Shown here piece after piece: positions 1 to 64,000 of a stretch of DNA of 64,000 nt. Source of the DNA: Euryarchaeota archaeon UBA257 (GTDB lineage: Archaea; Thermoplasmatota; Poseidoniia; Poseidoniales; Thalassarchaeaceae). Within the stretch, counting starts at the first letter, position 1; the number at the start of each line of letters is the position of its first letter. The notes beneath the pieces are model-generated. The model was not told the DNA's origin, did not search any database, and saw nothing but the letters and a program-made list of their open reading frames with translations. Location: NCBI GenBank assembly GCA_002498985.1, contig DAJO01000037.1, forward strand, positions 3,356-67,355, written 5' to 3'. A program made the position numbers and the translations under genes.

Positions 1-25
1 GATAGTATTATTCTGGAATAGAGGC

Positions 26-556
26 GTGATTTTACGGCTTGGTGATGGTTCCATAGAAATGCAACAGCATGAAAGAAAAAAATTAATCCGAATTAGAGAA
101 AGAATATCTCAACAAATAAATGAGAATGGAGATTTTCAAGGAATATTGGATTCTGCTTTAATGCAGTTAGGAGAAAGCCCCTGGAGTTCAATAAATGAAA
201 TATGGGGTCTGCCTGAACTAAGGCATCTCACAGAACAAATTGAAATTTGTGCTTGGAAGATTTCTGAAGATAGTAATAATCTTCTTTTGGGATTAAAAAC
301 CTCTGATTGGGCATGGGAAGTTGCGTCAATCAGACTAAATTATCCAGAAGGCAATAAACTCTCAATCATTGATGTTTCACCTAATTATCTCTCAAAAGAA
401 GATGAGATATTCATAGATACTTTGCCTAAGAAATCACAAATATTCCTGAGGATTGCATTAGAGGGGGAATCTGCAAACCTAGCTTTAGAATTATCAGGAC
501 TAGTTGAAGGAGAGCCGTTGGCTGCGACACCAAATAAAATTATTGAATGGGCTTAA
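26..556 (+). CDS. hypothetical protein
   Basis: 176-aa ORF with no recognisable motifs. It runs 5' to 3' into the convergent dnaJ end with a 4-nt overlap. The start is uncertain; an alternative Met lies at codon 12. Confidence 0.35.
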   Translation: MILRLGDGSIEMQQHERKKLIRIRERISQQINENGDFQGILDSALMQLGESPWSSINEIWGLPELRHLTEQIEICAWKISEDSNNLLLGLKTSDWAWEVASIRLNYPEGNKLSIIDVSPNYLSKEDEIFIDTLPKKSQIFLRIALEGESANLALELSGLVEGEPLAATPNKIIEWA

Positions 557-1704
557 CCATTGCGTCTTGATCTAGCTTCTTTACGGATTTTTTCTTCGAG
601 TTCTTCATTAGAGTAATTCATTTCATCTCTGATGTCAATCAATTTTTTCTTGAAGGTTCTGGTGATTTTTTCCGGCATATCTAATTTTAAAAGTACCATA
701 ATTGAACCACGCCCATTACGTGCTCGGTTACTGGGTAAACCACGACCTTTTACAGAAATTGTTTGACTAGGTTTTGAGCCAGGAGGAATTTTAATTTTCA
801 GAATTTCACCATCTAAATGAGGAATTTCTACCGTAGTACCAAGTACCAAATCTGTGAATGTTAAAGGTAATGCCATCAGTAAATCAGCACCATCTCTTTC
901 AAACCATTCATGTTCTTGAACATCTATCTCAATATACAAATGACCAGGATCACCGTTTTCCGATTTAGATGATTCCCCATAACCTGACATCCTAAGTCTT
1001 TGACCGTTTTCTATACCTGGAGGGACTGTAAATTGTACTTTTTTAGTCTGATTCGCACGGCCTTGGCCTCTACAATTAGAGCAAGGGTTCTGAATAATTC
1101 TACCCTCTCCTTTGCATGATGGACAATCAGAAACTACTTGTTGAGTAAATGGCCCTAATCTCTCTATTCTTTGGATACGACCACGCCCATCACAAGCAGG
1201 ACATTCTCTAACATCAGCCATATTTTTTGAACCAAGGCCATTGCAATCATTACATGTTTTTAGCACCTCAAATTCTAATGATTCTTCACACCCGTTCATT
1301 AAAGCTTCAAATGGAATTGAATGACTGACAAGTAAATCAGAACCTCTTTGCCTCTTATTTCTTCTTGGACTGGAAGATCCAAAGATTGAACTGAAAACAC
1401 TCTCAAAGCCTCCTCCAAACAAATCTTCAACACTAATATTCACGCCTTGGAATCCGCCAGCCCCAAATGGTGAGCCCCCTGGACCGTTATGCCCATAAGT
1501 GTCATATTTTCTCTTTTCACTAGGATTTGAAAGAATCGCATACGCTTCTTGAACTTCTTTGAATTTTAATTCTGATTCTGGATCATTAGGATTCTTATCA
1601 GGATGAAATTTTCTCGCTAAACTACGAAATGATTTCTTAATTTCTGATTGACTAGCATCTCTTTTAATATCTAGAACCTCATAATAATCTCTTTTCACAG
1701 ACAT
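553..1704 (-). CDS. dnaJ: molecular chaperone DnaJ (Hsp40)
   Basis: N-terminal J domain (DYYEVLDI...HPDKNP), a Gly/Phe-rich linker, four CxxCxGxG zinc-finger repeats, and a C-terminal substrate-binding region. Confidence 0.92.
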   Translation of the reverse strand: MSVKRDYYEVLDIKRDASQSEIKKSFRSLARKFHPDKNPNDPESELKFKEVQEAYAILSNPSEKRKYDTYGHNGPGGSPFGAGGFQGVNISVEDLFGGGFESVFSSIFGSSSPRRNKRQRGSDLLVSHSIPFEALMNGCEESLEFEVLKTCNDCNGLGSKNMADVRECPACDGRGRIQRIERLGPFTQQVVSDCPSCKGEGRIIQNPCSNCRGQGRANQTKKVQFTVPPGIENGQRLRMSGYGESSKSENGDPGHLYIEIDVQEHEWFERDGADLLMALPLTFTDLVLGTTVEIPHLDGEILKIKIPPGSKPSQTISVKGRGLPSNRARNGRGSIMVLLKLDMPEKITRTFKKKLIDIRDEMNYSNEELEEKIRKEARSRRNG

Positions 1705-1755
1705 AAACTCACCTAAATTTATTTTATTATCGATTCCCTATGAATTGTTTTATTT

Positions 1756-2526
1756 TCACGATAAGTATGTCCCACATGAGGTGCAATAAGGATTATTTGA
1801 GTTATTTAGAGTACCGCATTCTTTGCACGAAGCAACAGTTGGTTTTAATTGAGTTTTTGAAGAGACATCCCATTGGTTTTCATCATTTTGATTGTATCCC
1901 TTTACTTTAGACTTATTATTTGATTTCTTAATTTCTTTCTTAGCAGCCTTGAGTCTTTTTTTCTCTAATCTCTTTAGAGCGGATTTTTCTAATTTCTTTG
2001 TTAAAAATGATTTAGAGGCCTCAGTATTATTTTTTTCAATTATTACTTCATCGATAATTGTACCTATATTTCTATGATGAGTGACTACTTCAATTTCATC
2101 ATCGATATCGACCTCTTTCTCAAATGATTCTGCATTCAATGAACCTATGTTTCCAGACATTTTAGCCTGTATTAATGCCCCTTTTCGGCCCTTTAGTTGT
2201 TCAGAAGATTGTTCTTCGAGTTTTTTAATAGCGATTTCAGATTTATCCCACAACCCTTTATCTTCTTGAGAATATGATTTACGAAGTCTTTTTATGGTTG
2301 CGGAGCGATGATATTCATGATCTTCAATTACCCTATATCTAGAAAACATTACCAAACCGATAATAAGTGCAATGAGGTGTATAGAAAATTCGATTATTAT
2401 ATCGTTTGAAATTACTTCGTTGATTCTAGTAAGGCCAAATCTTAATGCTACTATACAAAGTGTTGGTGCCAATAATAACGCTCCGGAGATGGTACTAGAG
2501 CGCTCTGCCATGATACACCTCAGCAA
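1756..2526 (-). CDS. membrane protein with charged coiled-coil region and C-terminal zinc ribbon
   Basis: Two predicted TM helices, a K/E-rich segment, and a terminal CKECG...CTSCG ribbon. The track start is TTG; an in-frame ATG (MAERSS) lies at 2511. Confidence 0.5.
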   Translation of the reverse strand: MLRCIMAERSSTISGALLLAPTLCIVALRFGLTRINEVISNDIIIEFSIHLIALIIGLVMFSRYRVIEDHEYHRSATIKRLRKSYSQEDKGLWDKSEIAIKKLEEQSSEQLKGRKGALIQAKMSGNIGSLNAESFEKEVDIDDEIEVVTHHRNIGTIIDEVIIEKNNTEASKSFLTKKLEKSALKRLEKKRLKAAKKEIKKSNNKSKVKGYNQNDENQWDVSSKTQLKPTVASCKECGTLNNSNNPYCTSCGTYLS

Positions 2527-3124
2527 CTATTCAATTTCAATCATTCGTGTTAGTGGGAGATTATTCATACAGAGAACTCATGACTGGTGGGCTGGACGGA
2601 CATTCATGGAACCAGTGATTAGAATTTCTTCTACGGTCCAACCATATGAAGATGCTGAAAAGATTTTGAAGTCGATAAAAATGTTTTTCCCTGATTGTGA
2701 AATAAATGAAATACCTGGAAAAGGAGTATTTCCAACGAAAAATAAAGAACAAATAATTCATGGAACTTCATCTACTTTTGATATTTTATTAAATCAAATC
2801 AAAATACAAAGAATTTTAGATACAGCTCTTGATGTTATGACGATAAATTCTGATAATAGTTACACCTATTTTTTAATCTCAAGACAGGCTGCCATCACAG
2901 GCAAAGTTTCTTTTGTTGTAGATGAAGGAGCACTTGGTGGTATGATTAGAATTGAAATTTCTGGTGAAAATATCGATATTTGGTTGGAACAACAAACCTG
3001 GCACGAAGGAAGGAATGAGTTTCCAAGATTTTCTGGAGATGAATTGGCTATGAGAAGAGATGGTGAACCAACAGAATGGTTTGATAAAAGAGGAAATCCA
3101 ACAATCAATATCGATGAGGATTAG
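2509..3124 (+). CDS. hypothetical protein (start uncertain)
   Basis: The track ORF 2372..3124 overlaps the divergent upstream gene. The first ATG clear of that gene is 2509 (MIHLSN). No recognisable catalytic motif. Confidence 0.4.
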
Positions 3125-4103
3125 GAATACCTTCAATAGACCATTTTTCGACTATTGGTAAGTCAGCTGGTAACCAATTTACATCAAATAATTCCTCTTT
3201 TGATAGCCATTTCATTTCATCATGCTCTAATAACTTAATTCTATCCTCTTGGATAATTCCACAATTCAAAACCATTAACTTCACATATTTGTCATCATAG
3301 TTACAAAATTGCTCAGCAATTATTCTTGAGGGTGACACATTTAGAGAAAGTTCTTCTTTTAGCTCTCTAGATAATGCAATCTGAGGAGTTTCTCCAAACT
3401 CAATTTTGCCCCCTGGAAATTCCCACCATGATGGCCATGATTTTTCTTTGGGGCGACGACAAGATAGAATTCTATTATTTGTATCAAATATTAATCCTGC
3501 CACAACTTCCAGATAAGGCTTAGTCATACATTTAATCAAGCGAACAATGATTTCAGTTTGTTTTGAAATATCTATAATAAACTCAGAGGGTAGATGAATA
3601 AAAATAACTTTTATATCATTATATATTAGATTCTTATTAATGGTATTTAGTGTATTAAAGTAGGTTTCATTACAAATATATCGCCCAGGATCCTCACTCC
3701 ATTCAATGTGAGATTCTGCTTTAAACTCAGAATTAAGAGGCAATAAATCAGCATTTGTTTGGTACCTTTCTTTCTGATTTTTAATTATTTCACCGTTAGA
3801 TATACAACGCCCGGAATTATCAGGTTGGGACATTTTATACTCGTTATATGCATATTTTTCAAAACGAATTTTGTTGGATTTTGATGAAAATCCTAAATGT
3901 ATAATCACATCAAAAGTTTCTCCGGATTTAATCCTATTAGCAGTTAAATTACTACCAAATTCATCAACAGATAATAATTCTGTAAAAATTTTGGTTTTTC
4001 CAAAATCCATTTGTTTTAGTAATGATAATATCTTTTCAGACACGTTATGTTCGAAATTAGAAAATTTTGGATAGCCTGTGATCAACACACTTGGGGCAGC
4101 CAT
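3105..4103 (-). CDS. fusion protein: pyrrolidone-carboxylate peptidase-like (peptidase C15) N-domain plus NUDIX hydrolase C-domain
   Basis: The N-half has Pcp-like blocks (VLITGYPKF, IIHLGF, Cys in CNETY, His in IFIHLP). The C-half has a Nudix box, GGKIEFGETPQIALSRELKEELSL. The likely start is MAAPSV at 4103 rather than the track start at 4151. Confidence 0.6.
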   Translation of the reverse strand: MAAPSVLITGYPKFSNFEHNVSEKILSLLKQMDFGKTKIFTELLSVDEFGSNLTANRIKSGETFDVIIHLGFSSKSNKIRFEKYAYNEYKMSQPDNSGRCISNGEIIKNQKERYQTNADLLPLNSEFKAESHIEWSEDPGRYICNETYFNTLNTINKNLIYNDIKVIFIHLPSEFIIDISKQTEIIVRLIKCMTKPYLEVVAGLIFDTNNRILSCRRPKEKSWPSWWEFPGGKIEFGETPQIALSRELKEELSLNVSPSRIIAEQFCNYDDKYVKLMVLNCGIIQEDRIKLLEHDEMKWLSKEELFDVNWLPADLPIVEKWSIEGIPNPHRY

Positions 4104-4128
4104 GATAATTTCGATAAGTAGGTGATAG

Positions 4129-4521
4129 TTGGTGTTTTCCCATACATACAATCGCTATATTCATCATTCAGGTATTCCTAGCGTGTATATGACAGAGGAG
4201 CTTGTAGTCAATATTGCTGAAGACGAAGAGCTAGAAAAAGTAAGTAGATTAGGTGTCATTGGAGTTATTTGGAGTGAACTCAATGGAGGAATTGGACCAT
4301 GGGGGACTTTGAGACCGTTATTCACGATTATTCTAGCGCTTATACCGTTCCTTTTTTTAGGTCAACACTTTAATCGGCAACACGAGAAAGCAAATGGCTG
4401 GTTCTTGATACAGTTACCATTACTCTTCACTGTGATTTTGTGGTTTCTACTATATGTTTGGTCTATTGGAGATGCATTTTTTGTTTCAAGCAGAATAGTT
4501 GCTAAAGCCGAAAATGAATGA
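4129..4521 (+). CDS. small membrane protein, hypothetical
   Basis: Two or three hydrophobic helices. A more plausible start is MTEEL at 4189. No motif. Confidence 0.35.
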   Translation: MVFSHTYNRYIHHSGIPSVYMTEELVVNIAEDEELEKVSRLGVIGVIWSELNGGIGPWGTLRPLFTIILALIPFLFLGQHFNRQHEKANGWFLIQLPLLFTVILWFLLYVWSIGDAFFVSSRIVAKAENE

Positions 4522-4992
4522 TTAAAAATTGTCATCTAACTCTAGGGGACTGAATAGATGACCGGGGCTTGTAGATTTCACTAATTGGGTTCTAATTACC
4601 CTCTCCCAGTCCCTTAGCAGCATTACCGCATTTACAAAGGGAATCTCTGAGCCATTGATTATAGTTCTAATAATTGTATCAAATATGTCCATGCGGTCTT
4701 GATCTATGTTTTGCATCAGTTTATCTAACGGGAAATCCTCTATTTTTGGAGTTTTCATCTCACCTGTAATAGGCCATGGATCAGTGATTTCCAGAGGTAG
4801 ATTTTCTTTCTCAAGAGATGCTTTCTTTTTTAATTCATTAAGAAGAATATTGATGTATTTTGAGATTACTAATGCAGATTCAATTATTGGTAGATTATAC
4901 TGCTTAACAAAATTAGATAAATTCTCTTGTAGAAAAAGCAGTTTCTCTTCCATAGAAGCTGCAGGAGATGGCATCTCCCCTTCATTGTCCAT
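4522..4992 (-). CDS. hypothetical protein
   Basis: 156-aa ORF filling the gap between neighbours. No motif recognised. Confidence 0.4.
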   Translation of the reverse strand: MDNEGEMPSPAASMEEKLLFLQENLSNFVKQYNLPIIESALVISKYINILLNELKKKASLEKENLPLEITDPWPITGEMKTPKIEDFPLDKLMQNIDQDRMDIFDTIIRTIINGSEIPFVNAVMLLRDWERVIRTQLVKSTSPGHLFSPLELDDNF

Positions 4993-5033
4993 GTACCAAC
5001 CGAAAGTACATTAGCAAATTAATGCAATGAATC

Positions 5034-8000
5034 TCAGGTAGTAGTTCGATCGTCATATCTTATCGGCGAAGCACTATTTCCACGGACTCCATCTAACATA
5101 TCATCTTCGATCTCAAAGAAGTCATTTAACCAGTCTCCATCAGTATCCCATTTAGTTGGATCTGTACCATCTGCGATCTGATCTCCATCAATATCTAAAG
5201 TCCACCACCCATATACATATTCGCCGAGTCCAATATTAGGAAAATGATACTGATCACCTGCAAATCTCTCATAGGAATCTGCCCATTCACCGCTACAGAG
5301 GGTCTCATCGTCAGTTGTATCTAAATACTGATAATCCAAATCATTATCATCAACTATTAAGGCAAAGAGTTGGTCATTATTATTGATTTTATACATTCTG
5401 AAATAATTAGATGTCAGGGCAGATGAACCGGAGCATGTACCTAACAAAGACTCTCTTAATTGCCACCATTCTTCTACATAATTTCCTGAACAGTCATTTA
5501 ATAAAGATTGACGCACTAATGTAGGAGAAGATAATGAAGCATTTACAACCCCATAATATTCTTGGAAATTATTGTAAGGTTGGTAGACACAATTCCCTCC
5601 TGAACAGTCCCAACCACCATCATTATCAGCATCTTGGCCTGCATCATTTGCGTCTGTTGCATCATGTGTAAACCATACCCAATTCAGAACTGGTCTAGAT
5701 ATGACATTATTAGAAATCAGAACTGGTTTCAGATTATTCGCTGAAATTTGTTCCCATTGGACTTGAATTTTGAGATATGATGACCAATTGTCATTAGTTT
5801 CGTTCCAACCCCTGTAATATTCATAGAAGTCTGGCATCATATCTCCATCTGTATCGTTATCTAAAGGATTAGTACCATATTTGAAAACTTCTCTACCATC
5901 ACTTAAATTCATATCTTGAATATAGTCTGTGACTTCACCATTAGTGAATACTGGTTTCATAACCATAGAATCATCATCTGAATCAGCATCTAATGGTAAT
6001 GTCCCATTTTCATATTCCATAATATTGCTAAAGAATAGAGGAACGAGGCCATTACTAATTTGATCTTCTATATTCGCGGGAGTAAATTGTCTATTTTCCC
6101 ATTTACCTTGAGTTGCAGGGACATCTTCCCATTGCCTGTCATACCAACCATCTTCATCAGGATCATAATTTACATCGAATGGATTTATTGGGTTCATTGA
6201 CCATCTGTAGTCATTGACTGGTAAGTACTGGCCATATATCGAGAAACAATATTCCCAACCATCAGGCATTCCATCTCTATCTGAATCTGAATCAGTAGGG
6301 TCACTAATTCCAGCCAAACTAATATTGAAGTTATCAGGATTAATCTGGTTAATCAATCCAGTTTTCTCGAAAGAAGATATAGACTTCGTAGAGAACGTAA
6401 CATATAATTGACTCAGAGCCAAAGAATAACTCATAGATTGCTCATCCATGTATGCATTCACAGTATCGGCTCCGTATGATACTAAACCTGTTCCATTCGG
6501 AATGCTGTCTATTGCCAATTTTTTGCCATATATCCTAGACTCAAACTCTGCCAAATTATCGAAAGATTCGGATGGAGTAATTATTCCATCTCCATTACAA
6601 TCATAAGAGTCATCGTCACTATCAACAAAAATATCTGTATCTGTAAGAAGATTCATCTCCCAACGATTATCTTCAAGATTCCATTCAGTGAACCAATATT
6701 CGTAACCATCACTCATTCCATCTCTATCTGTATCTTCAGTAGTAGGATCTGAAACTCCAAACAATGCTTTCAATAGAGGTTTTGCTGTAGCCCCGCCTTG
6801 CCAATCTGTAAACTGCTGAAGCGCGAGTTGAGCTCTACCTTCTTTATTAAATAGAATCCTGTATACTCTGTTTTCAGCCTCAGAGGGGTCAAGATATTCT
6901 GCTTCTTCCCAAAGACGAGGAGCATCTGGAGGAGATAACCCGCCATTAAATGGATTGTTTAATGTTAAATTAAGTTCAATTTGATCAGAGATACCGTCAT
7001 TATCTGAGTCGTAATTACCATCATTTGGAACAAGTGGATTTAGGGTCCAAACACCATCTGTTGAATTCCATCTTGTGAAAATTAACTCCATACCGTCAAG
7101 TAATCCGTCAGAGTCAGTATCTGGATTATTTGGATCTGCTGTAAAACCCGTCAGATTTATCTGTTCAGGTGACAAAAATGAACCAAAAGAACTGGAAGAT
7201 TCTGCAGATAACCAAGGATTAGGGAGATACTCACCTCCAAAGTAAAGTAGATAGAATTGTGGAACTGTAATTAGATTGTCTATCTCTGAAAGATTACTAG
7301 AAATTACATTATATTCTTCCCAGTTATTCATTCCATCTCCGTCTGGGTCGCCTATACGATCATTTTCATTGACTGGATTTAGGGTCCAAGCGCTATCAAA
7401 AAGACTCCATCGAGCATGGAAAAACTCCCAGCCATCTGGCATTCCGTCTTGATCCGAATCTGAACTAAGTGGATTACCCGAACCAATATCAATTTCAGAA
7501 GTAGCATTGATTAAATTATTGTAAGAATTACTGGCATACTTACCGAATGAACCGCCAGCAAAATCTTCCCATGTATCATTGAACAATAATGTAGTGAAAT
7601 TCTCCGGGAAAGGTATCCCATTGTCTGTACTATCTGAAAAGATAAGTTCTGATTTCAAATGGAACTCCATCCAATTTACGAGTCTCTCTTCAAGTTCTAA
7701 GATGCCGTTATGATTGACATCATATCCGTCACCATCAGGGTTATTTAATGCATCAGAGCCATTCAAAGGATTCAATCCCGCTGCATCAATAGACCATGAG
7801 CAAGAATACCTTGCTTCCCAGCCATCAGGTAATGTATCTCCGTCTGAATCAACATTGTTTGGGTCAGTTGCTGTCCAATTTAACGCTGCATCTGAACTTT
7901 CACCATGAGAAGGTAATCCTTCATTAATAACTGATTGAAGTAAATTTGACCACTTATATTCACATAGATTAGAAAGTCCATCGTTATCAGCATCTTCGTC

Positions 8001-10754
8001 AGCATCGTTAGGATTTCTTGGATCTAATGTCCATAAATTACCTCCATTATAAACATCTCCAATCCATCTTCGATTTTCAATTTCCCATCCATCAGGCATT
8101 CCATCTCCATCAGAATCTGTATCAGTCGGGTCAGTAGGGCCATCTGTTCCTCCGCCAGCACCAGAACCAAGCCATCCTTCAAGATGGACTGATAACGCTT
8201 CAGAACCTACTCCTTCATCACAAATATATTCTTGATTTAAGTAGTGACAGTCAAAGTTAGTAGATTCTGTGAACCAACCCCAATATTCTTCACCATCAGT
8301 TAATCCATCTCCATCGGTATCAATATTTCTTGGATCTGTTCCATTGAAACCATTTTCAGAGTTAGTGATAAATCGGAATTCATCCAAATTGGTCCAGCTC
8401 CTATCAACTCCCTCACCAAACTCTGAGTCGTATAGAATTCCATCCGCGTCAGCATCTCTATCACGGTCATATGGATCAGTTGGATCGAGACCATGAATAA
8501 ATTCCCAACCATCAGGCATCCCATCAAGATCGGAATCGGTAGATTGGGGGTCAATTGGCATGATATTCATGTAATTCCCAGGAGAAATACCTGCAAACAA
8601 GATTATTGATTCAGAAGATTCTAAAGTAGTTAATGAACTGACTAAACCAGGAAGGAATGTTTGATTATCTGACATTCCAGTTACTCCTTGGTAACCTCCT
8701 TCAAGAACCCAAGTCCCATCTTTAGAACCAACAATTACTTGATTGCTAAATGTATGAATTGAATGAACATCATTTGATCCTGAAAGCCAATTTTCCTGAT
8801 TCCACATCCTCTCAGAATCAAAAGCAGTTAGTGGCATTGATATCAATTTATCAATATCAATCAGATGTAAACCTCCTGATGTGCCAATCCAAGCACCTGT
8901 GATTAATTCAAAATTACCGGATGCGTCTTTAGGACCTGCAGGTTGGAGAATATTTACTATAGCCGACTTTGAAACGTTGAGTAAATCTGCTTTTTGAACG
9001 AAATTTTCTGCGTTTTCCCTGTTGAATACCCACCAAGGAGTACCTACTGAATCAGAGCCATCTGTGGTATTCCAAGCCATTAATCCTCCATCAGTTCCAA
9101 TGAGGAGTAAGGGGCCACGTCCATCCATTTCCATATGCAAAGCAGTATTGACATTCGCCGCATTATTGGATAAAATCTCAGATGTTGATTCAAGATAAAT
9201 TAGAGAGTTTATTGATTGCCCGGATATCGATGCAGTCCAAACATCTTGTCCCGAGAAAAGCATTAGATCTAGGCTTCCACTACCTGTACTAAGCACAACC
9301 ATCTCATTAATCGAACCGACAGAAACGCTAGATTCAGAGTCTTCAAAAGTTGTTGAATCTATTTGTGGGACTCCGTTCTGCATTTCTGCTATTGATATTC
9401 CTTGATTAGTTAACAATATTAGATAGTCGCCATCATCATTCGACCAATCCATCATTGAATTCAAAACTAAACCAGATGGTAGATTAATCATTGAAGATAC
9501 TTCATTAAAGGGGTCCAGTATTGTAATCCCAAATTCTGAACCTACGAGTAATCTATCTCTCTGATTGTCTGAAATGATACTATGAACAGCCGCATCAACT
9601 AATTGCGGCGAAGTAGACTGATCGTATGTAGAGAAACTATCGTCAGAGTGAGATAAGTCTATACTCCTTAGACCAGGAGTCACAGATACTCCTTGGTCAT
9701 AAAATATCATATATTCTTCATAATTGCTAAATGATTCCCCCCAACTAGATGTTGCTACTGAAGTATCAGGAATAATGTATCCATCTCTATCAAGATCCCA
9801 ACCGTCTGAATCTGAATCTAGAATTGCATCACTAGCATTTCTTGGATCAAGGCCATAATGTACTTCCCAGCCATCAGGAATACCATCTCCTGGAACTGCT
9901 AAACCTACAGAAATAACTTCTGCCCAAGAATAATAATCAGAATCTGATTCAGTAGGGTCACTACCAAGCCATCCGTCTCCGGTTTCCCTCTCTACTGATT
10001 TCTGACAGGAGTCAGAATTTAATAGATTAATTTCTCCAAAACACCACAAACCATCTCTCTCAGTTATCCAATTATCAGGGGTTCCAAAAAGATACTCTTC
10101 AGAATTAGTATACTTCTCAGTATCGTCTATAATACCATTTCTATCGACATCAAAACCATCTCCACAACCAAATGTAAAATCAGCACATCTATCAATATCT
10201 TCCCACATATCGCTAGAGTCTAAAGGGTCGAACCAAAGACATGTCCATGCATTAGTCGTATTTAGATAACCAAGACCGCCTTCAGTGCACATATAAATTT
10301 CATACCCATCTGGTAGACCATCACCGTCTGTATCAGCTACTCTCGGGTCTAGCCATTCTCTCATTCCTGAATCTGTTAAATCACCTGGCTTACCCGTTAA
10401 AGAAACTCTATCAGTAAAGCATCTGTCTAGCGTATATGGCCAACAATACTCAAGGAGGGCACTAGCACCATCATTATCATGGTCAGACATATTGTCAGTA
10501 CCATTTCTAGAATCAAGTCCGGATATACTAATTATCTCAGTGCCTAAATCAATAATTATATCTTCTCCGAATAGTATTTCTTCATGGAAATCAGGTATCT
10601 TATCTCCGTCTTCATCAGTTACTGGAGGTCCGCCCCCTGCGGCTTCACCTGGGTCGACATTTTCTACGGGTGCTTGTGGCCTGGTTTGAGAAACAAAGGC
10701 TAAACTTGACAGAATTAGAACTGTCATAAGAAGTGCTGTCTGTTTACGCCTCAT
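5034..10754 (-). CDS. giant secreted protein (1906 aa) with thrombospondin type-3-like Ca-binding repeats and a central beta-propeller-like region
   Basis: N-terminal signal peptide (MRRKQTALLMTVLILSSLAFV). At least a dozen DxDxDGxxDxxE-aromatic repeats (DTDGDGLPDGYE, DSDGDGMPDGWE, DSDRDGMPDGWE and others). A central region has propeller-like GTDGGL / GTSGGL blades. Many N-x-S/T sequons. No C-terminal TM helix. Confidence 0.8.
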   Translation of the reverse strand: MRRKQTALLMTVLILSSLAFVSQTRPQAPVENVDPGEAAGGGPPVTDEDGDKIPDFHEEILFGEDIIIDLGTEIISISGLDSRNGTDNMSDHDNDGASALLEYCWPYTLDRCFTDRVSLTGKPGDLTDSGMREWLDPRVADTDGDGLPDGYEIYMCTEGGLGYLNTTNAWTCLWFDPLDSSDMWEDIDRCADFTFGCGDGFDVDRNGIIDDTEKYTNSEEYLFGTPDNWITERDGLWCFGEINLLNSDSCQKSVERETGDGWLGSDPTESDSDYYSWAEVISVGLAVPGDGIPDGWEVHYGLDPRNASDAILDSDSDGWDLDRDGYIIPDTSVATSSWGESFSNYEEYMIFYDQGVSVTPGLRSIDLSHSDDSFSTYDQSTSPQLVDAAVHSIISDNQRDRLLVGSEFGITILDPFNEVSSMINLPSGLVLNSMMDWSNDDGDYLILLTNQGISIAEMQNGVPQIDSTTFEDSESSVSVGSINEMVVLSTGSGSLDLMLFSGQDVWTASISGQSINSLIYLESTSEILSNNAANVNTALHMEMDGRGPLLLIGTDGGLMAWNTTDGSDSVGTPWWVFNRENAENFVQKADLLNVSKSAIVNILQPAGPKDASGNFELITGAWIGTSGGLHLIDIDKLISMPLTAFDSERMWNQENWLSGSNDVHSIHTFSNQVIVGSKDGTWVLEGGYQGVTGMSDNQTFLPGLVSSLTTLESSESIILFAGISPGNYMNIMPIDPQSTDSDLDGMPDGWEFIHGLDPTDPYDRDRDADADGILYDSEFGEGVDRSWTNLDEFRFITNSENGFNGTDPRNIDTDGDGLTDGEEYWGWFTESTNFDCHYLNQEYICDEGVGSEALSVHLEGWLGSGAGGGTDGPTDPTDTDSDGDGMPDGWEIENRRWIGDVYNGGNLWTLDPRNPNDADEDADNDGLSNLCEYKWSNLLQSVINEGLPSHGESSDAALNWTATDPNNVDSDGDTLPDGWEARYSCSWSIDAAGLNPLNGSDALNNPDGDGYDVNHNGILELEERLVNWMEFHLKSELIFSDSTDNGIPFPENFTTLLFNDTWEDFAGGSFGKYASNSYNNLINATSEIDIGSGNPLSSDSDQDGMPDGWEFFHARWSLFDSAWTLNPVNENDRIGDPDGDGMNNWEEYNVISSNLSEIDNLITVPQFYLLYFGGEYLPNPWLSAESSSSFGSFLSPEQINLTGFTADPNNPDTDSDGLLDGMELIFTRWNSTDGVWTLNPLVPNDGNYDSDNDGISDQIELNLTLNNPFNGGLSPPDAPRLWEEAEYLDPSEAENRVYRILFNKEGRAQLALQQFTDWQGGATAKPLLKALFGVSDPTTEDTDRDGMSDGYEYWFTEWNLEDNRWEMNLLTDTDIFVDSDDDSYDCNGDGIITPSESFDNLAEFESRIYGKKLAIDSIPNGTGLVSYGADTVNAYMDEQSMSYSLALSQLYVTFSTKSISSFEKTGLINQINPDNFNISLAGISDPTDSDSDRDGMPDGWEYCFSIYGQYLPVNDYRWSMNPINPFDVNYDPDEDGWYDRQWEDVPATQGKWENRQFTPANIEDQISNGLVPLFFSNIMEYENGTLPLDADSDDDSMVMKPVFTNGEVTDYIQDMNLSDGREVFKYGTNPLDNDTDGDMMPDFYEYYRGWNETNDNWSSYLKIQVQWEQISANNLKPVLISNNVISRPVLNWVWFTHDATDANDAGQDADNDGGWDCSGGNCVYQPYNNFQEYYGVVNASLSSPTLVRQSLLNDCSGNYVEEWWQLRESLLGTCSGSSALTSNYFRMYKINNNDQLFALIVDDNDLDYQYLDTTDDETLCSGEWADSYERFAGDQYHFPNIGLGEYVYGWWTLDIDGDQIADGTDPTKWDTDGDWLNDFFEIEDDMLDGVRGNSASPIRYDDRTTT

Positions 10755-10931
10755 GCTATGACCTCGTCTTAACTACCCTTAGCGACTTTCATGCATTTAT
10801 GACCATGATGGAGCGTCGTTCGGACAAATACACATGATTGATACATTCTGGTGGTATCGAAATGGTGTATAAAAACGATATTTTTGTTATTTGAAACAGA
10901 TTAATTGAAGGACTAAACGTTCGCTCAAGAG

Positions 10932-11762
10932 ATGATTGATATGGGGTTACAGATTACTCATTTAGGTTCAGGTAGCAGAGGTAATTCTACCTTACTAGAA
11001 TCAGATAGTTGTAAAGTACTAATTGATTGTGGGTTCTCGTTGAAACAAACTGAAAAGAGGTTATCAACAATAAAAATTGAACCAAGTTCAATAGATGCTA
11101 TTTTTATTACTCATCACCATGGAGATCATTCAAAATCTGCACTGAAAGCATCTCAAAAATGGGGTTCAAATCTATACTGCAATATTGAAACTGCAATAAA
11201 AATGGGTTGGAATCCTATGTCAGATTGTAGAACATTCGGTAATTTAGAACGAATAAATATTAATGATGAAATAAGTGTTCTTCCAATACCAATCCCACAT
11301 GATGATGCTGAAAATATTGCTTTGATAGTGAGTAACGGTGATGGGAATAGAGCGGGTTTCGTCACAGATCTAGGAGAGGCTACTGTAGAATTGAAAAGAC
11401 ATTTGAAAGGGTGTTCACATATTTCAATTGAAGCGAATTATGACCATAAGAAATTAATGCAGGGCCCCTATCCAGATTCACTGAAAAGAAGAATTACTGG
11501 TCGTGGTGGGCACTTATCCAATAGCCAAACTGCAGAAATTTTATCTGAAATTATGACTCCAGAACTTAGAACAGTTGTTTTATGTCATCTTTCAGATAAA
11601 AATAACGCACCACACCTCGCTGAAAGTGAGGTGTTGATGAGAATTGGTGACGATTTCAAAGGCATGATTTTCATTTCCGAGCAGTCAGGACCAGAATTTA
11701 AAATTATGATTGGAGAGGAAAAAATCAGCAGCCGTATTAATAACGAAATTAGTGACCCATGA
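10932..11762 (+). CDS. MBL-fold metallo-hydrolase (YycJ/PhnP-like)
   Basis: HxHxDH motif (ITHHHGDHS), N-terminal LGSGSRGNSTLL...LIDCG, and a C-terminal GHLSN motif typical of YycJ-like MBL hydrolases. Confidence 0.8.
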   Translation: MIDMGLQITHLGSGSRGNSTLLESDSCKVLIDCGFSLKQTEKRLSTIKIEPSSIDAIFITHHHGDHSKSALKASQKWGSNLYCNIETAIKMGWNPMSDCRTFGNLERININDEISVLPIPIPHDDAENIALIVSNGDGNRAGFVTDLGEATVELKRHLKGCSHISIEANYDHKKLMQGPYPDSLKRRITGRGGHLSNSQTAEILSEIMTPELRTVVLCHLSDKNNAPHLAESEVLMRIGDDFKGMIFISEQSGPEFKIMIGEEKISSRINNEISDP

Positions 11763-14277
11763 CTACTCTATGAACAGAGTTTTGTACTTCCTTCATACGA
11801 TCGTTTGCACCAAGTTCGCGGAATACTGAAAGAGCTTTTTGCAGATACTCCATCCTCTGAGAGCGATCGGTCTCAACTTCACCGAGACGGGCAAGTAGCT
11901 CCCCCTTCAAATGACGGAAGTCATTCGCTTCTGCTAGTGCTAATCCCTCTAAATAATGTTCAGAAGCTTCCTCTTTCCTACCCGCGTCGCTTAATACTTG
12001 ACCTAATAGCATTTCAACTTCAACCGCACTATGAGGGTCCGCCTGTTCAGACAGAATCTCTAGAGCACCGGAGTAATGTAACATTGCTAAGTCATTATCC
12101 TTAATTTTAGCATAATATCTCCCTAATACTGCTCTTGCTCTGGCGTGAAGAGTTTCTTGCCCATTATCCTTAGTTTCGTCATGAGCCAACATTGCGTGAT
12201 CTCGGGCACGATCGAATTCGCCCATCTCCAAAAATGCAGATGCGAGACGGATTCTTGAATCGCATAATTCAGGATTACTTTCTGACTCTAATAACTCTTC
12301 CACGTTACCGTATACTTCTAAGGCGTGCCTATTATCTCTACGGCGACGGAAAATATAACCCATGTTATTATAAGAACGAGCCGCAGAAACTGCGTCTCTG
12401 GTCTTAATTTGAATTTCTAATGCCTGTCTATGTAATTCTAATGCATCATCCATTGCACCTCTTTTAACTGCAATATCAGCCCTAGAAGATAATAATCTAG
12501 CTAATTCCTTATTTTGTTTGTTTTTACGTGCTATAGGAATTGCCGCATCATATTCTTTCTCTGCGGCGTCCCAATGCCCCTGGATCGATAGAATATCTCC
12601 TCTAAGTTCTCTTACAATTCCCCACGATATAGAATCGAAACCTTCCCTGTCCAAAGATCTTAAAATTCCTAGAAGTTCTGTGTGTCCTGATTGTACCAGA
12701 TTTGGTCCTTCTGAAGAAAGAACTTTTGCTAACTCTTCTATTTGTTCTGAATTATGTAAATGGTGAATAAATTCTATCCTGTCAGTAGGACTTGCCTTAC
12801 GGCCACGGTACCAATTGACTGCATTATTATGTAACTCATGACGTAAATTTTGCTCCATTGAGAGTACTAAAAATTCTCTAACTAAATCGTGAACATCGTA
12901 ATTTTCGCTGTCTGCTTGCCTTGCTAGACCTTTCTCAACTAAATCATCTAAAAGATCGATTGCTGCATCAAGATCACTCAATGCACTCAGAGGCATTGGT
13001 TCACGGAAAACTGCAATAGCACCTAGAAGCCTCTTTTGTGGACCAGATAACCTACTAAAGATTTCTTTCTCGACAAATGTTTCTAATGTAGCGTGAAAAG
13101 TCCCCCCTACACTACCTCTATTTATCAATTCTAAAACTAGTGGATGACCTCTAGAAAGCGAATAAATGTGGAGGAATTGAGGAGCGTCCATATCCGGCAT
13201 AGCGGAGAGAATCTGTTTACTTGACTCTTTATCTAATCCTTCAAGAGGCATTACTAAAGTGAGAATTTTCCCTTCAGAGTCTTTCTCAGGTACAACCATT
13301 CTAAAAGATCTAGAGAACATAATTACACCTACTTGACTGAGGTTGGGAATCCTTGTTGCTATTCCTCTCAAGATAGTAATTAGAGTTTCATCGCCAACTT
13401 TATGTAAATCGTCAATTACAATTAAACTTGGAGAATTCCTAAGTCCTTCTATGATTAAGTCAATCGTGACATTGGACTGCGGTATTGGTGTTGCAGCTAA
13501 GTAATCAGAAAGCCCATTATTACCCATTGTTGCTTGCCATTCCGCGGTAGCCTCAAGAAATGCTCTCGAACCTTCCCAATCTTGGCAGCGATGATATAGT
13601 AAATTTCTTTCATGAGTGAATCTCTCAAGAATTTTTCCAGCAAGAGCGGTCTTTCCAATGCCTGCAATTCCTGGAACTAATATTGAAGATGACCTTTTTT
13701 CAAGAAGATTAACCATGTCGTCAACTTCTTTCTCTCTACCGAAAAATTTTCTAGTTCTTGGTAGGTCATTGAAAGAGGTTACTAATTGCTTCTCAATATG
13801 TTTTGATAAATCTCTCTCAATTAATTCAGCTGAAAGGACCGATAAATCTAAGCTACCATTATCATCGATATATCTCAAGATATCTACATGTCTTAATGGT
13901 AAATCAGTTAGCTCAAGAGCATTAATTAAAGCCACGCTTTTTGAACTCCCATCGGGAAATTTCAGCCTTACATTTTGAGTACTTACTTTTTCCCAAATTC
14001 CATTAGCGACTTTTATCCCGTCGTCAGTTAGGAAATACGCTTTTCGCTTACGGGAAACTCCAGTTACATGTGCCTGCCTTTCAATAAGTAGACCCTGTTC
14101 CCTCATACCAGAAATTGCTCTAGGGACATTAGATCTCGCAATTGCTACCGAGTTAGCGATGCCCATCTGCGATAATGCAAATGGTACTTCGACTCTACCA
14201 GCATGTTCAACATAGTCCCTGAGGTGTAATAATATCCTCTCTTGGACGCCGGGCCTTGGCACTGCCATGTTGCTCAT
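11749..14277 (-). CDS. wHTH-STAND ATPase-TPR protein (842 aa), putative signal-transducing regulator
   Basis: N-terminal winged-helix domain. Arch_ATPase/NB-ARC-like P-loop (FGREKE...ILVPGIAGIGKTALAGK) and Walker B (LIVIDDLHK). The C-terminal third is TPR-like repeats. Confidence 0.8.
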   Translation of the reverse strand: MSNMAVPRPGVQERILLHLRDYVEHAGRVEVPFALSQMGIANSVAIARSNVPRAISGMREQGLLIERQAHVTGVSRKRKAYFLTDDGIKVANGIWEKVSTQNVRLKFPDGSSKSVALINALELTDLPLRHVDILRYIDDNGSLDLSVLSAELIERDLSKHIEKQLVTSFNDLPRTRKFFGREKEVDDMVNLLEKRSSSILVPGIAGIGKTALAGKILERFTHERNLLYHRCQDWEGSRAFLEATAEWQATMGNNGLSDYLAATPIPQSNVTIDLIIEGLRNSPSLIVIDDLHKVGDETLITILRGIATRIPNLSQVGVIMFSRSFRMVVPEKDSEGKILTLVMPLEGLDKESSKQILSAMPDMDAPQFLHIYSLSRGHPLVLELINRGSVGGTFHATLETFVEKEIFSRLSGPQKRLLGAIAVFREPMPLSALSDLDAAIDLLDDLVEKGLARQADSENYDVHDLVREFLVLSMEQNLRHELHNNAVNWYRGRKASPTDRIEFIHHLHNSEQIEELAKVLSSEGPNLVQSGHTELLGILRSLDREGFDSISWGIVRELRGDILSIQGHWDAAEKEYDAAIPIARKNKQNKELARLLSSRADIAVKRGAMDDALELHRQALEIQIKTRDAVSAARSYNNMGYIFRRRRDNRHALEVYGNVEELLESESNPELCDSRIRLASAFLEMGEFDRARDHAMLAHDETKDNGQETLHARARAVLGRYYAKIKDNDLAMLHYSGALEILSEQADPHSAVEVEMLLGQVLSDAGRKEEASEHYLEGLALAEANDFRHLKGELLARLGEVETDRSQRMEYLQKALSVFRELGANDRMKEVQNSVHRVVMGH

Positions 14278-14345
14278 ATTAGTACAGCAATCTGAATCAA
14301 TACAAGAAGTTTCGGTGGTGGAGTCTCTGACTCAAGTCATCAAAA

Positions 14346-17300
14346 TTAATAATTTGGATCTTCAATCCATTCATTAGATTCTTCATCCCAAATCCATCCA
14401 TCAGTAGATTCTTCAACTTTAGAATCCATATTCTCCGTGGAGTCAATAGAAGAGATATCATCATTTTCATCATCACCATCATCTTCAATTTCTACAAAGA
14501 AATATACAAATACAGCCCCTAAGAGAGCCAGGATTACTATTGAAATTATTCCAATCATTAAACTTGACATGCCATCATCTGCAGCCCCTACTGAAATCTG
14601 AACACCACTTGAATAGTCCGAACCAACATATCTGAAATCAGGTGTGACTGGGCCTTCATCGAATCGAGAGGATGGGATATCTAGAGACCATGTAGAGTCA
14701 CTATTTACAACAGTATTATTGGCAGGCACCTTATTAATCAGAGCAGTGACTGTTTTTCCAGGTAATCCTACACCCGAGAATGTTACACTTTCTCCATCTT
14801 TAACAACAGTCACATCAGGAACATCAATTTGGAAACTTATTGGTATTACTGTGAAAGTAACGTCTAATGAAATTTCTTTAGAACCAAATGGATCAGTCGC
14901 TACGAAAATTACATTTTCTAATGTCCATGCATCCATATCGGAGTCGTAGAAGAACATAGAAATTGGATCATAGACAGCGATTCCATCCTGACCTACATTA
15001 ATTACTAATGCGAAATTATCATCGGAAGTTGCTTCAGAATCAAATACAGATAAAATTAGATCCTGTCCATTATCGATCTCTGTGAAGAATTGATTAAGAT
15101 CTATCTCAGCCTTAGTACATCTATCTTGTGATTGGGACTCAATTTCACAGTAAAGAGTTATTTCTTGCATCCAATTTTCTGAATTGAAAACAGGTTGATT
15201 ATTTCCAGCATCTGAAGGGTTATCAGCAATTATTGAAATTGTAGTCATATCACTGTAATCATATCCGTCATATGATCGGACATCAATCTCATATTCGAAG
15301 TCATGTTGTAAAATTGTTGGATCCCAAGTAGTTGACCATGCTCCATTAGTTTCAAAATCAGATACTGATTGTTGGTGAACGATGATATCTCCGTTGAAAA
15401 TATCTCTGACAGTGATATCTACTCTAGAAACAGAGCCATCATTATCTCTTGCAACACCCTCAATCGTATTATCAGAGACTGAAAGCCTTTCGCCATCCAT
15501 AGGTGTCAGTAAACTTACGAAAGGTGCTGAATTAGAATTGTCAATAGTCAATGTCATTGTTACTGGTTCGCATTCATCTATAACACTAAGACAAAAATCT
15601 GAATCTGATGCCCAAATTGTGAATGTGTATTCAGAAACAACTCTTGGTTGACCACTAAAGTCCCATGTCCATGACCAATCAGCACCACCAGTTGTTGGAG
15701 TTGTACCTTCGAAGTTAGGCCCGCTAATATAGAAATAAATTTCCCCTACATCTTGACTACAAGCAATAGGACAACCATATTGATCGTAAGCAGTTCCCTC
15801 GAATGTGACGGTACCATCTGACCAAGTTGAGCCATCGCTTGGAGTACTTACACTAATTACAGGAGGAGCCGCGTTCAACTTAATTGTCCTTGTAATAATT
15901 GGACTGTAATCGATTCCATCAAACGATCTAAACTCAAAAGTATAGTCAGTTTCTTGATACCCAGACATGTCAAATGAAAAATACCAAGAATTGAATGGGT
16001 GATTGAAACGCGTAACAGTCCCAGGTTCAGCCCCACTATCATCAACTGCCAGACCAGCAGAAGTCCATTCACTTGTGAAAGGATCTCTTACTTCTACAGA
16101 ATGGATATATCCTTTTTGATCCCATTGAGCTAATTCATCTGTAGCATAAAATCCTGCTAATTGACCGTCATGCGCAGAACCAGTAAAATTCACGACTTTC
16201 CTGAACGAATGACCTGTTTCTTGAATTACTGATATAGATGGACCTGTATTTACTAAATTTATTACATCTTGATACGTAGTATCTTGAATAATAAAGTCAT
16301 TTCTATCATAACCAAAGCCAAATTTGTATGCAGTGTAATAATAACGAGAAAGTTCCCTAGTTCCTGCACTATAATCACAATCATCATCGTTATTATCAAT
16401 CGTTAAATCACCATCATTGTCTATCCCATCGGAACATGAATCTTCATATTCATCGTCTGCAAAACCATCAGGGTTATCCCCTCCAGCAAGGCCTCGGAAA
16501 TCAAGATGCGAGTCTGATGCTAGTGCAAACCAGGGAGTGTATCCATCTTCATCAGTGTACAGTGAGTAGAGATCATTTCCTAGAGCATCTTCAATTAACA
16601 CATTTGCATTATCTACTTTCATCCCATCTACCAAGGTTTGGAACCTCACCATTTCAGCCCTTCTTACTTGAACTGCAAATTGAGTTGGCTGAGACTTGAT
16701 AAAAATCTTGGAGGTGTCGACATTTGAAAGATTGGCGAATGTAAAGACTGTAGAGTTATTATCCATATTAACTGCCAATGGGAAGTTTCTAGGTGTTAAA
16801 TTATCACAACTAGAACATTCAGAAATTGGTGTTGGAATTATAGCACCCTGGAATCCATTTGCAGGCCAAGCCTCTTGATCGGGCCAGTCTAGTATTACAG
16901 GATACTCACCAGGAGATGCACTTGGAATGAACTCAGATTGAACAGTTACAGAAGATTTAGTAATGTTATAAGCCGTTTCAATACCATTCCAAGTATTCAA
17001 TGAAAAGAAGCCAAGAGAGCCATATTGTTGTGTATTTGCAAATCCGCTATCATAATTTCGGATTACTGCTCCGGTGCCTGGAGTGTTAAACAAATTTCTT
17101 TGGACATCCATCAATCCACCTATTGCTCTGATACCATCGGCATCTCCGCCTAAGCTAAACTCATTGTCATAGAGTGTTACACCTGAACGGAATACACTTA
17201 CTGCAGGGCAGGTATATTCGCCACCCCAGTACTTGAAGCTAGAACAGGTTCCTGGTGAATTCACACTCACTGTATTATTCGTAAAATGAAGCCTGGATGC

Positions 17301-18575
17301 AGCAGGTGCAGGTCCAGAAGTAGATAATTCACCTACTTGAACTGGAGTTCTTGCAGTATCAGTAATTGTATTATATTCGGCAATAACATCAAAGGAACCT
17401 GTCAACCAAAGTCCATTCCAACCACCTATTGGTCCAATCTCATTATTGTGAATATGAGCCTTACTTGATTGTACAGTAATTCCTGAACGATCTGCTACTC
17501 CTGAAATTTGATTATTATGTAATTCAGCATCACCGCCGTCATAAACAGTGATTCCAGAACCCTCATCCGTATTTATTTCATTATTCCCTACTTCAAACGT
17601 ATATGCGACTCCTTGTATCGCTTTGACACCATTGATATCTATTCCATTACAATTCACATTTATGTCAGAGTTAGTAAGAAGACCTGAAGAACTCACAAAC
17701 GCAAATCCATAATCGCCAGTATTTACAGTAGCATCATTAATTTCTATGAATGTTTCTTGAGCCCATAATGTTGGACGGCCACCATCATTATTTCCACAGC
17801 CATTGTCGGTTCCAATAAAGAATGGAGAATTCATCTTAAGAGGAGTGATTTGTGTACCTGAACCATAAATTTGAACCGCTGAACCACCTACTCCACTTTT
17901 CCCATCATTTCCTGCAACATAAGTGCCCCCCTCAAATATTGGTTGAGCAAGATTAGTTGTTAATACACTGCTTGTATTGATATTGCTAAATCTCATTTGA
18001 GTTAAGGTGGGAGATGCTCCATCAATTACCATAGCCCCATATCGCCATCTGTTAATTGAATCAATGTAGTAAGGAATTCCCCAAGCATCATCTATTGTAA
18101 TATGCCTAAAGCCTGTTTCAGATAAATCAATAGAACTTCGAATTAGCACTCCCTCGAAGCAAGAAGCATCTTCAACCTGTATTTCTTGAGTACCTTGTTT
18201 CATACCTTTACACTCTCCAATTTCACTAGCATTGGAAGGATCAGTCCATCGGAAAGTGATTTTATTTGCCAAACTTGCATCGCCGGAGGAACCACAAGAA
18301 CTAGAACCAGCGCATAGATTTCCTCTTACATCAAGATATGTCCCATTTGGGAAAATAACAGTAGTTCCTGGTTGAATAATTAACTTAGCACCGGATGCGA
18401 TTGTAATGTCTCCGGTTAACTGATGAGTTCCTGACCATGTTTCTGAAGTTATAATAGTTCCAGAAGTAGTTTCATTATTAGCCATTACAGGGCTTGCAGG
18501 CCCTACTAGAGCGATTAACACGCTAGATAACATGAGAAATACTAGGAAGGAACTTCTTACTCGGCGCTTGGACAT
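14346..18575 (-). CDS. type-I membrane surface protein (1409 aa) with right-handed beta-helix and Ig-like domains
   Basis: Signal peptide. Pectate-lyase/NosD-like parallel beta-helix repeats (HNNEIGPIGG, YNTITDTART). Downstream beta-sandwich repeats. One C-terminal TM helix followed by an acidic, W-rich tail. Confidence 0.8.
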   Translation of the reverse strand: MSKRRVRSSFLVFLMLSSVLIALVGPASPVMANNETTSGTIITSETWSGTHQLTGDITIASGAKLIIQPGTTVIFPNGTYLDVRGNLCAGSSSCGSSGDASLANKITFRWTDPSNASEIGECKGMKQGTQEIQVEDASCFEGVLIRSSIDLSETGFRHITIDDAWGIPYYIDSINRWRYGAMVIDGASPTLTQMRFSNINTSSVLTTNLAQPIFEGGTYVAGNDGKSGVGGSAVQIYGSGTQITPLKMNSPFFIGTDNGCGNNDGGRPTLWAQETFIEINDATVNTGDYGFAFVSSSGLLTNSDINVNCNGIDINGVKAIQGVAYTFEVGNNEINTDEGSGITVYDGGDAELHNNQISGVADRSGITVQSSKAHIHNNEIGPIGGWNGLWLTGSFDVIAEYNTITDTARTPVQVGELSTSGPAPAASRLHFTNNTVSVNSPGTCSSFKYWGGEYTCPAVSVFRSGVTLYDNEFSLGGDADGIRAIGGLMDVQRNLFNTPGTGAVIRNYDSGFANTQQYGSLGFFSLNTWNGIETAYNITKSSVTVQSEFIPSASPGEYPVILDWPDQEAWPANGFQGAIIPTPISECSSCDNLTPRNFPLAVNMDNNSTVFTFANLSNVDTSKIFIKSQPTQFAVQVRRAEMVRFQTLVDGMKVDNANVLIEDALGNDLYSLYTDEDGYTPWFALASDSHLDFRGLAGGDNPDGFADDEYEDSCSDGIDNDGDLTIDNNDDDCDYSAGTRELSRYYYTAYKFGFGYDRNDFIIQDTTYQDVINLVNTGPSISVIQETGHSFRKVVNFTGSAHDGQLAGFYATDELAQWDQKGYIHSVEVRDPFTSEWTSAGLAVDDSGAEPGTVTRFNHPFNSWYFSFDMSGYQETDYTFEFRSFDGIDYSPIITRTIKLNAAPPVISVSTPSDGSTWSDGTVTFEGTAYDQYGCPIACSQDVGEIYFYISGPNFEGTTPTTGGADWSWTWDFSGQPRVVSEYTFTIWASDSDFCLSVIDECEPVTMTLTIDNSNSAPFVSLLTPMDGERLSVSDNTIEGVARDNDGSVSRVDITVRDIFNGDIIVHQQSVSDFETNGAWSTTWDPTILQHDFEYEIDVRSYDGYDYSDMTTISIIADNPSDAGNNQPVFNSENWMQEITLYCEIESQSQDRCTKAEIDLNQFFTEIDNGQDLILSVFDSEATSDDNFALVINVGQDGIAVYDPISMFFYDSDMDAWTLENVIFVATDPFGSKEISLDVTFTVIPISFQIDVPDVTVVKDGESVTFSGVGLPGKTVTALINKVPANNTVVNSDSTWSLDIPSSRFDEGPVTPDFRYVGSDYSSGVQISVGAADDGMSSLMIGIISIVILALLGAVFVYFFVEIEDDGDDENDDISSIDSTENMDSKVEESTDGWIWDEESNEWIEDPNY

Positions 18576-18673
18576 GTTTTACCGTATTATGTATCATTTA
18601 TCAATGCTAGAGTTACATTTGAGACTAATGTATCAACAAAGCGTATTTGTATCAATTTCAAATATTGGAAAAA

Positions 18674-19912
18674 TTATTCCACATTAAAAGTAAAAGAGAT
18701 TTCCTGAGACCACTTGACTAAGTCCAAAGTGCCATAACCTGAATGGGAATTATGATTAGCAGATTCAAAGTTACTCCTATCGGAAGACCTTGCTAATGCA
18801 TGTTTGACAAGTTTCATTTCATCCTCATCAATATAGCCATCCGAACCTTCAATGGAATCCCCGCATTGTTGAATAATCAATGCCAAAGCTCCTGTAACAA
18901 ATACTGTGGAATCACTCGTCCCAGAAGAGTAAGCATATGGTGATGACAATGTGCTTGAGGCTGTAGAGAAGATATTAACTCCTGGAGCCACAACTTCTGG
19001 TTTTTGATTAGGGAAATCTCTTTCATCTCCTGTTACTGGATCAATCGATGAACCAAAGGCACTGCTACCCCATACATATCCAGATTTAGATATGGCTCCA
19101 ACCGAAATTACTCCCGGAAGGCTGGAAGGTTGAGAAACATCATTTATGTCTAAATCAAGCCCAGTATTTCCTGCGGCTGCTACAACGAAAATCCCTGAAT
19201 CTAATGCTTCTTGAACTGCTAGGTTAGTTTGGGAATCAATATTTGAAGTGAAATCACTAGGAGATCCGCCAAGGCTCAATGAAATAATATCTACTTTCTG
19301 AGTAATTCTACACCACCTAATAGCCTGTGCGACTCGATCGGTTGAACCAGATGTGCCTTCTGAATCCAATGCTAAAGCAACTGACAAACCTACTTCTGGA
19401 GCAACCCCCCTAAAAGTACCATTAGATATCAAGATTCCAGCCATTAATGTCCCATGTGAACTTTCACCGACGTCTCTAACTAACTCATGATTACCCCCTA
19501 CAAAATCTCTGAATCCTAATAATTGTTGATGAGAAAAATCAGGATGACTCATATCAATCCCAGTATCTACAATACAGACATGTACTCCTTGGCCAAAATA
19601 TCCTTCTGATTGTAATTGCCTGATTCCTGTATCTTCGTATGCCCATTCGGAGTCAGGAAGAATTGGTATGAGATATGAGTTAACCCATGGCCAACCAGCA
19701 ATTAACAATAGAGTCAATAAAGAGAAAAAAATAGCACCGGTAGGAGTTTCTGACTTTCTCATGGGACCCAGGGGCCAACGAAGCTGTTTGGCTTCCTCGT
19801 CAGTAAGGCCATAATCATCCCCAGAGTAGCCTAATGCTTGATTATCAATCGTAGTTAGGATACGGTGATCTTCGGGCTCAGGAAGTAAATCAAGATTCTC
19901 TAAAGACCTCAT
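18674..19912 (-). CDS. membrane-anchored subtilisin-like serine protease (peptidase S8)
   Basis: Catalytic triad blocks: Asp (VCIVDTGIDMSHPDF), His (HGTLMAGIL), Ser (SGTSDST). N-terminal TM helix. Confidence 0.85.
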   Translation of the reverse strand: MRSLENLDLLPEPEDHRILTTIDNQALGYSGDDYGLTDEEAKQLRWPLGPMRKSETPTGAIFFSLLTLLLIAGWPWVNSYLIPILPDSEWAYEDTGIRQLQSEGYFGQGVHVCIVDTGIDMSHPDFSHQQLLGFRDFVGGNHELVRDVGESSHGTLMAGILISNGTFRGVAPEVGLSVALALDSEGTSGSTDRVAQAIRWCRITQKVDIISLSLGGSPSDFTSNIDSQTNLAVQEALDSGIFVVAAAGNTGLDLDINDVSQPSSLPGVISVGAISKSGYVWGSSAFGSSIDPVTGDERDFPNQKPEVVAPGVNIFSTASSTLSSPYAYSSGTSDSTVFVTGALALIIQQCGDSIEGSDGYIDEDEMKLVKHALARSSDRSNFESANHNSHSGYGTLDLVKWSQEISFTFNVE

Positions 19913-19990
19913 GAAAAGTTACCACCTAACTTGAGGGTATAGATTCAGTATAAGAATCCCTGTTCCTAAAGCCCGCTAATCATCTCAATA

Positions 19991-22900
19991 TCAGAAAGGT
20001 GCGCCTGGACGGCGGCCAGAACGACCTTTGGTCAAATAAAGGCCGATTATCACTAATCCAATAATTAGGATATAAGCAATAATGTCTGTATTTTCATCAT
20101 CATCAACACTTGGTGACCTGACATCTACATTCATGACTCCCTGCTCTACACCATCACTAATGTGCCACGAGCCATCATCAATATTTTCTTCATCAAATCC
20201 AGTTGAGTTTATATCAAGCATGATATAATATTGATCAACTTGAATATCAGATAAATCAAACAAGAAACTGAACTGAGTAGATGATTCAGCAGATATATCC
20301 ATTGTCGTCGTAGCATTGACAGAAGTTGGAGAATTACAATCTACATCCCTACAAAGTTGAGCATTAAGTTGCACATTTTCAGCATCAACTAATCCACTAT
20401 TAGATATTGTAGCGATATATGTTATTTGGCCACCAGCTTCTGGTTCTCCGCCTCCCAATGCTTGAATTCCTTCAATCTTCAATACAGGTTCAGAACTTCG
20501 GACCTTAATTTCAATAGTATCGTATGAGTTTCCGGCTTTATCTGTCACTGAAACATAAATTAAGAACTCTTCATTCGGCATTGCGTCGCTTGGGGAAACA
20601 ACAGTCACACTATGAGAAGTACTGACGAAACTACCGATTGTGTGTGAAGTTGGACCTGTCCTACTCCAACCATCGGGCAATTCTGAATCGTCAAACTCAA
20701 ACTCATATTTTTCATCGCCATTTCCAGCATTTGTAAACTCTATTGGTATAGTAATTAATTCTCCTGGAGAGACTCCGTATACTTCAGACATAGGATTAGT
20801 AAGTTCGAAACCATGTATTTGAGGGACTCTGACTATCAAATCATGTGAAGCCAGATAACCATCTAGAGTTGAAATACTAATCGTAATCTTATGTCCGTCT
20901 TCGAAAGAATGTGCTACAGATTGATTAGGTGCGATTACACGGATATTCAAATTATCGAAATCAACGCTGTTGTCTAAACCTACTTCAAATTGCGTTGAAG
21001 TTGTCCAGTTTCCTGTACCGTTATGGAATTGAACTGTCCATTCAGAACTATCAGTTCCAGAAACAATACCTCCAACGGTAAATACATCATATGATTCATG
21101 ACCGAGGTAATCTACAGCGAGAGTGAAATCTACTGGGAAAAATCCATTTATTCCATCAACTTCTAATGAAACATCACCCAATGATCCAACATAATTTTCG
21201 TGACCTGAGGTTTCATTCAGTGTAGTAATTTCAATTTCGTGATTTGAAACTCTATTGAATAATAGGTCGATAGTTGTATTGAGACCTGGATAGACATCAA
21301 AGCCTCTTCCTGCAGTAAACTCCATGGTTAATCCTCTTTGCTCTACTTCAAAGTCGCCAGAAAATTGAACATTACCATTAGGAAGTAAAAGATTAAGATT
21401 TCCGGTTTCATCCACGCTTTGTATCCATTTCATTCCGAATCCAACATCGACTAATAAATTCGCATCTGAAATGTCTCCTAGATTACGTGAGTTACCGTCA
21501 TAATCTAACCATTCTGTTTGAACCTCAAGAATACCTCCACTAGTTAGTTCCATATCTAAATTATTTGAATTACCAGTAACATCAACATCCAATAGACCCA
21601 TTATTATCAAGTCCTGACTCGGTACGCTAGCACTTACTATCCATAGACCTGGTTCCAGTTCCGTAGACCAGCTTCCAGACCAATCATCATTGATTTCAAT
21701 TGCTACTGTATCTCTAACTAGACCCTCAGTAGGCATTATCATTAATTCGATATCTTCGACAGGAATACTGGAAATACCAAGTGCATAGGTAATATTTCCA
21801 TAAACATCAACTAGACCTGCAACTAATTCCAATTGCACATCATTAGGAGAGTCTGAAACAGATATACTTTCATTAATGCTTTCAAACCCATCATAAATAG
21901 TTTCAATTTGCCAGCTTGTATTGTATGGTACAAATAATTCCCATTCTCCTGTATTGTCCGTTGAAATTGAATGTTCGTTTGAATCAGATGTAGTTGTAAA
22001 CATCATCTGAACATCAGAAATTCCTTCACCTACATTAGAAGCATTGTTGTTATTCAAATCCCAGAAAACTGTTCCAGTTAAAGCAACATAAAGATTTGCA
22101 GTTAAATCAACATGATTTTCTCCCACTGAAATAGTAACGGGATAACTTTCTACAACCCATCTCTTTCCATCTTCAGTGTAGTTAAGAGAAATTAACCAAT
22201 CTCCCTCTACTACATCAACAGTAGTTAATCCACTGCTATTTGTCGCCTCGATACTGAAAGAACCTAGGTCACTTGCAGACTCCATTAACAAACTAACTCC
22301 TGACAAAGGAGAGCTAGTAGAATCTTCTGATACATTGAATGAAATCTCTGCGAGTTGACTAGTAGAGAATGTTAAACTTTCAGAAGTGATGTCAGATGAT
22401 ACTGAAATCAAATCTCTTAACCCTTCTTTAATATCATTATTTACTATCTCTGTAGTAGCAATCCAATCACCCTGAGGGAAGAAATCAATAATACTTCCAT
22501 TAGAATCGGTAGTTCGAGAAAGAACCCAGCCATTTTCAACATTAGTGAATCTAACTAATTGTTCAGACAAATCACCACCACTTTCATTGGTAAATGACAT
22601 TTCTACTCTCCATTCAGGATCAAATCCAATACTTCTTGTAATATCTGTTGAGTCAATTCCTACTCTGACATCAACATCTCCACTCATTATTCTAGTTCCG
22701 AATAAATCTCCGGAGTTAGGATCAGCAATATCTACAGATATCCTGTAAATTCCTGCCTCTACTGTGACTTGGGCAATCCCTTCGTCAGTCCAATCACTTG
22801 AAGTGGAATTGATATGGTAGTCAATTCCATCAACTAAAGATAGTAAACTGAAATCATAAGTTACTGGAGTACCGTTAGACATATTATTATCTGCAGAATT

Positions 22901-25900
22901 GTCTAGGAAGAAATCAATAGTTAATATTGAATCATCTGGATAGATTATTACTTCAATAGTATTATTGTTATTATCTACATTCGTAGTATTGGTACCTGAA
23001 GTAATTTCATCTGACAAAACTGTGAATTCCCATTCACCCTTAGGTAAAACCATAGTAAAGAAACCACCATCATCTGTTTCTGAGCGCCATGTGACATCAT
23101 ATTCATCACTCTGTGCTATTACTGTAACAGGTTCCCAACCACCAATCTCTGAATTGAATAGGTTGTTTTCTCGATTGACACTTACTGCTCCATCAATTGC
23201 TTGCCCTGGGCGAGCAACCATCGTGATCTTATCCATATTTTCTTCAACTGTAAACTTCGTTCCATTTACTAACTTCAAATCTACACCTAATTGAGCAATT
23301 GCATCAACTTCAGAGCCTACAGGCAAAACAATACTGAATGTACCATCTGATGAAGTTTCAACTGTTGTACTAAAATCATCCCAATAGAAATCAATAGATA
23401 CGAACTCTAATGTTTTATCTGTATCGATAGTATCTGATTGAATATTTTCATCATAATATAGAGTACCATTTACAGTCTGACTTGTATAGAAACTAAATGT
23501 GTCTGTAAAATCAGAATTTGCTATAACTTCAATTTCTTCCCATAATTGTTCGGTTGCGGACAATGTGTAGTTTAAAATCCAAGTCCCAGGAGTTAACTCG
23601 ACATAATAATGACCCGATAAATTATCATATTCCGAATCTACTGGAGATCCTGAACCATTTTTCTGATTAAAGGTTAAATCAAGTCCTTCTACAAGATTAT
23701 CTGTGCCATTATCTGAATTAATTAATTGGAATGTAAGATCCGTAGTAAGGGGCATTGGAGAGGGAAGAATAATTGATGATTCCGTGTTAGAATCTACTGT
23801 GAACTCCAACGAAGTTTCGGGGAAATTATCTCCATCAATATCGATTGATGCAATGTATGAACCCGGCATAATTGGGCCGAACTCAATCTTAGAACCAGTA
23901 AGTAAATCATTTTCATAAGTTAATTCAGGATGAATATTGCACGGCGCATATTTTACAACTTCACAATCACCAATATTTTCTACATCTGAAGAACCGTCAG
24001 CGGATTCAAGAAGAACATGAGAATCAAGATAGTTCCCCGATTCGTCTATCAATATTCCTGAAATTAATCCACCATTGATATCTATATCTGTTGGGGTGCC
24101 AGAAATAGTTTGAGAGATGAAGAATCCATCATCAATTTCTACACGTGTATCGTCGCTGAAAATTACTGCAACATCATAAGAACCAGGAATTGCATCTACT
24201 ACATGGAATGTACCAGGCTGAACCATTACGCCACTGAATATCCCCATTCCAGAGAATGAGCCTGTCGCGTTGATTGTACCATAACTACTCAAATTTTTAT
24301 TAGATGTATCTGTTGAAAATACTCCTGAACCAATTAGAGTTGATTGTACTAGCTTTTGTGTAAATGATGCAACTCCATCTGCTGTGAAAAGTCCGCTTGC
24401 ATTTACAATTCCATCGAGAAGGTATTTCCCATCAGATTGCATGCACAAACTATTATTTTCAGGCATGGTTTCATTAACATCACAATCAATAATATTCTCA
24501 AAATCATCATTGATAATTCCGTCAATAATTCCTTTACCTGCAAATTCACCTTCTCCAGTTATGCTGTAGTTATTGAATATGGTTTGAGTGTAATTTCCAG
24601 TGAAATCAGAAATTGTCGCTATAGTTGATGTAATCACATCACCTTCTCCAGTAAAGGTAACCTCACCAGTACCATCAAACCTCAAATCATCACCCATTAT
24701 CGAACCATTTGATGTTGAAATCAGATATGGTGATGTCACTATAGAATCCCATGAAGGTGAAAGTTCAATAGTAGCATCTTCAAGAGAGTTACCAGAAAAT
24801 ACTTCTGAACCAGACCAAACTAGTCTTCCTATCGAGGAAGCTGGGCTGACAGAAATAGAAACTGGGATAATTGATTCGCCGTTACTGTGACCATCATCTC
24901 CAGAAATATTCACTATGGTTTCTGAAAGCCAAGTTGAACCCGACACATTGCCCAATATACCAGTAATTGGATTTAGAGCACGTACACCTGTAGTTTCAGT
25001 CTCGAAAATATCTCCCAAAGACTGCCCTACATTTGAGGTCATTATTTGAGTTCTTGCTGCTTCAAGATCGGATTCTCCATAAAATGCAGAAACGCGAATC
25101 TTCCCAGAAGGTGCTAAGAAACTGAAATCACCGTTTGAATCTGCGTCTGCAGTTCCTATTGGAATCCAGTAAGTTCTTTGATCCCTATCTGTAACCTGTC
25201 CATCTATTTCTACTTCATCACCACTAAATGCATCTCTTTCAATCAGAAGTCTAGCATTAGGCACAGGACCTATTCCCTCTAGTTCCACTGTTCCTTCAAT
25301 AGTGGCACCACTGTAATATTTCATGACTTTGACTTGGGTATTAGCACTACCTATACCCAAATTTTCACATTCTGAATCTAATTGAGTACCGTTCTCATCA
25401 GTTTCACAGTCAGGAGTATACCAATTTGAAAGAACTAGGTGATTCATCATAGCACCTGGGAGAGGATATGCATTCTCTAGGTATGAACCAGGGGCACCGG
25501 AGGTGTAGAAATGAGGTGCTGGTTGTTCTGCTTCACCAGGTAAACCTAAGGTAGAGCTTCCATATCCTACATAAATTCTAGCAACCATAGTGTCGAAGAA
25601 CTCAGGCTGGTGTTGGTAGTCGATATCAACCATTCTAATCATTTCATTTACATCTGTTAATGCACCAGATTGTTGGCGAATAACATCGTTTAGATATTCA
25701 CTTTCATATTCTTCTCCAGTTCGAGGAATAATGGGGCCATCCCCTCTCTGTGTTTGATAAACGGATGAGATGTAAGTTTCAGTATCTAAACCAGAAAGTG
25801 AAGTAGGTGCATGGAAAATTCCAGTAGTTTGACCTTGGTGATAACCATAGTCTTCGTAATACTGGCCGCCTAGAGGATAGAGACGATTATCAACTGCGAA

Positions 25901-28900
25901 ATATCTAATTTCATTGTTTCTAGAAATTGTTTCTCCAAGAACTCCTTCGTAATCTTGGACATCATACACAAGTTTAGTTGACATATCATGGTATAAATCG
26001 TTAATTTCTTCGGAATTGAAAATCTCTAACAGTAAAGCACGGCTTAATGCTAACTTTGCATTAACTCTGTGCAATCCAGTAGATACATCGTCAAAGTCTT
26101 CAATCAAATCAGGAGTATATCTGTATCCAGAAATATCGTAATACTGGATTATTAATTCGCCTTTGTTTGCGCCTTTTTCATATCTATCTAATTCTGAAAC
26201 TGAGTTTCTAGCATCATTAAAGCTATCAATTGCTGATTCTTCGTTAGATAATCCATCAACTATTATCTCCCCATCTTCTAAAATAACCCAAACTTCGGAT
26301 TCACTAGGTAGGCCGTTAGATTCTAAATGGAATCCACGTAATAATTCATGTTCACCATCTACTGCTACTACAGACATAGAACGATCAAGTACTATTTTTG
26401 AATCACCCGTACCAAGACTCATAATTTTATCAAATTCACTTAATTGTGAATCGTCCATATGCCCGTCCAAGAGTAAATTTCTGAAATCATCAGTAAATCC
26501 AGATGGAGCATTCGACCTTCGATCCCCTTGGGCTAAAGTAGTAATGAATAGGGAAACAGTATCTTCTTGACTAGCAGAAAGTAACATAGCACCGCTATTA
26601 GGTATCCCAGACTGGAAGTTGTCTGCTACCGTAGGGTGCTCACCCTGAGCAAGTGCCTGGAAACCATAATCCCACCATGATACGAAAGCGGGACGTTCAG
26701 AAAAGCTGACTTCAGTATCTTGTTCAGATAACCATTCATAAGCTAAATTCCATGAACCTGAATTAAAACCTGGTCCGAATGTTCCCATATACCATAAGTC
26801 ACCGTTAGCATCATAGTTCTCGCTATTCAATAATGAAAATCCTAGAACTTCCTGTCTGAAGATATCAGGAGTTATATCATGAATTGTTTGATCGACATCG
26901 GACGCAGACTGTTCACCGCGAGGAATTCCTGAATCAATTCCATATGTCATGTGCTGAGAACAAACCAGCATCAACACCATCATCAAAGCAGGAACTCCTG
27001 GGTGCCTCCTCGACGCTTTCCAGTTGGCCCAGAAACGTGACCTTGGTGTTGAAATACCAGACTTTCTCCATTCTTTGAGGAATCCTGAGAAGTTAGCATA
27101 ATTCCACATCATAGCGATACCAATTCCTCCAACTACCGAGATTGCAGGAGTTGCGTTGAAAATGAATCTTCCAGCTGACCAAGCCATGTAAATAGCAATT
27201 AAAACCCATAGCCCTAGCAGAATATGGCTCTGTTTTTCTTTTCTTGCACCTCTCCATAGTAACATTACAGCAACAAATATTGCAATAAGTGAAACTATTG
27301 GACCATAAGATGCGAATAAAACACCTCTACTAGGTGCCTGGGCCTCTCCAATGGTTCCGAATATTTTATTCTTTGAGAAATAGAATCCTCCGGTGAATAA
27401 AACATCCCATCCATCATAGATGTTTGCCTGTTGTAAAACATATAATATAGCCAAAATTGACCCCATTAATACAGCAGTGCTGCCTAGAACCAATAACCAA
27501 GGTTTATCGCGATAGGATGAAGAAACCCAACCCAAAGCTAGCGTGAAACCAATAATGTAAAACATAGGTTGGAATCCACTAGGATCGAACAATAAACTTA
27601 GTCCAGGCCAGCAATAGAAAGGTAATGGGATTACAAATGCAGTAAGCATCATTTGCAAAGATGCTGCAGTAATTGGAAGGCTGTCCCTTCTACGGAACAT
27701 ATTGAAAAATATCTGGAATGCAAAAGCAATGAATAAAATTCCAGGACCATAAACGAAACCTTTCCACCCTAAAGCTACAACAGCGAAAGATACACCAGAC
27801 AAAGTAGCATTAGACATAACTACAGGATTTGTAGACCACATTTGCCTTATACCAGCAATAATGTAGAGCGGGCTTAGACTTGGTGTTTTGAATAATCTTT
27901 CATTCTTCAGTTCATCCATGGCCTTGACCCAATAGTAAAATGCGATTGCTAAGAACAGCATTGCGAATGCGTCGTGATCGGCAAGTCCGAATGTCGAATG
28001 GCCGATATGACCGGGCATTAATGCGATTAACCAGGCTGCAACTATTCCCGCCATATTACTGTGCAATTTTCTAGCAAGACCAGCAATTGGTAACACGATT
28101 AATGCTCCAAAAATTGCAGGTAAAGAGGCTACGCTCCACCACACAGAGGTTTCCAAAGACATTCCAGATAACCAAGAAAGGAAAAGTCCTCCAAGTGCTA
28201 AAGACCACGAGAATAGTGGTGGTCTAGGATTGATTGCTACCATCGGGTAAGCTCTATCTGCGTCAATAATCAGATGGCTCTTTTGGTATACAACATAATC
28301 TACTACACGTTTCATGTACCATGGATCAGACCCTCCTGACATATCCCATAGTCCAGTACCAGATGCATTCATAGCAGGTAGAACATTCCAACCTGTTCGA
28401 ACTGCTAAACCAATAATTAGTGCTGAACCTACCATAATACCGTAAGAGTTTTGATTCCACCATTTACGGAAATCTGAATGTTCTCTACGTGGAGATATAT
28501 CTCCAAACATACCACGGCCAGCTACCATCATTGCCCCCACATTAAGCCAGAAAACTAGCAAGAACCAGGTAAACATACTGACATTATCTTCACCATTCAA
28601 AGTTGAAAGTGGTAAATCATTTCCAATCTCTGCTAAATGAGCCAAAGTATACATTAACCAATTTAGAGCAACAACTGTACCCAATACGTGCCATCTTTCT
28701 GAATTACAAAAAGAAACGAAAAGAACTACTATTGAAGTAAATAATGCCCAAACTGAGCCCAAGTAATAATGATTATTATATGATGTAACATCATCTATGG
28801 TGCTCAGCCAAATTAATGGAATTAAGTTGATTAAAAATATAATTCCAGCAGTGATTAAACCGGCTTGAGGCATTACAGACGGGATATCTCGGAACCATGG

Positions 28901-29497
28901 ACCTTGTCCCGGATTTGTCCCTCTGCCTCTAATTGCTAAAGTAACGAGTATTCCCAATGTGATTGATGCTATCCAGAATGCGAAGAAAACAGAAGCAATA
29001 GAGCCTCTAGTTAAATCAACTAATTCATCTGGGCTTCCACTCCATGAAGATTCGTCAAGAGTATATCTAGTAGCAAAAGAAATCGCTAGATGGAAACCAA
29101 GTACCACTGAAAGTAAAATTGATGATTCCTCATTCCAATTATTTTTATCTAAGAAAATAGTAGAAACAAAAACGAAAGCGAACGTAAATCCTTCCATAGG
29201 GACAATTGGAGTAAACTCAGGCGCTAATAACGAAAATATAATCGCGGACAATGAACTCAGGATAATAATCAAATTACTTTTTGACGATTGGTCCACAACG
29301 ATTCTACCGATAAACGCGGCTAAAGCAGCGATAACCGGTAGGATCAGGAGGTCAGCATATCCGTCGTTCTCAATTCCACCATTAGCGACATAATCAGTCC
29401 CAAAGAAAAGTACCATCAAAGTTGCTAGTACAGCAGGGACCGGGAGTAAATTCTTATTTGAAAAACCTCCCTTTGTCGCATCATTATCATCGTTCAT
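19991..29497 (-). CDS. aglB: giant oligosaccharyltransferase AglB/STT3 fusion (3168 aa)
   Basis: Polytopic STT3 core with WWDYG catalytic motif (AFVSWWDYGFQALA) and a DxD-containing first loop. It is preceded by about 330 aa of extra TM helices. It is followed by about 2200 aa of beta-rich extracellular repeats ending in a TM helix and a basic tail. Confidence 0.85.
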   Translation of the reverse strand: MNDDNDATKGGFSNKNLLPVPAVLATLMVLFFGTDYVANGGIENDGYADLLILPVIAALAAFIGRIVVDQSSKSNLIIILSSLSAIIFSLLAPEFTPIVPMEGFTFAFVFVSTIFLDKNNWNEESSILLSVVLGFHLAISFATRYTLDESSWSGSPDELVDLTRGSIASVFFAFWIASITLGILVTLAIRGRGTNPGQGPWFRDIPSVMPQAGLITAGIIFLINLIPLIWLSTIDDVTSYNNHYYLGSVWALFTSIVVLFVSFCNSERWHVLGTVVALNWLMYTLAHLAEIGNDLPLSTLNGEDNVSMFTWFLLVFWLNVGAMMVAGRGMFGDISPRREHSDFRKWWNQNSYGIMVGSALIIGLAVRTGWNVLPAMNASGTGLWDMSGGSDPWYMKRVVDYVVYQKSHLIIDADRAYPMVAINPRPPLFSWSLALGGLFLSWLSGMSLETSVWWSVASLPAIFGALIVLPIAGLARKLHSNMAGIVAAWLIALMPGHIGHSTFGLADHDAFAMLFLAIAFYYWVKAMDELKNERLFKTPSLSPLYIIAGIRQMWSTNPVVMSNATLSGVSFAVVALGWKGFVYGPGILFIAFAFQIFFNMFRRRDSLPITAASLQMMLTAFVIPLPFYCWPGLSLLFDPSGFQPMFYIIGFTLALGWVSSSYRDKPWLLVLGSTAVLMGSILAILYVLQQANIYDGWDVLFTGGFYFSKNKIFGTIGEAQAPSRGVLFASYGPIVSLIAIFVAVMLLWRGARKEKQSHILLGLWVLIAIYMAWSAGRFIFNATPAISVVGGIGIAMMWNYANFSGFLKEWRKSGISTPRSRFWANWKASRRHPGVPALMMVLMLVCSQHMTYGIDSGIPRGEQSASDVDQTIHDITPDIFRQEVLGFSLLNSENYDANGDLWYMGTFGPGFNSGSWNLAYEWLSEQDTEVSFSERPAFVSWWDYGFQALAQGEHPTVADNFQSGIPNSGAMLLSASQEDTVSLFITTLAQGDRRSNAPSGFTDDFRNLLLDGHMDDSQLSEFDKIMSLGTGDSKIVLDRSMSVVAVDGEHELLRGFHLESNGLPSESEVWVILEDGEIIVDGLSNEESAIDSFNDARNSVSELDRYEKGANKGELIIQYYDISGYRYTPDLIEDFDDVSTGLHRVNAKLALSRALLLEIFNSEEINDLYHDMSTKLVYDVQDYEGVLGETISRNNEIRYFAVDNRLYPLGGQYYEDYGYHQGQTTGIFHAPTSLSGLDTETYISSVYQTQRGDGPIIPRTGEEYESEYLNDVIRQQSGALTDVNEMIRMVDIDYQHQPEFFDTMVARIYVGYGSSTLGLPGEAEQPAPHFYTSGAPGSYLENAYPLPGAMMNHLVLSNWYTPDCETDENGTQLDSECENLGIGSANTQVKVMKYYSGATIEGTVELEGIGPVPNARLLIERDAFSGDEVEIDGQVTDRDQRTYWIPIGTADADSNGDFSFLAPSGKIRVSAFYGESDLEAARTQIMTSNVGQSLGDIFETETTGVRALNPITGILGNVSGSTWLSETIVNISGDDGHSNGESIIPVSISVSPASSIGRLVWSGSEVFSGNSLEDATIELSPSWDSIVTSPYLISTSNGSIMGDDLRFDGTGEVTFTGEGDVITSTIATISDFTGNYTQTIFNNYSITGEGEFAGKGIIDGIINDDFENIIDCDVNETMPENNSLCMQSDGKYLLDGIVNASGLFTADGVASFTQKLVQSTLIGSGVFSTDTSNKNLSSYGTINATGSFSGMGIFSGVMVQPGTFHVVDAIPGSYDVAVIFSDDTRVEIDDGFFISQTISGTPTDIDINGGLISGILIDESGNYLDSHVLLESADGSSDVENIGDCEVVKYAPCNIHPELTYENDLLTGSKIEFGPIMPGSYIASIDIDGDNFPETSLEFTVDSNTESSIILPSPMPLTTDLTFQLINSDNGTDNLVEGLDLTFNQKNGSGSPVDSEYDNLSGHYYVELTPGTWILNYTLSATEQLWEEIEVIANSDFTDTFSFYTSQTVNGTLYYDENIQSDTIDTDKTLEFVSIDFYWDDFSTTVETSSDGTFSIVLPVGSEVDAIAQLGVDLKLVNGTKFTVEENMDKITMVARPGQAIDGAVSVNRENNLFNSEIGGWEPVTVIAQSDEYDVTWRSETDDGGFFTMVLPKGEWEFTVLSDEITSGTNTTNVDNNNNTIEVIIYPDDSILTIDFFLDNSADNNMSNGTPVTYDFSLLSLVDGIDYHINSTSSDWTDEGIAQVTVEAGIYRISVDIADPNSGDLFGTRIMSGDVDVRVGIDSTDITRSIGFDPEWRVEMSFTNESGGDLSEQLVRFTNVENGWVLSRTTDSNGSIIDFFPQGDWIATTEIVNNDIKEGLRDLISVSSDITSESLTFSTSQLAEISFNVSEDSTSSPLSGVSLLMESASDLGSFSIEATNSSGLTTVDVVEGDWLISLNYTEDGKRWVVESYPVTISVGENHVDLTANLYVALTGTVFWDLNNNNASNVGEGISDVQMMFTTTSDSNEHSISTDNTGEWELFVPYNTSWQIETIYDGFESINESISVSDSPNDVQLELVAGLVDVYGNITYALGISSIPVEDIELMIMPTEGLVRDTVAIEINDDWSGSWSTELEPGLWIVSASVPSQDLIIMGLLDVDVTGNSNNLDMELTSGGILEVQTEWLDYDGNSRNLGDISDANLLVDVGFGMKWIQSVDETGNLNLLLPNGNVQFSGDFEVEQRGLTMEFTAGRGFDVYPGLNTTIDLLFNRVSNHEIEITTLNETSGHENYVGSLGDVSLEVDGINGFFPVDFTLAVDYLGHESYDVFTVGGIVSGTDSSEWTVQFHNGTGNWTTSTQFEVGLDNSVDFDNLNIRVIAPNQSVAHSFEDGHKITISISTLDGYLASHDLIVRVPQIHGFELTNPMSEVYGVSPGELITIPIEFTNAGNGDEKYEFEFDDSELPDGWSRTGPTSHTIGSFVSTSHSVTVVSPSDAMPNEEFLIYVSVTDKAGNSYDTIEIKVRSSEPVLKIEGIQALGGGEPEAGGQITYIATISNSGLVDAENVQLNAQLCRDVDCNSPTSVNATTTMDISAESSTQFSFLFDLSDIQVDQYYIMLDINSTGFDEENIDDGSWHISDGVEQGVMNVDVRSPSVDDDENTDIIAYILIIGLVIIGLYLTKGRSGRRPGAPF

Positions 29498-29616
29498 TAT
29501 TAATCACCATGTTGTCGAGCCTGCAGGCTCAGAGTTCCGGCGAAAATTGAGGATGTTATAACCGTTAGTGGGACAACGGTTTTCAGATAAAAATAAAATA
29601 TGAGTAAATATTGCCT

Positions 29617-30876
29617 TCAGAGCCCTTTATGGGCAATGTCTTTTCTAAAATATGAACCTTCTAATTCTATGTTCTCAATTACTTCATACGCGGCTTCAAC
29701 TGCTAAACCTAAATTAGGCGCTATTCCGGTTGCTGCGAGCACACGACCACCATCAGAAATTAATGTACCTTCATTAGAAATCATGGCACCAGCATAATGG
29801 ACAAAGGCACTGATTTCTCCTTCCTCAATTCTTGTTTCTGTACCCGTGATTACTCTACCAGTAATTGAATTGGAAGGATAACCTTCTGAGCACAAAACAA
29901 TGGTTGCCGATGAGTGCGGAAATATATTATATTCGCATTCAGAAATTTTGCCATTTGCACAAGACATCAACAACTCCCCTAAATCGCTTGAGATTAATGG
30001 TAACGTCACTTGTGTTTCTGGATCTCCAAAACGGACATTAAATTCTACTACAAAAGGGGCACCATTCTGATCTATCATTAGTCCGACATATAGGCAACCA
30101 CGATAAGGCACATCCTGATTTCTAAGGAAATGATGCATAGGCTCAATGATTTCTGAAATTGTCCTCTGTTCTACAGCAGGTGTATAAACCGGAGCAGGAG
30201 CATAAGCTCCCATACCACCTGTATTTGGGCCATTATCGCCGTCCAGAAGACGTTTATGGTCTTGACTTGCAGGTAAACAAACATAACCTGATTCATCCAT
30301 TACTACCAAAACTGACGCTTCTTCACCAAATAGGAATTCTTCAAGAAGGACTTTTCCATCCAACTCTATTCCATCTTTCAGAGCATTAAAGGCTTCATTA
30401 CGATCAGATGTTACAACTACTCCTTTACCACCTGCAAGGACATCTCTCTTCACCACCCAAGGAGGTGAATAGATATCTAATGAGTCATTAATTTGGTCAA
30501 TTTTTTCTATCAATATCAGACCAGCTGTTGGGACTTTCATCGATTGCATGACCTCCTTTGCATGCAATTTCGAACCTTCTAATTTAGCACCTATTGAATT
30601 AGGGCCGAAACAAGGAATTTCTTCTTCTGAGAGCCTATCAGATAAGCCAGCAACTAGTGGCGCTTCAGGACCAACCACTACCAAATCTATATTCAATTTT
30701 TTAGCTAAATCAATTATTCCCTCAATATCCATTGAATCTACTTTATAATTAGTCCCTGAAATAGCCGTACCTGCATTCCCGGGGCATGAATGAACATGAT
30801 TTACTGAGTCCGATTCTGAGAGACGTAGGGCTAGAGCATGCTCTCGGCCACCACTGCCTACAATGAGTACTTCCAT
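29617..30876 (-). CDS. purD: phosphoribosylamine--glycine ligase
   Basis: MEVLIVGSGGREHALA N-terminus, ATP-grasp blocks, and the full PurD architecture. Start chosen at Met4 of the track ORF. Confidence 0.92.
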   Translation of the reverse strand: MEVLIVGSGGREHALALRLSESDSVNHVHSCPGNAGTAISGTNYKVDSMDIEGIIDLAKKLNIDLVVVGPEAPLVAGLSDRLSEEEIPCFGPNSIGAKLEGSKLHAKEVMQSMKVPTAGLILIEKIDQINDSLDIYSPPWVVKRDVLAGGKGVVVTSDRNEAFNALKDGIELDGKVLLEEFLFGEEASVLVVMDESGYVCLPASQDHKRLLDGDNGPNTGGMGAYAPAPVYTPAVEQRTISEIIEPMHHFLRNQDVPYRGCLYVGLMIDQNGAPFVVEFNVRFGDPETQVTLPLISSDLGELLMSCANGKISECEYNIFPHSSATIVLCSEGYPSNSITGRVITGTETRIEEGEISAFVHYAGAMISNEGTLISDGGRVLAATGIAPNLGLAVEAAYEVIENIELEGSYFRKDIAHKGL

Positions 30877-30942
30877 GCCAGTCATGTTCGTCCGATGGAG
30901 TAAGGGAATTAATGAATTCTAATGCCGTATTGTAAAATAAAA

Positions 30943-31713
30943 CTAGTAAGGAACTTCTTTTAACCCAAATTTATAGCCTAAAATATTGAATGAACGGTGG
31001 ATTACGGGAGTGATGATCAAAAGGAAAATAATTTCTTCAACTAAATTGGGATGAGTTATAATCTGGCCATCGAATAGTAAAAAAGCAGTAGCAAATATAG
31101 CAATCGCAAAGGGAATTGTATCCAATAGAGGAGCTTCTGAACTTTCATCGCCTTCTCTTTTCAATCCTCTTCTACGCTTTACAAATGAACCACACATATC
31201 TCCAATCATGCAGGAAAAACCAAGTATAAAACCCATTGTAAATGCAGCAAATGATGAACTAAGTTCTCCTTCGAAAAACCAGAACCAATCGCCAGGGTCG
31301 GCATAAATTAGTGGGTCAATAAATGGTGCATTTGTACCATTACCATTCCAGATATTGTGGGCTACAATAAATAATATTCCACTGAATATACCTCCTCCTA
31401 TCAAACCATTCCAAGACTTTCCATCTCCCAATATTCTATGACCATCCGAATAATTCCTTCCGCGATCTATAATAATTACAGACATTCCAGTTTTATCGGG
31501 TATCCATTTACCGAATAACATTGCACCAGTGTTGGCTAAATATGCGGAACCATACATCAATAACACGCATAATACATTTACAAAAAATGATTCAAGGCCA
31601 TTCGATTGGAAAGGAGGGGAAGAGACATCCACAACCTGTCGAAAAGACTTTCGGACATGAAACATTCCCTCATGGCGCCCAAGTATTAATTTCCTATTGG
31701 TGATTCGCAGCAT
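30943..31713 (-). CDS. carS: CDP-archaeol synthase-like (DUF46/CarS family) membrane protein
   Basis: Polytopic membrane protein with a GDxxGSFxKRR motif (GDMCGSFVKRRRG) as in CarS/CTP-transferase DUF46. It is longer than canonical CarS, so the assignment is tentative. Confidence 0.5.
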   Translation of the reverse strand: MLRITNRKLILGRHEGMFHVRKSFRQVVDVSSPPFQSNGLESFFVNVLCVLLMYGSAYLANTGAMLFGKWIPDKTGMSVIIIDRGRNYSDGHRILGDGKSWNGLIGGGIFSGILFIVAHNIWNGNGTNAPFIDPLIYADPGDWFWFFEGELSSSFAAFTMGFILGFSCMIGDMCGSFVKRRRGLKREGDESSEAPLLDTIPFAIAIFATAFLLFDGQIITHPNLVEEIIFLLIITPVIHRSFNILGYKFGLKEVPY

Positions 31714-31715
31714 AC

Positions 31716-33482
31716 ATGAGTACCATACTAAAGATGAAAACTGGTTTTACCTCAATATTATTGATTCTAGTTTTTTTCACTGTACCAACTGTTGCAGACA
31801 ATCATCAAGGAGACATAATAATTGATGAGATTGTTGAATGGACGACTGACCAAGATATAAATCAAAACATTCACATAACTAGTGAAGGTAAGTTGACGAT
31901 TAGTTCCTCGATAACTTTCTCCTCAACATCTACAATAATCATTGACCAAGGAGGAGAATTGAGATTAATAGAATCCTCAGAATTAATTTCTGATAAAAGG
32001 GCGACTTCGTTGAAGACATTAGGAGCTATTGATGAACAAAATAGGTCGAAAATCATTATACCAAGCTCAATTCATAATGGAGACATGAATGTCATAATAA
32101 ACGCTGAAGAGGGGGCATTGTTAGACGGTAGTAATGTATACTTAGGAGATATGGAACCTGTATTAATGAGTGGAATGAACTTCTCATTGAATGTTCCAGA
32201 ATCACAGGGAGATACAGCCCTAGGTTTCACCGGATACGGACAGTTCCCGATTATTAAATCAATTATTATTGAGACAGAATCTGGGAATTATGAATACAAA
32301 GCTAATGAATTACCGTATCAGAATATGTTACTTCACGGAGACAATGGACTTACAATAAACTCTGATGGGAAAATTGAGATAATAGAAAACTCAACATTGC
32401 ATGGTGTGAATATAATTTCGAGCAGTGAGATAATAATAAAGGAAGGAATTATCAAAGATAGTAGCCCAATGATATTAACCAGTGATGATGCTTCATTAAT
32501 CATTCAGAACAGTGAAATCTCAGGTAGTAGCGACGACCACTATGTACAAGCACAGCCGCTAACAAATATTGTATGGGGTGCTTCAGAAGACAATACTGCT
32601 GTTTCAATAAAAGGAGATTTAATTGATAGATGGGAACGAATAATTTCTGATCAAGTCATTATTTTAGATTCCGAAGGAGTTTATTTTAGTATTACTGGAA
32701 GCAGCCCCAACGGGGTATTAGAAATCAATAATTATAGCGGTTTTGATGGTAAATCAGTCATCAATACTCAAGGGGATTCTAGAGTAATTGAGATAGGTTG
32801 GGCAAATGGAGAAATCACTACTGAAAATGCAGTTATTTCAATATTAGAATATAGGACTGCTTGGAATACAGAATCTAGTGGAATCAACAATTATGGTCCA
32901 GCGAATTTTGAATTGACATGGGAAAAGGAAATAGATTTGACTTCAATTAATGTCCCGAACATAGAATGGGTAGATCTTAACGTAAACCTAGATGATTCTA
33001 CATCAGAGGGAATCTTACAAACCGGGGTATCTCAACAGATATCTGCTATTTTAGCGAATAGAGGTGGTGCTTCTGCTAATTTATTCTTTGATTGTAATAT
33101 TACAGAAACAGGAATGTCGGCAGATATTGGGGGGTATCAGAACGTAATGATTGATGCCGGAGAAGAAGTAGAAGTTTTCTTCGGTTGGAGAAATAATGAG
33201 CCTGGTACATTAAGTCTAACATGTGAGGTATTAACGCCTAGTCAATTGGTTGATTATGAAAACTCACAGGCATTTGGAGGAGGCACTATGTCTACAGAAC
33301 CTATCCTTTGGGAAGAAATTAATGATGAAAGTTTCAACATGATTCCAATCCTTATTGTCATAATAATTATTATGATCTCTGCAGGAGTTTACTTTGTACA
33401 TAATTTATCAAAAAATGCCGAAGAAACAGCTGAAATTCTAGATAATTATAATAAATCTTCTAAAAATGAAGAAGATATCTGA
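31716..33482 (+). CDS. type-I membrane surface protein (588 aa), beta-helix-like repeats
   Basis: N-terminal signal/anchor. Repetitive Ile/Ser/Glu-rich beta-strand repeats. A C-terminal TM helix (ILIVIIIIMISAGVYFV) followed by a short acidic tail. Confidence 0.6.
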   Translation: MSTILKMKTGFTSILLILVFFTVPTVADNHQGDIIIDEIVEWTTDQDINQNIHITSEGKLTISSSITFSSTSTIIIDQGGELRLIESSELISDKRATSLKTLGAIDEQNRSKIIIPSSIHNGDMNVIINAEEGALLDGSNVYLGDMEPVLMSGMNFSLNVPESQGDTALGFTGYGQFPIIKSIIIETESGNYEYKANELPYQNMLLHGDNGLTINSDGKIEIIENSTLHGVNIISSSEIIIKEGIIKDSSPMILTSDDASLIIQNSEISGSSDDHYVQAQPLTNIVWGASEDNTAVSIKGDLIDRWERIISDQVIILDSEGVYFSITGSSPNGVLEINNYSGFDGKSVINTQGDSRVIEIGWANGEITTENAVISILEYRTAWNTESSGINNYGPANFELTWEKEIDLTSINVPNIEWVDLNVNLDDSTSEGILQTGVSQQISAILANRGGASANLFFDCNITETGMSADIGGYQNVMIDAGEEVEVFFGWRNNEPGTLSLTCEVLTPSQLVDYENSQAFGGGTMSTEPILWEEINDESFNMIPILIVIIIIMISAGVYFVHNLSKNAEETAEILDNYNKSSKNEEDI

Positions 33483-33483
33483 A

Positions 33484-33960
33484 TCATATATCCAAGACGA
33501 CTTGAGCCATCCAACCTGGTCCTTCAAAGGTAGGAATATTTGGTTCTACGCCTGTAACTATTTCGCCCTTGTTTATTTCTCTAAATACTAGTTCATGTAA
33601 TGTCACTGCCTTGATTTCAATTTCACGATGTACAAAATCTGACTTAACCCAAGAAACATGTGCAGAGATAGATTTTTCATCGATTTTAACTGCTAAATCA
33701 ACTAGCCATTGATCTTCAACAGAGCCTCTGTAAAGTATTTCCTCTAGAAACTTGACAAGTCCTCTTTCCAAATCATTATTGTTAATCACCACTGCCCATA
33801 CTCCATTAAATCTTGTTAAATGATTTAGAGATTCAGGATTCTTATCCTCTAACTGAATTGATTGGAGTCCAAGAACACATTCAGTAATAGCACCCACAGC
33901 AGTAGATGAAAATGCTCTAATTCCAATATCTGCAGTAGTCGGAAGAATCCACCAAGACAT
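33484..33960 (-). CDS. archease (RtcB activator)
   Basis: N-terminal HTADIGIRA-type block (PTTADIGIRAFSSTAVGAITE) and an archease-sized product. Start taken at MSWW. Confidence 0.7.
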   Translation of the reverse strand: MSWWILPTTADIGIRAFSSTAVGAITECVLGLQSIQLEDKNPESLNHLTRFNGVWAVVINNNDLERGLVKFLEEILYRGSVEDQWLVDLAVKIDEKSISAHVSWVKSDFVHREIEIKAVTLHELVFREINKGEIVTGVEPNIPTFEGPGWMAQVVLDI

Positions 33961-33968
33961 ATTTAGCG

Positions 33969-36900
33969 TCACTCAAATTGATTGCATAATTCACCCTGAC
34001 TGGGGAAGCTCACAGGATCCTTTGGATTGGTATTCCATTTATTCTCACATTTATTCAGAGACCCATCCCCGTCAGAATCGATATTTGCATCTGCAGGATC
34101 GAATGGATCAAAGTCGAAGAAATATTCCCATCCTGCCCACATTCCATCACCATCTTGGTCTTGGTGGAACACTTCTGAGCCATCGAACCACTGATCACCG
34201 TCAGTATCATTCAAAATTGGACTTGTTCCATTTTGCATTTCCTCGAAATTAGTATAATTTTCAAGGTCATCATAGAACCTTTTTCCATAATCTCCCATTG
34301 GATCAATGTGGCACTCCGCATTTTGTGGATCGTCCCAACCCGGGCAATAACGGTACAACAAATTTGTACGATTTAGCCCGTCTCTATCAAAGTCTTCCTG
34401 TCCGTCATCCACACCGTCTAAATCAGAGTCAATCATTGCAGGGTCCATCGGTCCTCGTGCACCTAATGCATTCAATGAGTTATTGTCTACAATACCTAAA
34501 GAAATTGCTTCTCCCGAATAGAAAACTTCCCATCCATCTGGGAGTTTATCGCCATCAGTATCGTCATTAACAGGATTAGTATTCCACCTGTCAGGTGCTT
34601 CTAGTTGATTCATTAGAGTATCATTGTCAATGTCAAATATATTATCTGTCATAGAACCATAAGCCGGATCTAAAGCCCATCTTCCATCATTAGGAATTAC
34701 AAAACCTGATAGATTCATTTCATGAAGGAAATATTTCGGGTCCATTACTCCATCACCATCTCTATCTCCAGATGTAGAGAAACCTTGGACATAATTTGTC
34801 CAGACCCAACCGCCCGGTCCTAACCCACATTCAAACATATTATCGCATCCAGGTGGAAGCCAATTAGTACTACTAATCCATAAGCTGTGACTATTAGTAT
34901 TCTGTTGTATTGAAAATACTTGCATTTCCCATCCGTCGGGTTGTCCGTCTTCATCTGTATCATTAATCAACGGATTGGTAGCTGCCTGCCACGGTCGTGG
35001 AATGAATAATACTTCTCCACCATCATCTAATCCATCACCATCGCTGTCTGCATTATTACCATGAGTGATGTACTGATCCTGCCCATCTACCACTTCTTCT
35101 CCATCCGCTAATCCATCATTATCTGTATCAAATGAAGAAGCATTAGTGAAATATTGTTCTGTGACATTCCAGTAGAATCCATCCATGGATTCAGTAAAAT
35201 CTTCCAAACCATCGCTATCAGTATCTCTATCCGTAGCATTAGTAAACGTTTCATAATATTCAACTGCATCAGAAAGACCATCACTGTCTGTGTCAAATAC
35301 ACCAGGGTCGCTACGAACTAACACGTCTTTAACGCCATTATCAACGACTCTGATTGTCCAACCAATAACCTCTATGCCATCGATTAGCCCGTCATTGTCA
35401 GTATCAGCTACGAGAGGATTTGTCGACCTCCCGTCAGTAATACCATCTCCATCTCTATCTCTAGCGTTATACTCATCTAAGTTTGTGAATCTTTCATCTT
35501 GTTCCACAATAATAGCTAAATCTTGAGTTCTAGTAAGTACCTCATCCCCAACATTAACATTAATCTCATAAACCCAGCCTTCGGTTTGTGTCTTTACAGG
35601 AATATTTACATAAACACTGTTTTGAACTGTTCTGACCCAGAGAATTGTTTTATTCACAGGGACATATTCTCCCAATTCTACGGAAATCAAATGAACAGTA
35701 CTAACCCCTACAAGATCGTCATAACGAACCCCGCCATCACCATCAGAATCATACCCATCAAAATCAGGGTCTTCTAAAGCATTGGCGCCATCATCATTAG
35801 GGTGTATTCCATTCAAATGCTCCCAACCATCGGGCATACCATCATTATCAGTATCAGACATTAATGGGCTAGTGAAATTTTCAGGACCCCAGGTGTATGC
35901 GACTTCATACTCTTCTACGTTATTTAGACCGTCTTCATCCCTATCACCGTAGGCATCAGTTGCATTGGCAGGATTAAGGAATCTCTTATTTTCTTGATCT
36001 AGTGCATAACAATATTCGTACCCATCAGGCATTCCATCGCCATCAGAGTCCCAATCTCCGGGGCCGTTGAGGCGCCCATCGCCATCCATATCTTCCTCAA
36101 ACCAAGTCATATCTCCAGGACCGCTCATGTATTCGTGATATGGTGCCTGTAATGTCAAGGTACCAAATTGTATCACTCCACAATGGACTGAAAGATCGAT
36201 GTTACCGAATGCTATTTCATATCTATCAGCAATCAAGTCACCATCACTATCTTCTTCCAATGGATTAGTATCATATCTTTCTTCTACATAATTTCTGAGA
36301 CTATCTGGTTCAGGTTGTTCCAAATCTAATAATGCATCGCAAGAATGGCCGAATTGATTACCCATCTCATCAAAGGTACTGGCTCCAATATCTGCCTTGA
36401 TTTGTGCCTTGACTTCAGGAGTTAAAATATAGCAATCCCAATTTCCATCGAGAGGGTCAAGAAGCTTAATTGGTCCTTGAGGTGTCTCTACAGTGTAAGT
36501 GTAGAGAGATTCCCAGCGATCATTCAACCCATCTCCGTCAGAATCTTGTAAATTTGGATTTGTGCCAAGTGCTGCCTCATCCACATTGATTAGCCCATCT
36601 CTATCTGGATCTCCAAATGGGCCATTATCAGGATTAGGGAATGTTTCATTTAACTCAGTATTTTCATCGTTCTCATCCGGATTAGTAGTTTGTGGATCAG
36701 GTTCAGCGGCTTCACCACTATCTAATGGATCTAAGCCATTATCAATCTCCCATCCATCTTCTAAACCATCATTATCTGTATCGGAGAGTCTCCAATCAGT
36801 ACCGTAAAGTGTCTGCTCCATTCTGTCAGGTAAACCATCACCATCTGTATCTTTACCTTCTATGTGATTTTCATTATCAGAAGTTTCTATGTCTACTGAA

Positions 36901-37016
36901 CCATCTTCCCATCCAGAAACTGTAGCTAAACCGGCTCCAATAATTGTGTAAAATCCTGCTAAAATCAAGGTTGCAGCGATGGCTGCAACGGCATATTGGT
37001 TGTGTGTCAAAGCCAA
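33969..37016 (-). CDS. secreted/anchored protein (1015 aa) composed mainly of thrombospondin type-3-like Ca-binding repeats
   Basis: More than 20 DxDxDGxxDxxE motifs (DTDNDGLEDGWE, DSDGDGMPDGYE, DTDGDKLPDGWE and others). N-terminal hydrophobic anchor. TTG start with a GGTGA SD-like sequence upstream. Confidence 0.8.
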   Translation of the reverse strand: MALTHNQYAVAAIAATLILAGFYTIIGAGLATVSGWEDGSVDIETSDNENHIEGKDTDGDGLPDRMEQTLYGTDWRLSDTDNDGLEDGWEIDNGLDPLDSGEAAEPDPQTTNPDENDENTELNETFPNPDNGPFGDPDRDGLINVDEAALGTNPNLQDSDGDGLNDRWESLYTYTVETPQGPIKLLDPLDGNWDCYILTPEVKAQIKADIGASTFDEMGNQFGHSCDALLDLEQPEPDSLRNYVEERYDTNPLEEDSDGDLIADRYEIAFGNIDLSVHCGVIQFGTLTLQAPYHEYMSGPGDMTWFEEDMDGDGRLNGPGDWDSDGDGMPDGYEYCYALDQENKRFLNPANATDAYGDRDEDGLNNVEEYEVAYTWGPENFTSPLMSDTDNDGMPDGWEHLNGIHPNDDGANALEDPDFDGYDSDGDGGVRYDDLVGVSTVHLISVELGEYVPVNKTILWVRTVQNSVYVNIPVKTQTEGWVYEINVNVGDEVLTRTQDLAIIVEQDERFTNLDEYNARDRDGDGITDGRSTNPLVADTDNDGLIDGIEVIGWTIRVVDNGVKDVLVRSDPGVFDTDSDGLSDAVEYYETFTNATDRDTDSDGLEDFTESMDGFYWNVTEQYFTNASSFDTDNDGLADGEEVVDGQDQYITHGNNADSDGDGLDDGGEVLFIPRPWQAATNPLINDTDEDGQPDGWEMQVFSIQQNTNSHSLWISSTNWLPPGCDNMFECGLGPGGWVWTNYVQGFSTSGDRDGDGVMDPKYFLHEMNLSGFVIPNDGRWALDPAYGSMTDNIFDIDNDTLMNQLEAPDRWNTNPVNDDTDGDKLPDGWEVFYSGEAISLGIVDNNSLNALGARGPMDPAMIDSDLDGVDDGQEDFDRDGLNRTNLLYRYCPGWDDPQNAECHIDPMGDYGKRFYDDLENYTNFEEMQNGTSPILNDTDGDQWFDGSEVFHQDQDGDGMWAGWEYFFDFDPFDPADANIDSDGDGSLNKCENKWNTNPKDPVSFPSQGELCNQFE

Positions 37017-37028
37017 TTAATCACCTCG

Positions 37029-37044
37029 CGCCCCCTGGGGGGCG
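37029..37044 (-). other. GC-rich stem-loop in 5' leader / intergenic spacer
   Basis: A 6-bp all-GC stem with a 4-nt loop (cgccccCTGGggggcg). It lies about 12 nt upstream of the TTG start at 37016. No U-tract follows on the minus strand. Confidence 0.4.
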
Positions 37045-37095
37045 TACAGTTGACTCCAAGATATGATATAATGTTTCATTACTGATGTGCTGAGA

Positions 37096-38190
37096 TTAAT
37101 CAAGACAAATCTCGTTCATTGATACTAATCTAATTGTGTTAGAGTTTTTCCCATAAGAAAAATTACATTTGGCACTGCGTCCATTCGCCCTTTCCCAACA
37201 ACCGCTCATTATCCCTGAGAATATTGCTGGATGGTAACATGAACTGAAAGAAATTTCTATTCCACCAAACTCGTCTATCGAACTAACAGAATCTATTTTC
37301 CCAAGACCTTGTCTCTCCAAATGACGTTTACTAACATAGACCCAATCTGTATTTCCAGAAATTAAAATATGGTGTTTTTGATTATAGAATATTTCTCTAA
37401 TAGTATCTGAAAATATTGTCCATAATAGACTTCGCTTTTTATCAACACCAACCCAAATAAAAGAATCCTTACGTCCTTCGTGAATCTCTTCCAAATAGGG
37501 TAGGAAATAGTCTTCAAAACGAAGTATGAGGTCTTGATTAATCATTGCAAATCTCCTACCCATTATTGACCAAAATTTACCTGACTCAACTTCTAGTGAT
37601 TCCCAAAAATCAAGGTCATCGCTTTGCGATACAATTGGCTTTTCATAGAACCAAGGTAGAGAGATTTTACTTGGTTGAGGTATTTTCATATCATCCTCTG
37701 AAATCATTAAGATTAAGCTTTCAACGTTATTATGATTCCATCTGAACCTATGCCTCTTACCTGTCGCCCTTTCCCAATTAGCAGTAAAAACGCCCGAACA
37801 TAACGGCCCATTAAGCGGATATTTTACAAGGAACCTAGTTTCATCACCATCATCTAATAACTCAAAGTTGCCAATACCTCTTTCTAACCAATCTAATCTT
37901 GTATTTTTCCATCTTTCTGGGTTTCTTCCTTTGGGAAAAGAATTATTCGAAACTATGGAAATCCATTCTTCCGATTCAGACGAAGCATGTGCCAAGCGTC
38001 TTCCTAAACTAAGTCCACTGCGTCTTTCAATTCCTGAAAGAAAATCATCAAAAAGAATCGAATCTACCCTCCATACAGGATGAAAAAATCTTTTAGAATC
38101 TAAAATTAAACCACAATTACTAGTGAGCCATCTTTTTTGGATACCTGAAATCAGCGACTCGTCGGAAATTTCTCTGCCGAAAAACCTCAT
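37096..38190 (-). CDS. hypothetical protein with two V4R-like repeats
   Basis: An internal duplication: two segments end in Cys-Gly patterns (GPLCSGVFTANWERATG and SCYHPAIFSGIMSGCWERANG) reminiscent of V4R small-molecule-binding domains. Confidence 0.4.
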   Translation of the reverse strand: MRFFGREISDESLISGIQKRWLTSNCGLILDSKRFFHPVWRVDSILFDDFLSGIERRSGLSLGRRLAHASSESEEWISIVSNNSFPKGRNPERWKNTRLDWLERGIGNFELLDDGDETRFLVKYPLNGPLCSGVFTANWERATGKRHRFRWNHNNVESLILMISEDDMKIPQPSKISLPWFYEKPIVSQSDDLDFWESLEVESGKFWSIMGRRFAMINQDLILRFEDYFLPYLEEIHEGRKDSFIWVGVDKKRSLLWTIFSDTIREIFYNQKHHILISGNTDWVYVSKRHLERQGLGKIDSVSSIDEFGGIEISFSSCYHPAIFSGIMSGCWERANGRSAKCNFSYGKNSNTIRLVSMNEICLD

Positions 38191-38194
38191 ATTA

Positions 38195-39430
38195 TCAACT
38201 ACTCAAGAACCTTTCAATCCTTTGAAATGCTTCTTCAAGTACTGGAATAGGAGGTAAGCATACCATTCTAAAATGACCCGAACCGAACTCAGGAGAAAAA
38301 CCAGAACCATGGACAACCAATACATGCTCCTGATGTAAAAGATCTAACACCCATTTTTTATCATCTCTCTGATCTTCAAGATTAGTTAATTTAACAAACA
38401 AATAGAAAGCACCTTTTGGGCTCTCACAAGAAAGACCATCAATTTCTTCTATTCTTTTGAGACAAAAATTCATTCTCTCCTCTGTCAATTTACGGTGTTT
38501 ATCAAGCCAGTCTTTAGACTCTCTTAGACCCGCTAAATACCCATATTGAGCTGGTGTTGATGCACATAGACGACTCCTAAGAATTCTTTCCACACCATCT
38601 CTAACCAATCTGAGGCGATTATTAGGATCATGCCAAGCCATGTATCCAATCCTCCATCCAGGGGCGAAATACACTTTAGAGACACCATTTAGTGTAATTA
38701 TTGGTACGCTCTTTGAACGAGATGCTACTGAGATAAAATTATCTGAGAAATCTAATCCATCGTATATCTCATCTGCTATAATTGTACAATTAGGCCATTT
38801 CTCAGCGATATTAATTAATTTATCAATCTCACTTTCTGTAGCAATATTTCCAGTAGGGTTATTTGGATTTATGAGGACTAATAATTTGACTGAATCATTC
38901 ATCTTATCACTAATATCATCTAAATCAATCTTCCACTCCTCAGATGATTTTAGCCTATATTCTACTGTCTTAGCACCGTACATCTGTGGATAAGCCATGT
39001 ATGGTGGGTAATGGGGACCTGGGGCTAATACTATGTCATTTTCTTCAAGAAATGCTGCAAAAATTACTTGTAGTGCCTCAGTAACTCCATGAGTCACATA
39101 TACATCATCAGGACTACAATTCCAACCCTTAGATAACTCCGATTGAGAAATTGCTTCTCTTAATTCATCTAATCCGTATGATGGTCCATAACCATTGTCT
39201 TGCCTGTCTAGAGCATTCTTGTATTTTTCAATCATATGAACTGGAGTTGGGAGTCCTTCATAAGCTAGTGGATCACCAATATTTAATCGGATAATATCAT
39301 GGCCCTGGTTCTCTAATTCAATAGCAGGAACCACTACATCTCTTATCGCATATTCGATTGAAGACGCGCGATTTGATACCTTGACTGGTTCCGACATAAC
39401 CTCGGGAAGAGGTGAAGTTTGATGAATCAA
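38195..39430 (-). CDS. PLP-dependent aminotransferase class I/II (alanine/aspartate aminotransferase-like)
   Basis: Fold-type I aminotransferase blocks, including an SKxY lysine region (NGVSKVYFAPGWRIGYM) and an N-terminal dimerisation region. Confidence 0.85.
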   Translation of the reverse strand: MIHQTSPLPEVMSEPVKVSNRASSIEYAIRDVVVPAIELENQGHDIIRLNIGDPLAYEGLPTPVHMIEKYKNALDRQDNGYGPSYGLDELREAISQSELSKGWNCSPDDVYVTHGVTEALQVIFAAFLEENDIVLAPGPHYPPYMAYPQMYGAKTVEYRLKSSEEWKIDLDDISDKMNDSVKLLVLINPNNPTGNIATESEIDKLINIAEKWPNCTIIADEIYDGLDFSDNFISVASRSKSVPIITLNGVSKVYFAPGWRIGYMAWHDPNNRLRLVRDGVERILRSRLCASTPAQYGYLAGLRESKDWLDKHRKLTEERMNFCLKRIEEIDGLSCESPKGAFYLFVKLTNLEDQRDDKKWVLDLLHQEHVLVVHGSGFSPEFGSGHFRMVCLPPIPVLEEAFQRIERFLSS

Positions 39431-39442
39431 ACGGATAGAGTG

Positions 39443-42313
39443 TCAAACATCTAGCATTTTTTTAGCGGCTTCAAGAGCCGCGGGAATCCCCTCAGGGTTT
39501 GACCCCCCACCTTGGGCAAAGGTTGGTCTTCCACCACCTCCACCATTGATATGGGATGAAATTGCATTCAAAATTTCCACAGAATTATACTTCTCAGAAG
39601 CCTTCGTATTCTCAGTAGTTGCAACAATTATCTTGCCTCCGCCATCCTTGCTTCCAATTATTGCTAATGTAGGATTAGATTCATCTCTTGTCAATTCAGA
39701 AAGCATTTTCATTAATTGCTTGGAATCTCCTGGAGATTCCATGATTACATACCTGATTCCATCTTTATGAATTGCTTCATCACCTCCCCCACTTGTCCTT
39801 AACCTGACAATTTCTGCTTCTAAATTAGAGATCTTTTTTTGTTGTGATTTCCATTCTTGGAAGAACTTCATTACTGCCTTTGGAAGATCGTCAGACTGAA
39901 CTCCCAAAATCTCAGATGCTTCGCTAAGAATACGCTCTTGATGCCTCGCATGGTCTCTCGCCGTATCCCCTGCCACGATTTGCAGACGCTCTACTCCGTC
40001 TTGGACTTGACTGGAACGAACTATCCTTAATTCTCCAATATTACCTGCTTCATCATGGTGGGTTCCTCCACAAGCTTGGACGTCAAAATCTCCAATCTTG
40101 ATAATTCTAATTTGCTGATGTTTTGGAGGTCCTCCCTGATATATGTCGAAACCAAATCTAGAATCGGCTTCTGCCCTATCTAGTATTATCTTCTCTACAG
40201 TAGGATTTAACTGTACAATATCATTTGCCCTATCTTCAATTTTATCTAGCAAATCTCTTGACATTCTAGAATAATGAGTCAAGTCAATTCTAGCGTACCT
40301 TTGTCCTTTGTTAGAACCTGCTTGTCGGATGTGAGGCCCCAGAATATCCCTGGCTGCTCCACCAACAATGTGTATAGCAGTGTGGTGATCCATTAATTGT
40401 CTTCTTCGAATATTATCTACTTCAGCATCAATTCGCCCATTATTTAGGAAACCATCTGTGAAATGAATGATTACACCTTCCTCTATTTTAGTATCTAAGA
40501 CACTAATCGTTCTTGTTTCATCTAGGTGGAAATATCCTTGATCACCTAACTGACCACCCCCTTCTGGATAGAAAAGTGTTCTATCGAGAATTACAAAGTG
40601 AGTGGGGGGGGAAATTACTTCATTAGAAAATGAAATATTATTAGATTCATGATTGATTTCACCACAATGAAGTACTTCAGCAGTGAAATGTGTCTTATTT
40701 GTGTCTAAATAATAATCTTTAGAGGTTACTGGGAATACCTCTTTGAGGAAATTATTTTTATCTCTAATTTTTGCTGCATCTTTAGTCATTCTAGCATTTC
40801 TATCTGCCATATCTGCAGAAAATCCAACTCTAACAGATAGATTCCCCCAACCTAAATCATTAGAAATGGCCATAACCATATCTGGATTGATGCCTCTTTC
40901 TTCAGACAATCTGAATAAAATTGAATCAGGTACTTCGGTTGCATTCTTTGGGAGATTTTGTAAAGCAGTATTAACAGCAGATTGACCTTTTCTCAACATT
41001 TCATAGTAACGTGATTCCTCTAATTCCAACAGTAAAAGTATTCCGTCTTCATTTTGTGTAAAATTTTCTAAGTCTAGATGTGTTTCAATGTGATGCTTTC
41101 CAAGTTCTGCTAAAGTCACATTCAAATTTAAATCCGATTTCATGCGACAAACTCTTCTGGCAAGCATTCTTGCTAGGTAACCGGCTTTTGTATTACTGGG
41201 TATCAATCCGTCTCCTAACATATTACACAGCGCATGCATGTGGTCAGGTATTGCATAAATAGCAGATAATGGTTCTGTAAGGCGTTTCAAATCAGAAACA
41301 GATATCTTAATTTCCTGAGCATTCAATCTTTCAATTAATGTGCTGTAGAGTGAATCTACGTCAGTACCTACATCGATATTTAATATCCCTGCTAATCTTG
41401 ATAATTCAGACAATAATGCAGTTGTATCAACATTTAAATTTAAATCTTTCACCATTGATTCAAAGCCAATAGTTTCTTTTAACCAAGAGACAGATTCAGG
41501 ATATATCGCTTCATAAATTGTTGGAGTACCGGCTGCTGCCCAGCAGAATCTTTCTAGTCCATAACCTGTATCAATTATCTGTAAGTCCATCTCTCGATAG
41601 TTTAATCCTTTGATTACAATATCCCCCTCTTCATGTTCTTCTAAATTCATGAATACGAGAGTTGCTAATTCTAACCCTCCAACTATTACTTCGAGTGCTG
41701 CTCCAGCATTCCCCCCTCCTGACCAAGGATTCTCGACATAGGTGATTTCAATAGGGTTAATTCCAAATGTATTGACTAACATATCGTCACAAAATCTAAC
41801 ACATTGATCTATCCAGTATACTACCTCGCCATCATTGGGTCTATTGAAGGCATGATGAGCCATCATTTCGAAAGTTGTCAAGTGCCTTCCTGAACGTCCA
41901 ACTGCTGCAACATCAGTCAACCTTATGCATGGCTGAGAAATACACAAGGGATTAGCAGGTGGAGGGACTTGCCCACTAGTCACATGAGGTTGGAAATCTG
42001 CAATACTTGCTATTGTTAGATGTATATCATCTCTCCATCTTGCTATTACTGGATAAGGATCGATTTGGGAGTGACTATTCTCAGAGAAATAATCCAGAAA
42101 TGAAGATCTCATCGAATCTTTAAGTTCCTTACCCCTCATAGAGAAACCATCAATTATTGGACTTCCTATGAATGTATATGGGTCTTCATGAGTATCTCCA
42201 GAAGTTGTTCTGTTTTTATCCCGAGTCCAAAAGTAAAGTCCTGTTACTGAACAAGTCCTTCGCATGTGCCCAGATTCATCCCAAAACGGAATATGAACTT
42301 CTCCAAACACCAT
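39443..42313 (-). CDS. alaS: alanine--tRNA ligase (archaeal type)
   Basis: 956 aa. Class II catalytic core, an HxxxH...CGG editing-domain motif (HTAIHIV...CGGTH), and a C-terminal DHHA1-like domain. Confidence 0.95.
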   Translation of the reverse strand: MVFGEVHIPFWDESGHMRRTCSVTGLYFWTRDKNRTTSGDTHEDPYTFIGSPIIDGFSMRGKELKDSMRSSFLDYFSENSHSQIDPYPVIARWRDDIHLTIASIADFQPHVTSGQVPPPANPLCISQPCIRLTDVAAVGRSGRHLTTFEMMAHHAFNRPNDGEVVYWIDQCVRFCDDMLVNTFGINPIEITYVENPWSGGGNAGAALEVIVGGLELATLVFMNLEEHEEGDIVIKGLNYREMDLQIIDTGYGLERFCWAAAGTPTIYEAIYPESVSWLKETIGFESMVKDLNLNVDTTALLSELSRLAGILNIDVGTDVDSLYSTLIERLNAQEIKISVSDLKRLTEPLSAIYAIPDHMHALCNMLGDGLIPSNTKAGYLARMLARRVCRMKSDLNLNVTLAELGKHHIETHLDLENFTQNEDGILLLLELEESRYYEMLRKGQSAVNTALQNLPKNATEVPDSILFRLSEERGINPDMVMAISNDLGWGNLSVRVGFSADMADRNARMTKDAAKIRDKNNFLKEVFPVTSKDYYLDTNKTHFTAEVLHCGEINHESNNISFSNEVISPPTHFVILDRTLFYPEGGGQLGDQGYFHLDETRTISVLDTKIEEGVIIHFTDGFLNNGRIDAEVDNIRRRQLMDHHTAIHIVGGAARDILGPHIRQAGSNKGQRYARIDLTHYSRMSRDLLDKIEDRANDIVQLNPTVEKIILDRAEADSRFGFDIYQGGPPKHQQIRIIKIGDFDVQACGGTHHDEAGNIGELRIVRSSQVQDGVERLQIVAGDTARDHARHQERILSEASEILGVQSDDLPKAVMKFFQEWKSQQKKISNLEAEIVRLRTSGGGDEAIHKDGIRYVIMESPGDSKQLMKMLSELTRDESNPTLAIIGSKDGGGKIIVATTENTKASEKYNSVEILNAISSHINGGGGGRPTFAQGGGSNPEGIPAALEAAKKMLDV

Positions 42314-42393
42314 CTCATGTACAACCTTACATGACTCGGAATAGTTAAACTAACTTTAATACAATTGTTGAAAGACCTGTCCGACCTATTGAA

Positions 42394-43890
42394 ATGTACA
42401 CTATAATTCGGAAGGCTGTGTCAGGGGAGTGGAGAGAACATTTGCAGCCTGATGGCCCCGGAAGAATGCGCATTGGTAAACACGGTTCAATGAAAACAGA
42501 TGCGATAATGGTTGCAGATTCAGATCATCTAGATGAACATTCAGATGATAGATCTCCTAATCAGTTAGTCAATACTGCATCCTTAGATGGTATAGTAGGT
42601 AATGCTTGGGCTATGGCAGATTGGCATTTTGGATACGGATTTCCGATCGGAGGAGTTGTTGCAACTGACATCAATTCAGGGAATCAGGGAGGCGCTATTT
42701 CACCAGGTGGGGTTGGATTTGACATTAACTGTGGTGTGCGATTATGTGCTCTTGATATCGAATATAGAGATATTAATCCTAAATCATTAGCTAGGAAATT
42801 AGCGGATTCAATACCTGCTGGAGCAACAAGCAAGGGAGGAGTAATTTTAGATTCAACAGAAATTGACATGGTACTTTCAGAAGGAGCAAATGCGGCAATT
42901 GAGATGGGTTGGGGAGAATCCAGAGATCTTGAGCTTATTGAATCAAATGGAGTTCTGGAAACTAATGAAAGAAATTTAGGTGAAAGAGCAAAAAAAAGAG
43001 GGAGCAAATCTATGGGAACATTAGGTTCAGGAAATCATTTCTTAGAGCTACAAGTTGTAGATAGGATTGTTGATGAAAAGGCGGCTAAAGCATTTGGAAT
43101 TCGAGAGGGGCAAGTCACAGCAATGATACATACAGGATCTAGGGGTTTAGGGCATCAAGTTTGCTCTGATCATGTGTCAAATATCGAACAAAATTATACA
43201 AAAAAAGACAATATGTGGTTCGCTGAGAAATGGAATATGTCAATACCAGACAGACAATTAGCAGCTGCGCCAATATTCAGTAAAGAGGGGCAACAATATT
43301 TCGATTCCATGTCTGCAGCTGGTAATTTCGCCTTTGCAAATCGTTCAACCTTAACTCAAAGATTGAGAAATATTCTAAGAGAAGAAATTAGAATGGATAG
43401 TGACCTTGAAGTAATCTATGATGTTAGTCACAATATAGCAAAGATAGAAAATCACAAAGTACATGGAGTTTCATGTGAATGCTGTGTTCATAGAAAAGGC
43501 GCTACAAGAGCACTTGGTGGAGATCATTCAGAGTTGGCAGGGAAGTTTTCAGGCATAGGTCAACCAGTCCTTGTCCCTGGTGACATGGGTACCGCCTCAT
43601 GGATTTTATCTGGTCCAGAAAGTGGAGGTAATGATGCTTTTTCTTCATCATGTCATGGCGCAGGAAGAAAACTTTCTAGAACGGCTGCAAGAAATCAGAT
43701 TAATTCATCAGAATTAAAGAAGCAACTTGAAAATAGTGGAATTAATGTTCACACAAAAACACCGAATGTTCTCTCGGAAGAAGCACCGGAAGCATACAAA
43801 AATGTTGACGAAGTAATTAGATTGACATGCGAGGCAGGACTAGCTAGACCAGTAGCCAGAATGAAACCATTTGCTGTAATTAAGGGATAA
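42394..43890 (+). CDS. rtcB: RNA-splicing ligase RtcB
   Basis: Conserved RtcB metal-binding and GMP-His blocks (NCGVRLC, GSGNHF, HNIAKIE...SSSCHGAGR). Confidence 0.95.
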   Translation: MYTIIRKAVSGEWREHLQPDGPGRMRIGKHGSMKTDAIMVADSDHLDEHSDDRSPNQLVNTASLDGIVGNAWAMADWHFGYGFPIGGVVATDINSGNQGGAISPGGVGFDINCGVRLCALDIEYRDINPKSLARKLADSIPAGATSKGGVILDSTEIDMVLSEGANAAIEMGWGESRDLELIESNGVLETNERNLGERAKKRGSKSMGTLGSGNHFLELQVVDRIVDEKAAKAFGIREGQVTAMIHTGSRGLGHQVCSDHVSNIEQNYTKKDNMWFAEKWNMSIPDRQLAAAPIFSKEGQQYFDSMSAAGNFAFANRSTLTQRLRNILREEIRMDSDLEVIYDVSHNIAKIENHKVHGVSCECCVHRKGATRALGGDHSELAGKFSGIGQPVLVPGDMGTASWILSGPESGGNDAFSSSCHGAGRKLSRTAARNQINSSELKKQLENSGINVHTKTPNVLSEEAPEAYKNVDEVIRLTCEAGLARPVARMKPFAVIKG

Positions 43891-44382
43891 TTACTTATTC
43901 TGATAATGTATCTCTATAACATCATTATCTAACATCACATAATTTTCAAAATCTTGATTAATTTCTCCATTAACAAACATCAAAATTTCATGATTAGAGT
44001 CTACCTTATTATCGAGAATCTGTTCTGAATTGAATACCTCACCCCAGATATTGAAAAATGCTCCAATAGGAGCAGATATTTGGCTTGGTGTTTCGATATG
44101 CAGTCTTCCTGAATCATCATGAGTATGTATTCCTCGCATTCCATCAGGGCACTTAGAATCCTGTATACCAATATTCTGAGATATATATTGCTCATTCCCA
44201 TTAATTATTATCGATAAACTACTATGAGTGTGACTAATGTCGCTAGAATGGCTTCCAAGACAGGTTTCTTCTATAGCCCAAGATTCATTTTCTATCAAAT
44301 CAGTATTTCCAGTTGTACTTAAAACAATAAAAATCACAGTAGCAGCAATTGCACCACCGAACATGATTTTCTCAAAATTCAT
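43891..44382 (-). CDS. small secreted His-rich protein, hypothetical
   Basis: N-terminal signal/TM helix. HxH clusters (SHTHSS, IHTHDD) suggest metal binding. Confidence 0.45.
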   Translation of the reverse strand: MNFEKIMFGGAIAATVIFIVLSTTGNTDLIENESWAIEETCLGSHSSDISHTHSSLSIIINGNEQYISQNIGIQDSKCPDGMRGIHTHDDSGRLHIETPSQISAPIGAFFNIWGEVFNSEQILDNKVDSNHEILMFVNGEINQDFENYVMLDNDVIEIHYQNK

Positions 44383-44433
44383 GATAATGCGAACACGGTA
44401 GTTCTCTTGAACTATTAGGTCATAGGAGTATCA

Positions 44434-45060
44434 ATGACATTGTTAGGTGATAGCCCAGACTATTGGGAAACAGCGAAAAAAGAACTATCAGATAATGACA
44501 TAATACTTTCAAGAATAATAAATAAATTTGATGATTTGGAATTAATTTCAAGAGGTGACATTTTTTTCACATTAATTAGATCAATAATAGGCCAACAAAT
44601 TTCTGTTAAAGCCGCATCTACTGTGTGGTCAAGGTTTACTGAAAGGGTTGGAAATATCACCCCTGAGAATATACTATCGGTTGACTTTGAAGAATTAAGA
44701 AGTTGTGGATTATCTCAAAGAAAGGCAGAATATGTAATAGGAATCTCTGAATCTTGGCATGAATATAGCTCGTTTGATTGGGGGGGAATGGACGATGAAG
44801 AGATTATTGAAAAATTGATTAAATTAAGGGGTGTAGGGAAATGGACTGCAGAGATGATTTTGATATTTACTCTACTCCGCCCTAATGTATTTCCAATAGG
44901 AGATATAGGCATGATTAGAGGTATTGAAAAAACATATAATTCAGGGGTGAAAATGTCTAATGATGAGTTGTATGCTATTTCAGAAAAATGGAAGCCATGG
45001 CGTACTGTAGCTTGTTGTTACATGTGGAGAACAGTAGATCCAGAACCAGTAGAATATTAG
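44434..45060 (+). CDS. HhH-GPD base-excision DNA glycosylase (AlkA/3-methyladenine glycosylase II-like)
   Basis: Helix-hairpin-helix with Gly/Pro loop (LRGVGKWTAEMIL) and a conserved Asp (FPIGDIGM). Confidence 0.8.
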   Translation: MTLLGDSPDYWETAKKELSDNDIILSRIINKFDDLELISRGDIFFTLIRSIIGQQISVKAASTVWSRFTERVGNITPENILSVDFEELRSCGLSQRKAEYVIGISESWHEYSSFDWGGMDDEEIIEKLIKLRGVGKWTAEMILIFTLLRPNVFPIGDIGMIRGIEKTYNSGVKMSNDELYAISEKWKPWRTVACCYMWRTVDPEPVEY

Positions 45061-45231
45061 TTACATGCAATATCCACGTCTTGGCTGATTAGGAATAGTG
45101 GGGGCTGCTCCTGACTGGACCCCGTCGGCCTCTTCCATAATGACTGTCAATAGAGTATTGACTAGCACTTTCAAGTCTTCAACTTCGTTTTTTAGTTCTT
45201 CCACACTTACAGCGTCGCTAGTCTTATCCAT
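45061..45231 (-). CDS. candidate small protein (56 aa) missed by the >=60-aa ORF cutoff
   Basis: ATG at 45231 to TAA at 45061: MDKTSDAVSVEELKNEVEDLKVLVNTLLTVIMEEADGVQSGAAPTIPNQPRRGYCM. A TTTATAG TATA-like box lies about 55 nt upstream. The ORF sits between a terminator hairpin and a convergent gene. Heptad-like N-terminus. Confidence 0.25.
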   Translation of the reverse strand: MDKTSDAVSVEELKNEVEDLKVLVNTLLTVIMEEADGVQSGAAPTIPNQPRRGYCM

Positions 45232-45324
45232 CCCAATCCCATCTAAGGAATTTCTTCCTCAAAAGCAATTAGGTCACTAAATAGCCTATAAAGACAACAG
45301 TAAGAAATTACATGAAGATAGGGA

Positions 45325-45354
45325 TTAGTTGGGGTTTGAATTTGCCCCAACTAA
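45325..45354 (-). terminator. perfect 10-bp stem-loop overlapping the stop codon of the 2386-aa gene
   Basis: ttagttgggg-N10-ccccaactaa. On the minus strand it is followed by a pyrimidine/T-rich tract (TCCCTATCTTCATGTAATTTCTT). The stop codon TAG (45351-45353) lies in the 3' arm. Confidence 0.5.
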
Positions 45355-48300
45355 TCTTCTTCTTCGTATTCCCAATCGTCTTCTTCGTATTCTTCTTCAT
45401 CATCATCGTAGTAATAATCTTCATCGCCACGACTGCGCATTACAAGTATTGCAACAAGAGCTACAGCGATAACTGCAACACCAATAACCATGTAAAGGCC
45501 AGTGTTTGATTCCGCTTCTACGGGTAATGGTTGAACATTAATACCAGATAAGTCAATATTATTTCCATTATCATTATTCCAGTCCATCTCACCTGTTTCA
45601 GGATCTTCCATAATCAATACCAATAGAGGTTGACCCTCAGACCAAGACTCCCATTGGAATTGTGCATTGACGCTCGAAGACTGCGCACCTAGAATAATTT
45701 CAGTAGGGCCATCGGATAAGGTAGTTAGCGCCGGCGACCATTGTCCACTTTCTGGATTTAACTCGTATAAACCAACTGTGATAGAGCCTTCTCTCTTACC
45801 ATCATTTTCCCAGAATGTTTGCAGAGTTAACATCTCTCCAACCATTGGAGTAGAGGTTGGATTGATGACTACTCTAGTATATTCTGGATTAAACTTCATT
45901 ATTCTAAGAGTAGGCATTCTTGGTGCAGATTCACTACCTAGGCCAGTGACAACATTTCCTGCTCTATCGGTTGAAGTGACCCAGAAAGCAATCTGGTCGC
46001 CTTGTTCAATTGACATACCATTTAGTGGTGTAAAGTCAATATAGCCTTGATAAACATCTTTTGACTCTCCATCATCAATCATAGTTAGTTGTCCAGTATT
46101 CTCTGATCCAGCCACTGCAGTACCCGACCTTAGAATCACCCAAGCGACATCAAGAGGTCCTTCGATCATACCAATTTCATCGACCATCGTTACTGTGATT
46201 AGTACATCATTGATTAAATCCGATTCTAACAAAACTAATGATGAATCAGGATATGTTGATTGATCAAATAGTACCGTTGGAGCTTTACTGTCAACAGTCA
46301 CAGAAGCATCTGAATTAATATCTGATGAACCACCACCTGGGACATTCAAAACTTCTGTTGAAACAGACATAGTTGGATTAAGAGGGACTCTTGAAGGCAA
46401 AATCATTGAACCATCGAAACTAGCATCTTCATTTACTGATGTGACCATCTTAATTTCTTGTGTTCCATAAACTACTTCGAATTCAACTTCAAGATTTGCT
46501 GGAATATTTGCTGCTAATGCACCTGAACCAGAATGATAAACAAATCCACTCATTCGGAATTCATCCCCCTGTCCCAAGTACACCGAAACTCCTTGAGATT
46601 CTGCCTGAGGAGGAGTAAGATCTTCTATATTATCAGGGATTGCTACATACTTGTTATCAAGATACCAAGATAATTCTCCAATGTTATTCTGGTACGCTAC
46701 AGTAGTGAAATCATCAAGTATTGATACGCTAGGCTTACAAGAGTTCTGATTATTCTCCCAAGGGAAGTCCCAAGAGACTTCGAATATCATTGAAAGTTGA
46801 GTAATATCTGAAGAAACTTGCATCGTCTGCACAGAAAGTGGTGTCACGAAACTAGTTGCATCTGACCAAATAGTTCCTCTCGAAGGATCGTAGCTCATCT
46901 TTCCAAGTTCACTTATCCCATCTCCACATAGCATTATCGATATATTATCCAATGTATTTAGCCCATTGGCTTCTTCAATTTGCATAGTAAATGTATGTTG
47001 TTCACCAGGCAGTAAATACCCTAAATCACGGTCCAGTGAATAACCTGTAGACTTAATGCTGGTTGGCTCATCAGTTGCTACAACGACAGTTGCCCAAGAG
47101 TTAGATGCTCCAGGTCCTCCACCTGTACCTCCCTCTTGGTAACTCAGACCTGCCCAATCAGTACCTTCAACATACATATGGACTGGAGAATTAAAAGTTT
47201 GTTGAGAAACATCAATACCTACAAAATTAACTTGTTGCTGACCTGTCATACCAGGTGTTAATGGCTGTACCATTGACAAGTATTCGTCTTCATCAGCGAT
47301 ACCATCTCCATTGACATCATCTACTGAACCTCGCCAATATCTGAGTGTCAAAATTTCACCTCTAGCCTCAGATTCTTCGACTGTTACGAAAAGAGATAAT
47401 GGGTCCATTGGTTCCCAAACTTTACCATGAGCTGCTTTCAAACCAGATGGGGTGTTTACTTCAAGTGGCCCTGCTACAGGAGGTTCATGATCAACTCGAA
47501 CATTTACAGATGGCGGAGTTCCAGTTACATCCTCTGCCCCAAGTGAATAACCAGTAGGGCCTACTGTATTCATCATAGGTGACAGATAAACGTTAGAGAG
47601 ACCTGTTGGAGATGAAATTAGGCCAGTATATTTCCCGCCTTCTTCAGAAGTCAAAAGATAACTTAGACCGGAAATATTCAAACCAACAGTGAAATCAACC
47701 GCTTGCGGTCTAACTGCAATAGAGTCTTGGAACTTGACGGTGCCTGTGATATTTAATTCACTACCATCAGTCATCGTAAACGGATAGAATGTAGAATACT
47801 GATTTGATAGAAGCCTTCCAAATTGATCTCTGACTTCGAATGAATCAATCATCAAATCATTTTCAACCGCATTCTTTCCAGATTCACCACTATGAGATAC
47901 TGACGGCCATACTGATTCTCCTGAGGCATCGAATGCCTGAGATATCCAACGTATTGAATTAACATCATCCCACATCCAGCTAACATCAAACATCCAGTGT
48001 ATAGTGACATCATCATAGCCATCATTATGAGTTGTAATCTCTAAGAATGTTGAAGGATTCATTGGAGCAACTGATGAACCAGAAATTTGCGTAAAGGATA
48101 CCGCATCTGAACCTTGGCCCCACAAGCCATCTGCACTATTAGTAACCTCAAACATCAAAATCTCCCCATCAGAAGCGATTCCTCTGAGAGAAATCTTATC
48201 TAAATTAGAATTATCAATTAAGTGATGGTGTTGAGTAATTATTTCAACTGTCTCACCATTAGGATAAAGTGTATTTGGAACCACGAAATCTCTGTTGGTG

Positions 48301-51300
48301 ACTATATAATCGAACTTTAAGTCACCATCGATGGAAACTGATCCCTTATCTGCAGTAATATTTACTGGAATTGATACCTGAGTAGGCGGAGGATCATCTT
48401 GAGTCATAGAATCGTGATAATCAGATATTGATGTACCTAAACCTGAAACATTTTCAAATATCAAATAGCCTATTCCAATTGTTGAAATAGATACCGTTTG
48501 TGCATAATTTGACTCTAAAGTAATGGTGACATCTCGCCATTCCCTTCCTGTGTCAGTGTCTGTGTGAGATGTAGTTAGAGAGTTTATTCCTGCAATTTGA
48601 CTGTAATCTAATATGCAATGGAATATCTCTGAAGCAGAAGAACTCGTCTGACTGGATGACCCTACTGTCAAGGTAACCGGTGACTCGAATTGACCATCGG
48701 AATCAGGTGCAACTGAGATTATTCCATTATTGACCGCAGCCAGAGAGGGTAATCTCACCATTATTGAAGATGGAGTTCCAGAATCTAAGCTTATACTTGT
48801 ACCAGTTGTATGAGAATCAATACCATCTGAAACAAGCGATTGCCATCCATAATGACCGTAATCTGTACCCATTGGGAATGACCAATCTACTGAACCATCA
48901 TTAAGCATATCAACTGCAGGATTTTCTGCTGGCTCAACGAAATTGGATGAGATAACCATTCTATCAATCCAGCCATTAGTCGGTAGGGACACTGATAGAG
49001 AGAAACCTGTTTGAGGGATAGCAAAGGGTATTGATCCCTGAGAGGTTTGTCCTAATGTTGCACCAGTGAATGAATATGCAGTCACCATTAGACCACTAGA
49101 AAAGTTACCTGATAGTGTCACGCTCTTGATTGGCCTAGATGAATGGATATAATCGGAAGTAATTGTACCGGCAATAGTTGTAGCATTCAGTAATTCATCT
49201 ACTACCTCGATGCTCGGGCTGAAAGACCATCCATTATAATCTGCACTTGATGACGCAAGATATCTCTTACCACCAATACTTATTTTGGTTAATTTAGGAG
49301 AAACTTCTTCGTCACTTGTATCCATTAGAACCTTAATTCTAACTAGTTCATATTCTTCAGAATCAACTCCTGCCAAAGAGAATGGGAAGGTAACATTGTT
49401 GTAACCTGGCACAATATTATCGCTCATGTCGACTAAGCTACCTGTAATTGAAGTATTATCGGGAATTGTTGCCTCAATATCTACCCAGCCATAATTGAAA
49501 GTGTCAATATCACTCATGTCTACAGCATTACTCAACCAGTACCCACCAGCTCCATAATTAGCAATTAGGATACCAAAATTATCAATGTAGGCACCCTGAT
49601 AAGTTACTGAAGTATCTGTAGATAGACGGAATCTAAATCTTAACTCGTCACCAGCATAACTAGATAGAGGTGCCTGTCTATTTTCAAACTCTTGTTGATT
49701 ACAATCTCCATTCATCCACGCATCATGGCCATACATCTGATTACCAGAATATCCGGGTGAACCATCATACCAACCAGGAATTTGAGGGTCGAAATAATTC
49801 CAAGAACCACCATTAACCTGTATTTGAAGACCAACTGCATCCCAACTATTTTCTGTACATATCCACTTATCAAATGTCACGTATGCTAAGCCATCGTTCG
49901 GAATATCATATGTTGGAGATGTTAACAATGAGTTCTGATTATTTGCATAGTTACCATTTAAATTTGTACCATATACGTAAGGGAACGAAGGTTCATCACT
50001 AGGCCCTGCACTCATACCCAATTGACCATAGTTCCATGCAGATTGTTTTGACCAACCCGGAGCGTTATTGGTGGAAGGGTTTCCAGCAGTAGAATCTTCA
50101 AATCCATATACTTCGCTTAAAATTCCTCCAGTAAGAATGTAGTAATTCCAATCATCATATCCCAGTTGTGTGTTACCACCATAAGTATAGTACTCTTGAT
50201 AATGAGTCATCGTAGTCGGACTTTCTAAATCGTCTCTGAATAATACAGTGCCTGTATCGTCAACAACGCGAATATCTTCAAGTGTAAATCCTTCTTGTGA
50301 ATCACCAGGATAAGTACCTCCATAATGTGTGTAAGCGTCCGTATCTACTACGAAACGAATGTAAACATTAGCCTGATTTTGATAAGCGGAAGGAATATCA
50401 TATTCTACAGTCCTGATTCCGTTACTTTGGTCACCATATACTCCATCATATGAAGGATAACCAGGGATTGCACCACTACGATCTTCACAATCACTTGTTG
50501 TAGAGGAAATGGAGGAAGAAATATCATACCATGTTACATTGTTCAATGAAATCTCAATACAAGCATTATCACTAGTAGAGCCCTGTAAATCCCATTCCAT
50601 ATCTATTTCAATTGATGAAGTTGAATTAGTGCCGGTTAAATCAATTGTTCTTTGAAGTGCCCCCGCTGAATGTGCCACATAGTTGCAATACGTACCTGTT
50701 GTAGAAATACATCCATGGTGCCAAACACCAAAATCAACACCATCATTATTGAAATCAATGTTATCCAAGAACCATCCAGGCCTCTCATAAGATGCGTTAG
50801 GAGAAGTCCAAATATGGAATCTAAATTGAATTTTAGAAGCATTGTCAATATCTGGAATTGAAGATATACTTATGTTCTCACTTAGCCATCCACTGTGAGT
50901 TGCAGAAGCAAAAACTGGAACTGCTACACTTTCGGGAGCACCGTTGGGTGAAGGAGCATCTGTAGACATAGTGCTAGGATATCCTCCATCTGGAGCAATA
51001 TAGGTCCAGTCATTCCAACTACCAGTATTTATTCTATATTCAATCCATGTTCCATCTCCTCCACCTGAAGTAGTACTGTCCAAGTGATACCAATGGTCAA
51101 AAGTCATGTAAAGTCCATTGTAAGTATCTGAATCAGGTAAATCAACTTGAGGTAATAAGAAAGAGCTGCTTGTACCACGTGGAACTGCTGAGCCAGGCAT
51201 TGTACCTACTGCTACAATTCCCTCTGTTGCAGATGATGGAATTGTTCCATAAGACATTGTTTGTTCATTACCAAGATTCGTCCCATTGTGGTTAAATGTT

Positions 51301-52511
51301 GTAGCACCCCACATTTCTTGAATGTTACAGAGATAATTTGTATCTGAAATTTCGTTTGCATCTAAAATGGAATCTTCATCAGTATCCATTCCTGCATTTA
51401 CCATGTAACCTCCTAACATACATTGAGATGTAGAACCTGTACTAATCGATGTAACTGTAATCTCATAATCGAAAAATCCTCCTAAACCTGCACTAATTGA
51501 TGCTGAAGTACCGCTTGAACTAGGCACTATTGTAGGTGCACTAGTGTAGCCATTACCTCCGCTAGTAACAGACGCCTCGTAAATTGAACCAGTAGTTTCC
51601 AGCACGCTAGAAAGTTGAGCACCAGTGCCATTACTACTAGATACCAGAACATACATTGTTTGTTGTGAGATATAGCCAGATCCGCCATTACTCAGTGCTA
51701 TCGAGGTTATATTGCCATTACTGTCAACACCACCTACTGATGCGACAGCACCTGTCCCAGTACATCCACCAGGACATACGAAAGCTAGTGAATCTCCAAT
51801 CGCATATCCAGTTCCGTTATTGGAGATAGTTATACTATCGATTGCACTACTAATTGAATAAGTCCCTGAGAAGCCGCTGCCTGAACCTCCAGTTGCAGAT
51901 AATGTTCCAGCAGTGTATCCACTACCTCCACTAGTGACATTTAATGTTGTAACACTATCTTCTAATGCATTACCACTGCAATACATCAAAGTTTCAGTTG
52001 TTTCTCCAGGCGACAGAGACCCATCAAAATTATTGTCGTATCCATGGTCCACCCATGCACCTGAAAGGTTGTTACATTCTACCACTGATGTTGAAGAAGA
52101 AACCGAATAAACATGTTCCCATCCTGGAGAATAAGTGTAAATGTCATTCATTGATACATCGATATCACCTTCATCGAAAGTGCTAATATTTGACCGAGAA
52201 CCATCGTCAAGTAAAGTGATTTGTTCAATGTCTTCAACGAAATTAGTTCCAAAAAATCTACCAGAATCTAAATCTGCACCTTCCCAAACAATACCAGGAT
52301 CCATGGATGTTGCTGTTTCAGTGTTAGTTATGTGAAGCCAACCATCCTGAACTGTAGCATTTCCGGGGACTCGGAAACCAGTCAGAGTAATGCCCTCCTC
52401 GGGAGGATTTACTGAGCTTGGTCCTGTCCAAGAAGTTGTAGCAGCGGATGTTAGCGGGGCAATTATCATCAATAACACTAGAGCAAGTGCAGTCCTACGG
52501 CGGTCAGACAT
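45351..52511 (-). CDS. giant type-I membrane surface protein (2386 aa)
   Basis: Signal peptide. GSGY(T/I)-type repeats and many beta-sandwich repeats. One C-terminal TM helix followed by an extremely acidic/aromatic tail (DEDYYYDDDEEEYEEDDWEYEEED). Confidence 0.8.
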   Translation of the reverse strand: MSDRRRTALALVLLMIIAPLTSAATTSWTGPSSVNPPEEGITLTGFRVPGNATVQDGWLHITNTETATSMDPGIVWEGADLDSGRFFGTNFVEDIEQITLLDDGSRSNISTFDEGDIDVSMNDIYTYSPGWEHVYSVSSSTSVVECNNLSGAWVDHGYDNNFDGSLSPGETTETLMYCSGNALEDSVTTLNVTSGGSGYTAGTLSATGGSGSGFSGTYSISSAIDSITISNNGTGYAIGDSLAFVCPGGCTGTGAVASVGGVDSNGNITSIALSNGGSGYISQQTMYVLVSSSNGTGAQLSSVLETTGSIYEASVTSGGNGYTSAPTIVPSSSGTSASISAGLGGFFDYEITVTSISTGSTSQCMLGGYMVNAGMDTDEDSILDANEISDTNYLCNIQEMWGATTFNHNGTNLGNEQTMSYGTIPSSATEGIVAVGTMPGSAVPRGTSSSFLLPQVDLPDSDTYNGLYMTFDHWYHLDSTTSGGGDGTWIEYRINTGSWNDWTYIAPDGGYPSTMSTDAPSPNGAPESVAVPVFASATHSGWLSENISISSIPDIDNASKIQFRFHIWTSPNASYERPGWFLDNIDFNNDGVDFGVWHHGCISTTGTYCNYVAHSAGALQRTIDLTGTNSTSSIEIDMEWDLQGSTSDNACIEISLNNVTWYDISSSISSTTSDCEDRSGAIPGYPSYDGVYGDQSNGIRTVEYDIPSAYQNQANVYIRFVVDTDAYTHYGGTYPGDSQEGFTLEDIRVVDDTGTVLFRDDLESPTTMTHYQEYYTYGGNTQLGYDDWNYYILTGGILSEVYGFEDSTAGNPSTNNAPGWSKQSAWNYGQLGMSAGPSDEPSFPYVYGTNLNGNYANNQNSLLTSPTYDIPNDGLAYVTFDKWICTENSWDAVGLQIQVNGGSWNYFDPQIPGWYDGSPGYSGNQMYGHDAWMNGDCNQQEFENRQAPLSSYAGDELRFRFRLSTDTSVTYQGAYIDNFGILIANYGAGGYWLSNAVDMSDIDTFNYGWVDIEATIPDNTSITGSLVDMSDNIVPGYNNVTFPFSLAGVDSEEYELVRIKVLMDTSDEEVSPKLTKISIGGKRYLASSSADYNGWSFSPSIEVVDELLNATTIAGTITSDYIHSSRPIKSVTLSGNFSSGLMVTAYSFTGATLGQTSQGSIPFAIPQTGFSLSVSLPTNGWIDRMVISSNFVEPAENPAVDMLNDGSVDWSFPMGTDYGHYGWQSLVSDGIDSHTTGTSISLDSGTPSSIMVRLPSLAAVNNGIISVAPDSDGQFESPVTLTVGSSSQTSSSASEIFHCILDYSQIAGINSLTTSHTDTDTGREWRDVTITLESNYAQTVSISTIGIGYLIFENVSGLGTSISDYHDSMTQDDPPPTQVSIPVNITADKGSVSIDGDLKFDYIVTNRDFVVPNTLYPNGETVEIITQHHHLIDNSNLDKISLRGIASDGEILMFEVTNSADGLWGQGSDAVSFTQISGSSVAPMNPSTFLEITTHNDGYDDVTIHWMFDVSWMWDDVNSIRWISQAFDASGESVWPSVSHSGESGKNAVENDLMIDSFEVRDQFGRLLSNQYSTFYPFTMTDGSELNITGTVKFQDSIAVRPQAVDFTVGLNISGLSYLLTSEEGGKYTGLISSPTGLSNVYLSPMMNTVGPTGYSLGAEDVTGTPPSVNVRVDHEPPVAGPLEVNTPSGLKAAHGKVWEPMDPLSLFVTVEESEARGEILTLRYWRGSVDDVNGDGIADEDEYLSMVQPLTPGMTGQQQVNFVGIDVSQQTFNSPVHMYVEGTDWAGLSYQEGGTGGGPGASNSWATVVVATDEPTSIKSTGYSLDRDLGYLLPGEQHTFTMQIEEANGLNTLDNISIMLCGDGISELGKMSYDPSRGTIWSDATSFVTPLSVQTMQVSSDITQLSMIFEVSWDFPWENNQNSCKPSVSILDDFTTVAYQNNIGELSWYLDNKYVAIPDNIEDLTPPQAESQGVSVYLGQGDEFRMSGFVYHSGSGALAANIPANLEVEFEVVYGTQEIKMVTSVNEDASFDGSMILPSRVPLNPTMSVSTEVLNVPGGGSSDINSDASVTVDSKAPTVLFDQSTYPDSSLVLLESDLINDVLITVTMVDEIGMIEGPLDVAWVILRSGTAVAGSENTGQLTMIDDGESKDVYQGYIDFTPLNGMSIEQGDQIAFWVTSTDRAGNVVTGLGSESAPRMPTLRIMKFNPEYTRVVINPTSTPMVGEMLTLQTFWENDGKREGSITVGLYELNPESGQWSPALTTLSDGPTEIILGAQSSSVNAQFQWESWSEGQPLLVLIMEDPETGEMDWNNDNGNNIDLSGINVQPLPVEAESNTGLYMVIGVAVIAVALVAILVMRSRGDEDYYYDDDEEEYEEDDWEYEEED

Positions 52512-52597
52512 ATCCCTATCGTTTGTTTGTTAGATTATGAAGTTATTTCCCTAAGGTCGATGAAGATACTGAAAAATTATGTTTTTAATTCGAAAAA

Positions 52598-52672
52598 TGG
52601 AGCCACTGGGGAGAATTGAACTCCCGACCTTCCCATTACCAATGGGATGCTATACCCCTAAGCCACAGTGGC
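52598..52672 (-). tRNA. tRNA-Thr (anticodon GGU)
   Basis: A 75-nt cloverleaf read on the minus strand: acceptor GCCACUG/CAGUGGC, T-loop TTCAATT, anticodon loop UUGGUAA, encoded CCA. Confidence 0.85.
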
Positions 52673-52780
52673 GACGTCTAATCGAAAAACAATTTCGATT
52701 TAATCACTGCGGAGAGAGATTCAAAATCACAATTGAAAAGCAACAGACTCAAAATGTCATGAAGTCTCCGAGACTATGAA

Positions 52781-52866
52781 GCCGAGGTCGCATAGCCTGG
52801 TATTGCGCATGACTGGAAATCATGTGGGATTTTCCCTCGGGAGTTCAAATCTCCCTCTCGGCGCCA
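52781..52866 (+). tRNA. tRNA-Ser (anticodon GGA)
   Basis: 86 nt. Acceptor GCCGAGG/UCUCGGC with a G-U pair. Anticodon stem CATGA/TCATG with loop CUGGAAA. Long variable arm. T-arm GGGAG-TTCAAAT-CTCCC. Encoded CCA. Confidence 0.85.
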
Positions 52867-52990
52867 TCAGCCCTACTAATATATATTGTAGATCATAAAA
52901 CATAGACACATATCGTGATTTTTGGATCCCGATAAGGGAGTTACTTAATGCAGTATTTCATGTCGCACACACATAAGGGGGCTCCGTTCA

Positions 52991-54121
52991 ATGACTGATG
53001 AAACAGAAATTAGAAACCAAGAGCCAATCAGACTTAGTGAAATCACAATAAATTACAAGTTCTCCGAATATAATGAAAGACTGGATTTCTTGGATAAAAT
53101 TATGCAAGAGTCTAAATTTCATATGAAAATGATTCTAAGAGGTTGGGGGGCATTTGAATTTTCAATATTTGGAGTAGGTGTTCTAGCGATATTTTTAGGA
53201 TCATGGGATTTAGGTATAGGCGAACTTAAAAGTGGTGGAGATTATAATAGAGTTGGCACCGAAGGTATGTTATTCTTAGAGGATTTGTCTCTAATTCTAT
53301 CGCTGTTATCTATAATTGCATGGATTGGGTTTGTGATTCAGTTGTTTATTCGTTTCCCCATTATGAGAGAAAATCTTGTTTACATGATGATAGGTATGAT
53401 TGCAATACAGATAGGCTACATCTACACATTTGCCAGTAATCCAAACTTCCCTGAAAATCTAGATATAGGAATGTTAGCACCTATTATTCTAGTGAATTTA
53501 ATTTTTACATTTCTAGTGATTTTTGTGGTTCACAAAGCAGTCAGTGAGACAAGGGACGTTCATGTGATTGAGAGACATTCACACCCCGACCCGAGAGTAG
53601 TCGAAACTGCTTGGAAAGATCATAGTCTAAGATTATGGAGTTTAGGATTAGGAATCTGGATGATAATGGTCAATATTTTTTCTTGGTCTTCATCAAAATC
53701 TATAGCGCTGAGACCATTGTCTTCCGAGGCAACAGTTTTCGATTTCCCTTGGCTTTATCTTATCTGTAGTATACTTTCAATTTTCCTATTAATACATATT
53801 ATTTGGTATCCTCAATTCATGCTCGGTGCTGCTGAAGATAGGATTCAATCAGTTAGAGCAAGGGAAGTTTCTGGTGAAATAAGTCAGCAAAATTTAAACG
53901 ACATGCAAGGTATTTGTCCCATCTGTAAAGAAGAAACGCCCGCTATTCAGAAAGCTAATGGGAAGATTGTCGTGCCTTGTCAATATAATTGTGGAGGAGT
54001 CGGGACTCCGGGTTCAATATGTAATGTATGTGAAATGACATTACCCACAAGATTCGATTGTACCAATTGTAAATCTAATACAACTATTTCAAGTCATTTT
54101 AGTAGACAAGACGCATGGTAA
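52991..54121 (+). CDS. polytopic membrane protein with C-terminal double zinc ribbon
   Basis: 7-8 hydrophobic helices, then CPICKEE...CQYNCGG...CNVCE...CTNCKS. The stop overlaps the start of the downstream S8 protease (ATGGTAA), suggesting translational coupling. Confidence 0.6.
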   Translation: MTDETEIRNQEPIRLSEITINYKFSEYNERLDFLDKIMQESKFHMKMILRGWGAFEFSIFGVGVLAIFLGSWDLGIGELKSGGDYNRVGTEGMLFLEDLSLILSLLSIIAWIGFVIQLFIRFPIMRENLVYMMIGMIAIQIGYIYTFASNPNFPENLDIGMLAPIILVNLIFTFLVIFVVHKAVSETRDVHVIERHSHPDPRVVETAWKDHSLRLWSLGLGIWMIMVNIFSWSSSKSIALRPLSSEATVFDFPWLYLICSILSIFLLIHIIWYPQFMLGAAEDRIQSVRAREVSGEISQQNLNDMQGICPICKEETPAIQKANGKIVVPCQYNCGGVGTPGSICNVCEMTLPTRFDCTNCKSNTTISSHFSRQDAW

Positions 54122-55488
54122 TAGGTGCTAAATATCTCATAGTTGGTTGTCAAATGATTCGAGATGATTCACAACAAAATAAAGATTCACAGAGCGATTC
54201 AGAGACAGATAAAGAAGTGGTTTTTCTTGACGGAAAAAATGTAATCAATGTGATTAATGCCTCAAAAACTCGAGATGAAGATGTATTCAAATTACTTGTT
54301 GGCTTCTCTGCAACGTTAATTTCAGGATTTATCTTAGTCGTAATACTTCTATGGCTATTTATCACTATGAATGGTGAGGCATTTGGGTTCAGTCCACCTC
54401 AATCACTAATCACTTGGGAAGATGAATACAAAGATATAACTGGTGTTAATGAAATAAATGGATTAGACGGTTCTGGGATCTCATTGTGCATAGTTGATTC
54501 CGGGATTGATACTTCACATCCTGATTTAGAAAAAATTAATCTTCTAGGGTGGAATGATGTCATTAATTCTAGTCCAAACCCATATGATGATGACGGTCAT
54601 GGAACCGCAATGGCCGGAATAATTGTTGCAGATGGAGGATTGAATGGAATAGCGAAAAATGTTGATTTATATGTTGCAAAAGCAATTAATTCAGATGGTT
54701 CAGGAACAGATGATGGGATTGCAGAAGCTGTAGACTGGTGTGTTTCACAAGATAGTGATATTATTTCTTTAAGCCTCGGTGGAGGGCAAGGCATTGGTGG
54801 CGATTTATTTACAACTGATTCACTAGAAATTGCTGTTGAGAATGCAATTGAACAAGGTGTATATGTAGTTGCAGCAGCGGGAAATGATGGTGAAGATGAT
54901 GATGGAGATGTTTCATCACCAGGGTCAGTTGAGAATGTGATTTGCGTTGGAGGTGTCACAAGACTTGGGAACTTATGGTCTGGAAGTTCTGAAGGGGATA
55001 ACAATGGAAGATTATGGCCCAATCCTATTCTACCAAGAAATGATCCTGACAAAAAACCAGAGATAATCGCACCCGGTCTTGAGGTACCGGTATTAATGAC
55101 TAATTCAGATTCTTGGTGGGGTTGGTCTAGTGGCACCTCTGCTTCAACAGCGTGGGTTTCAGGAGGATTGGCATTATTCCTGCAAGAAAATCCAGATTTT
55201 CAAAGAAATAGTAATAGTGATGAAACGAAAATTGAAGAAATAAAAATTCTATTAAGTGAGAATTCACAAATGAAAGATGGACAAAGTCAACATGACGATA
55301 ATTTTGGATATGGAATATTTAGAATTGATACATTGATAAAAGCAGTTAACTCTAGTTCATCAGATATTAAAGAGAATCTAGTAAAAGGAAATATAAATAT
55401 TGAAAGAAATATTTTTGATATTTTTCAAGTTGAACGACGTATAACAGCTAGTGTACCACCAGATAATTCTATGAATGCCATTGAATGA
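54115..55488 (+). CDS. membrane-anchored subtilisin-like serine protease (peptidase S8)
   Basis: Asp block (CIVDSGIDTSHPDL), His block (HGTAMAGIIV), Ser block (SGTSASTAWVSGG). N-terminal TM helix. Confidence 0.85.
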   Translation: MVIGAKYLIVGCQMIRDDSQQNKDSQSDSETDKEVVFLDGKNVINVINASKTRDEDVFKLLVGFSATLISGFILVVILLWLFITMNGEAFGFSPPQSLITWEDEYKDITGVNEINGLDGSGISLCIVDSGIDTSHPDLEKINLLGWNDVINSSPNPYDDDGHGTAMAGIIVADGGLNGIAKNVDLYVAKAINSDGSGTDDGIAEAVDWCVSQDSDIISLSLGGGQGIGGDLFTTDSLEIAVENAIEQGVYVVAAAGNDGEDDDGDVSSPGSVENVICVGGVTRLGNLWSGSSEGDNNGRLWPNPILPRNDPDKKPEIIAPGLEVPVLMTNSDSWWGWSSGTSASTAWVSGGLALFLQENPDFQRNSNSDETKIEEIKILLSENSQMKDGQSQHDDNFGYGIFRIDTLIKAVNSSSSDIKENLVKGNINIERNIFDIFQVERRITASVPPDNSMNAIE

Positions 55489-56270
55489 TTTTCGTTGCAT
55501 TCTCGTATCACTTTCATCCATTGATTGAAAGATTCAACTTTCCTTTGAGCATCATTAGGTTCATCTCCATCTTCGGGAACACCAACATCACCAGTAGGTA
55601 CTTCTGGCTCTTTGACCAAGATGAAACCACCATGTGAAATTACTTCTAAGGCGGCAATTGTTGCATTAGGTCTCTGATTTTCAGGTAAATCGATGATTAT
55701 TAGATCAATTGGCTGAGGTAAAGGGGAAGGTTGAGCACTGGAAGGTAATGCTGCTGTTGCGACTGACCAAGATGATGTTTCAGCAGTTATTTCTTGCCAT
55801 GATCTAGTCAAAACCTGTGTCCATTGTTCTGAAGAATGACGGCGGACAAGACGATCAATTATAACTCCAAATTTTCCTGCTGGTTCAACTATTCTAAATG
55901 TATCAGGCCTCGGTCTAGGTTCGGAAGGAGGATTAGCAGGATCACCATTCCATAAATCAAGTAGCCAAGCTGCTAAGTGACCTATCCCCCCGCCCACTAG
56001 AACTACATTCCTAGCTGGAATCTTAGATGAAATATCTCTGATTTTAACTCTAAAAGCCCGAGTTAAAGGAATTAAATTCATATGCAACATTTGTTGACCG
56101 ATATTCGCTGCTATCTGAGGTTCCCCTTCACCATAATCAGAGCCAGAAGATAGTAATTTCTCAAACATTTCACGCTCAGACATTTGAGGTAACCCTACGC
56201 CGCCCCCGCCACTCATGACATGGGCTATATTAACTCTAATTTCAATCATCCCATGTAAGGATGGCTTCAA
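55425..56270 (-). CDS. class I SAM-dependent O-methyltransferase (family 3, CCoAOMT-like)
   Basis: Motif I-like VVLVGGGIGHLAAWL and an acidic DLIIIDL block. The C-terminal region aligns by eye to caffeoyl-CoA OMT-type enzymes. It overlaps the convergent S8 gene by 64 nt at the 3' ends. Confidence 0.55.
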   Translation of the reverse strand: MKPSLHGMIEIRVNIAHVMSGGGGVGLPQMSEREMFEKLLSSGSDYGEGEPQIAANIGQQMLHMNLIPLTRAFRVKIRDISSKIPARNVVLVGGGIGHLAAWLLDLWNGDPANPPSEPRPRPDTFRIVEPAGKFGVIIDRLVRRHSSEQWTQVLTRSWQEITAETSSWSVATAALPSSAQPSPLPQPIDLIIIDLPENQRPNATIAALEVISHGGFILVKEPEVPTGDVGVPEDGDEPNDAQRKVESFNQWMKVIRECNENHSMAFIELSGGTLAVIRRST

Positions 56271-56294
56271 TAAAGGGAGTCATTTCGAAGAGAC

Positions 56295-56903
56295 ATGGAA
56301 GATACGGACATCGATGAAGAAGTATTTGATGCAGCAGTATGTCCTGAATGTACAAAAATGACGGAGCATGAGATTCTAAGGAGAAACGTTAAGGGAAATG
56401 GAGAAGATTTGTTGGTCAGGTGTGTGATTTGTAGTAACGTACATAATTTACAATTAAGGCCACCGAAATCAGTATTTATCAAAACTACATTATCTGATAG
56501 AATGGATAGCGAATTGTCATTAATTGAAGCGGATGAAGATGAAGAAATTGTCAAAGAGGATTACTTCCAACACCAAGAACAAACCTATAGAATTACAAGA
56601 ATAGAAGATTCAACATCTAGAGAATGTATATCTCTTAATGCAGGAGAAATATCTGCAATGTGGGCAGTGAGAGTAGATAGGACGATAGTGCCAATCACCA
56701 TGACTGAAGGTGAAATAAGCGTACCAAGCAGCATAGAATGTGAACCTGACAGAATTTTTTCTTGTGGCGCTATAATGCAAATGAATGGAAGAAGATGGAG
56801 GATCAGAGCTCTCCATACAGGTAAGGGAAGAACACTCAATGGAAAGAGAATCGCCAGTGAGATTAGAAGAATCTACTTACATGTTCCAGATGATCATAAT
56901 TAA
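56295..56903 (+). CDS. archaeal zinc-ribbon protein (COG1326-like), hypothetical
   Basis: N-terminal CPEC...CVIC ribbon followed by a conserved-looking about 150-aa domain. Confidence 0.55.
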   Translation: MEDTDIDEEVFDAAVCPECTKMTEHEILRRNVKGNGEDLLVRCVICSNVHNLQLRPPKSVFIKTTLSDRMDSELSLIEADEDEEIVKEDYFQHQEQTYRITRIEDSTSRECISLNAGEISAMWAVRVDRTIVPITMTEGEISVPSSIECEPDRIFSCGAIMQMNGRRWRIRALHTGKGRTLNGKRIASEIRRIYLHVPDDHN

Positions 56904-56919
56904 AATGGTAAAATTTGAT

Positions 56920-57948
56920 TTATCTTCTATTAGTCCAAGGCATGATTATCGTTTTAGTAACATGCCAAGCAATATCTGGATTTTCTCGAATCCTCCTAAC
57001 CCCATACTCATACCATTTAGTACCGTATGGGACATATACTCTAGTCAAATGACCCTCAGACGCTAATTTTCTCCTAAGGTTGCCTCGTACGCCTAGAAGA
57101 AATTGGAATTCATAGCCGGGTCCCTTGCCTGTTCTACTACCCGCAGAATTATTTCTTGAATCCGTATCAACGGTCATATTAATGTCGCTTAGTTTTTCTA
57201 AACTATGATTAATTATGGGAATGTCATGTGAGGCAATGGCAGTGTAGCAACCCATTTCTAACATTAAATCTATGCATTCATTTGTTGAATCCACTATTTC
57301 CTGATATTTAGTATAAGAAATATCTCCGGATTCCAGATAAATACCTTTACAAATTCTAAAGTCTGCAAGAGAACCTAACTTGTTAGATACCTCAGCAATG
57401 TCTTCTTTGGTTCTGAAAAGTCTACCTTGTAAGACAGTTCCGATATTTTCAAAACCCTTCTTTTGCATTTCTAATACAACATCAATAGTTTCTTGAGTGA
57501 CCCTATGATCTTCCATATCCAATCGGACAAAAATGTCATTTAGAGCCGCTTTCTTCATAATCTCCTCAATATTTGATAATGCCACCTCTTTGTCTATCAG
57601 TAATCCCAAAGCAGTAGGTTTCAAAGAAATATTCGCATTGATTTGGTTAGACACTATCAATTCTAAAACTCTAGAATATTCATCTACAAAGTATCTTGCT
57701 TCTCCAATATCATTGATTTCCTCTCCTAAAACATCAATTGTAAAACAAGCATCCTCTTTCGACATATTTTTCATTAAATCTATTGCAGATTCGAGGTTTG
57801 AACCTGCAACATAACGACCCGCTATACGCTTGACTAAAAATTTAGGAGCGATTGGCATCAAGCCAACAATGATTTTCCCTATCGCTCCCATACACGGTCG
57901 AAGAGAATGAAAGATTTGATTATTCTCTTTGGGTGATTTGCTTAGCAC
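56920..57948 (-). CDS. proline dehydrogenase
   Basis: PutA-type (beta/alpha)8 barrel blocks (RLDMEDH, ASHD, YEFQFLLG, VYVPYGTKW). Confidence 0.8.
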   Translation of the reverse strand: MLSKSPKENNQIFHSLRPCMGAIGKIIVGLMPIAPKFLVKRIAGRYVAGSNLESAIDLMKNMSKEDACFTIDVLGEEINDIGEARYFVDEYSRVLELIVSNQINANISLKPTALGLLIDKEVALSNIEEIMKKAALNDIFVRLDMEDHRVTQETIDVVLEMQKKGFENIGTVLQGRLFRTKEDIAEVSNKLGSLADFRICKGIYLESGDISYTKYQEIVDSTNECIDLMLEMGCYTAIASHDIPIINHSLEKLSDINMTVDTDSRNNSAGSRTGKGPGYEFQFLLGVRGNLRRKLASEGHLTRVYVPYGTKWYEYGVRRIRENPDIAWHVTKTIIMPWTNRR

Positions 57949-58858
57949 GTCTTACTTCAACGCCTAAATCATCTAATTTTTGGATAATTGCCGAGCGTTG
58001 CCATCCCTTGAATGATTTCCTATCCAGATGAGCGAAAATCTTACTTTGAGGGAAAGAAATTCTTGTAGAATCAACTGCACTCTGGATACATTCAGACCAT
58101 GGCCCAGAAGGACTCTCAAATTCATTGTTTTGCTCGAAAATCAAGGAATAGTTTGCAATGATATGCCCTACATTAATTTCTGAGTTCAAAATTACTGCTT
58201 TATGCCTAGGGGCATAATGGCCTCCTCCAAATCCAATCATTATATCTAAATCAGGGTTAAAATATGCCGATTTGCTTCCAAACATTACTAAAACATCAGA
58301 GATTACTTCTGCCCAGCAGTCTGCAACATCTTCTCGACCCCATTCATCTTCTGTTGAGCCAATCTCAATATACAATGTAGGTGTTGTTAGTATTGGTCCG
58401 TGATGAGTGGTTTCTAAAGTTAAATCGAAATCGACATCTAACTTTTTCTTTCTAGCCAAAGTGTTCATTCTCCTAAATAATGATGCGAAATATTTACTTG
58501 GAGGCACTAATAATCCATTTTTACCTCCTGAAATTCCCTCTTCTCCATACGGTAATATTCCTGGAATGCCAATAGCATGCAAAGTCATCGCTGGAGTATT
58601 AGAACGCGAAACATGCCTAGACAAAACTAGAACATCATAAACAGAAAGACCTGTTTGTTTTTTGAATTGTAAATCTATATGATCCGCCATAATATGAATT
58701 TGATCTATAACTAATAGATACACGCTACCACATTCATGAATATAGTAATCTCCTGAAGTTATTGTAAACGGCTTACTCCAACCATCTAAACGCATCATTG
58801 CATCATATAGTGTCATCGATGCAGTATCAGATTTAGAAGCAATAAGGAGTACTCCCAT
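57920..58858 (-). CDS. dtdA: D-aminoacyl-tRNA deacylase, archaeal type (DtdA)
   Basis: Blocks shared with Pyrococcus DtdA: SRHVSRSNTPAMTLH, THHGP, IGFGGGHYAP. Confidence 0.8.
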   Translation of the reverse strand: MGVLLIASKSDTASMTLYDAMMRLDGWSKPFTITSGDYYIHECGSVYLLVIDQIHIMADHIDLQFKKQTGLSVYDVLVLSRHVSRSNTPAMTLHAIGIPGILPYGEEGISGGKNGLLVPPSKYFASLFRRMNTLARKKKLDVDFDLTLETTHHGPILTTPTLYIEIGSTEDEWGREDVADCWAEVISDVLVMFGSKSAYFNPDLDIMIGFGGGHYAPRHKAVILNSEINVGHIIANYSLIFEQNNEFESPSGPWSECIQSAVDSTRISFPQSKIFAHLDRKSFKGWQRSAIIQKLDDLGVEVRRAKQITQRE

Positions 58859-58932
58859 GAATCATCCAAGATGGCTTTAATTTTCAACCCTCTGAACCAC
58901 ACCTTGAAACACTGGTCATCATAGGACATAAT

Positions 58933-59835
58933 ATGGAAGATTCGGGGATAGGTTTCGCCCCAATCAAAATTGACTCTGGAAAGAACATCCATGTTATTTC
59001 CGGTGTCTCCGGTCAATTGCTGAAAGTTGATGACCAGCTCAATCGACTCGGTGAGGTTAGCCAACCATTCCCTGCATTGATTACATCAAGTACAATAGTG
59101 AAGGGAAAATGGATTGGAGTATGGGTTGAAAGAGACTTAAGACAGGCGAGAATGGCCGCATTTGACTTAAATGAAGCCTGGAGTGATGGCGAAACAAAAG
59201 CAGAATTAAGAAGTAATAAATTAGATTCTGTCCTGCATCCATCATCTAGTATTTGGTCACAAATACTGGACTCTGAACCGACCGCATTATCAAATGTAGA
59301 AAATTCAATTTGCTTTTCTACGATAAATAGAGGAATATATAGAATAAATGATGAATCAAAAGAAATTTGGAGAGCGGAGATCCCTGAATGGAAACAAATA
59401 TCGAAAATAAATTCATTAGATGAAATAATTGGATTTCTGAACACTGAAGAAGGAACAATATTATTCTCAAAGGCAGGGGGGTTCGCTGTGATAGATGGTA
59501 GTGGCAATATCACCAAAAAGGGCGTATTAAAATTACCAGAGGTAGTTACAGGTGTCCAATACGAGAAAGAGAAAGGATGGTTCATTAAATTGAATGGGAA
59601 ATATTTTGCAACATTATCTAATTTAAGTGACTCTCCAAAAATATACAAAGTTTTAGGCCCTATATATGATGTTAAAAGCATTCAAGAAGATTGGATTTGG
59701 ACTGGTTGGAGACATGATGGGAAACTAAGTAAGGACGGCTCAATTATTATGGAATCAAGAGAAAATATTGGCATTGGCATCGTTGGTGACAATGTCCTTA
59801 CAAATGATGGGGAATGGGAAAAAATAAGAATTTAA
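58933..59835 (+). CDS. hypothetical protein
   Basis: 300-aa ORF with no confident motif. Possibly a beta-rich repeat fold. Confidence 0.45.
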   Translation: MEDSGIGFAPIKIDSGKNIHVISGVSGQLLKVDDQLNRLGEVSQPFPALITSSTIVKGKWIGVWVERDLRQARMAAFDLNEAWSDGETKAELRSNKLDSVLHPSSSIWSQILDSEPTALSNVENSICFSTINRGIYRINDESKEIWRAEIPEWKQISKINSLDEIIGFLNTEEGTILFSKAGGFAVIDGSGNITKKGVLKLPEVVTGVQYEKEKGWFIKLNGKYFATLSNLSDSPKIYKVLGPIYDVKSIQEDWIWTGWRHDGKLSKDGSIIMESRENIGIGIVGDNVLTNDGEWEKIRI

Positions 59836-60015
59836 TTATTCTTCTTCATCGTTTGAATTATAGCCACATTTACCACAAGATTTTCGATCTTTATGGATAG
59901 CCAAGAATACACCAGGGCCACATCCTGGTTCAGGACAGAATTCCGCACGAACTAATTTATCACCATCTATCTTATATTTTGACCACTTAGATTGTGGATT
60001 AGGTCCTTCTGCCAT
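59836..60015 (-). CDS. rps27ae: 30S ribosomal protein S27ae (59 aa), absent from ORF track
   Basis: Manual translation of the minus strand gives [59 protein letters not shown], a C4 zinc ribbon typical of S27ae. The ATG overlaps the TAA of rps24e (TAATG). A GGAGG lies 12 nt upstream. Confidence 0.85.
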
Positions 60016-60320
60016 TATTCATCTCCTCCTGTATCTTTTTGTGGACGTGCTTTTTCATGCCTGTCAACAATGAATTTTGGTTCTAGTGAAGCTGTTTCTT
60101 CCGAATCGTATACTAATGCAATTCCAGTAGTTAATGGTCTTCCAAACCTAGTATTTACATTCTTTACAAAAACTAGTTCTTTTTTCGAACCGGGTTCTGC
60201 TTTCGCTGCGGCGGTAATCATTTCCGAAAGCGTAGGTGTAGGGAGATTTTCGTGGTTCCATTCAAAGGTTAGTTCAACACGACCAAGTAGTGGGTTTTCT
60301 TTTCTTTCAATTATTTGCAT
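60015..60320 (-). CDS. rps24e: 30S ribosomal protein S24e
   Basis: Conserved S24e blocks ([15 protein letters not shown]). It lies in the canonical archaeal rpoE1-spt4-S24e-S27ae cluster. Confidence 0.9.
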
Positions 60321-60332
60321 ATTTTTTCCTCC

Positions 60333-60551
60333 TTATCTTATATTTACCTTCAGAGCATAAGCGCCTGGATCCTCTATATTCAGCCTTTTTGCAACTTCAG
60401 ATCTTTCAGGGTTAAGGATAATTACATAACCTTGCCAATCAGTAGTTACTGGAGCATTAGGGCACCATTTACAATTAACTGGATCCTTTTTATTTTCTGG
60501 ATCGGGGAGAATACGATTACATTCCCCACAAGCAAATGGTTGCTTAGCCAT
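60333..60551 (-). CDS. spt4: transcription elongation factor Spt4 / RNA polymerase subunit E''
   Basis: CxxC...CxxC zinc ribbon (ACGECN...CKWCPN) and a C-terminal GYVIILNPERSEVAKRL...PGAYALKV matching archaeal Spt4. Start taken at MAKQPF, 2 nt after the rpoE1 stop. Confidence 0.85.
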   Translation of the reverse strand: MAKQPFACGECNRILPDPENKKDPVNCKWCPNAPVTTDWQGYVIILNPERSEVAKRLNIEDPGAYALKVNIR

Positions 60552-60552
60552 T

Positions 60553-61101
60553 TTAATCCTGCTCCTGAATCCAAGAATATGCTCCAAGCCCATCCATTTT
60601 ACAATTTAATCCAATTTTACTTGCTCGTGGGTCATTCTGATTGATTGCTTTAGAAACTACACGTGAACGGATATAAGAGCCCTCTTCTAAGTATTTACCA
60701 CTAGAAGAACCCTCAATTCTTTTAACCCCTAAGTTTACGTTAATAGGTTCATCAAGAATTTGAGATTTATGTAATAATGCCTCCATTGGTCCTATCCTTA
60801 CGAACGCTCCATATTCTGAAATCTCAGATGCATAACCATCTACAACTTCATTATTTTCCATGTTGAAGAGTAAAGCCTTGAACTTTACTCGTTGATAAAT
60901 TGCTCCATCTCCGTGAATAATTTTTCCACGGCCTAAAGGCTCATGATCGAATGTTAAAACAGTATAATTTTCATCGGGATCAAAACGCCCCTCAAATGCA
61001 TCATTTGCTAATTCATCGATATGATCGACTAAGTTACGTCCTGCACGGATATACTCTGCAGGTATTCTTATTGTATCTTCGCGTGTGACTATGCTGTACA
61101 T
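60553..61101 (-). CDS. rpoE1: DNA-directed RNA polymerase subunit E' (Rpo7)
   Basis: Rpb7-like N-domain and S1 domain (GKIIHGDGAIYQRVKF...GAFVRIGPMEALLH). A GGAGG lies 8 nt upstream of the ATG. Confidence 0.9.
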   Translation of the reverse strand: MYSIVTREDTIRIPAEYIRAGRNLVDHIDELANDAFEGRFDPDENYTVLTFDHEPLGRGKIIHGDGAIYQRVKFKALLFNMENNEVVDGYASEISEYGAFVRIGPMEALLHKSQILDEPINVNLGVKRIEGSSSGKYLEEGSYIRSRVVSKAINQNDPRASKIGLNCKMDGLGAYSWIQEQD

Positions 61102-61114
61102 CTTTTTTCCTCCA

Positions 61115-61350
61115 TTTAACGGACTGCTCCGAGGTTTGTCGGAGGAAGGCAGAAGACCCCCCGTCCCTCATCGGCAAAGCCTCCAGAGGAGAAGTCCGTT
61201 GAACCGCCGACTTACCACTCCTGTATAAGCACAACGGATGATTAATGACTTCGGAAAATAGGATTTACCTTACAGACCATAGGTCTGGATGATAGTTTAG
61301 TGCGAATGTTCAAGTGGGTATTGAAACCCATTTGGACCCTGATGCGAGGG
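61115..61350 (+). ncRNA. candidate structured ncRNA (GC-rich; possibly SRP RNA-like)
   Basis: An intergenic core at 61121-61237 is about 59% GC against about 37% around it. It contains GUCGGAGGAAGGCAGAAGAC, which resembles SRP RNA domain IV (GGAAGGAAGCAGC / AAGGCAGAUGAC in 4.5S RNA). Several perfect hairpins follow (CAGACC-AUA-GGUCUG; GGGU-AUUGAA-ACCC). Strand and boundaries are uncertain. Confidence 0.3.
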
Positions 61351-61356
61351 TTCACT

Positions 61357-64000
61357 ATGTCAAATCAATCGAACAAAGTTACAATTTGTTTGATTATGAC
61401 AGGTCTTTTAGTATTAATGCCACATTCAGGATTCTTAGCAAATTATGATAATAGTCACGAGGAAATTGAAAATAAATCTGCAGAATCATATTCATTAAAC
61501 TTTGAAGGAGTATGGATGGGTGGAGAGCAACCATGGCCTCAATCAGGTAAAACACCAGGCAGGGAATCTACTCCCCCCTCACATTCACCTGATGGTGGCG
61601 CAGGGATAGAATCGCCGGAAAATAATTCTGAATTATTATCTATAGTTAATCCTGTAATAAACTGGCAATACAGTAACTATGCGTTCTCAACTGATGCATT
61701 AGCAACACCTGTAGCCGACTTATCTGCATCAATAATTTCAGATGAAGAATCTTTGGAAAGATGTGGTGGCGATTCACTATTTGTGATAATTATTCAAACT
61801 GAAGATGTAGGAGGAGCACCTCACAGTTTTCTGAAAATTATTGAAGGAGAAGATGCAGATCTCGCTTGGGAAGTAGATTTGGGAGAAATTACAGATAGTG
61901 GAAGAGATGAAATAAAGGCCTCACCAGTAGTTGTTGATTTGGATTTTGACGGAAAACAAGAAATTATCGTATCTTATGATTTGAGTGGGACTTTCTATGT
62001 TAAAGCATTCTCACCAGAATTAATTTGTTCAGTTACAGGTTGGTCTCCTGGTGGGAGTCATGTGACTGAATTATTGTGGACTTATTCGGATTCGACATTA
62101 ATGATTGGAAGTGATGAGGGACCATACGTAGGAACTACTCGCGGAGGACACAAGCCAACCACTCAACCATTGCTAGCAGATTTAGATTTAGATGGTTCCG
62201 CTGAATTAGTGCTATCATTAATCGAAAAAAATAGTGATGAACCGGTAATCTTAGCTTTGGACATAACTGGGACTTCTGCTACCTCATTGTGGGAAAAAAC
62301 GTTGGATAAAGGAACACATCCCTCAGACCCTACATTTGTTCAAACTGATGAAAATACTGCCTTTATTTTACTAACATCTGTTCAAAGTTCGACAAGTGCA
62401 ATGTGGTTGTGGAAATTAGATGCTTCAGATGGTGATTCGAATTGGGATGGCAAATCATTAGATAATCTGAACGGTTTCGATTCTAATGTCCCACATATCA
62501 GACTCCCCGGCCCGGTCATTGCAAATCTTGATTCAGATATTGCCATGGAGTTAGTAGTAACCATTCCTTCTGATTTCGACGAAAATGGCGCCGCGTATGG
62601 AGCAGAATACTATGGCTTAGAAATCAGCGATGGGACTGAAATTTGGGATTTTGAGGCATCTAACGGATATGCTGATTCTGCACCAATCGTTATTGACACT
62701 GATGATGATGGAGACCATGACAGAGTTTGCTGGATCACATGGACAGTTTCAGGGATACTGGAAACAAATTTTGATGGATTTGCAGGATGTCATGATGGGA
62801 CTGATGGTTCTAATCCTCAACAAGCATGGAGTATTGAAATATTGGAACCGCAGGGTGCATTTAATGATGGGATAGCTGTATCATCGCCAATTTGGATGGA
62901 TATAGATAATTCAAATGAACCAGAATTAATTGTTCCTTACGGTACTGAAGTCAGAGCATTTGATGGAGAACTCGGCACTATGGCTGGCGTGAATTCGGAT
63001 TGGAATAATCCAATTGCAATTAATCATAGAGTTTGGTCGTCACCATCATTAGCAGATATTGATGGAGATGCAACACTAGATTTAATCCTAGGAGATACAG
63101 TAATTTCTCATGAAATTGCTGATATCAGACCTCAATTAGATGGTAGAAGTATAGAATTTAGCCCTGTAGCTCCAGATCCTGGTGAAACTGTCACTATCAC
63201 AGTTTCATTTGAAAATGCAGGAACTGCTGAAACAGACGAAGATTCAGATGTAATTCTATATGCTGATAATGAAATAATAGCACAAGAGAAGTTTGGAAAT
63301 ATGCAACCAGTTGACCCTACAGGTTCGGGTTCTTTATCGACATTCAATGTAGAATGGTCAGGAAATCTTGGCGAGCATGAATTTAAACTAGTTTTAGATC
63401 CTTACAGAAATATTACACAATCAAGATATGACAATGATATTCAAATTACCACATTAAATATTGTTAATCCGTATAACGCTAGTTTTGAGATACCAACAGA
63501 ACCAACTGTAGTCACACCGGGTGAAAGTTCATTATTTACGCCAAATATTCGTTCAACTGGAAGACTGGCAGGAGTTTGGAGCCTGTCAGTAGAAGATACA
63601 AATTTACCAAATGGATGGGCATGGAGTGACGAAACTTCTGGCGGTATTGAATCTATAGAAATAGGAGTAGGAGAGGTATGGACTCCAAGTCTGAGAATAC
63701 ATGCACCGAGTGATGCATTGGGTTCCGACTCGGGTTATTTGACGCTATCACTTACCCTAGATGATGATAATAATGTTTCAATTTCTGCACTTGCAGCAGT
63801 AGAGGCTAATAGGACAAGAGGGCTCTCTATTAGAGGACCAGATGGTACAGCGAATACTCTAGGATATGGCTTGACTGGAGAATATGCAGAAGCATGGATA
63901 CTGATTCATAATCTTGGAAATGCATTAGAAAACCAAATTATTATGTCATGGGATTCAACTACATGGGGCAATGACCTGAAATTATTTGATTTAGAAGGAA
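61357..64000 (+). CDS. partial secreted FG-GAP/VCBS-repeat protein with CARDB-like domain (runs off window end)
   Basis: Manual translation from the ATG at 61357 reads to the window end with no stop. Signal peptide (MSNQSNKVTICLIMTGLLVLM). Repeated DLDFDG / DLDLDGS / DIDGDATLD FG-GAP-like Ca-binding motifs. A later CARDB-like beta-sandwich (PDPGETVTITVSFENAG). It is absent from the ORF track because it has no stop. Confidence 0.7.
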   Translation, partial: MSNQSNKVTICLIMTGLLVLMPHSGFLANYDNSHEEIENKSAESYSLNFEGVWMGGEQPWPQSGKTPGRESTPPSHSPDGGAGIESPENNSELLSIVNPVINWQYSNYAFSTDALATPVADLSASIISDEESLERCGGDSLFVIIIQTEDVGGAPHSFLKIIEGEDADLAWEVDLGEITDSGRDEIKASPVVVDLDFDGKQEIIVSYDLSGTFYVKAFSPELICSVTGWSPGGSHVTELLWTYSDSTLMIGSDEGPYVGTTRGGHKPTTQPLLADLDLDGSAELVLSLIEKNSDEPVILALDITGTSATSLWEKTLDKGTHPSDPTFVQTDENTAFILLTSVQSSTSAMWLWKLDASDGDSNWDGKSLDNLNGFDSNVPHIRLPGPVIANLDSDIAMELVVTIPSDFDENGAAYGAEYYGLEISDGTEIWDFEASNGYADSAPIVIDTDDDGDHDRVCWITWTVSGILETNFDGFAGCHDGTDGSNPQQAWSIEILEPQGAFNDGIAVSSPIWMDIDNSNEPELIVPYGTEVRAFDGELGTMAGVNSDWNNPIAINHRVWSSPSLADIDGDATLDLILGDTVISHEIADIRPQLDGRSIEFSPVAPDPGETVTITVSFENAGTAETDEDSDVILYADNEIIAQEKFGNMQPVDPTGSGSLSTFNVEWSGNLGEHEFKLVLDPYRNITQSRYDNDIQITTLNIVNPYNASFEIPTEPTVVTPGESSLFTPNIRSTGRLAGVWSLSVEDTNLPNGWAWSDETSGGIESIEIGVGEVWTPSLRIHAPSDALGSDSGYLTLSLTLDDDNNVSISALAAVEANRTRGLSIRGPDGTANTLGYGLTGEYAEAWILIHNLGNALENQIIMSWDSTTWGNDLKLFDLEG

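Follow-up and report, generated by a model that had tools for sequence, protein, structure and literature searches.

Two conserved families of predicted calcium-loop surface proteins in Marine Group II archaea and their chromosomal neighbourhood

Background

Asp-rich loops of the form DxDxDG are found in several described groups of extracellular proteins. The bacterial TSP3 proteins, such as the Bacteroidetes OmpA-family protein 5wtl and CglD and MtsD of Myxococcus, are secreted or surface-located and carry the loop DxDxDGxxDxxE followed by G-(T/L)-(D/N)-P, the loops often lying in pairs about 37-44 residues apart. In eukaryotes, the type 3 repeats of thrombospondin and COMP arrange such loops along an extracellular glycoprotein in which calcium is structural; position 12 of the thrombospondin loop is Asp, and the loop lies within a disulfide-stapled wire. 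Bap of S. aureus (7c7r), anthrax PA, domain 1 of C2-II and lanmodulin have loops with the same consensus at positions 1, 3, 5, 6, 9 and 12. The Ca2+-rigidified RTX/BIg 'Ca_tandemer' adhesins (ice-binding, Lap) are very large, acidic and secreted, and extend by means of many Ca2+ sites. In archaea, the S-layer glycoproteins, as in Haloferax volcanii, are acidic and N-glycosylated, with AglB encoded in the genome.

The sequence studied here comes from Euryarchaeota archaeon UBA257, a Marine Group II (MGII) archaeon (Poseidoniales, Thalassarchaeaceae). MGII rank with the most abundant archaea of the plankton; they are uncultured, and their surface is known from genomes only. Thrombospondin genes have been reported to be widespread in Poseidoniales and were read as adhesion factors (Rinke 2019, PMC6461757), and Ca-binding families specific to Poseidoniales have been described (Meheust 2022, PMC9258230). 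Our literature searches found no work on large adhesion proteins in MGII and nothing relevant on an S-layer. Below we report the analysis of a window of 64,000 nucleotides (GCA_002498985.1, DAJO01000037.1:3356-67355), with positions counted from its first nucleotide. Two genes in it, both confirmed as ORFs, are the subject of this study:

5034-10754, minus strand: ORF1, 1906 aa
33969-37016, minus strand: ORF2, 1015 aa

Both proteins share with the bacterial TSP3 proteins the loop with its G-(T/L)-(D/N)-P continuation, the loop pairing and a secreted or surface location, here predicted. They differ from them in architecture: ORF1 has a propeller besides its roughly 20 loops, and ORF2 joins an N-terminal anchor to a small barrel. 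Also different are the archaeal host and the probable N-glycosylation, as judged from the sequons. With thrombospondin and COMP they have in common the Asp-rich loops along a predicted extracellular glycoprotein and a putative structural use of calcium, but they lack Cys pairs within the repeats, and their loops have Glu at position 12, after which comes a helix as in EF-hands. Compared with Bap, PA, C2-II and lanmodulin, they have far more loops per chain. The likeness to the Ca_tandemer adhesins is a functional analogy (large, acidic, predicted to be secreted, with many putative Ca2+ sites), whereas fold and repeat type are different, tandem Ig embedding is absent and the repeat number is fixed. 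Like the archaeal S-layer glycoproteins, ORF1 and ORF2 are acidic, with conserved sequons and AglB in the genome; they show no sequence or domain similarity to them, and no C-terminal anchor or PGF-CTERM signal.

On the whole, the thrombospondin genes of this lineage were already known, and ORF1 and ORF2 are no new kind of system. What our analysis adds is that the MGII 'thrombospondin' genes in this window represent two families, each of fixed architecture and conserved throughout the lineage, in a conserved region near an exceptionally large AglB. We put the probability at about 0.55 that ORF1 and ORF2 are two different core Ca-stabilised surface glycoproteins of Poseidoniales, acting as fixed-architecture components of the envelope or of cell contact and not residing in a dedicated island. 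The analysis corrects the notion of a special adhesion island or of archaeal rarity, and the two proteins can serve metaproteomic, glycoproteomic and cryo-tomographic work on the MGII envelope as concrete targets.

Motif content and conservation

The DxDxDG core occurs 19 times in ORF1 and 23 times in ORF2, where shuffled sequences of unchanged composition lead one to expect 0.32 and 0.37. It is missing from all other scanned ORFs of at least 150 aa (32 scanned of 34 listed in the window). The full pattern D.D.DG..D..E, which fits the EF-hand ligands exactly (positions 1, 3, 5, 9 and 12, with Gly at 6), is found 9 times in ORF1 and 12 times in ORF2. The counts of more than 12 and more than 20 given in the first-pass annotation are thus right for the core and too high for the full pattern; with D/N allowed in DxDxDG, the loop total of ORF1 becomes 22. 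Over 21 and 22 motifs of the two proteins, the loop positions have D0 in 100%, D2 and D4 each in 90-100%, G5 in 100%, L/I/M at position 6, D8 in 52-59% and E11 in 68-71%. An aromatic residue directly after the motif Glu, earlier taken as part of the repeat, appears in just 5 cases in ORF1 and 2 in ORF2, and Trp or Tyr immediately before this Glu ('DGWE') is at least as frequent. It was also an overstatement that the proteins are built largely from tandem motifs: the spacing is uneven, from 7 to 420 residues, taken as windows of 20 residues, the motifs account for 21% of ORF1 and 40% of ORF2, and ORF1 has one 420-residue stretch without motifs.

Both proteins have a high content of Asp and Gly, which would suit a reading of the motifs as a compositional or low-complexity artefact, or of the ORFs as not being genuine genes. 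This is refuted by the shuffles, where the same composition yields 0.3-0.4 motifs against the 19-23 observed, and by hundreds to thousands of full-length homologs in which the motif positions are conserved; the probability left to it is negligible. Both families are core genes of the order, each with a fixed length and with loop positions that stay the same throughout the order; the ORF1 family keeps to 1890-1940 aa down to 42% identity. Such repeats had been called rare in archaea, a view that the number of these homologs and the two earlier studies (PMC6461757, PMC9258230) do not support. At least one further DxDxDG-rich family is present nearby.

Conservation is concentrated at the predicted functional sites. 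In ORF2 the motif Asp/Asn have a conservation of 0.98 versus 0.71 for other Asp (p=4e-10), and in ORF1 of 0.91 versus 0.65; 13 of 14 ORF1 motifs recur in every one of the 32 homologs, which extend to as little as 42% identity. The Asn of N-x-S/T sequons behave similarly, with 0.91 versus 0.55 for other Asn in ORF2 (p=2.5e-4) and 0.64 versus 0.42 in ORF1 (p=0.0045). Invariant sequons of ORF2 include those at N593, N625, N768, N798, N920 and N929. The Ca and glycosylation sites of the two proteins, both predicted, are by this measure under strong selection.

Loop type

ORF2 matches the Pfam family PF18884 (TSP3_bac) with 32.7 bits over 13 stretches, above the gathering cut-off of 25, and ORF1 with 22.3 bits over 7 stretches, just under it; several ORF1 orthologs carry a precomputed PF18884 mark. 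The family consensus, DxDxDGxxDxxE with a hydrophobic residue after Gly and then G-x-(D/N)-P, is present in the loops. A comparison with the eukaryotic family PF02412 (TSP_3), proposed earlier as a check, listed it for neither protein at max_evalue 10, a setting at which most matches above about 0.1 are still lost to the HMMER filters, and a PDB search with the loop profile returned no thrombospondin chains. The Cys residues, 19 in ORF1 and 10 in ORF2 (1.0%), lie mostly outside the motif windows and form no intra-repeat pairs. What the profile does match in the PDB are Ca and lanthanide loops, namely the lanthanide-binding tag 3vdz, lanmodulin (6mi5/8fns) and S. aureus Bap, and further the OmpA-family 5wtl, C2-II (2j42), anthrax PA, calmodulin and polcalcin.

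In summary of these searches, the loops are TSP3_bac-type repeats in the sense of Pfam, EF-hand-like, and by similarity putative Ca2+-binding loops. The earlier description as thrombospondin-type-3-like Ca-binding loops holds as far as the TSP3_bac type and the likeness to solved Ca/lanthanide loops are concerned; homology with the eukaryotic repeats went undetected. EF-hand families of Pfam, with their paired helix-loop-helix, gave no match for either protein even at max_evalue 10. Of the EF-hand helix pair, the AlphaFold2 models predict only the exit helix: starting at loop position 9, as in EF-hands, it is present for 9 of the 23 ORF2 motifs and for 9 of 14 ORF1 motifs. These models, built from alignments of 33-34 sequences, have pLDDT below 50 in most motif-rich regions, about half of each model, with means of 56 and 61. 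Dockerin-like loops were ruled out by the Glu at position 12 and the irregular spacing.

The presence of the lanthanide-binding tag and lanmodulin among the best profile matches, together with about 20 sites per chain and a high negative charge, could suggest that the proteins are extracellular metal-ion sinks that buffer Ca2+ or capture lanthanides or trace metals, with no structural role. Several loops also start with DPD, as in lanmodulin; most, however, start with DTD or DSD. The PDB matches reflect the generic EF-hand loop consensus, and a lanthanide-dependent enzyme or transporter was not found in the window. Seawater contains about 10 mM Ca2+, far above typical EF-hand affinities, and buffering would have no obvious purpose there. 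We regard a metal sink as very improbable.

Architecture of the two proteins

Outside the loops, three features can be placed:

8580..9692, minus strand: beta-propeller of ORF1, residues about 355-725 (AlphaFold2 pLDDT mostly 80-93)
36918..36992, minus strand: hydrophobic N-terminal helix of ORF2, residues about 9-33, likely a signal anchor (Kyte-Doolittle, alignment and model)
35502..35729, minus strand: small barrel-sandwich domain of ORF2, biotinyl/lipoyl carrier-like, residues about 430-505 (Foldseek)

ORF1 is a very acidic protein of 212 kDa with a pI of about 4. On the Kyte-Doolittle scale it has a single hydrophobic segment, at the N-terminus with an RRK n-region, which is predicted to be a Sec-type signal peptide, and no C-terminal TM helix. 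No membrane or cell-wall anchor is recognisable in it, and ORF1 might therefore be released from the cell. Its C-terminus, ending in SPIRYDDRTTT, is nearly invariant. The propeller contains no calcium motif, has few invariant columns and shows the lowest conservation within ORF1. Pfam has no match for this region; Foldseek finds WD40 propellers and the extracellular sensor propellers of Bacteroides BT4673/BT4663, with E about 1e-8.

ORF2, 112 kDa with a pI of about 4 and 15.5% Asp, has 9 of its 10 Cys invariant. Neither ORF1 nor ORF2 has the composition of a cytoplasmic protein. It likewise has a single hydrophobic segment by Kyte-Doolittle, N-terminal, modelled by AlphaFold2 as a helix at 5-33, and the residues H5, N6, Q7, A9, A12, I13, T16, L19, A20, G21 and Y23 there are invariant. 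A type IV pilin-like signal was ruled out, with no K/R-G/A cleavage motif ahead of the hydrophobic stretch. The barrel (pLDDT about 80) has Foldseek matches with E about 1e-3 and TM-scores of 0.8-0.9 relative to the targets, and a weak NCBIfam match at 438-493. This biotinyl/lipoyl-like barrel is all that Foldseek finds in the ORF2 model, with no thrombospondin-like or repeat-level match, and whole-protein searches of ORF1 and ORF2 against PDB sequences gave nothing useful.

Gene neighbourhood

The genes around and between ORF1 and ORF2 are as follows:

10932..11762, plus strand: metallo-beta-lactamase-fold (MBL) hydrolase, divergent from ORF1 across a 177-nt gap
11749..14277, minus strand: STAND-type ATPase with N-terminal HTH and C-terminal TPR repeats, conserved in the cluster
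14346..18575, minus strand: beta-helix giant, a 1409-aa type I membrane protein (domain and hydrophobicity scan)
18674..19912, minus strand: S8 subtilase, membrane-anchored, downstream of AglB in every locus reaching that far
19991..29497, minus strand: AglB/STT3 oligosaccharyltransferase, 3168 aa (STT3 HMM and motifs)
29617..31713, minus strand: purD and CDP-archaeol synthase (CarS), housekeeping genes inside the supposed island
31716..33482, plus strand: 588-aa type I membrane protein with predicted signal peptide and C-terminal TM helix, without Pfam match
33484..33972, minus strand: archease, its start overlapping the ORF2 stop by 4 nt
37096..38190, minus strand: 364-aa cytoplasmic protein immediately upstream of ORF2, without Pfam or PDB match
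45351..52511, minus strand: 2386-aa type I membrane giant with DUF7151 and an InhA-like MAM domain, outside 5034-37016
54115..55488, plus strand: second S8 subtilase, membrane-anchored, outside 5034-37016

In the 1409-aa protein, a right-handed beta-helix and Big_7 domains are accompanied by a predicted signal peptide, a C-terminal TM helix and an acidic tail; it also has a weak Ca_tandemer match. Earlier, 5034-37016 had been described as interleaving the repeat proteins with beta-helix and lectin-like giants, two S8 proteases and a giant AglB. The beta-helix giant, one S8 protease and the 3168-aa AglB are indeed there; the second S8 protease and the sole lectin-like candidate, the MAM-domain giant, lie outside the interval. 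Sequons, said to be frequent in all these proteins, exceed the expectation from composition in ORF2 (15 versus 8.0, with 14 of the 15 conserved) and AglB (43 versus 30), and do not exceed it in ORF1 and the beta-helix, 588-aa and 2386-aa proteins.

The same annotation took the interval for a dedicated adhesion and glycocalyx module, in which AglB, the proteases and the giants would be co-regulated and jointly build a Ca-dependent adhesive coat. In line with this, genes for predicted secreted or membrane proteins make up 80% of 5034-37016, relatives with as little as 44% ORF1 identity still have the order AglB, S8, beta-helix giant, STAND, MBL, ORF1, the STAND ATPase within the cluster is likely a regulator, and the sequons are conserved. 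However, purD, CarS and archease are interleaved, as are the MBL and STAND genes, ORF1 and its neighbour are transcribed divergently, and ORF2 sits within a run of genes for AlaRS, an aminotransferase and archease. The locus had been expected to be conserved as a unit in relatives, but ORF2 adjoins the AglB block in the nearest genomes only, is unlinked from it in at least 10 of the loci whose flanks are long enough, and has another context in two loci (L064 and L066). Synteny with the AglB-ORF1 block is equally strong for the housekeeping flanks (DnaJ, NUDIX). Neither glycosyltransferase nor flippase genes were found in the window, and GC is uniform at 0.36-0.41 throughout it. The gene junctions in the interval include divergent and convergent ones, and we found no deviant composition, mobility genes or co-directional conserved unit of the kind that marks an island or operon. 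A dedicated module is, on this evidence, unlikely.

Our analysis shows that the neighbourhood is conserved chromosomal collinearity in Poseidoniales, and not a dedicated, co-regulated or mobile island. In addition, purD and CarS are syntenic with AglB in all 31 of 31 loci, wherever a Poseidoniales locus reaches far enough upstream the 588-aa protein lies beside CarS, the MBL hydrolase is kept beside ORF1 homologs, and the pairing of the 364-aa gene with ORF2 is retained in distant genomes.

Proposed role

If ORF1 and ORF2 are core Ca-stabilised surface glycoproteins, ORF1 would be exported via its Sec signal peptide, and ORF2 would be held in the membrane by the conserved N-terminal helix. Each ectodomain is very acidic and carries about 20 EF-hand-like loops of 12 residues, with a short helix predicted after each loop. 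In seawater each loop should, by similarity to known loops, hold one Ca2+, and the bound ions may act as structural cross-braces, such that the chain folds and stiffens after export. The Asn of the conserved sequons would probably be glycosylated by the giant AglB of the same region, and the sequence-variable propeller of ORF1 is the likely ligand-contact part. Length and loop positions are fixed, and the proteins therefore look like envelope or contact components, not repeat-number-variable adhesins. We make this choice between envelope and adhesion tentatively, from conservation patterns only.

Possible, though doubtful, is that they are mainly adhesins for attachment to particles or cells, which bind algae or organic particles, with Ca only extending the stalk. 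Rinke 2019 (PMC6461757) reads the thrombospondin genes in this way, Bap and the Ca-tandem adhesins offer analogies, and the variable ORF1 propeller has glycan-sensor-like fold neighbours; these propeller matches are, however, generic WD40-like folds. There is also sub-threshold similarity to CglD and MtsD of Myxococcus, which act in gliding and cohesion, but the scores against these NCBIfam equivalogs (95.9 and 44.6 bits for ORF2, 34.1 and 16.6 for ORF1) are far under the cut-offs of 400 and 800 bits. Moreover, a length and loop positions that are fixed across the whole order are atypical for repeat-variable adhesins.

The giant AglB

The most unusual item of the region is the 3168-aa AglB. 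It matches the STT3 HMM with 58.7 bits (cut-off 24.5) and has the catalytic motifs, a DxD-like IIDADR at 410-415, TIGE at 715 and WWDYG at 941. Beyond these it is predicted to have about 330 extra N-terminal residues with additional TM helices, an extracellular extension of about 2000 aa and a C-terminal TM helix. Self-BLAST detects no internal sequence repeats in the extension, nor in the beta-helix, MAM or 588-aa proteins. We found no literature on AglB in connection with Poseidoniales or Marine Group II; for MGIIb, the genes with high transcription include one for an oligosaccharyltransferase (PMC9723583).

One may speculate that Poseidoniales have no conventional S-layer and are covered by a coat of giant Ca2+-braced N-glycoproteins (ORF1, ORF2, the beta-helix giant and the MAM giant), in which the 3168-aa AglB, with its extra N-terminal helices and with the arm of about 2000 aa tied down by the C-terminal helix, would not only glycosylate the other proteins but also form an integral part of the structure. 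Such a structural role would explain the high oligosaccharyltransferase transcription in MGIIb, and we consider the proposal as a whole improbable. As to its occurrence, every Poseidoniales locus has an AglB of about 3100-3300 aa, and relatives of 2000-2800 aa are numerous.

Gene content of the region

The first-pass annotation read the interval 5034-37016 as a dedicated calcium-dependent adhesion or glycocalyx module around two proteins rich in DxDxDG loops, ORF1 and ORF2. This interval contains 11 ORFs of at least 150 aa, and 80% of it codes for exported or membrane proteins.

Genes of the interval and its surroundings, in coordinate order
5034-10754, minus: ORF1, 1906 aa
after ORF1, plus: metallo-beta-lactamase-fold gene (MBL; Pfam)
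11749-14277, minus: STAND ATPase with N-terminal HTH and C-terminal TPR repeats (Pfam)
14346-18575, minus: beta-helix/Big_7 protein, 1409 aa (Pfam)
between the beta-helix protein and AglB, minus: S8 subtilase (Pfam)
19991-29497, minus: STT3-domain protein (AglB), 3168 aa (Pfam)
next after AglB, minus: purD (Pfam)
next after purD, minus: CDP-archaeol synthase (CarS; Pfam)
after CarS, plus: 588-aa protein without Pfam match
between the 588-aa gene and ORF2, minus: archease (Pfam)
33969-37016, minus: ORF2, 1015 aa
upstream of ORF2: 364-aa protein without Pfam match, aminotransferase, AlaRS, RtcB
45351-52511, minus: DUF7151/MAM protein, 2386 aa, outside the interval
54115-55488: second S8 protease, outside the interval

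The remaining genes of the window are housekeeping genes according to Pfam, and the same annotation gives no glycosyltransferase gene in the window.

Calcium-loop motifs and their resemblance

ORF1 and ORF2 have 19 and 23 DxDxDG cores, against 0.32 and 0.37 in shuffled sequences of identical composition; the motif is absent from all 30 other window ORFs scanned. The richness in motifs noted at first is therefore real; its description is somewhat overstated. The strict pattern D.D.DG..D..E occurs 9 times in ORF1 and 12 times in ORF2 (22 and 23 motifs when D/N is tolerated at positions 3 and 5), and the spacing is irregular, from 7 to 420 residues, with no regular tandem array. Windows of 20 residues on the motifs span 21% of ORF1 and 40% of ORF2. 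The loop consensus is D1, D3, D5, G6, L/I/M7, D9 (52-59%) and E12 (68-71%), with frequent Trp/Tyr at position 11 or 13 and (T/S)(D/N)P a few residues upstream. In the C-terminal half of ORF1, two-loop modules recur (DSDxDGMPDGWE ... W(T/S)(L/M)NP ... DxDxDGxxNxxEY), the loops being about 37-44 residues apart.

The sole Pfam family reported for the loops is the bacterial TSP3 repeat PF18884, with 32.7 bits and 13 stretches in ORF2 (cut-off 25) and 22.3 bits, under the cut-off, with 7 stretches in ORF1. The eukaryotic type 3 repeat PF02412, suggested for comparison by the first-pass annotation, is not listed for either protein at a maximum E-value of 10, a range in which the HMMER filters restrict matches above about 0.1. 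In NCBIfam, the Myxococcus TSP3 proteins CglD and MtsD are matched only far below threshold. A profile of 26 aligned loops run against all PDB sequences matches an engineered lanthanide-binding tag (3vdz), lanmodulin (6mi5, 8fns), S. aureus Bap (7c7r, 7c7u), an OmpA-family protein (5wtl), C2 toxin component II, anthrax protective antigen, calmodulins and polcalcins, and no thrombospondin or COMP chain; the solved structures of these matched proteins presumably have Ca2+- or lanthanide-binding loops. In the AlphaFold2 models, loop position 9 is the start of a helix for 9 of 23 motifs of ORF2 and for 9 of 14 of ORF1, including most motifs of the confidently modelled N-terminal half of ORF2. The loop and exit helix of the EF-hand match this modelled geometry. 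Homology to animal thrombospondin type 3 repeats is detected neither with PF02412 nor by the PDB profile search. Based on the PF18884 label, the PDB loop matches and the modelled exit helix, the more fitting term is EF-hand-like DxDxDG loops of bacterial TSP3 type, and "TSP3-like" is correct as the Pfam label.

Conservation of the two families and their sequons

A purD-based scan of GTDB genomes leads to MAGs of Poseidoniales/Thalassarchaeaceae (Marine Group IIb, MGIIb) with identity up to 96%. At E<=1e-5, more than 2600 homologs of ORF2 are found; identity is 58-96% in the best 120, nearly all of which are 1008-1060 aa long, and the few source-named among these 120 belong to Thermoplasmatota/Euryarchaeota. 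For ORF1 there are 455 homologs at E<=1e-5, the full-length ones having 1884-1941 aa and identity down to 42%. One of them carries the NCBI name [quoted passage not shown], and thus the ORF1 family spans MGIIa and MGIIb. As judged from these sequences, both are orthologous families of fixed length, with repeat number not variable.

The invariant columns of both family alignments are mostly motif residues: 13 of 14 ORF1 motifs are intact across all 32 homologs, and most ORF2 motifs in 30-33 of 33. In ORF2, motif Asp/Asn has a conservation of 0.98 and other Asp of 0.71 (p=4e-10); the ORF1 values are 0.91 and 0.65 (p=1e-6). Sequons number 15 in ORF2 vs 8.0 expected from composition (5 of 500 shuffles reach this number) and 43 in AglB vs 30 (1 of 500), with no excess over composition in ORF1 (25 vs 21.6) or the other giants. 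Of the 15 ORF2 sequons, 14 are shared by 74% or more of the homologs, and 7 by every one. Sequon Asn is conserved beyond other Asn (0.91 vs 0.55 in ORF2, p=2.5e-4; 0.64 vs 0.42 in ORF1, p=0.0045), which argues that the conserved sequons of both proteins are probably used as sites.

The first-pass annotation also called such repeats rare in archaea, which is contradicted by the size of the two families and by what is known of Poseidoniales. Thrombospondin genes have been reported as widespread in the order and read as adhesion factors (Rinke et al. 2019, PMC6461757), with the same statement later for MGIIb-N1 (PMC8821943), and MGIIa and MGIIb have been described as having specific protein-family modules that include calcium-binding domains (Meheust et al. 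2022, PMC9258230). More DxDxDG-rich proteins are found among 683 kb of fetched Poseidoniales loci, and none in 500 kb of bacterial control loci. Among them is a third family of about 1060-1100 aa and 11-17 motifs with an N-glycanase_C domain (PF09113), with members near the ORF2 orthologs of more distant Poseidoniales at L064 17425-20613 (minus) and L066 17257-20451 (minus); in addition, the giant AglB reading frame of L020-L022 (about 3300 codons stop to stop) contains 5 DxDxDG motifs. Given these published and further families, the repeats recur as a building block in the MGII secretome and are no rarity.

Topology and proposed function

At the level of hydrophobicity, both proteins have export signals. 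ORF1 begins with what looks like a typical signal peptide, MRRKQTALLMTVLILSSLAFVSQT..., beyond which there is no further hydrophobic segment. ORF2 has a single N-terminal hydrophobic helix (residues 5-33 in the AlphaFold2 model) followed by acidic sequence, suggesting a signal anchor and an extracellular location for most of the protein. Within its residues 1-33 (36918-37016, minus), H5, N6, Q7, A9, A12, I13, T16, L19, A20, G21 and Y23 are invariant. Such constancy is more than a plain signal peptide usually shows and points to a specific interaction with the membrane. The pI of each protein is about 4. The ORF1 C-terminus (5034-5080, minus) is nearly invariant, ..GNSxSPIRYDDRTT, without a TM helix, and could be a sorting or attachment signal not recognised so far.

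Residues 355-725 or so of ORF1 are confidently modelled as a beta-propeller (pLDDT mostly 80-93). Foldseek places it near WD40 propellers and near the extracellular sensor propellers of Bacteroides hybrid two-component systems; it is the least conserved part of ORF1. Residues 430-505 or so of ORF2 (35502-35729, minus) form a small barrel-sandwich domain of biotinyl/lipoyl-carrier-like fold, sitting inside an extracellular calcium-loop protein.

With conserved loops, conserved sequons and export signals, the reading of ORF1 and ORF2 as calcium-loop surface glycoproteins appears right at the sequence level, and such proteins are of an already known kind. Each loop would bind one Ca2+ in seawater and brace the exported chain, AglB would glycosylate the conserved sequons, and ORF1 would display its variable propeller for contacts, both proteins being putative fixed components of the cell envelope. 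Whether for structural coat or attachment, our preferred reading is that of envelope or contact proteins with a fixed architecture, as neither their length nor the positions of their loops vary within the order.

Type I membrane topology, with a TM helix at the C-terminus, is seen for the beta-helix, 588-aa and MAM giants. In two of them (14346-18575 and 45351-52511, both minus) the terminal helix is followed by a strongly acidic, Asp/Glu/Tyr-rich cytoplasmic tail, for example ..DEDYYYDDDEEEYEEDDWEYEEED.

Synteny and transcription geometry

The comparison covered 31 Poseidoniales loci taken around purD, and all of them have the block 588-aa protein / CarS / purD / giant AglB; S8 comes after AglB wherever the flank extends that far. 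Three contigs with ORF1 homologs of 62%, 52% and 44% identity have the order (AglB) / S8 / beta-helix / STAND / (0-3 inserted genes) / MBL / ORF1. The gene order from S8 to ORF1 is thus widely conserved in Poseidoniales. The unrelated flanking genes for DnaJ, NUDIX/pyroglutamyl peptidase and an RNA-binding protein are equally kept on these contigs, and purD and CarS lie inside the block, so what is conserved seems to be general collinearity of the chromosome. ORF2 adjoins the AglB-ORF1 block in 9 loci only, each with purD at least 74% identical; at least 10 loci whose flanks are complete lack it at the corresponding position. In L064 and L066 the ORF2 ortholog (60-64% identity) is in a different neighbourhood, retaining only the aminotransferase and the Pfam-less upstream partner (27-31% identity). 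The transcription units also argue against a single module: ORF1 and MBL are divergent and 177 nt apart, STAND and MBL are convergent and overlapping, the gap from the 364-aa gene to ORF2 is 79 nt, and ORF2 overlaps the archease start by 4 nt. GC is 0.33-0.41 over the window and 0.36-0.41 inside the interval, with no step seen at the interval edges. The region, which also has housekeeping genes interleaved, is rich in surface proteins and is not a dedicated or mobile island.

The cytoplasmic 364-aa protein immediately upstream of ORF2 (37096-38190, minus) has no Pfam or PDB match, and its pairing with ORF2 survives in those distant genomes despite differing surroundings. Across Poseidoniales the STAND ATPase keeps its place between ORF1 and the beta-helix giant, and it could regulate the neighbouring surface-protein genes. 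The more distant loci L069 and L070 have three additional genes between STAND and MBL, and directly downstream of the ORF1 ortholog an extra giant of 1772-1820 aa (L069 15886-21204 and L070 15781-21243, both plus), weakly similar to the MAM protein.

The giant AglB

The most unusual element of the region is AglB, several times as long as the archaeal AglBs that have been characterised. Its STT3 core is authentic and shows WWDYG at 941, TIGE at 715 and a DxD-type motif at 410; in front of it stand some 330 extra N-terminal residues that bring further hydrophobic TM helices. The extracellular extension of about 2000 aa gives only weak CarboxypepD_reg, DUF11 and Ig-like signals, and the C-terminal end is a TM helix. 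An oligosaccharyltransferase is among the highly transcribed genes of MGIIb-O1 (PMC9723583); a search of the accessible literature for the giant AglB itself found no paper. A length of about 3100-3300 aa is kept in all Poseidoniales loci. Searching the core region with HMMER against 1.84 billion cluster representatives gives orthologs of 3146-3228 aa with 46-65% identity and a big second tier of relatives of 2000-2800 aa with 28-38% identity, the sole named relative being [quoted passage not shown].

Follow-up and report, generated by a model that had tools for sequence, protein, structure and literature searches.

The window (the whole stretch of DNA that was analyzed, 64,000 nucleotides) carries the gene of a large STAND ATPase between genes for giant surface proteins and a gene for an MBL-fold hydrolase, and the question raised by this locus is what such a protein does there. 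A first-pass annotation had described an 842-aa protein with an N-terminal winged helix (wHTH), a STAND ATPase with Walker A and B motifs and a TPR array, and had proposed it either as a dedicated regulator of the surface-protein genes or as an NLR-like defense sensor of the Avs kind. This architecture was borne out by the open reading frame (ORF), the Pfam matches, the motifs and an AF2 model, and the gene can be divided as follows.

11749..14277, minus strand: STAND gene, 842 aa, with wHTH, small domain, NOD, arm and TPR sensor (ORF, Pfam, PDB 6mfv, Foldseek)
13984..14253, minus strand: MarR/PadR-like wHTH, aa 9-98, a predicted DNA-binding effector (alignment, model, Foldseek)
13768..13983, minus strand: small beta-hairpin and helical domain with linker, aa 99-170 (orthologue alignment, models)
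12853..13767, minus strand: NOD (NBD-HD-WHD), aa 171-475 (Pfam, PH0952 alignment, orthologue alignment)
13648-13674, minus strand: Walker A of the NOD (motif read from the sequence)
13408-13425, minus strand: Walker B of the NOD (motif read from the sequence)
12643..12852, minus strand: arm or HD2, aa 476-545, the least conserved of all segments (AF2 model, domain identities)
11752..12642, minus strand: TPR sensor, aa 546-842, with 15 helices forming about seven TPRs and a capping helix (Pfam, AF2 model)

Among the Pfam profiles, AAA_16 matched residues 177-310 with 37 bits against a cut-off of 32.6 bits and TPR_12 matched five times within residues 550-800; PF01637 (ATPase_2) and NB-ARC, which had been suggested among the profiles to check, matched below their cut-offs. 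The matches of wHTH profiles to the N-terminus were weak (HTH_Crp_2 at 14-68, E ~1e-4, below cut-off). The nucleotide switch is intact, and 25 orthologues share its motifs without change: Walker A GIAGIGKT (203-210), Walker B LIVIDD (285-290), GHPL (377-380) and the MHD-like VHDL (462-465), which holds the WHD histidine, the residue that clamps ADP in STAND ATPases. The AF2 model (pLDDT 77.6) delimits the wHTH (11-98), the small domain (102-158), the NBD-HD-WHD unit (182-473, with the WHD at 394-473), the arm (476-545) and 15 TPR helices (549-840); its HD region, aa 324-393, is of low confidence. Within the small domain (aa 99-170), the segment IERDLSKHIEKQL is almost unchanged among orthologues. 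As read from sequence and model, the protein is a STAND ATPase, having the P-loop NBD, the GxP motif and the WHD histidine.

Its closest solved relative was found consistently. PH0952 (PDB 6mfv) matched the protein sequence at E=1.9e-26 over aa 170-492, was retrieved by the family profile at E=4.2e-37 as a single stretch covering aa 172-787, and ranked first in Foldseek with the model (E=3e-17, 694 columns). In the PDB profile search with the family, no other solved NOD fell below 0.01 and no NOD of MalT was returned. By profile and fold ranking, the NOD, arm and TPR sensor are nearest to PH0952, which places the protein in the PH0952 clade. The members of this clade are archaeal predicted transcription factors composed of a wHTH effector, a NOD, an arm and a TPR sensor (Lisa et al. 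2019, PMC6468293). Several other assignments were tried and rejected. Pfam TPR_MalT and NCBIfam MalT matched weakly, the latter (NF003420) with 30.9 bits against a cut-off of 537 bits, and the protein ends in TPRs with no C-terminal HTH; for the NB-ARC/APAF1 clade, NB-ARC scored 18.2 bits against 23.5 and apoptosome chains appeared in Foldseek at E 1e-7 to 1e-5; Orc1/Cdc6 and KaiC memberships were far under their cut-offs. A literature search returned nothing specific to this gene in Poseidoniales.

The wHTH was modeled separately with the N-terminal region (aa 1-175, pLDDT 83). Its best Foldseek matches, ZitR, MepR, SlyA and Pex (probability 1.0, with a modest E of ~2e-3), are DNA-binding MarR/PadR regulators, several of them solved with DNA. 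Across 25 orthologues drawn from both families, no substitution is seen in the recognition helix RSNVPRA (48-54) or in the basic wing SRKRK (75-79). Of all domains the wHTH is the most conserved, the two families being 71% identical in it. The N-terminal wHTH effector that characterizes the PH0952 clade is, on the model, present, and DNA binding is predicted for it. The protein has no other effector domain (nuclease, protease, TIR or Sir2).

The gene is widespread in its order. A database search gave 731 matches, and among the best 120 of these most were full length (~840 aa), with identities of 71-96% over the matching lengths, the named organisms being Thalassarchaeaceae/Poseidoniales; the GTDB species representatives contained 370 matching stretches. 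Both Poseidoniales families carry it at a constant length of ~840 aa (the MGIIa orthologue has 841 aa and 52-54% identity), and it is single-copy within the 64-kb window. Identity of the TPR sensor is 76% within each family and 49% between families, that of the arm 35% between families. The dN/dS of 0.026 is the lowest among five genes of the surrounding block. Judged from these comparisons, it is a vertically inherited and very slowly evolving core gene of Poseidoniales (marine Group II), not a mobile or variable one. The wider wHTH-STAND-TPR family, which shares the same wHTH, is confined to Thermoplasmatota.

The gene lies inside a block of cell-envelope genes.

14346..18575, minus strand: 1409-aa secreted, C-terminally anchored beta-helix/Big_7 surface protein, found at every locus directly 5' of the STAND gene
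18674..19912, minus strand: S8 subtilase, 412 aa, member of the conserved block (ORF, synteny)
19991..29497, minus strand: 3168-aa AglB/STT3 oligosaccharyltransferase fused to a giant extracellular region, block member (synteny)
5034..10754, minus strand: 1906-aa secreted protein with TSP3-like repeats, divergent from the MBL gene, block member (ORF, synteny)

The first-pass annotation had placed the surface-protein and AglB genes downstream of the STAND gene on the same strand. The strand was right and the direction was not: the STAND gene is on the minus strand, and therefore the 1409-aa, S8 and AglB genes are all transcriptionally upstream of it. Only the 1906-aa gene lies beyond the STAND gene, past the convergent MBL gene. 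Throughout Poseidoniales the genes follow one another as AglB fusion, S8 protease, 1409-aa surface protein, STAND, MBL and 1906-aa surface protein; this arrangement was seen in each of the 80 MGIIb loci of sufficient length and also in MGIIa. The neighbors are housekeeping and envelope genes and do not form a defense island. The proposed association with surface loci was kept across the order, and it recurs at distant paralogues of only 30-35% identity: at seven of ten sampled loci in Thermoplasmatota (a raw count), genes for PKD, Big_9, cadherin, FG-GAP, A2M or beta-helix giants, Pilin_N proteins or archaellins were adjacent or within 9 kb, and at the other three no large surface gene lay close by. 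Within a single order, shared gene order may be plain inheritance and imply no functional link. Measured against the refutation that the first-pass annotation set for itself, the outcome is divided: the defense predictors gave nothing, yet the tie to surface loci holds in the whole order and reappears at distant paralogues.

On its 3' side the gene meets the MBL gene.

10932..11762, plus strand: MBL-fold hydrolase gene, 276 aa, convergent with the STAND gene (ORF, Pfam, motifs)
11749..11762, no strand assigned: 14-nt 3'/3' overlap of the MBL and STAND genes (ORF coordinates)

The 14-nt overlap had been noted before and was found as described, bases 11749-11762 being common to both ORFs. The hydrolase belongs to its fold group by Lactamase_B_2 (PF12706, 63 bits against a cut-off of 27 bits) and has all the metal motifs (HHHGDH at 61-66 and further conserved Asp/His at 32, 123, 146 and 219); its earlier designation as YycJ-like holds at the Pfam Lactamase_B_2 level and no further. 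RNase Z and beta-CASP assignments were discarded (TIGR02651, 37.8 against 293 bits; aCPSF1, 27.9 against 580; N-terminal motif only). In MGIIb, the 3' overlap is 0 nt in 30 loci, 4 nt in 21 and 14 nt in 8, with small gaps in the rest. Direct abutment of the two genes is seen only there. In MGIIa they are separated by 3.8 kb holding three genes (155, 741 and 361 aa) that are weakly DUF7289/pilin-like, and because these genes intervene, and with the overlap in MGIIb variable, we rejected an obligate two-gene module. The pairing mostly reflects tight genome packing, and the hydrolase is a conserved neighbor, not an obligate partner.

Two conserved non-coding segments were found near the gene.

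14297..14315, minus strand: promoter-like block CCGAAACTTCTTGTATTGA, 20-38 nt 5' of the STAND start codon (18 orthologous upstream regions aligned)
10806..10825, minus strand: 20-nt non-coding element GTCCGAACGACGCTCCATCA, 5' of the 1906-aa gene, a candidate operator (alignment)

The promoter-like block reads CGAACATTMTTGARTG in other MGIIb and is located in the spacer between the STAND gene and the upstream gene, which measures 44-102 nt in MGIIb. Despite this conserved block in the spacer, an operon with the upstream surface gene is a possibility, but the STAND gene is not obviously co-transcribed with its neighbors. The 20-nt element lies 3 nt upstream of the TATA-like TCATAAAT (10795-10802) of the 1906-aa gene and is exact in 69 of 84 loci, though synonymous sites are saturated; its MGIIa variant is ACGAACATCGCTCCATCA. 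It is unique in the window, present in one copy per locus, and neither palindromic nor repeated. No recurrence was found upstream of the STAND gene or of the other block genes, whose intergenic regions have no motif in common. Being single and non-recurrent there, the element has no specific tie to the STAND protein, and it is treated here as a candidate operator with a putative link to that protein. Likeness to the STAND promoter block is confined to a CGAAC(A)T core, which may simply be a BRE-like sequence. Other readings of the element were not supported. As an RNA, it matched nothing in Rfam when E values as high as 1 were allowed, and its structure z was -0.07 versus shuffles; as a C/D-box RNA, it lacks the D and D' boxes; as a short upstream ORF (M-S-E-R-R-S-I...), it lacks a start codon in 2 of 14 aligned species, and this reading is also unlikely because its third codon positions do not vary, in contrast to the saturated synonymous sites elsewhere.

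Architecture, clade, intact switch motifs, conservation, synteny, purifying selection and the lack of defense signatures are directly established for this protein. On this ground we consider it probable that the PH0952-type STAND ATPase is a signal-gated, oligomerizing transcription factor, a core gene of an envelope block that regulates envelope genes; its DNA binding, ligand, target genes and direction of regulation are what we infer. Given its fixed place in the cell-envelope block, envelope and surface genes are the most probable targets. A mechanism can be modeled on the resting-form structure of PH0952 and on MalT. The resting protein would be an ADP-bound closed monomer whose NOD is held shut by the arm and the TPR sensor. 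Binding of a conserved ligand to the TPR sensor would release this autoinhibition, ADP would be exchanged for ATP, and the NOD would open and multimerize. The clustered N-terminal MarR/PadR-like winged helices would then bind promoter DNA, possibly at the 20-nt element 5' of the 1906-aa gene. The earlier proposal of a dedicated regulator is in this respect better supported than the defense option, qualified by the upstream position of the surface and AglB genes and by the promoter-like block that the STAND gene has of its own.

The same transcription factor might act elsewhere, on global or metabolic targets, its position in the block being an inherited order in a streamlined genome. We regard this as doubtful but a serious possibility. 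Its own promoter-like block without obvious co-transcription with neighbors, the missing common motif in the intergenic regions and the three distant paralogues lacking a nearby large surface gene all fit such a role, and MalT-type regulators usually act on several unlinked operons. Yet the position has stayed fixed in two families that are ~46-48% divergent in this protein, despite adjacent gene insertions, and adhesin, pilin or archaellin genes recur beside the 30-35%-identity paralogues in other Thermoplasmatota. If the protein did not bind DNA at all, it could work in the cytoplasm as an ATP-driven scaffold or chaperone in envelope biogenesis, with TPRs docking clients and the wHTH making protein-protein contacts. 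Protein binding is a generic function of TPR arrays (the matches here include LGN, OGT and Rap proteins), wHTH folds serve protein contacts in some cases, and the gene is fixed beside secreted giants and AglB. We nevertheless find this quite unlikely: the invariant surface comprises the recognition helix and the Lys/Arg-rich wing (RSNVPRA, SRKRK), which contact DNA in MarR/PadR proteins, and the nearest characterized relatives, PH0952, MalT and AfsR, are transcription factors.

Under the defense option, the TPRs would sense a protein of viral origin, and the oligomer would exert its effect by way of the wHTH or of the MBL protein, in the manner of AVAST type 1. It draws on the STAND and TPR architecture common to both (Avs4, 8dgf, appears in Foldseek at E ~1e-5), on the MBL-fold protein that is part of AVAST type 1 (NCBIfam NF041809 description) and on the convergent MBL gene that abuts the STAND gene in MGIIb. 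However, neither protein matched Avs or any other system model in PADLOC. Its scan of the STAND protein gave only generic TPR and PDC-S73 at 19 bits, and for the MBL protein PADLOC and NCBIfam gave only short sub-threshold LmuA, RTasMBL and Avs1a matches over the generic metal motif (Avs1a NF041809, aa 15-73, 17.2 bits against a cut-off of 420). In Pfam, nSTAND1, 3 and 6 matched the P-loop only, below cut-off, and a scan of IMG/VR viral contigs found no close relative. The N-terminus is a wHTH in place of a nuclease, protease, TIR or Sir2 effector, the MBL gene is 3.8 kb distant in MGIIa, and the setting is one of housekeeping and envelope genes. The gene is an order-wide syntenic core gene with a dN/dS of 0.026, and its TPR sensor, 76% identical within each family, is the opposite of a diversifying one. 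A role as an antiviral sensor is not supported, and the option once raised for this gene now appears highly improbable. The locus may serve as a negative example for defense-gene prediction, since a STAND and TPR protein beside an MBL gene is insufficient for an Avs-like call.

Poseidoniales, which are uncultured, rank with the most abundant archaea of the plankton, and to our knowledge almost nothing is known of their gene regulation. The preferred reading, a regulator of envelope genes, offers a testable entry to surface control in these archaea and with it to particle attachment, glycosylation and exposure to viruses. Three findings converge here: a core STAND regulator in the AglB/surface block, a conserved 20-nt element, and a recurring link to adhesins, pilins and archaellins. 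As a tentative extension that we hold to be possible rather than likely, the protein could be an envelope master switch of Poseidoniales, a cytoplasmic sensor whose TPRs would read a conserved envelope, glycosylation or particle-attachment signal and whose ATP-driven oligomer would activate the giant surface genes through 10806-10825; the family would then be the characteristic class of adhesin, pilus and archaellum regulators across Thermoplasmatota.

Among known systems, Avs/AVAST proteins likewise join a STAND core to a TPR-like sensor, and, type 1 including the MBL-fold Avs1a, an MBL-fold gene adjoins the STAND gene in MGIIb; in contrast to them, the present protein has neither a model match nor a toxic effector and is a syntenic core gene under purifying selection. 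AfsR and the SARP-STAND-TPR proteins of Streptomyces also have an N-terminal DNA-binding domain, a STAND ATPase and a C-terminal TPR array, and AfsR matched in the TPR region (E=3e-12 and, in the PDB profile search, E=4e-8); AfsR is, however, bacterial and phosphorylation-controlled, carries an OmpR-type SARP domain with BTAD, and resembles the protein in the TPRs only. MalT, the activator of the Escherichia coli maltose regulon, is a ligand-gated, ATP-dependent, oligomerizing STAND transcription factor with a helical-repeat sensor, whose DNA-binding domain is a C-terminal LuxR-type HTH where the present protein has an N-terminal wHTH. The archaeal PH0952 of Pyrococcus horikoshii differs in several respects: identity over the structure alignment is only ~20%, the protein described here is ~94 aa longer and has the extra small domain (aa 99-170) between wHTH and NOD, and its wHTH looks more like MarR/PadR than ArsR. 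The comparison carries over mechanism, not function. Both proteins run from a wHTH effector through NBD-HD-WHD and arm to a TPR sensor, and in the alignment their Walker A and B motifs, GHPL and WHD histidine coincide position by position, with GHPL in both and VHDM in PH0952 in place of VHDL.

Both ORFs, and the 14 nt common to their 3' ends, lie where the first-pass annotation had placed them, as their coordinates confirmed:

10932..11762, + strand: MBL-fold hydrolase gene (MBL), 276-aa ORF
11749..14277, - strand: STAND gene, 842-aa ORF
upstream of the STAND gene: gene of the 1409-aa beta-helix/Big_7 surface protein
19991-29497, - strand: AglB fusion, 3168 aa, with an STT3/AglB oligosaccharyltransferase domain at aa 389-646

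The same annotation had put the surface-protein and AglB genes downstream of the STAND gene, which is the wrong way round: STAND is encoded by the minus strand, and the genes for the 1409-aa protein, the S8 protease and the 3168-aa STT3/AglB fusion are therefore upstream. The fusion protein has a very long extracellular region and is also found in MGIIa, the Poseidoniaceae (3182-3189 aa); its C-terminal part, with identities of 33-44%, diverges more than any other piece of the block.

The reading of the STAND protein as a winged helix (wHTH), STAND ATPase and TPR array was backed by Pfam, by matches to the structure 6mfv, by an AlphaFold model and by switch motifs. In Pfam, AAA_16 (residues 177-310) scored above its cut-off, TPR_12 matched five times from residue 550 to 800, the N-terminus gave weak wHTH matches, and ATPase_2/PF01637 and NB-ARC both scored below their cut-offs. 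The sole solved structure matching the NTPase core was that of PH0952 (6mfv), a Pyrococcus horikoshii STAND ATPase, with E=1.9e-26 over aa 170-492 for the single sequence and E=4.2e-37 for a profile of 25 orthologues, in one stretch (aa 172-787) spanning the NOD (NBD-HD-WHD), arm and TPRs; the remaining matches of this profile in the PDB search were confined to the TPR array. The AlphaFold model (pLDDT 77.6) gave the following layout.

Table. Domains of the STAND protein in the AlphaFold model
aa 11-98: wHTH
aa 102-158: small beta/helical domain
aa 182-473: NBD, HD and WHD
aa 476-545: arm
aa 549-840: 15 TPR helices

Foldseek ranked 6mfv first for this model (E=3e-17, 694 columns), with Avs4 reaching no better than E about 1e-5. 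When aa 1-175 were modelled separately (pLDDT 83), the best folds were exclusively DNA-binding winged helices of the MarR/PadR type, namely ZitR, MepR (with DNA), SlyA and Pex; these matches span ~90 residues, with a probability of 1.0 and E of about 2e-3. The motifs GIAGIGKT (Walker A), LIVIDD (Walker B), GHPL (HD) and VHDL (WHD) were invariant among orthologues.

A defence sensor had been suggested as an alternative to a regulator, and both the make-up of the protein, that of a regulator-type STAND, and its evolution speak against this. A protein database held 731 relatives; the best 120 of these shared 71-96% identity over matching lengths, most were 838-851 aa long with few truncated (shortest 616 aa), and the named ones belonged to Poseidoniales, Thalassarchaeaceae or Thalassarchaeum. 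In a species-representative genome collection 370 stretches encoded a relative, and the best 80 all came from MAGs or single cells of marine Group II. When aa 1-545 were searched exhaustively, which gave roughly 1000 family representatives, one cluster stood at 56% identity, the 841-aa orthologue of MGIIa, followed by a drop to <=34%. The gene is single-copy in the window. Computed for five block genes against the closest genome, at a dS of 0.16, which is not saturated, dN/dS was 0.026 for the STAND gene, 0.031 for that of the 1906-aa surface protein, 0.067 for the 1409-aa surface protein, 0.091 for MBL and 0.128 for the S8 protease. Within the STAND protein the wHTH was the best-conserved domain (71% identity between the two families, with residues 29-84 nearly invariant), the TPR sensor kept 76% identity within each family, and conservation was lowest in the arm. 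This pattern of selection and domain conservation is the opposite of that expected for a diversifying immune sensor.

The pairing of the STAND and MBL genes as a functional unit did not hold up either. Comparing the window's proteins with 80 loci from MGIIb, the window's side of Poseidoniales, by tblastn, we found the same order in all loci long enough: AglB fusion, S8 protease, 1409-aa protein, STAND, convergent MBL, 1906-aa protein and a 156-aa protein. MGIIa keeps the same block, with three genes (155, 741 and 361 aa) on the MBL strand between STAND and MBL (L081 12527-16298; also L082-L084). These genes gave sub-threshold DUF7289 matches and a weak Pilin_N match, had no counterparts in the MGIIb window, and look like an operon that starts with the MBL gene; the N-termini of their products resemble class-III signal peptides. 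Within MGIIb, the 3' ends of STAND and MBL were 0 nt apart in 30 loci and overlapped by 4 nt in 21 and by 14 nt in eight, with gaps of up to 38 nt in others. Because of the MGIIa insert and this variable spacing, we regard MBL as a conserved neighbour, and the overlap as tight packing rather than a two-gene module. The MBL protein itself has a Lactamase_B_2 match of 63 bits in Pfam and HHHGDH at residues 61-66, and its sole PDB sequence match is a hypothetical protein; scores for Avs1a, RNase Z or aCPSF1 were far below cut-offs.

Elsewhere in the window, a second S8 subtilase paralogue lies at 54115-55488 (+), and the MGIIa S8 protein matches 54331-55314 at 39% identity (tblastn). A 348-aa ORF at 3105-4151 (-), a fusion of Peptidase_C15 (pyroglutamyl peptidase) and NUDIX, is kept downstream of the block in many MGIIb loci, though not all.

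A profile of 26 distant members, with the same N-terminal wHTH consensus, retrieved Thermoplasmatota and Thermoplasmata proteins of ~780-950 aa, named 'TPR/MarR' or 'MalT/MarR' by JGI, with several copies, tandem pairs included, in some genomes. Surface-type, Pilin_N or archaellum genes adjoined or lay within 9 kb of the family gene in seven of ten sampled distant loci; three had no large surface-type, Pilin_N or archaellum genes at that distance. The large proteins near distant paralogues carried PKD, Big_9, cadherin, FG-GAP, alpha-2-macroglobulin or beta-helix domains. An association of the family with such genes, judged from these ten loci, is suggestive only. Tandem pairs occur in two other Thermoplasmatota lineages (L091 9001-14108, 855+824 aa; L094 9001-14223, 883+829 aa). 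Both pairs share a neighbourhood of ribosomal protein L16, a He_PIG protein and FtsZ, and the L091 pair is directly preceded by an archaellum operon.

The spacers flanking the gene pair contained the following conserved elements:

14297-14315: CCGAAACTTCTTGTATTGA, window version of a promoter-like block upstream of STAND
10806-10825, - strand: GTCCGAACGACGCTCCATCA, 20-nt non-coding element, from aligned orthologous spacers
10795-10802: TCATAAAT, TATA-like sequence of the 1906-aa gene, 3 nt downstream of the 20-nt element

The spacer between the 1409-aa and STAND genes (44-102 nt in MGIIb) contains a conserved block, CGAACATTMTTGARTG, 20-38 nt before the STAND start codon, which fits a BRE/TATA-type promoter of its own. 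Most of the divergent spacer between MBL and the 1906-aa gene was unalignable between genera, except for the 20-nt element, which 69 of the 84 orthologous loci carry without a mismatch despite saturated synonymous sites and which is present in MGIIa as a close variant, ACGAACATCGCTCCATCA. It is not palindromic, occurs once in the window, has no part recurring elsewhere in the block, and gave no Rfam match or unusual RNA fold. We consider it a strong candidate for a transcription-factor site of the 1906-aa gene; from its proximity and the matching invariance of the wHTH, we infer that the STAND protein may be the factor that binds it. A nearly palindromic block at 10883-10897 (+), read on the minus strand as CTTTGAAYRAATCC, is conserved order-wide, including MGIIa (L081, L083), ~35-50 nt before the start codon of MBL, and is probably the MBL promoter. 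In many MGIIb genera (L009, L010, L016, L023, L043; about 5640-5660) the 1409-aa gene also has a conserved hairpin with a UNCG-like tetraloop, CGAGCC-T(A/T)CG-GCTCG, immediately before its TATA-like TGATTAAAT. This hairpin could be a terminator, RNA-stability element or binding site; the window's species group has unrelated sequence in its place.

With the first-pass observation confirmed, its interpretation is partly supported. Of the dedicated surface-locus regulator it had proposed, the regulator-type STAND, as opposed to a defence sensor, stands; the link to the surface locus is conserved order-wide but unproven, and the protein is a candidate core regulator of the envelope in Poseidoniales, a globally abundant, uncultured archaeal order. 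The 20-nt element provides a concrete, testable operator candidate.

The architecture and intact motifs are observed, and from homology with PH0952 and MalT, the E. coli STAND regulator, we infer the functional steps. At rest the protein would be a closed monomer with ADP, autoinhibited by the arm and TPR sensor. Binding of a conserved cellular or environmental ligand by the TPRs would be followed by nucleotide exchange and opening of the NOD; the opened protein would multimerise, and its clustered wHTH domains would bind promoter DNA. PH0952 has the same switch motifs (Walker A, Walker B, GHPL and VHDL) at aligned positions, and on its sequence, profile and fold matches the STAND protein is another member of the already known PH0952 clade of archaeal predicted transcription factors.

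What the first reader, a model, noticed from the sequence alone, without database searches (positions are those of the whole stretch)
14346..52511. Shared C-terminal module: single TM helix plus extremely acidic, aromatic tail on several giant surface proteins
Three proteins end the same way: the 1409-aa beta-helix protein (..FFVEIEDDGDDENDD...WIWDEESNEWIEDPNY), the 2386-aa protein (..RSRGDEDYYYDDDEEEYEEDDWEYEEED), and the 588-aa protein. Each ends with one hydrophobic helix followed by a poly-acidic tail rich in Trp/Tyr. No PGF-CTERM/archaeosortase-type motif is present. The recurrent tail may be a sorting, anchoring or cytoskeleton-docking signal specific to this lineage.
Basis: seen in the sequence. 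Interest (0 to 1): 0.55.

Follow-up and report, generated by a model that had tools for sequence, protein, structure and literature searches.

The report
Conserved tryptophan-hairpin tail on archaeal surface proteins
Two of the three proteins do end in unusually acidic, aromatic cytoplasmic tails, and one tail carries a previously undescribed tryptophan-rich end-piece that marine Group II archaea attach to several unrelated surface proteins, probably as a handle for a partner inside the cell.

Summary
The window comes from a Marine Group II archaeon (Poseidoniales, Thalassarchaeaceae).

- **1409-aa and 2386-aa proteins:** both have a signal peptide, a C-terminal TM helix and an extremely acidic, aromatic tail. 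None of about 18,000 equal-length segments of the window's own proteins is as acidic.
- **588-aa protein:** its tail is ordinary (net -4, no Trp).
- **The two acidic tails are not homologous.** The 2386-aa family keeps a Tyr/Trp-acidic tail (RGxDDYYYDDDE..DDWEYE).
- **Motif B:** the 1409-aa family ends in a conserved element, hPGW[LI]WDx4[EQ]W[VI]xDP[DN][YF]. AlphaFold predicts a beta-hairpin at the end of a disordered linker.
- **Motif B is portable and lineage-specific.** 118 of 119 genome hits are MGII-type. It always lies a few residues from the stop codon and 20-65 aa after a TM helix. It occurs on at least four unrelated type I proteins: the beta-helix protein, a 1500-aa subtilase, a ~370-aa CGGSCH protein, and one ortholog of the 2386-aa protein. 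A few further carriers are seen only as fragments.
- **No known C-terminal sorting model or Pfam family matches.**
- **Conserved neighbour:** the gene directly downstream of the main carrier encodes an HTH-STAND-TPR ATPase in 96 of 96 testable genomes.

Most likely motif B is a cytoplasmic docking handle. The TPR protein is the leading candidate partner, but this is unproven.

The parts
14346..18575 (-). Gene for the 1409-aa type I surface protein (right-handed beta-helix plus Big_7 Ig domains). It is the main, universal carrier of motif B in Poseidoniales.
   Evidence: ORF. Pfam Beta_helix and Big_7. All 119 full-length orthologs (44-100% identity) keep the TM helix, tail and motif.
18480..18575 (-). 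N-terminal signal peptide (MSKRRVRSSFLVFLMLSSVLIALVGPASPVMA), which places the body of the protein outside the cell.
   Evidence: Hydropathy and sequence. The cleavage site is inferred, not tested.
14493..14561 (-). C-terminal transmembrane helix (residues 1339-1361). It ends in the family-conserved acidic juxtamembrane FFVE[IF]E.
   Evidence: Kyte-Doolittle maximum 3.0. AlphaFold helix pLDDT 94-98. Coordinates. Conservation of FFVExE.
14403..14492 (-). Variable, strongly acidic, predicted-disordered cytoplasmic linker (residues 1362-1391).
   Evidence: pLDDT 46-61. Column conservation 0.42 against a protein mean of 0.605. Length 4-64 aa and net charge 0 to -17 among orthologs.
14349..14402 (-). 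Motif B, DGWIWDEESNEWIEDPNY. This is the window's version of hPGW[LI]WDx4[EQ]W[VI]xDP[DN][YFH], a predicted Trp-rich beta-hairpin at the extreme C-terminus.
   Evidence: G, W, W and W are invariant in 52 diverse sequences. Strands at fragment residues 90-93 and 98-101; the 10-residue block covering fragment residues 91-100 averages pLDDT 91. The 18-aa window ranks 25 of 1392 in conservation across MGIIa plus MGIIb. Found on unrelated proteins.
11749..14277 (-). Gene for an 842-aa cytoplasmic HTH-NOD(AAA)-TPR STAND ATPase, starting 68 bp after the stop codon of the 1409-aa gene. It is the invariant downstream neighbour and the candidate partner or regulator.
   Evidence: Pfam AAA_16, ATPase_2, TPR_12 and weak HTH hits. 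Closest solved relative is 6mfv, the PH0952 TPR-sensor STAND (E 2e-26). Directly downstream on the same strand, with a 7-100 bp gap, in 96 of 96 testable loci.
45351..52511 (-). Gene for the 2386-aa type I surface protein (DUF7151 plus an InhA-like MAM domain).
   Evidence: All 68 MGII orthologs have a TM helix plus an acidic Tyr-rich tail.
45438..45497 (-). C-terminal transmembrane helix of the 2386-aa protein (residues 2339-2358).
   Evidence: Kyte-Doolittle maximum 3.03. Coordinates.
45354..45437 (-). Motif A tail, RSRGDEDYYYDDDEEEYEEDDWEYEEED: a basic stop-transfer RxRG followed by a Tyr/Trp-acidic run.
   Evidence: Family consensus R(G/S)RGxD(D/E)YYYDD(D/E)..YY..DD(S)WEYE, net -7 to -45. 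Not homologous to motif B. Orthologs P0175 and L078 carry motif A followed by motif B.
33339..33479 (+). TM helix and tail of the 588-aa protein. Examined and excluded: the tail is mildly acidic, lacks Trp and has its own motif.
18674..29497 (-). Upstream members of the conserved gene array: a membrane-anchored S8 subtilase (18674-19912) and a giant AglB/STT3 oligosaccharyltransferase (19991-29497).
   Evidence: Pfam. The S8 gene lies directly upstream on the same strand in 25 of 25 loci with room. AglB C-terminal hits in 18 loci.

Best explanation
**Shown**
- The 1409-aa and 2386-aa proteins are type I membrane proteins. Their C-terminal tails lie in the cytoplasm.
- The two tails are different devices.
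- The tail of the 1409-aa protein is a flexible, mostly acidic linker ending in a conserved ~20-27-aa tryptophan-rich element, motif B: hPGW[LI]WDx4[EQ]W[VI]xDP[DN][YF].
- Motif B is portable and specific to Poseidoniales. It sits at the extreme C-terminus of at least four unrelated surface proteins, often two or more per genome.

**Predicted**
- Motif B folds as a small beta-hairpin resembling a Trp zipper.

**Inferred**
- The hairpin is a docking handle, held 20-65 residues below the membrane. Through it, different ectoproteins engage one common cytoplasmic partner.
- The leading candidate partner is the HTH-NOD-TPR STAND ATPase encoded immediately downstream of the main carrier in every genome that could be tested. 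Its TPR sensor would bind the Trp-acidic peptide. This would couple the state or amount of envelope proteins to transcription, or tether the regulator at the membrane.
- The tail of the 2386-aa protein is a family-specific Tyr/Trp-acidic tail. It may serve the same kind of docking, because one lineage has fused motif B onto it.

**Sub-probabilities**
- Motif B is a real, selected, portable cytoplasmic module: about 0.9.
- It works by docking a cytoplasmic partner: about 0.55.
- That partner is the neighbouring STAND-TPR protein: about 0.25.
For: **Conservation**
- All 119 full-length orthologs of the 1409-aa protein keep the TM helix, tail and motif B.
- G, W, W and W are invariant in 52 diverse tails.
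- Motif B forms a conserved island (0.785; rank 25 of 1392 windows) between a variable linker (0.42) and the TM helix (0.52).

**Structure prediction**
- AlphaFold with a 44-sequence alignment gives a TM helix (pLDDT 94-98), a disordered linker (46-61) and two beta strands across motif B. The block covering residues 91-100 of the fragment averages pLDDT 91.

**Portability and lineage specificity**
118 are MGII-type.
- In these loci the motif lies 2-11 aa from the stop codon (one case at 34 aa) and 20-65 aa after a TM helix.
- Carriers are unrelated in their ectodomains: the beta-helix/Big_7 family, a Peptidase_S8+P_proprotein+CARDB protein of about 1500 aa, a ~370-aa protein with a CGGSCH motif, and an ortholog of the 2386-aa protein. 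The profile search adds further carriers known only from fragments, including TSP3-like ones.
- Six genomes, one of them a single-cell genome, carry two carrier classes.

**Cytoplasmic location**
- Every complete carrier has a signal peptide plus one C-terminal TM helix.
- Classes 2 and 3 have basic residues right after the TM helix.
- P0434 carries the motif at its N-terminus, before a multi-TM body.

**Not a default property of MGII anchors**
- Other C-terminal anchors in the same loci have short basic tails.

**Candidate partner**
- The STAND-TPR gene starts 7-100 bp downstream on the same strand in 96 of 96 loci with room, in both families.
- Its closest solved relative is the TPR-sensor STAND PH0952 (PMC6468293).
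- TPR domains are known to read W-acidic and Y-acidic peptides (PMC6214655).
- STAND regulators can be held by membrane or other partners (MalT; PMC10427625).
Against: - No binding, localisation or expression data exist. These organisms are uncultured.
- The STAND gene neighbours only the main carrier, not the subtilase, the CGGSCH protein or the 2386-aa family. The synteny may therefore only mean that it regulates that operon.
- The TPR region is not basic overall (net -11), so there is no simple charge complementarity.
- A fused TPR-tail model could not be run.
- In a set rich in MGIIb sequences, motif B is only averagely conserved relative to the ectodomain (rank 585 of 1392).
- Motif A could not be shown to be portable. 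The metagenome pattern scan was unspecific.
Confidence: 0.55

Rival explanations
1. The tails are compositional accidents: low-complexity acidic ends in an organism with a very acidic proteome, with no specific function.
For: - The window's proteome is acidic (D+E 14.7% against K+R 7.0%), and the surface giants carry net charges of -136 to -289.
- The 588-aa tail is indeed ordinary.
- A DYYYDD-type pattern is common in unrelated metagenomic sequences.
Against: - None of about 18,000 segments of the window's proteins is as acidic as either tail.
- Both tails are kept in every ortholog down to 41-44% identity, with position-specific motifs and invariant Trp or Tyr residues.
- Motif B recurs at the same position on unrelated proteins.
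- Other C-terminal anchors in the same loci have short basic tails.
Confidence: 0.04
2. Motif B is a C-terminal sorting or processing signal. A dedicated membrane or cytoplasmic machine would recognise it to target, cleave, lipid-modify or quality-control surface proteins, as archaeosortase, exosortase or rhombosortase signals are recognised. The tail would then be removed or be only transiently needed.
For: - It sits at the extreme C-terminus, next to a TM helix, only on secreted or anchored proteins, is lineage-restricted, and marks several cargo families per genome. This distribution is typical of sorting signals.
- A membrane-anchored S8 protease is encoded directly upstream in 25 of 25 loci.
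Against: - Known sorting signals place the recognition motif on the outer side of the TM helix and end in a short basic cluster. Here the motif is 20-65 aa beyond the helix, on the cytoplasmic side, and is acidic.
- No NCBIfam CTERM model matches.
- No sortase-like gene was found among the window proteins scanned against Pfam.
- The literature search found no paper that mentions both Marine Group II and archaeosortase.
Confidence: 0.15
3. Motif B needs no protein partner. The Trp-rich hairpin either inserts into the inner-leaflet interface or self-associates in Trp-zipper fashion. Either way it would cluster or register surface proteins, for example an S-layer lattice, from the cytoplasmic side.
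For: - Three invariant Trp residues lie on a predicted hairpin.
- Trp prefers membrane interfaces (general knowledge).
- Tandem copies of motif-B-like hairpins occur in other proteins: P0398, P0474 and the Chloroflexota locus L038. This suggests a self-contained structural unit.
- The main carrier is a universal, AglB-linked, possibly S-layer-type protein.
Against: - The motif and its flanks are strongly acidic, which disfavours binding to anionic archaeal membranes.
- The linker is long and of variable length (4-64 aa), which is a poor fit for a fixed membrane-proximal role.
- The conserved non-aromatic positions (hPG, D, DP[DN][YF]) look like a recognition surface.
Confidence: 0.15
4. The STAND-TPR neighbour is simply the transcription factor of the AglB-S8-surface protein array and never touches the tail. 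Motif B docks to a different, unlinked partner such as the cytoskeleton, the division machinery or a chaperone.
For: - Regulators are commonly encoded next to their targets.
- Classes 2, 3 and 4 of motif-B carriers have no STAND neighbour.
- The TPR region has no net basic charge.
Against: - Adjacency was found in 96 of 96 testable genomes, with gaps of 7-100 bp, across two families whose proteins are only about 40-55% identical. That is unusually strict for a mere regulator-target pair.
- TPR sensors are peptide readers (PMC6214655, PMC6468293).
Confidence: 0.3

Closest known systems
Tripartite C-terminal sorting signals of prokaryotic surface proteins (PGF-CTERM/archaeosortase A, PEP-CTERM/exosortase, GlyGly-CTERM/rhombosortase, LPXTG/sortase)
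   Same: A C-terminal element next to a single TM helix, found only on secreted surface proteins, lineage-restricted, and marking several unrelated cargo families in one genome.
   Different: - Those signals have a short signature on the outer side of the helix and end in a few basic residues. They are removed by a cognate sortase.
- Here nothing is conserved before the helix. The conserved element lies 20-65 aa after it, on the cytoplasmic side.
- It is acidic and Trp-rich, and is predicted to fold.
- No model matches and no sortase is known for this lineage.
W-acidic and Y-acidic short linear motifs read by the TPR domain of kinesin light chain (PMC6214655)
   Same: Trp or Tyr embedded in acidic residues within a disordered cytoplasmic tail. 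A TPR protein is genetically linked to the main carrier. The window holds one Trp-type tail and one Tyr/Trp-type tail.
   Different: - That system is eukaryotic and unrelated by descent.
- KLC motifs are extended peptides of about 10 aa (L/M-x-W-D/E), not a three-Trp hairpin.
- Binding to the MGII TPR is untested.
Cytoplasmic tails of apicomplexan TRAP/MIC2-family adhesins (PMC3448169)
   Same: Type I surface adhesins with short, acidic cytoplasmic tails. In TRAP, a subterminal Trp plus acidic residues is needed to connect to a cytoplasmic bridging protein.
   Different: Those tails carry a single Trp, have no hairpin, and occur in eukaryotes with actomyosin gliding machinery. There is no evidence of motility coupling in MGII.
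STAND ATPases with TPR sensors (PH0952, PDB 6mfv; MalT; AfsR)
   Same: The 842-aa neighbour has the NOD/AAA core (E 2e-26 to 6mfv), a C-terminal TPR array and an N-terminal HTH-like region. In this class the sensor repeats bind the inducer, and MalT is held inactive by partner proteins (PMC6468293, PMC10427625).
   Different: Known inducers are small molecules or are unknown. No STAND has been shown to read the tail of a membrane protein. The link proposed here rests only on invariant synteny.
Trp-zipper hairpins and the helicase-associated (HA, PF03457) 'PGWxW' repeat end
   Same: A W-x-W ... W pattern across a tight turn. HA repeats end in hPGW[VS]W[DNS], which produced weak multi-repeat profile hits.
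   Different: Trp zippers are designed peptides. The HA domain is helical and cytosolic, and only its last 6-7 residues resemble motif B. No Pfam family covers motif B.

Membership tests
PGF-CTERM / archaeosortase-type sorting signal | Conserved signature (PGF, PEF, VPXXXP and similar) immediately N-terminal to the TM helix | tested here: not met
   The sequences before the helices (..AADDGMSSLM....AESNTGLYM....DESFNMIP..) carry no such motif. NCBIfam CTERM/LPXTG models score at most 12.7 bits against cut-offs of 16-47.
PGF-CTERM / archaeosortase-type sorting signal | Short, basic cluster as the very C-terminus after the helix | tested here: not met
   The tails are 48 aa (net -20) and 28 aa (net -16). 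Only the AglB protein in the window ends in this way (KGRSGRRPGAPF).
PGF-CTERM / archaeosortase-type sorting signal | Cognate archaeosortase or exosortase gene in the genome | not testable with these tools
   Only 64 kb of the genome is available. Pfam scans of 19 of the window's ORFs, including the large surface and membrane proteins, found none. No paper mentions both MGII and archaeosortase.
KLC-type W-acidic / Y-acidic TPR-binding SLiM | Trp or Tyr flanked by acidic residues in an intrinsically disordered cytoplasmic segment | tested here: met
   The tail sequences and the low-pLDDT linker. However, motif B itself is predicted to fold rather than remain an extended peptide.
KLC-type W-acidic / Y-acidic TPR-binding SLiM | Direct binding in the concave groove of a TPR domain | not testable with these tools
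Only invariant synteny with a TPR protein is shown.
TRAP/MIC2-like adhesin tail | Type I adhesin with an acidic cytoplasmic tail and a functionally required subterminal Trp | tested here: inconclusive
   The architecture and invariant Trp residues are present. Functional requirement and a bridging partner are unknown. There is no homology.
STAND NTPase with TPR sensor (for the 842-aa neighbour) | P-loop NOD core followed by C-terminal TPR sensor repeats | tested here: met
   Pfam AAA_16 (5e-9), ATPase_2 and TPR_12 (3e-16, 5 stretches). 6mfv PH0952 E 2e-26 over residues 170-492.
STAND NTPase with TPR sensor (for the 842-aa neighbour) | Effector domain: DNA-binding HTH | tested here: inconclusive
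   The hits to HTH_Crp_2 (22 bits) and MarR_2 (18 bits) at the N-terminus are both below Pfam cut-offs.
Any described protein domain covering motif B | Significant match of the tail to a Pfam or NCBIfam model | tested here: not met
   Pfam at E up to 10 gave only Kelch_2 (E 0.32), DUF6724 (0.016) and Syndecan (0.13), all below cut-offs. NCBIfam gave nothing relevant.

The most novel reading that the evidence does not exclude
Poseidoniales may possess an envelope-to-genome signalling device of a kind not described in prokaryotes. Several unrelated surface proteins (an S-layer-like beta-helix protein, a subtilase, a heme-motif protein and a MAM giant) would display the same cytoplasmic Trp-hairpin ligand. 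The TPR sensor of a STAND transcription ATPase, encoded next to the main carrier, would read it. The cell could then count or sense its surface proteins, or hold the regulator at the membrane. This would parallel eukaryotic TPR readers of W-/Y-acidic cargo motifs.
Probability: 0.2. Interest if true: 0.8.

Novelty: new variant of a known kind. Interest (0 to 1): 0.6.

Why it matters
Marine Group II archaea are the most abundant archaea in the surface ocean. They are uncultured, and almost nothing is known about their cell envelope.

A conserved cytoplasmic handle shared by their major surface proteins gives three things:
- a sequence signature for recognising their envelope proteome in metagenomes;
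- a concrete peptide-partner hypothesis (Trp hairpin and STAND-TPR) that can be tested in vitro without a culture;
- a possible prokaryotic example of short-motif docking on the tails of type I membrane proteins, a principle best known from eukaryotes.

The invariant array AglB, S8 protease, beta-helix protein and STAND also nominates a candidate S-layer glycoprotein locus for this group.

Tried and rejected
- **Pfam and NCBIfam scans of the tails at E up to 10.** No family and no known CTERM sorting model matched.
- **Homology between the two acidic tails.** Rejected: hhalign aligns only TM columns.
- **The 588-aa protein as a third member.** Rejected on composition statistics and on its orthologs' own motif.
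- **Acidity as the defining feature.** Rejected: the linkers of subtilase carriers can be neutral or basic, and MGIIa linkers are rich in Q, A and P.
- **Motif B as the most conserved part of the protein.** Not true in an MGIIb-heavy set (rank 585 of 1392). It is in the top 2% only across both families.
- **Simple charge complementarity of the TPR domain.** Not found (net -11).
- **Metagenome scan for [DE]DYYY[DE]D[DE], to test whether motif A is portable.** The pattern was unspecific. The MGII hits were 2386-family orthologs plus one unclear small ORF, L229.
- **Multi-repeat profile hits.** These turned out to be the Pfam HA domain, which resembles motif B only in 'PGWxW'.
- **Literature searches.** No description of these tails was found.
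Full report
**Source and gene content.** The window has about 38% G+C. Hits to its proteins are named Candidatus Poseidoniales or Thalassarchaeaceae, that is Marine Group II (MGIIb) archaea. The finding spans three ORFs:
- a 1409-aa protein (14346-18575, minus strand; Beta_helix plus Big_7);
- a 2386-aa protein (45351-52511, minus strand; DUF7151 plus an InhA-like MAM domain);
- a 588-aa protein (31716-33482, plus strand; no Pfam domain).

**Checking the observation.** All three proteins have an N-terminal signal-type segment and a single strong hydrophobic helix near the C-terminus.
- The 1409-aa tail is 48 aa long, has net charge -20 and ends DGWIWDEESNEWIEDPNY.
- The 2386-aa tail is RSRGDEDYYYDDDEEEYEEDDWEYEEED (net -16).
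- Among all equal-length segments of the window's 32 ORFs, none is as acidic (0 of 17,835 and 0 of 18,475). In other MGII ORFs the frequency is about 1.6e-4.
- The 588-aa tail (net -4, no Trp) is matched or exceeded by 29% of segments. Its orthologs conserve an unrelated motif, TAEIL[DE]NYNK.

So two of the three examples hold. The other giants in the window do not fit. AglB ends in a TM helix plus the basic tail KGRSGRRPGAPF, and the TSP3 proteins have no C-terminal helix. Other C-terminal anchors in related MGII loci also have short basic tails. The acidic tails are therefore special rather than the default.

**The two acidic tails are different things.**
- All 68 MGII orthologs of the 2386-aa protein keep a TM helix, R(G/S)RG and a Tyr-rich acidic run: D(D/E)YYYDD(D/E)..YY..DD(S)WEYE, net -7 to -45. 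I call this motif A.
- All 119 full-length orthologs of the 1409-aa protein keep the helix and a variable tail. Each tail ends in one sharply conserved element, hPGW[LI]WDx4[EQ]W[VI]xDP[DN][YFH]. I call this motif B.
- In 52 diverse motif-B tails, G, W, W and W are invariant.
- Many orthologs also carry DPYAWAK, and the acidic juxtamembrane FFVE[FI]E.
- Profile-profile comparison of the two tail alignments aligns only 14 columns inside the TM helix.

**Motif B is a portable, lineage-specific module.**
- One ortholog of the 2386-aa protein (P0175) ends ..YYDDDYEDEEDEHPGWLWDSDSNEWVPDPDYQG, that is motif A followed by motif B.
- L078 is the positional ortholog of the window's 2386-aa gene, with the same AlaRS-sized, RtcB-sized and small flanking genes, and it carries the same fusion.
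- I searched a degenerate DNA pattern for G-W-h-W-D-x5-W-x2-D-P over one genome for each of 185,579 species.
- 118 of these are MGII-type. Three sit in bins labelled as bacteria but have MGII gene content. One Chloroflexota hit is a different Trp repeat.
- In every MGII locus the motif is 2-11 aa from the stop codon (once 34 aa) and 20-65 aa after a TM helix.

The carriers fall into unrelated families:
1. the beta-helix family, in both MGIIa and MGIIb;
2. a ~1500-aa Peptidase_S8+P_proprotein+CARDB protein with a basic juxtamembrane region;
3. a ~370-aa signal-peptide protein with a CGGSCH motif;
4. the 2386-family ortholog.

A profile of motif B was searched against 1.84 billion representative proteins and gave 115 hits at E<1e-3. 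Apart from the repeat proteins described next, almost all are C-terminal tails of this type. They include TSP3-like and CARDB-like fragments, and one protein (P0434) with the motif at the N-terminus before a multi-TM body. The multi-repeat hits are the Pfam HA domain, whose repeats end in 'PGWxW'. I treat that as a resemblance only. Six genomes, including a single-cell genome, carry two carrier classes. No Pfam or NCBIfam model covers the motif.

**Anatomy.**
- AlphaFold, run on the last 105 residues with a 44-sequence alignment, gives a TM helix (pLDDT 94-98) and a disordered linker (46-61).
- It places two beta strands across motif B, WIWD and EWIE. The 10-residue block covering fragment residues 91-100 averages pLDDT 91.
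- Motif B is thus predicted to be a hairpin resembling a Trp zipper.
- Across 40 species representatives of both MGII families, motif B is a conserved island (0.785; rank 25 of 1392 windows). The linker scores 0.42 and the TM helix 0.52.
- In an MGIIb-heavy set it is only averagely conserved, so it is not the most conserved part of the protein.
- Linker length (4-64 aa) and charge vary. Median net charge is -9 for class 1, -3.5 (range +3 to -11) for the subtilases, and -12 for class 3. Acidity is common but is not the invariant feature.

**Topology.** Every complete carrier has a signal peptide and one C-terminal helix. Classes 2 and 3 also have Lys/Arg right after the helix. The tail is therefore cytoplasmic by both criteria. 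This is inferred and has not been tested experimentally.

**Genomic context.**
- In 96 of 98 class-1 loci, the gene for an 842-aa cytoplasmic protein starts 7-100 bp after the stop codon on the same strand. This holds in both MGIIa and MGIIb. The other two loci have less than 110 bp of sequence left.
- In the window this gene is 11749-14277 (minus strand), 68 bp downstream.
- The protein has weak N-terminal HTH hits, an AAA_16/ATPase_2 NOD core and five TPR_12 stretches.
- Its closest solved relative is the TPR-sensor STAND PH0952 (6mfv, E 2e-26; PMC6468293). NCBIfam gives weak AfsR and MalT matches.
- Upstream, a membrane-anchored S8 subtilase is adjacent in 25 of 25 loci with room. The C-terminus of a giant AglB is seen in 18 loci.
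- The array AglB, S8, beta-helix protein and STAND is thus a fixed feature of the order.
- The other carrier classes have no STAND neighbour.

**Mechanism.**
- *Shown:* motif B is a selected, portable, lineage-specific element at the cytoplasmic C-terminus of several unrelated type I surface proteins.
- *Predicted:* it folds as a small beta-hairpin.
- *Inferred:* it is a docking handle for one shared cytoplasmic partner.
- *Best candidate:* the neighbouring STAND-TPR protein. TPR sensors are peptide and ligand readers. Kinesin light chain TPRs read exactly W-acidic and Y-acidic motifs (PMC6214655). STAND regulators such as MalT are controlled by sequestration (PMC10427625).
- *Closest functional analogy for the tail:* the acidic, Trp-dependent tail of apicomplexan TRAP-family adhesins (PMC3448169).

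Against the specific partner: the synteny could simply reflect regulator-target linkage, the TPR region is not basic, and a complex model could not be computed.

The rivals are a sorting or processing signal, a partner-free membrane-interface or self-association element, and a different partner. Pure compositional chance is effectively excluded for the two acidic tails.

**Comparison with known systems.** This is not a PGF-CTERM, PEP-CTERM or LPXTG-type signal. Nothing is conserved before the helix, the C-terminus is not basic, and no model matches. It is not a member of any described domain family. It resembles eukaryotic short-motif docking on receptor tails in logic only. I found no description of it in the searchable literature on MGII.

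**Verdict.** The real recurrent module is the Trp hairpin, present once in this window. The Tyr-acidic tail is a second device specific to its own family. The third tail is ordinary. I rate novelty as a new variant of a known kind (C-terminal signals or docking motifs of surface proteins) and interest at 0.6.

Noticed in passing
window 11749-29497 (minus strand): The array giant AglB/STT3 (3168 aa), membrane-anchored S8 subtilase (412 aa), 1409-aa beta-helix protein and STAND-TPR is conserved in both MGII families. The universal, AglB-linked, C-terminally anchored 1409-aa protein may be the S-layer glycoprotein of this uncultured group.
   Followed up: partly
window 19991-29497 (minus strand): The AglB/STT3 homolog is 3168 aa long. 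It has about 13 or more N-terminal TM segments, a ~2300-aa extracellular extension (weak CarboxypepD_reg and DUF11 hits) and a second C-terminal TM anchor with a basic tail. This is far larger than typical archaeal AglB.
   Followed up: no
window 5034-10754 and 33969-37016 (minus strand): Two TSP3-repeat proteins (1906 aa and 1015 aa) are extremely acidic overall (net -270 and -185). They have an N-terminal hydrophobic segment but no C-terminal anchor. In other genomes, TSP3-like fragments do carry a TM helix plus motif B (P0448).
   Followed up: partly
L046:2646-3800 (also L011, L035, L049, L052, L080, L090, L104, L110): The small (~370 aa) motif-B carrier has a conserved ANPGGxGDxxRD[YF]TCGGSCHGDP segment after its signal peptide, a possible CX3CH heme-type site. 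It is always followed by a ~200-aa multi-TM protein. Neither has a Pfam match. This may be an extracytoplasmic redox pair.
   Followed up: partly
P0398, P0474; L038:~1841-1884: Proteins outside MGII carry tandem copies of motif-B-like units. P0398 (3466 aa) has six or more copies of QYPGW[MR]WDxxxGQW[VL]P. P0474 has three copies at its N-terminus. A Chloroflexota protein ends GWLWDDASQTWYWDPDHKVWGYD. The hairpin may be a more widespread, undescribed mini-repeat.
   Followed up: no
P0410, P0447, P0449, P0452, P0454, P0456, P0471: Repeats of the Pfam helicase-associated (HA, PF03457) domain end in RLE(S/A)hPGW(V/S)W(D/N/S). This resembles the start of extended motif B (L-E-K/R-x-D-D-H-P-G-W-L-W-D). 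It is probably a chance or convergent resemblance.
   Followed up: partly
L067, L111, L113: Contigs in MAGs labelled Verrucomicrobiales, Salipiger bermudensis and Rhodobiaceae carry the MGII beta-helix protein plus STAND pair. These look like binning contamination in public genomes.
   Followed up: partly
MGIIa loci, e.g. L001:4595-5068, L005:1318-1788, L027:883-1353: A conserved ~156-aa protein with one N-terminal hydrophobic helix (..FTFLLGVLLLSMFSVWAWDIETATRERWNE..) lies near the STAND gene in MGIIa loci. No homolog was detected in this MGIIb window. Its function is unknown, and it may be pilin-like.
   Followed up: no
window 52991-55488 (plus strand): A 376-aa multi-TM protein with a Cys-rich, zinc-ribbon-like C-terminus (no Pfam match) overlaps by 7 nt the start of a second membrane-anchored S8 subtilase (457 aa). 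Both lie just upstream, on the opposite strand, of the 2386-aa gene.
   Followed up: no
L229 (metagenome contig Ga0233414_10000004): A small ORF encodes a TM helix followed by KNKGNDDYYYDDDEPAVERV..DDEEDHEEDEE. It looks like a minimal motif-A-type tail on a different, tiny protein. Its organism is unclear.
   Followed up: partly
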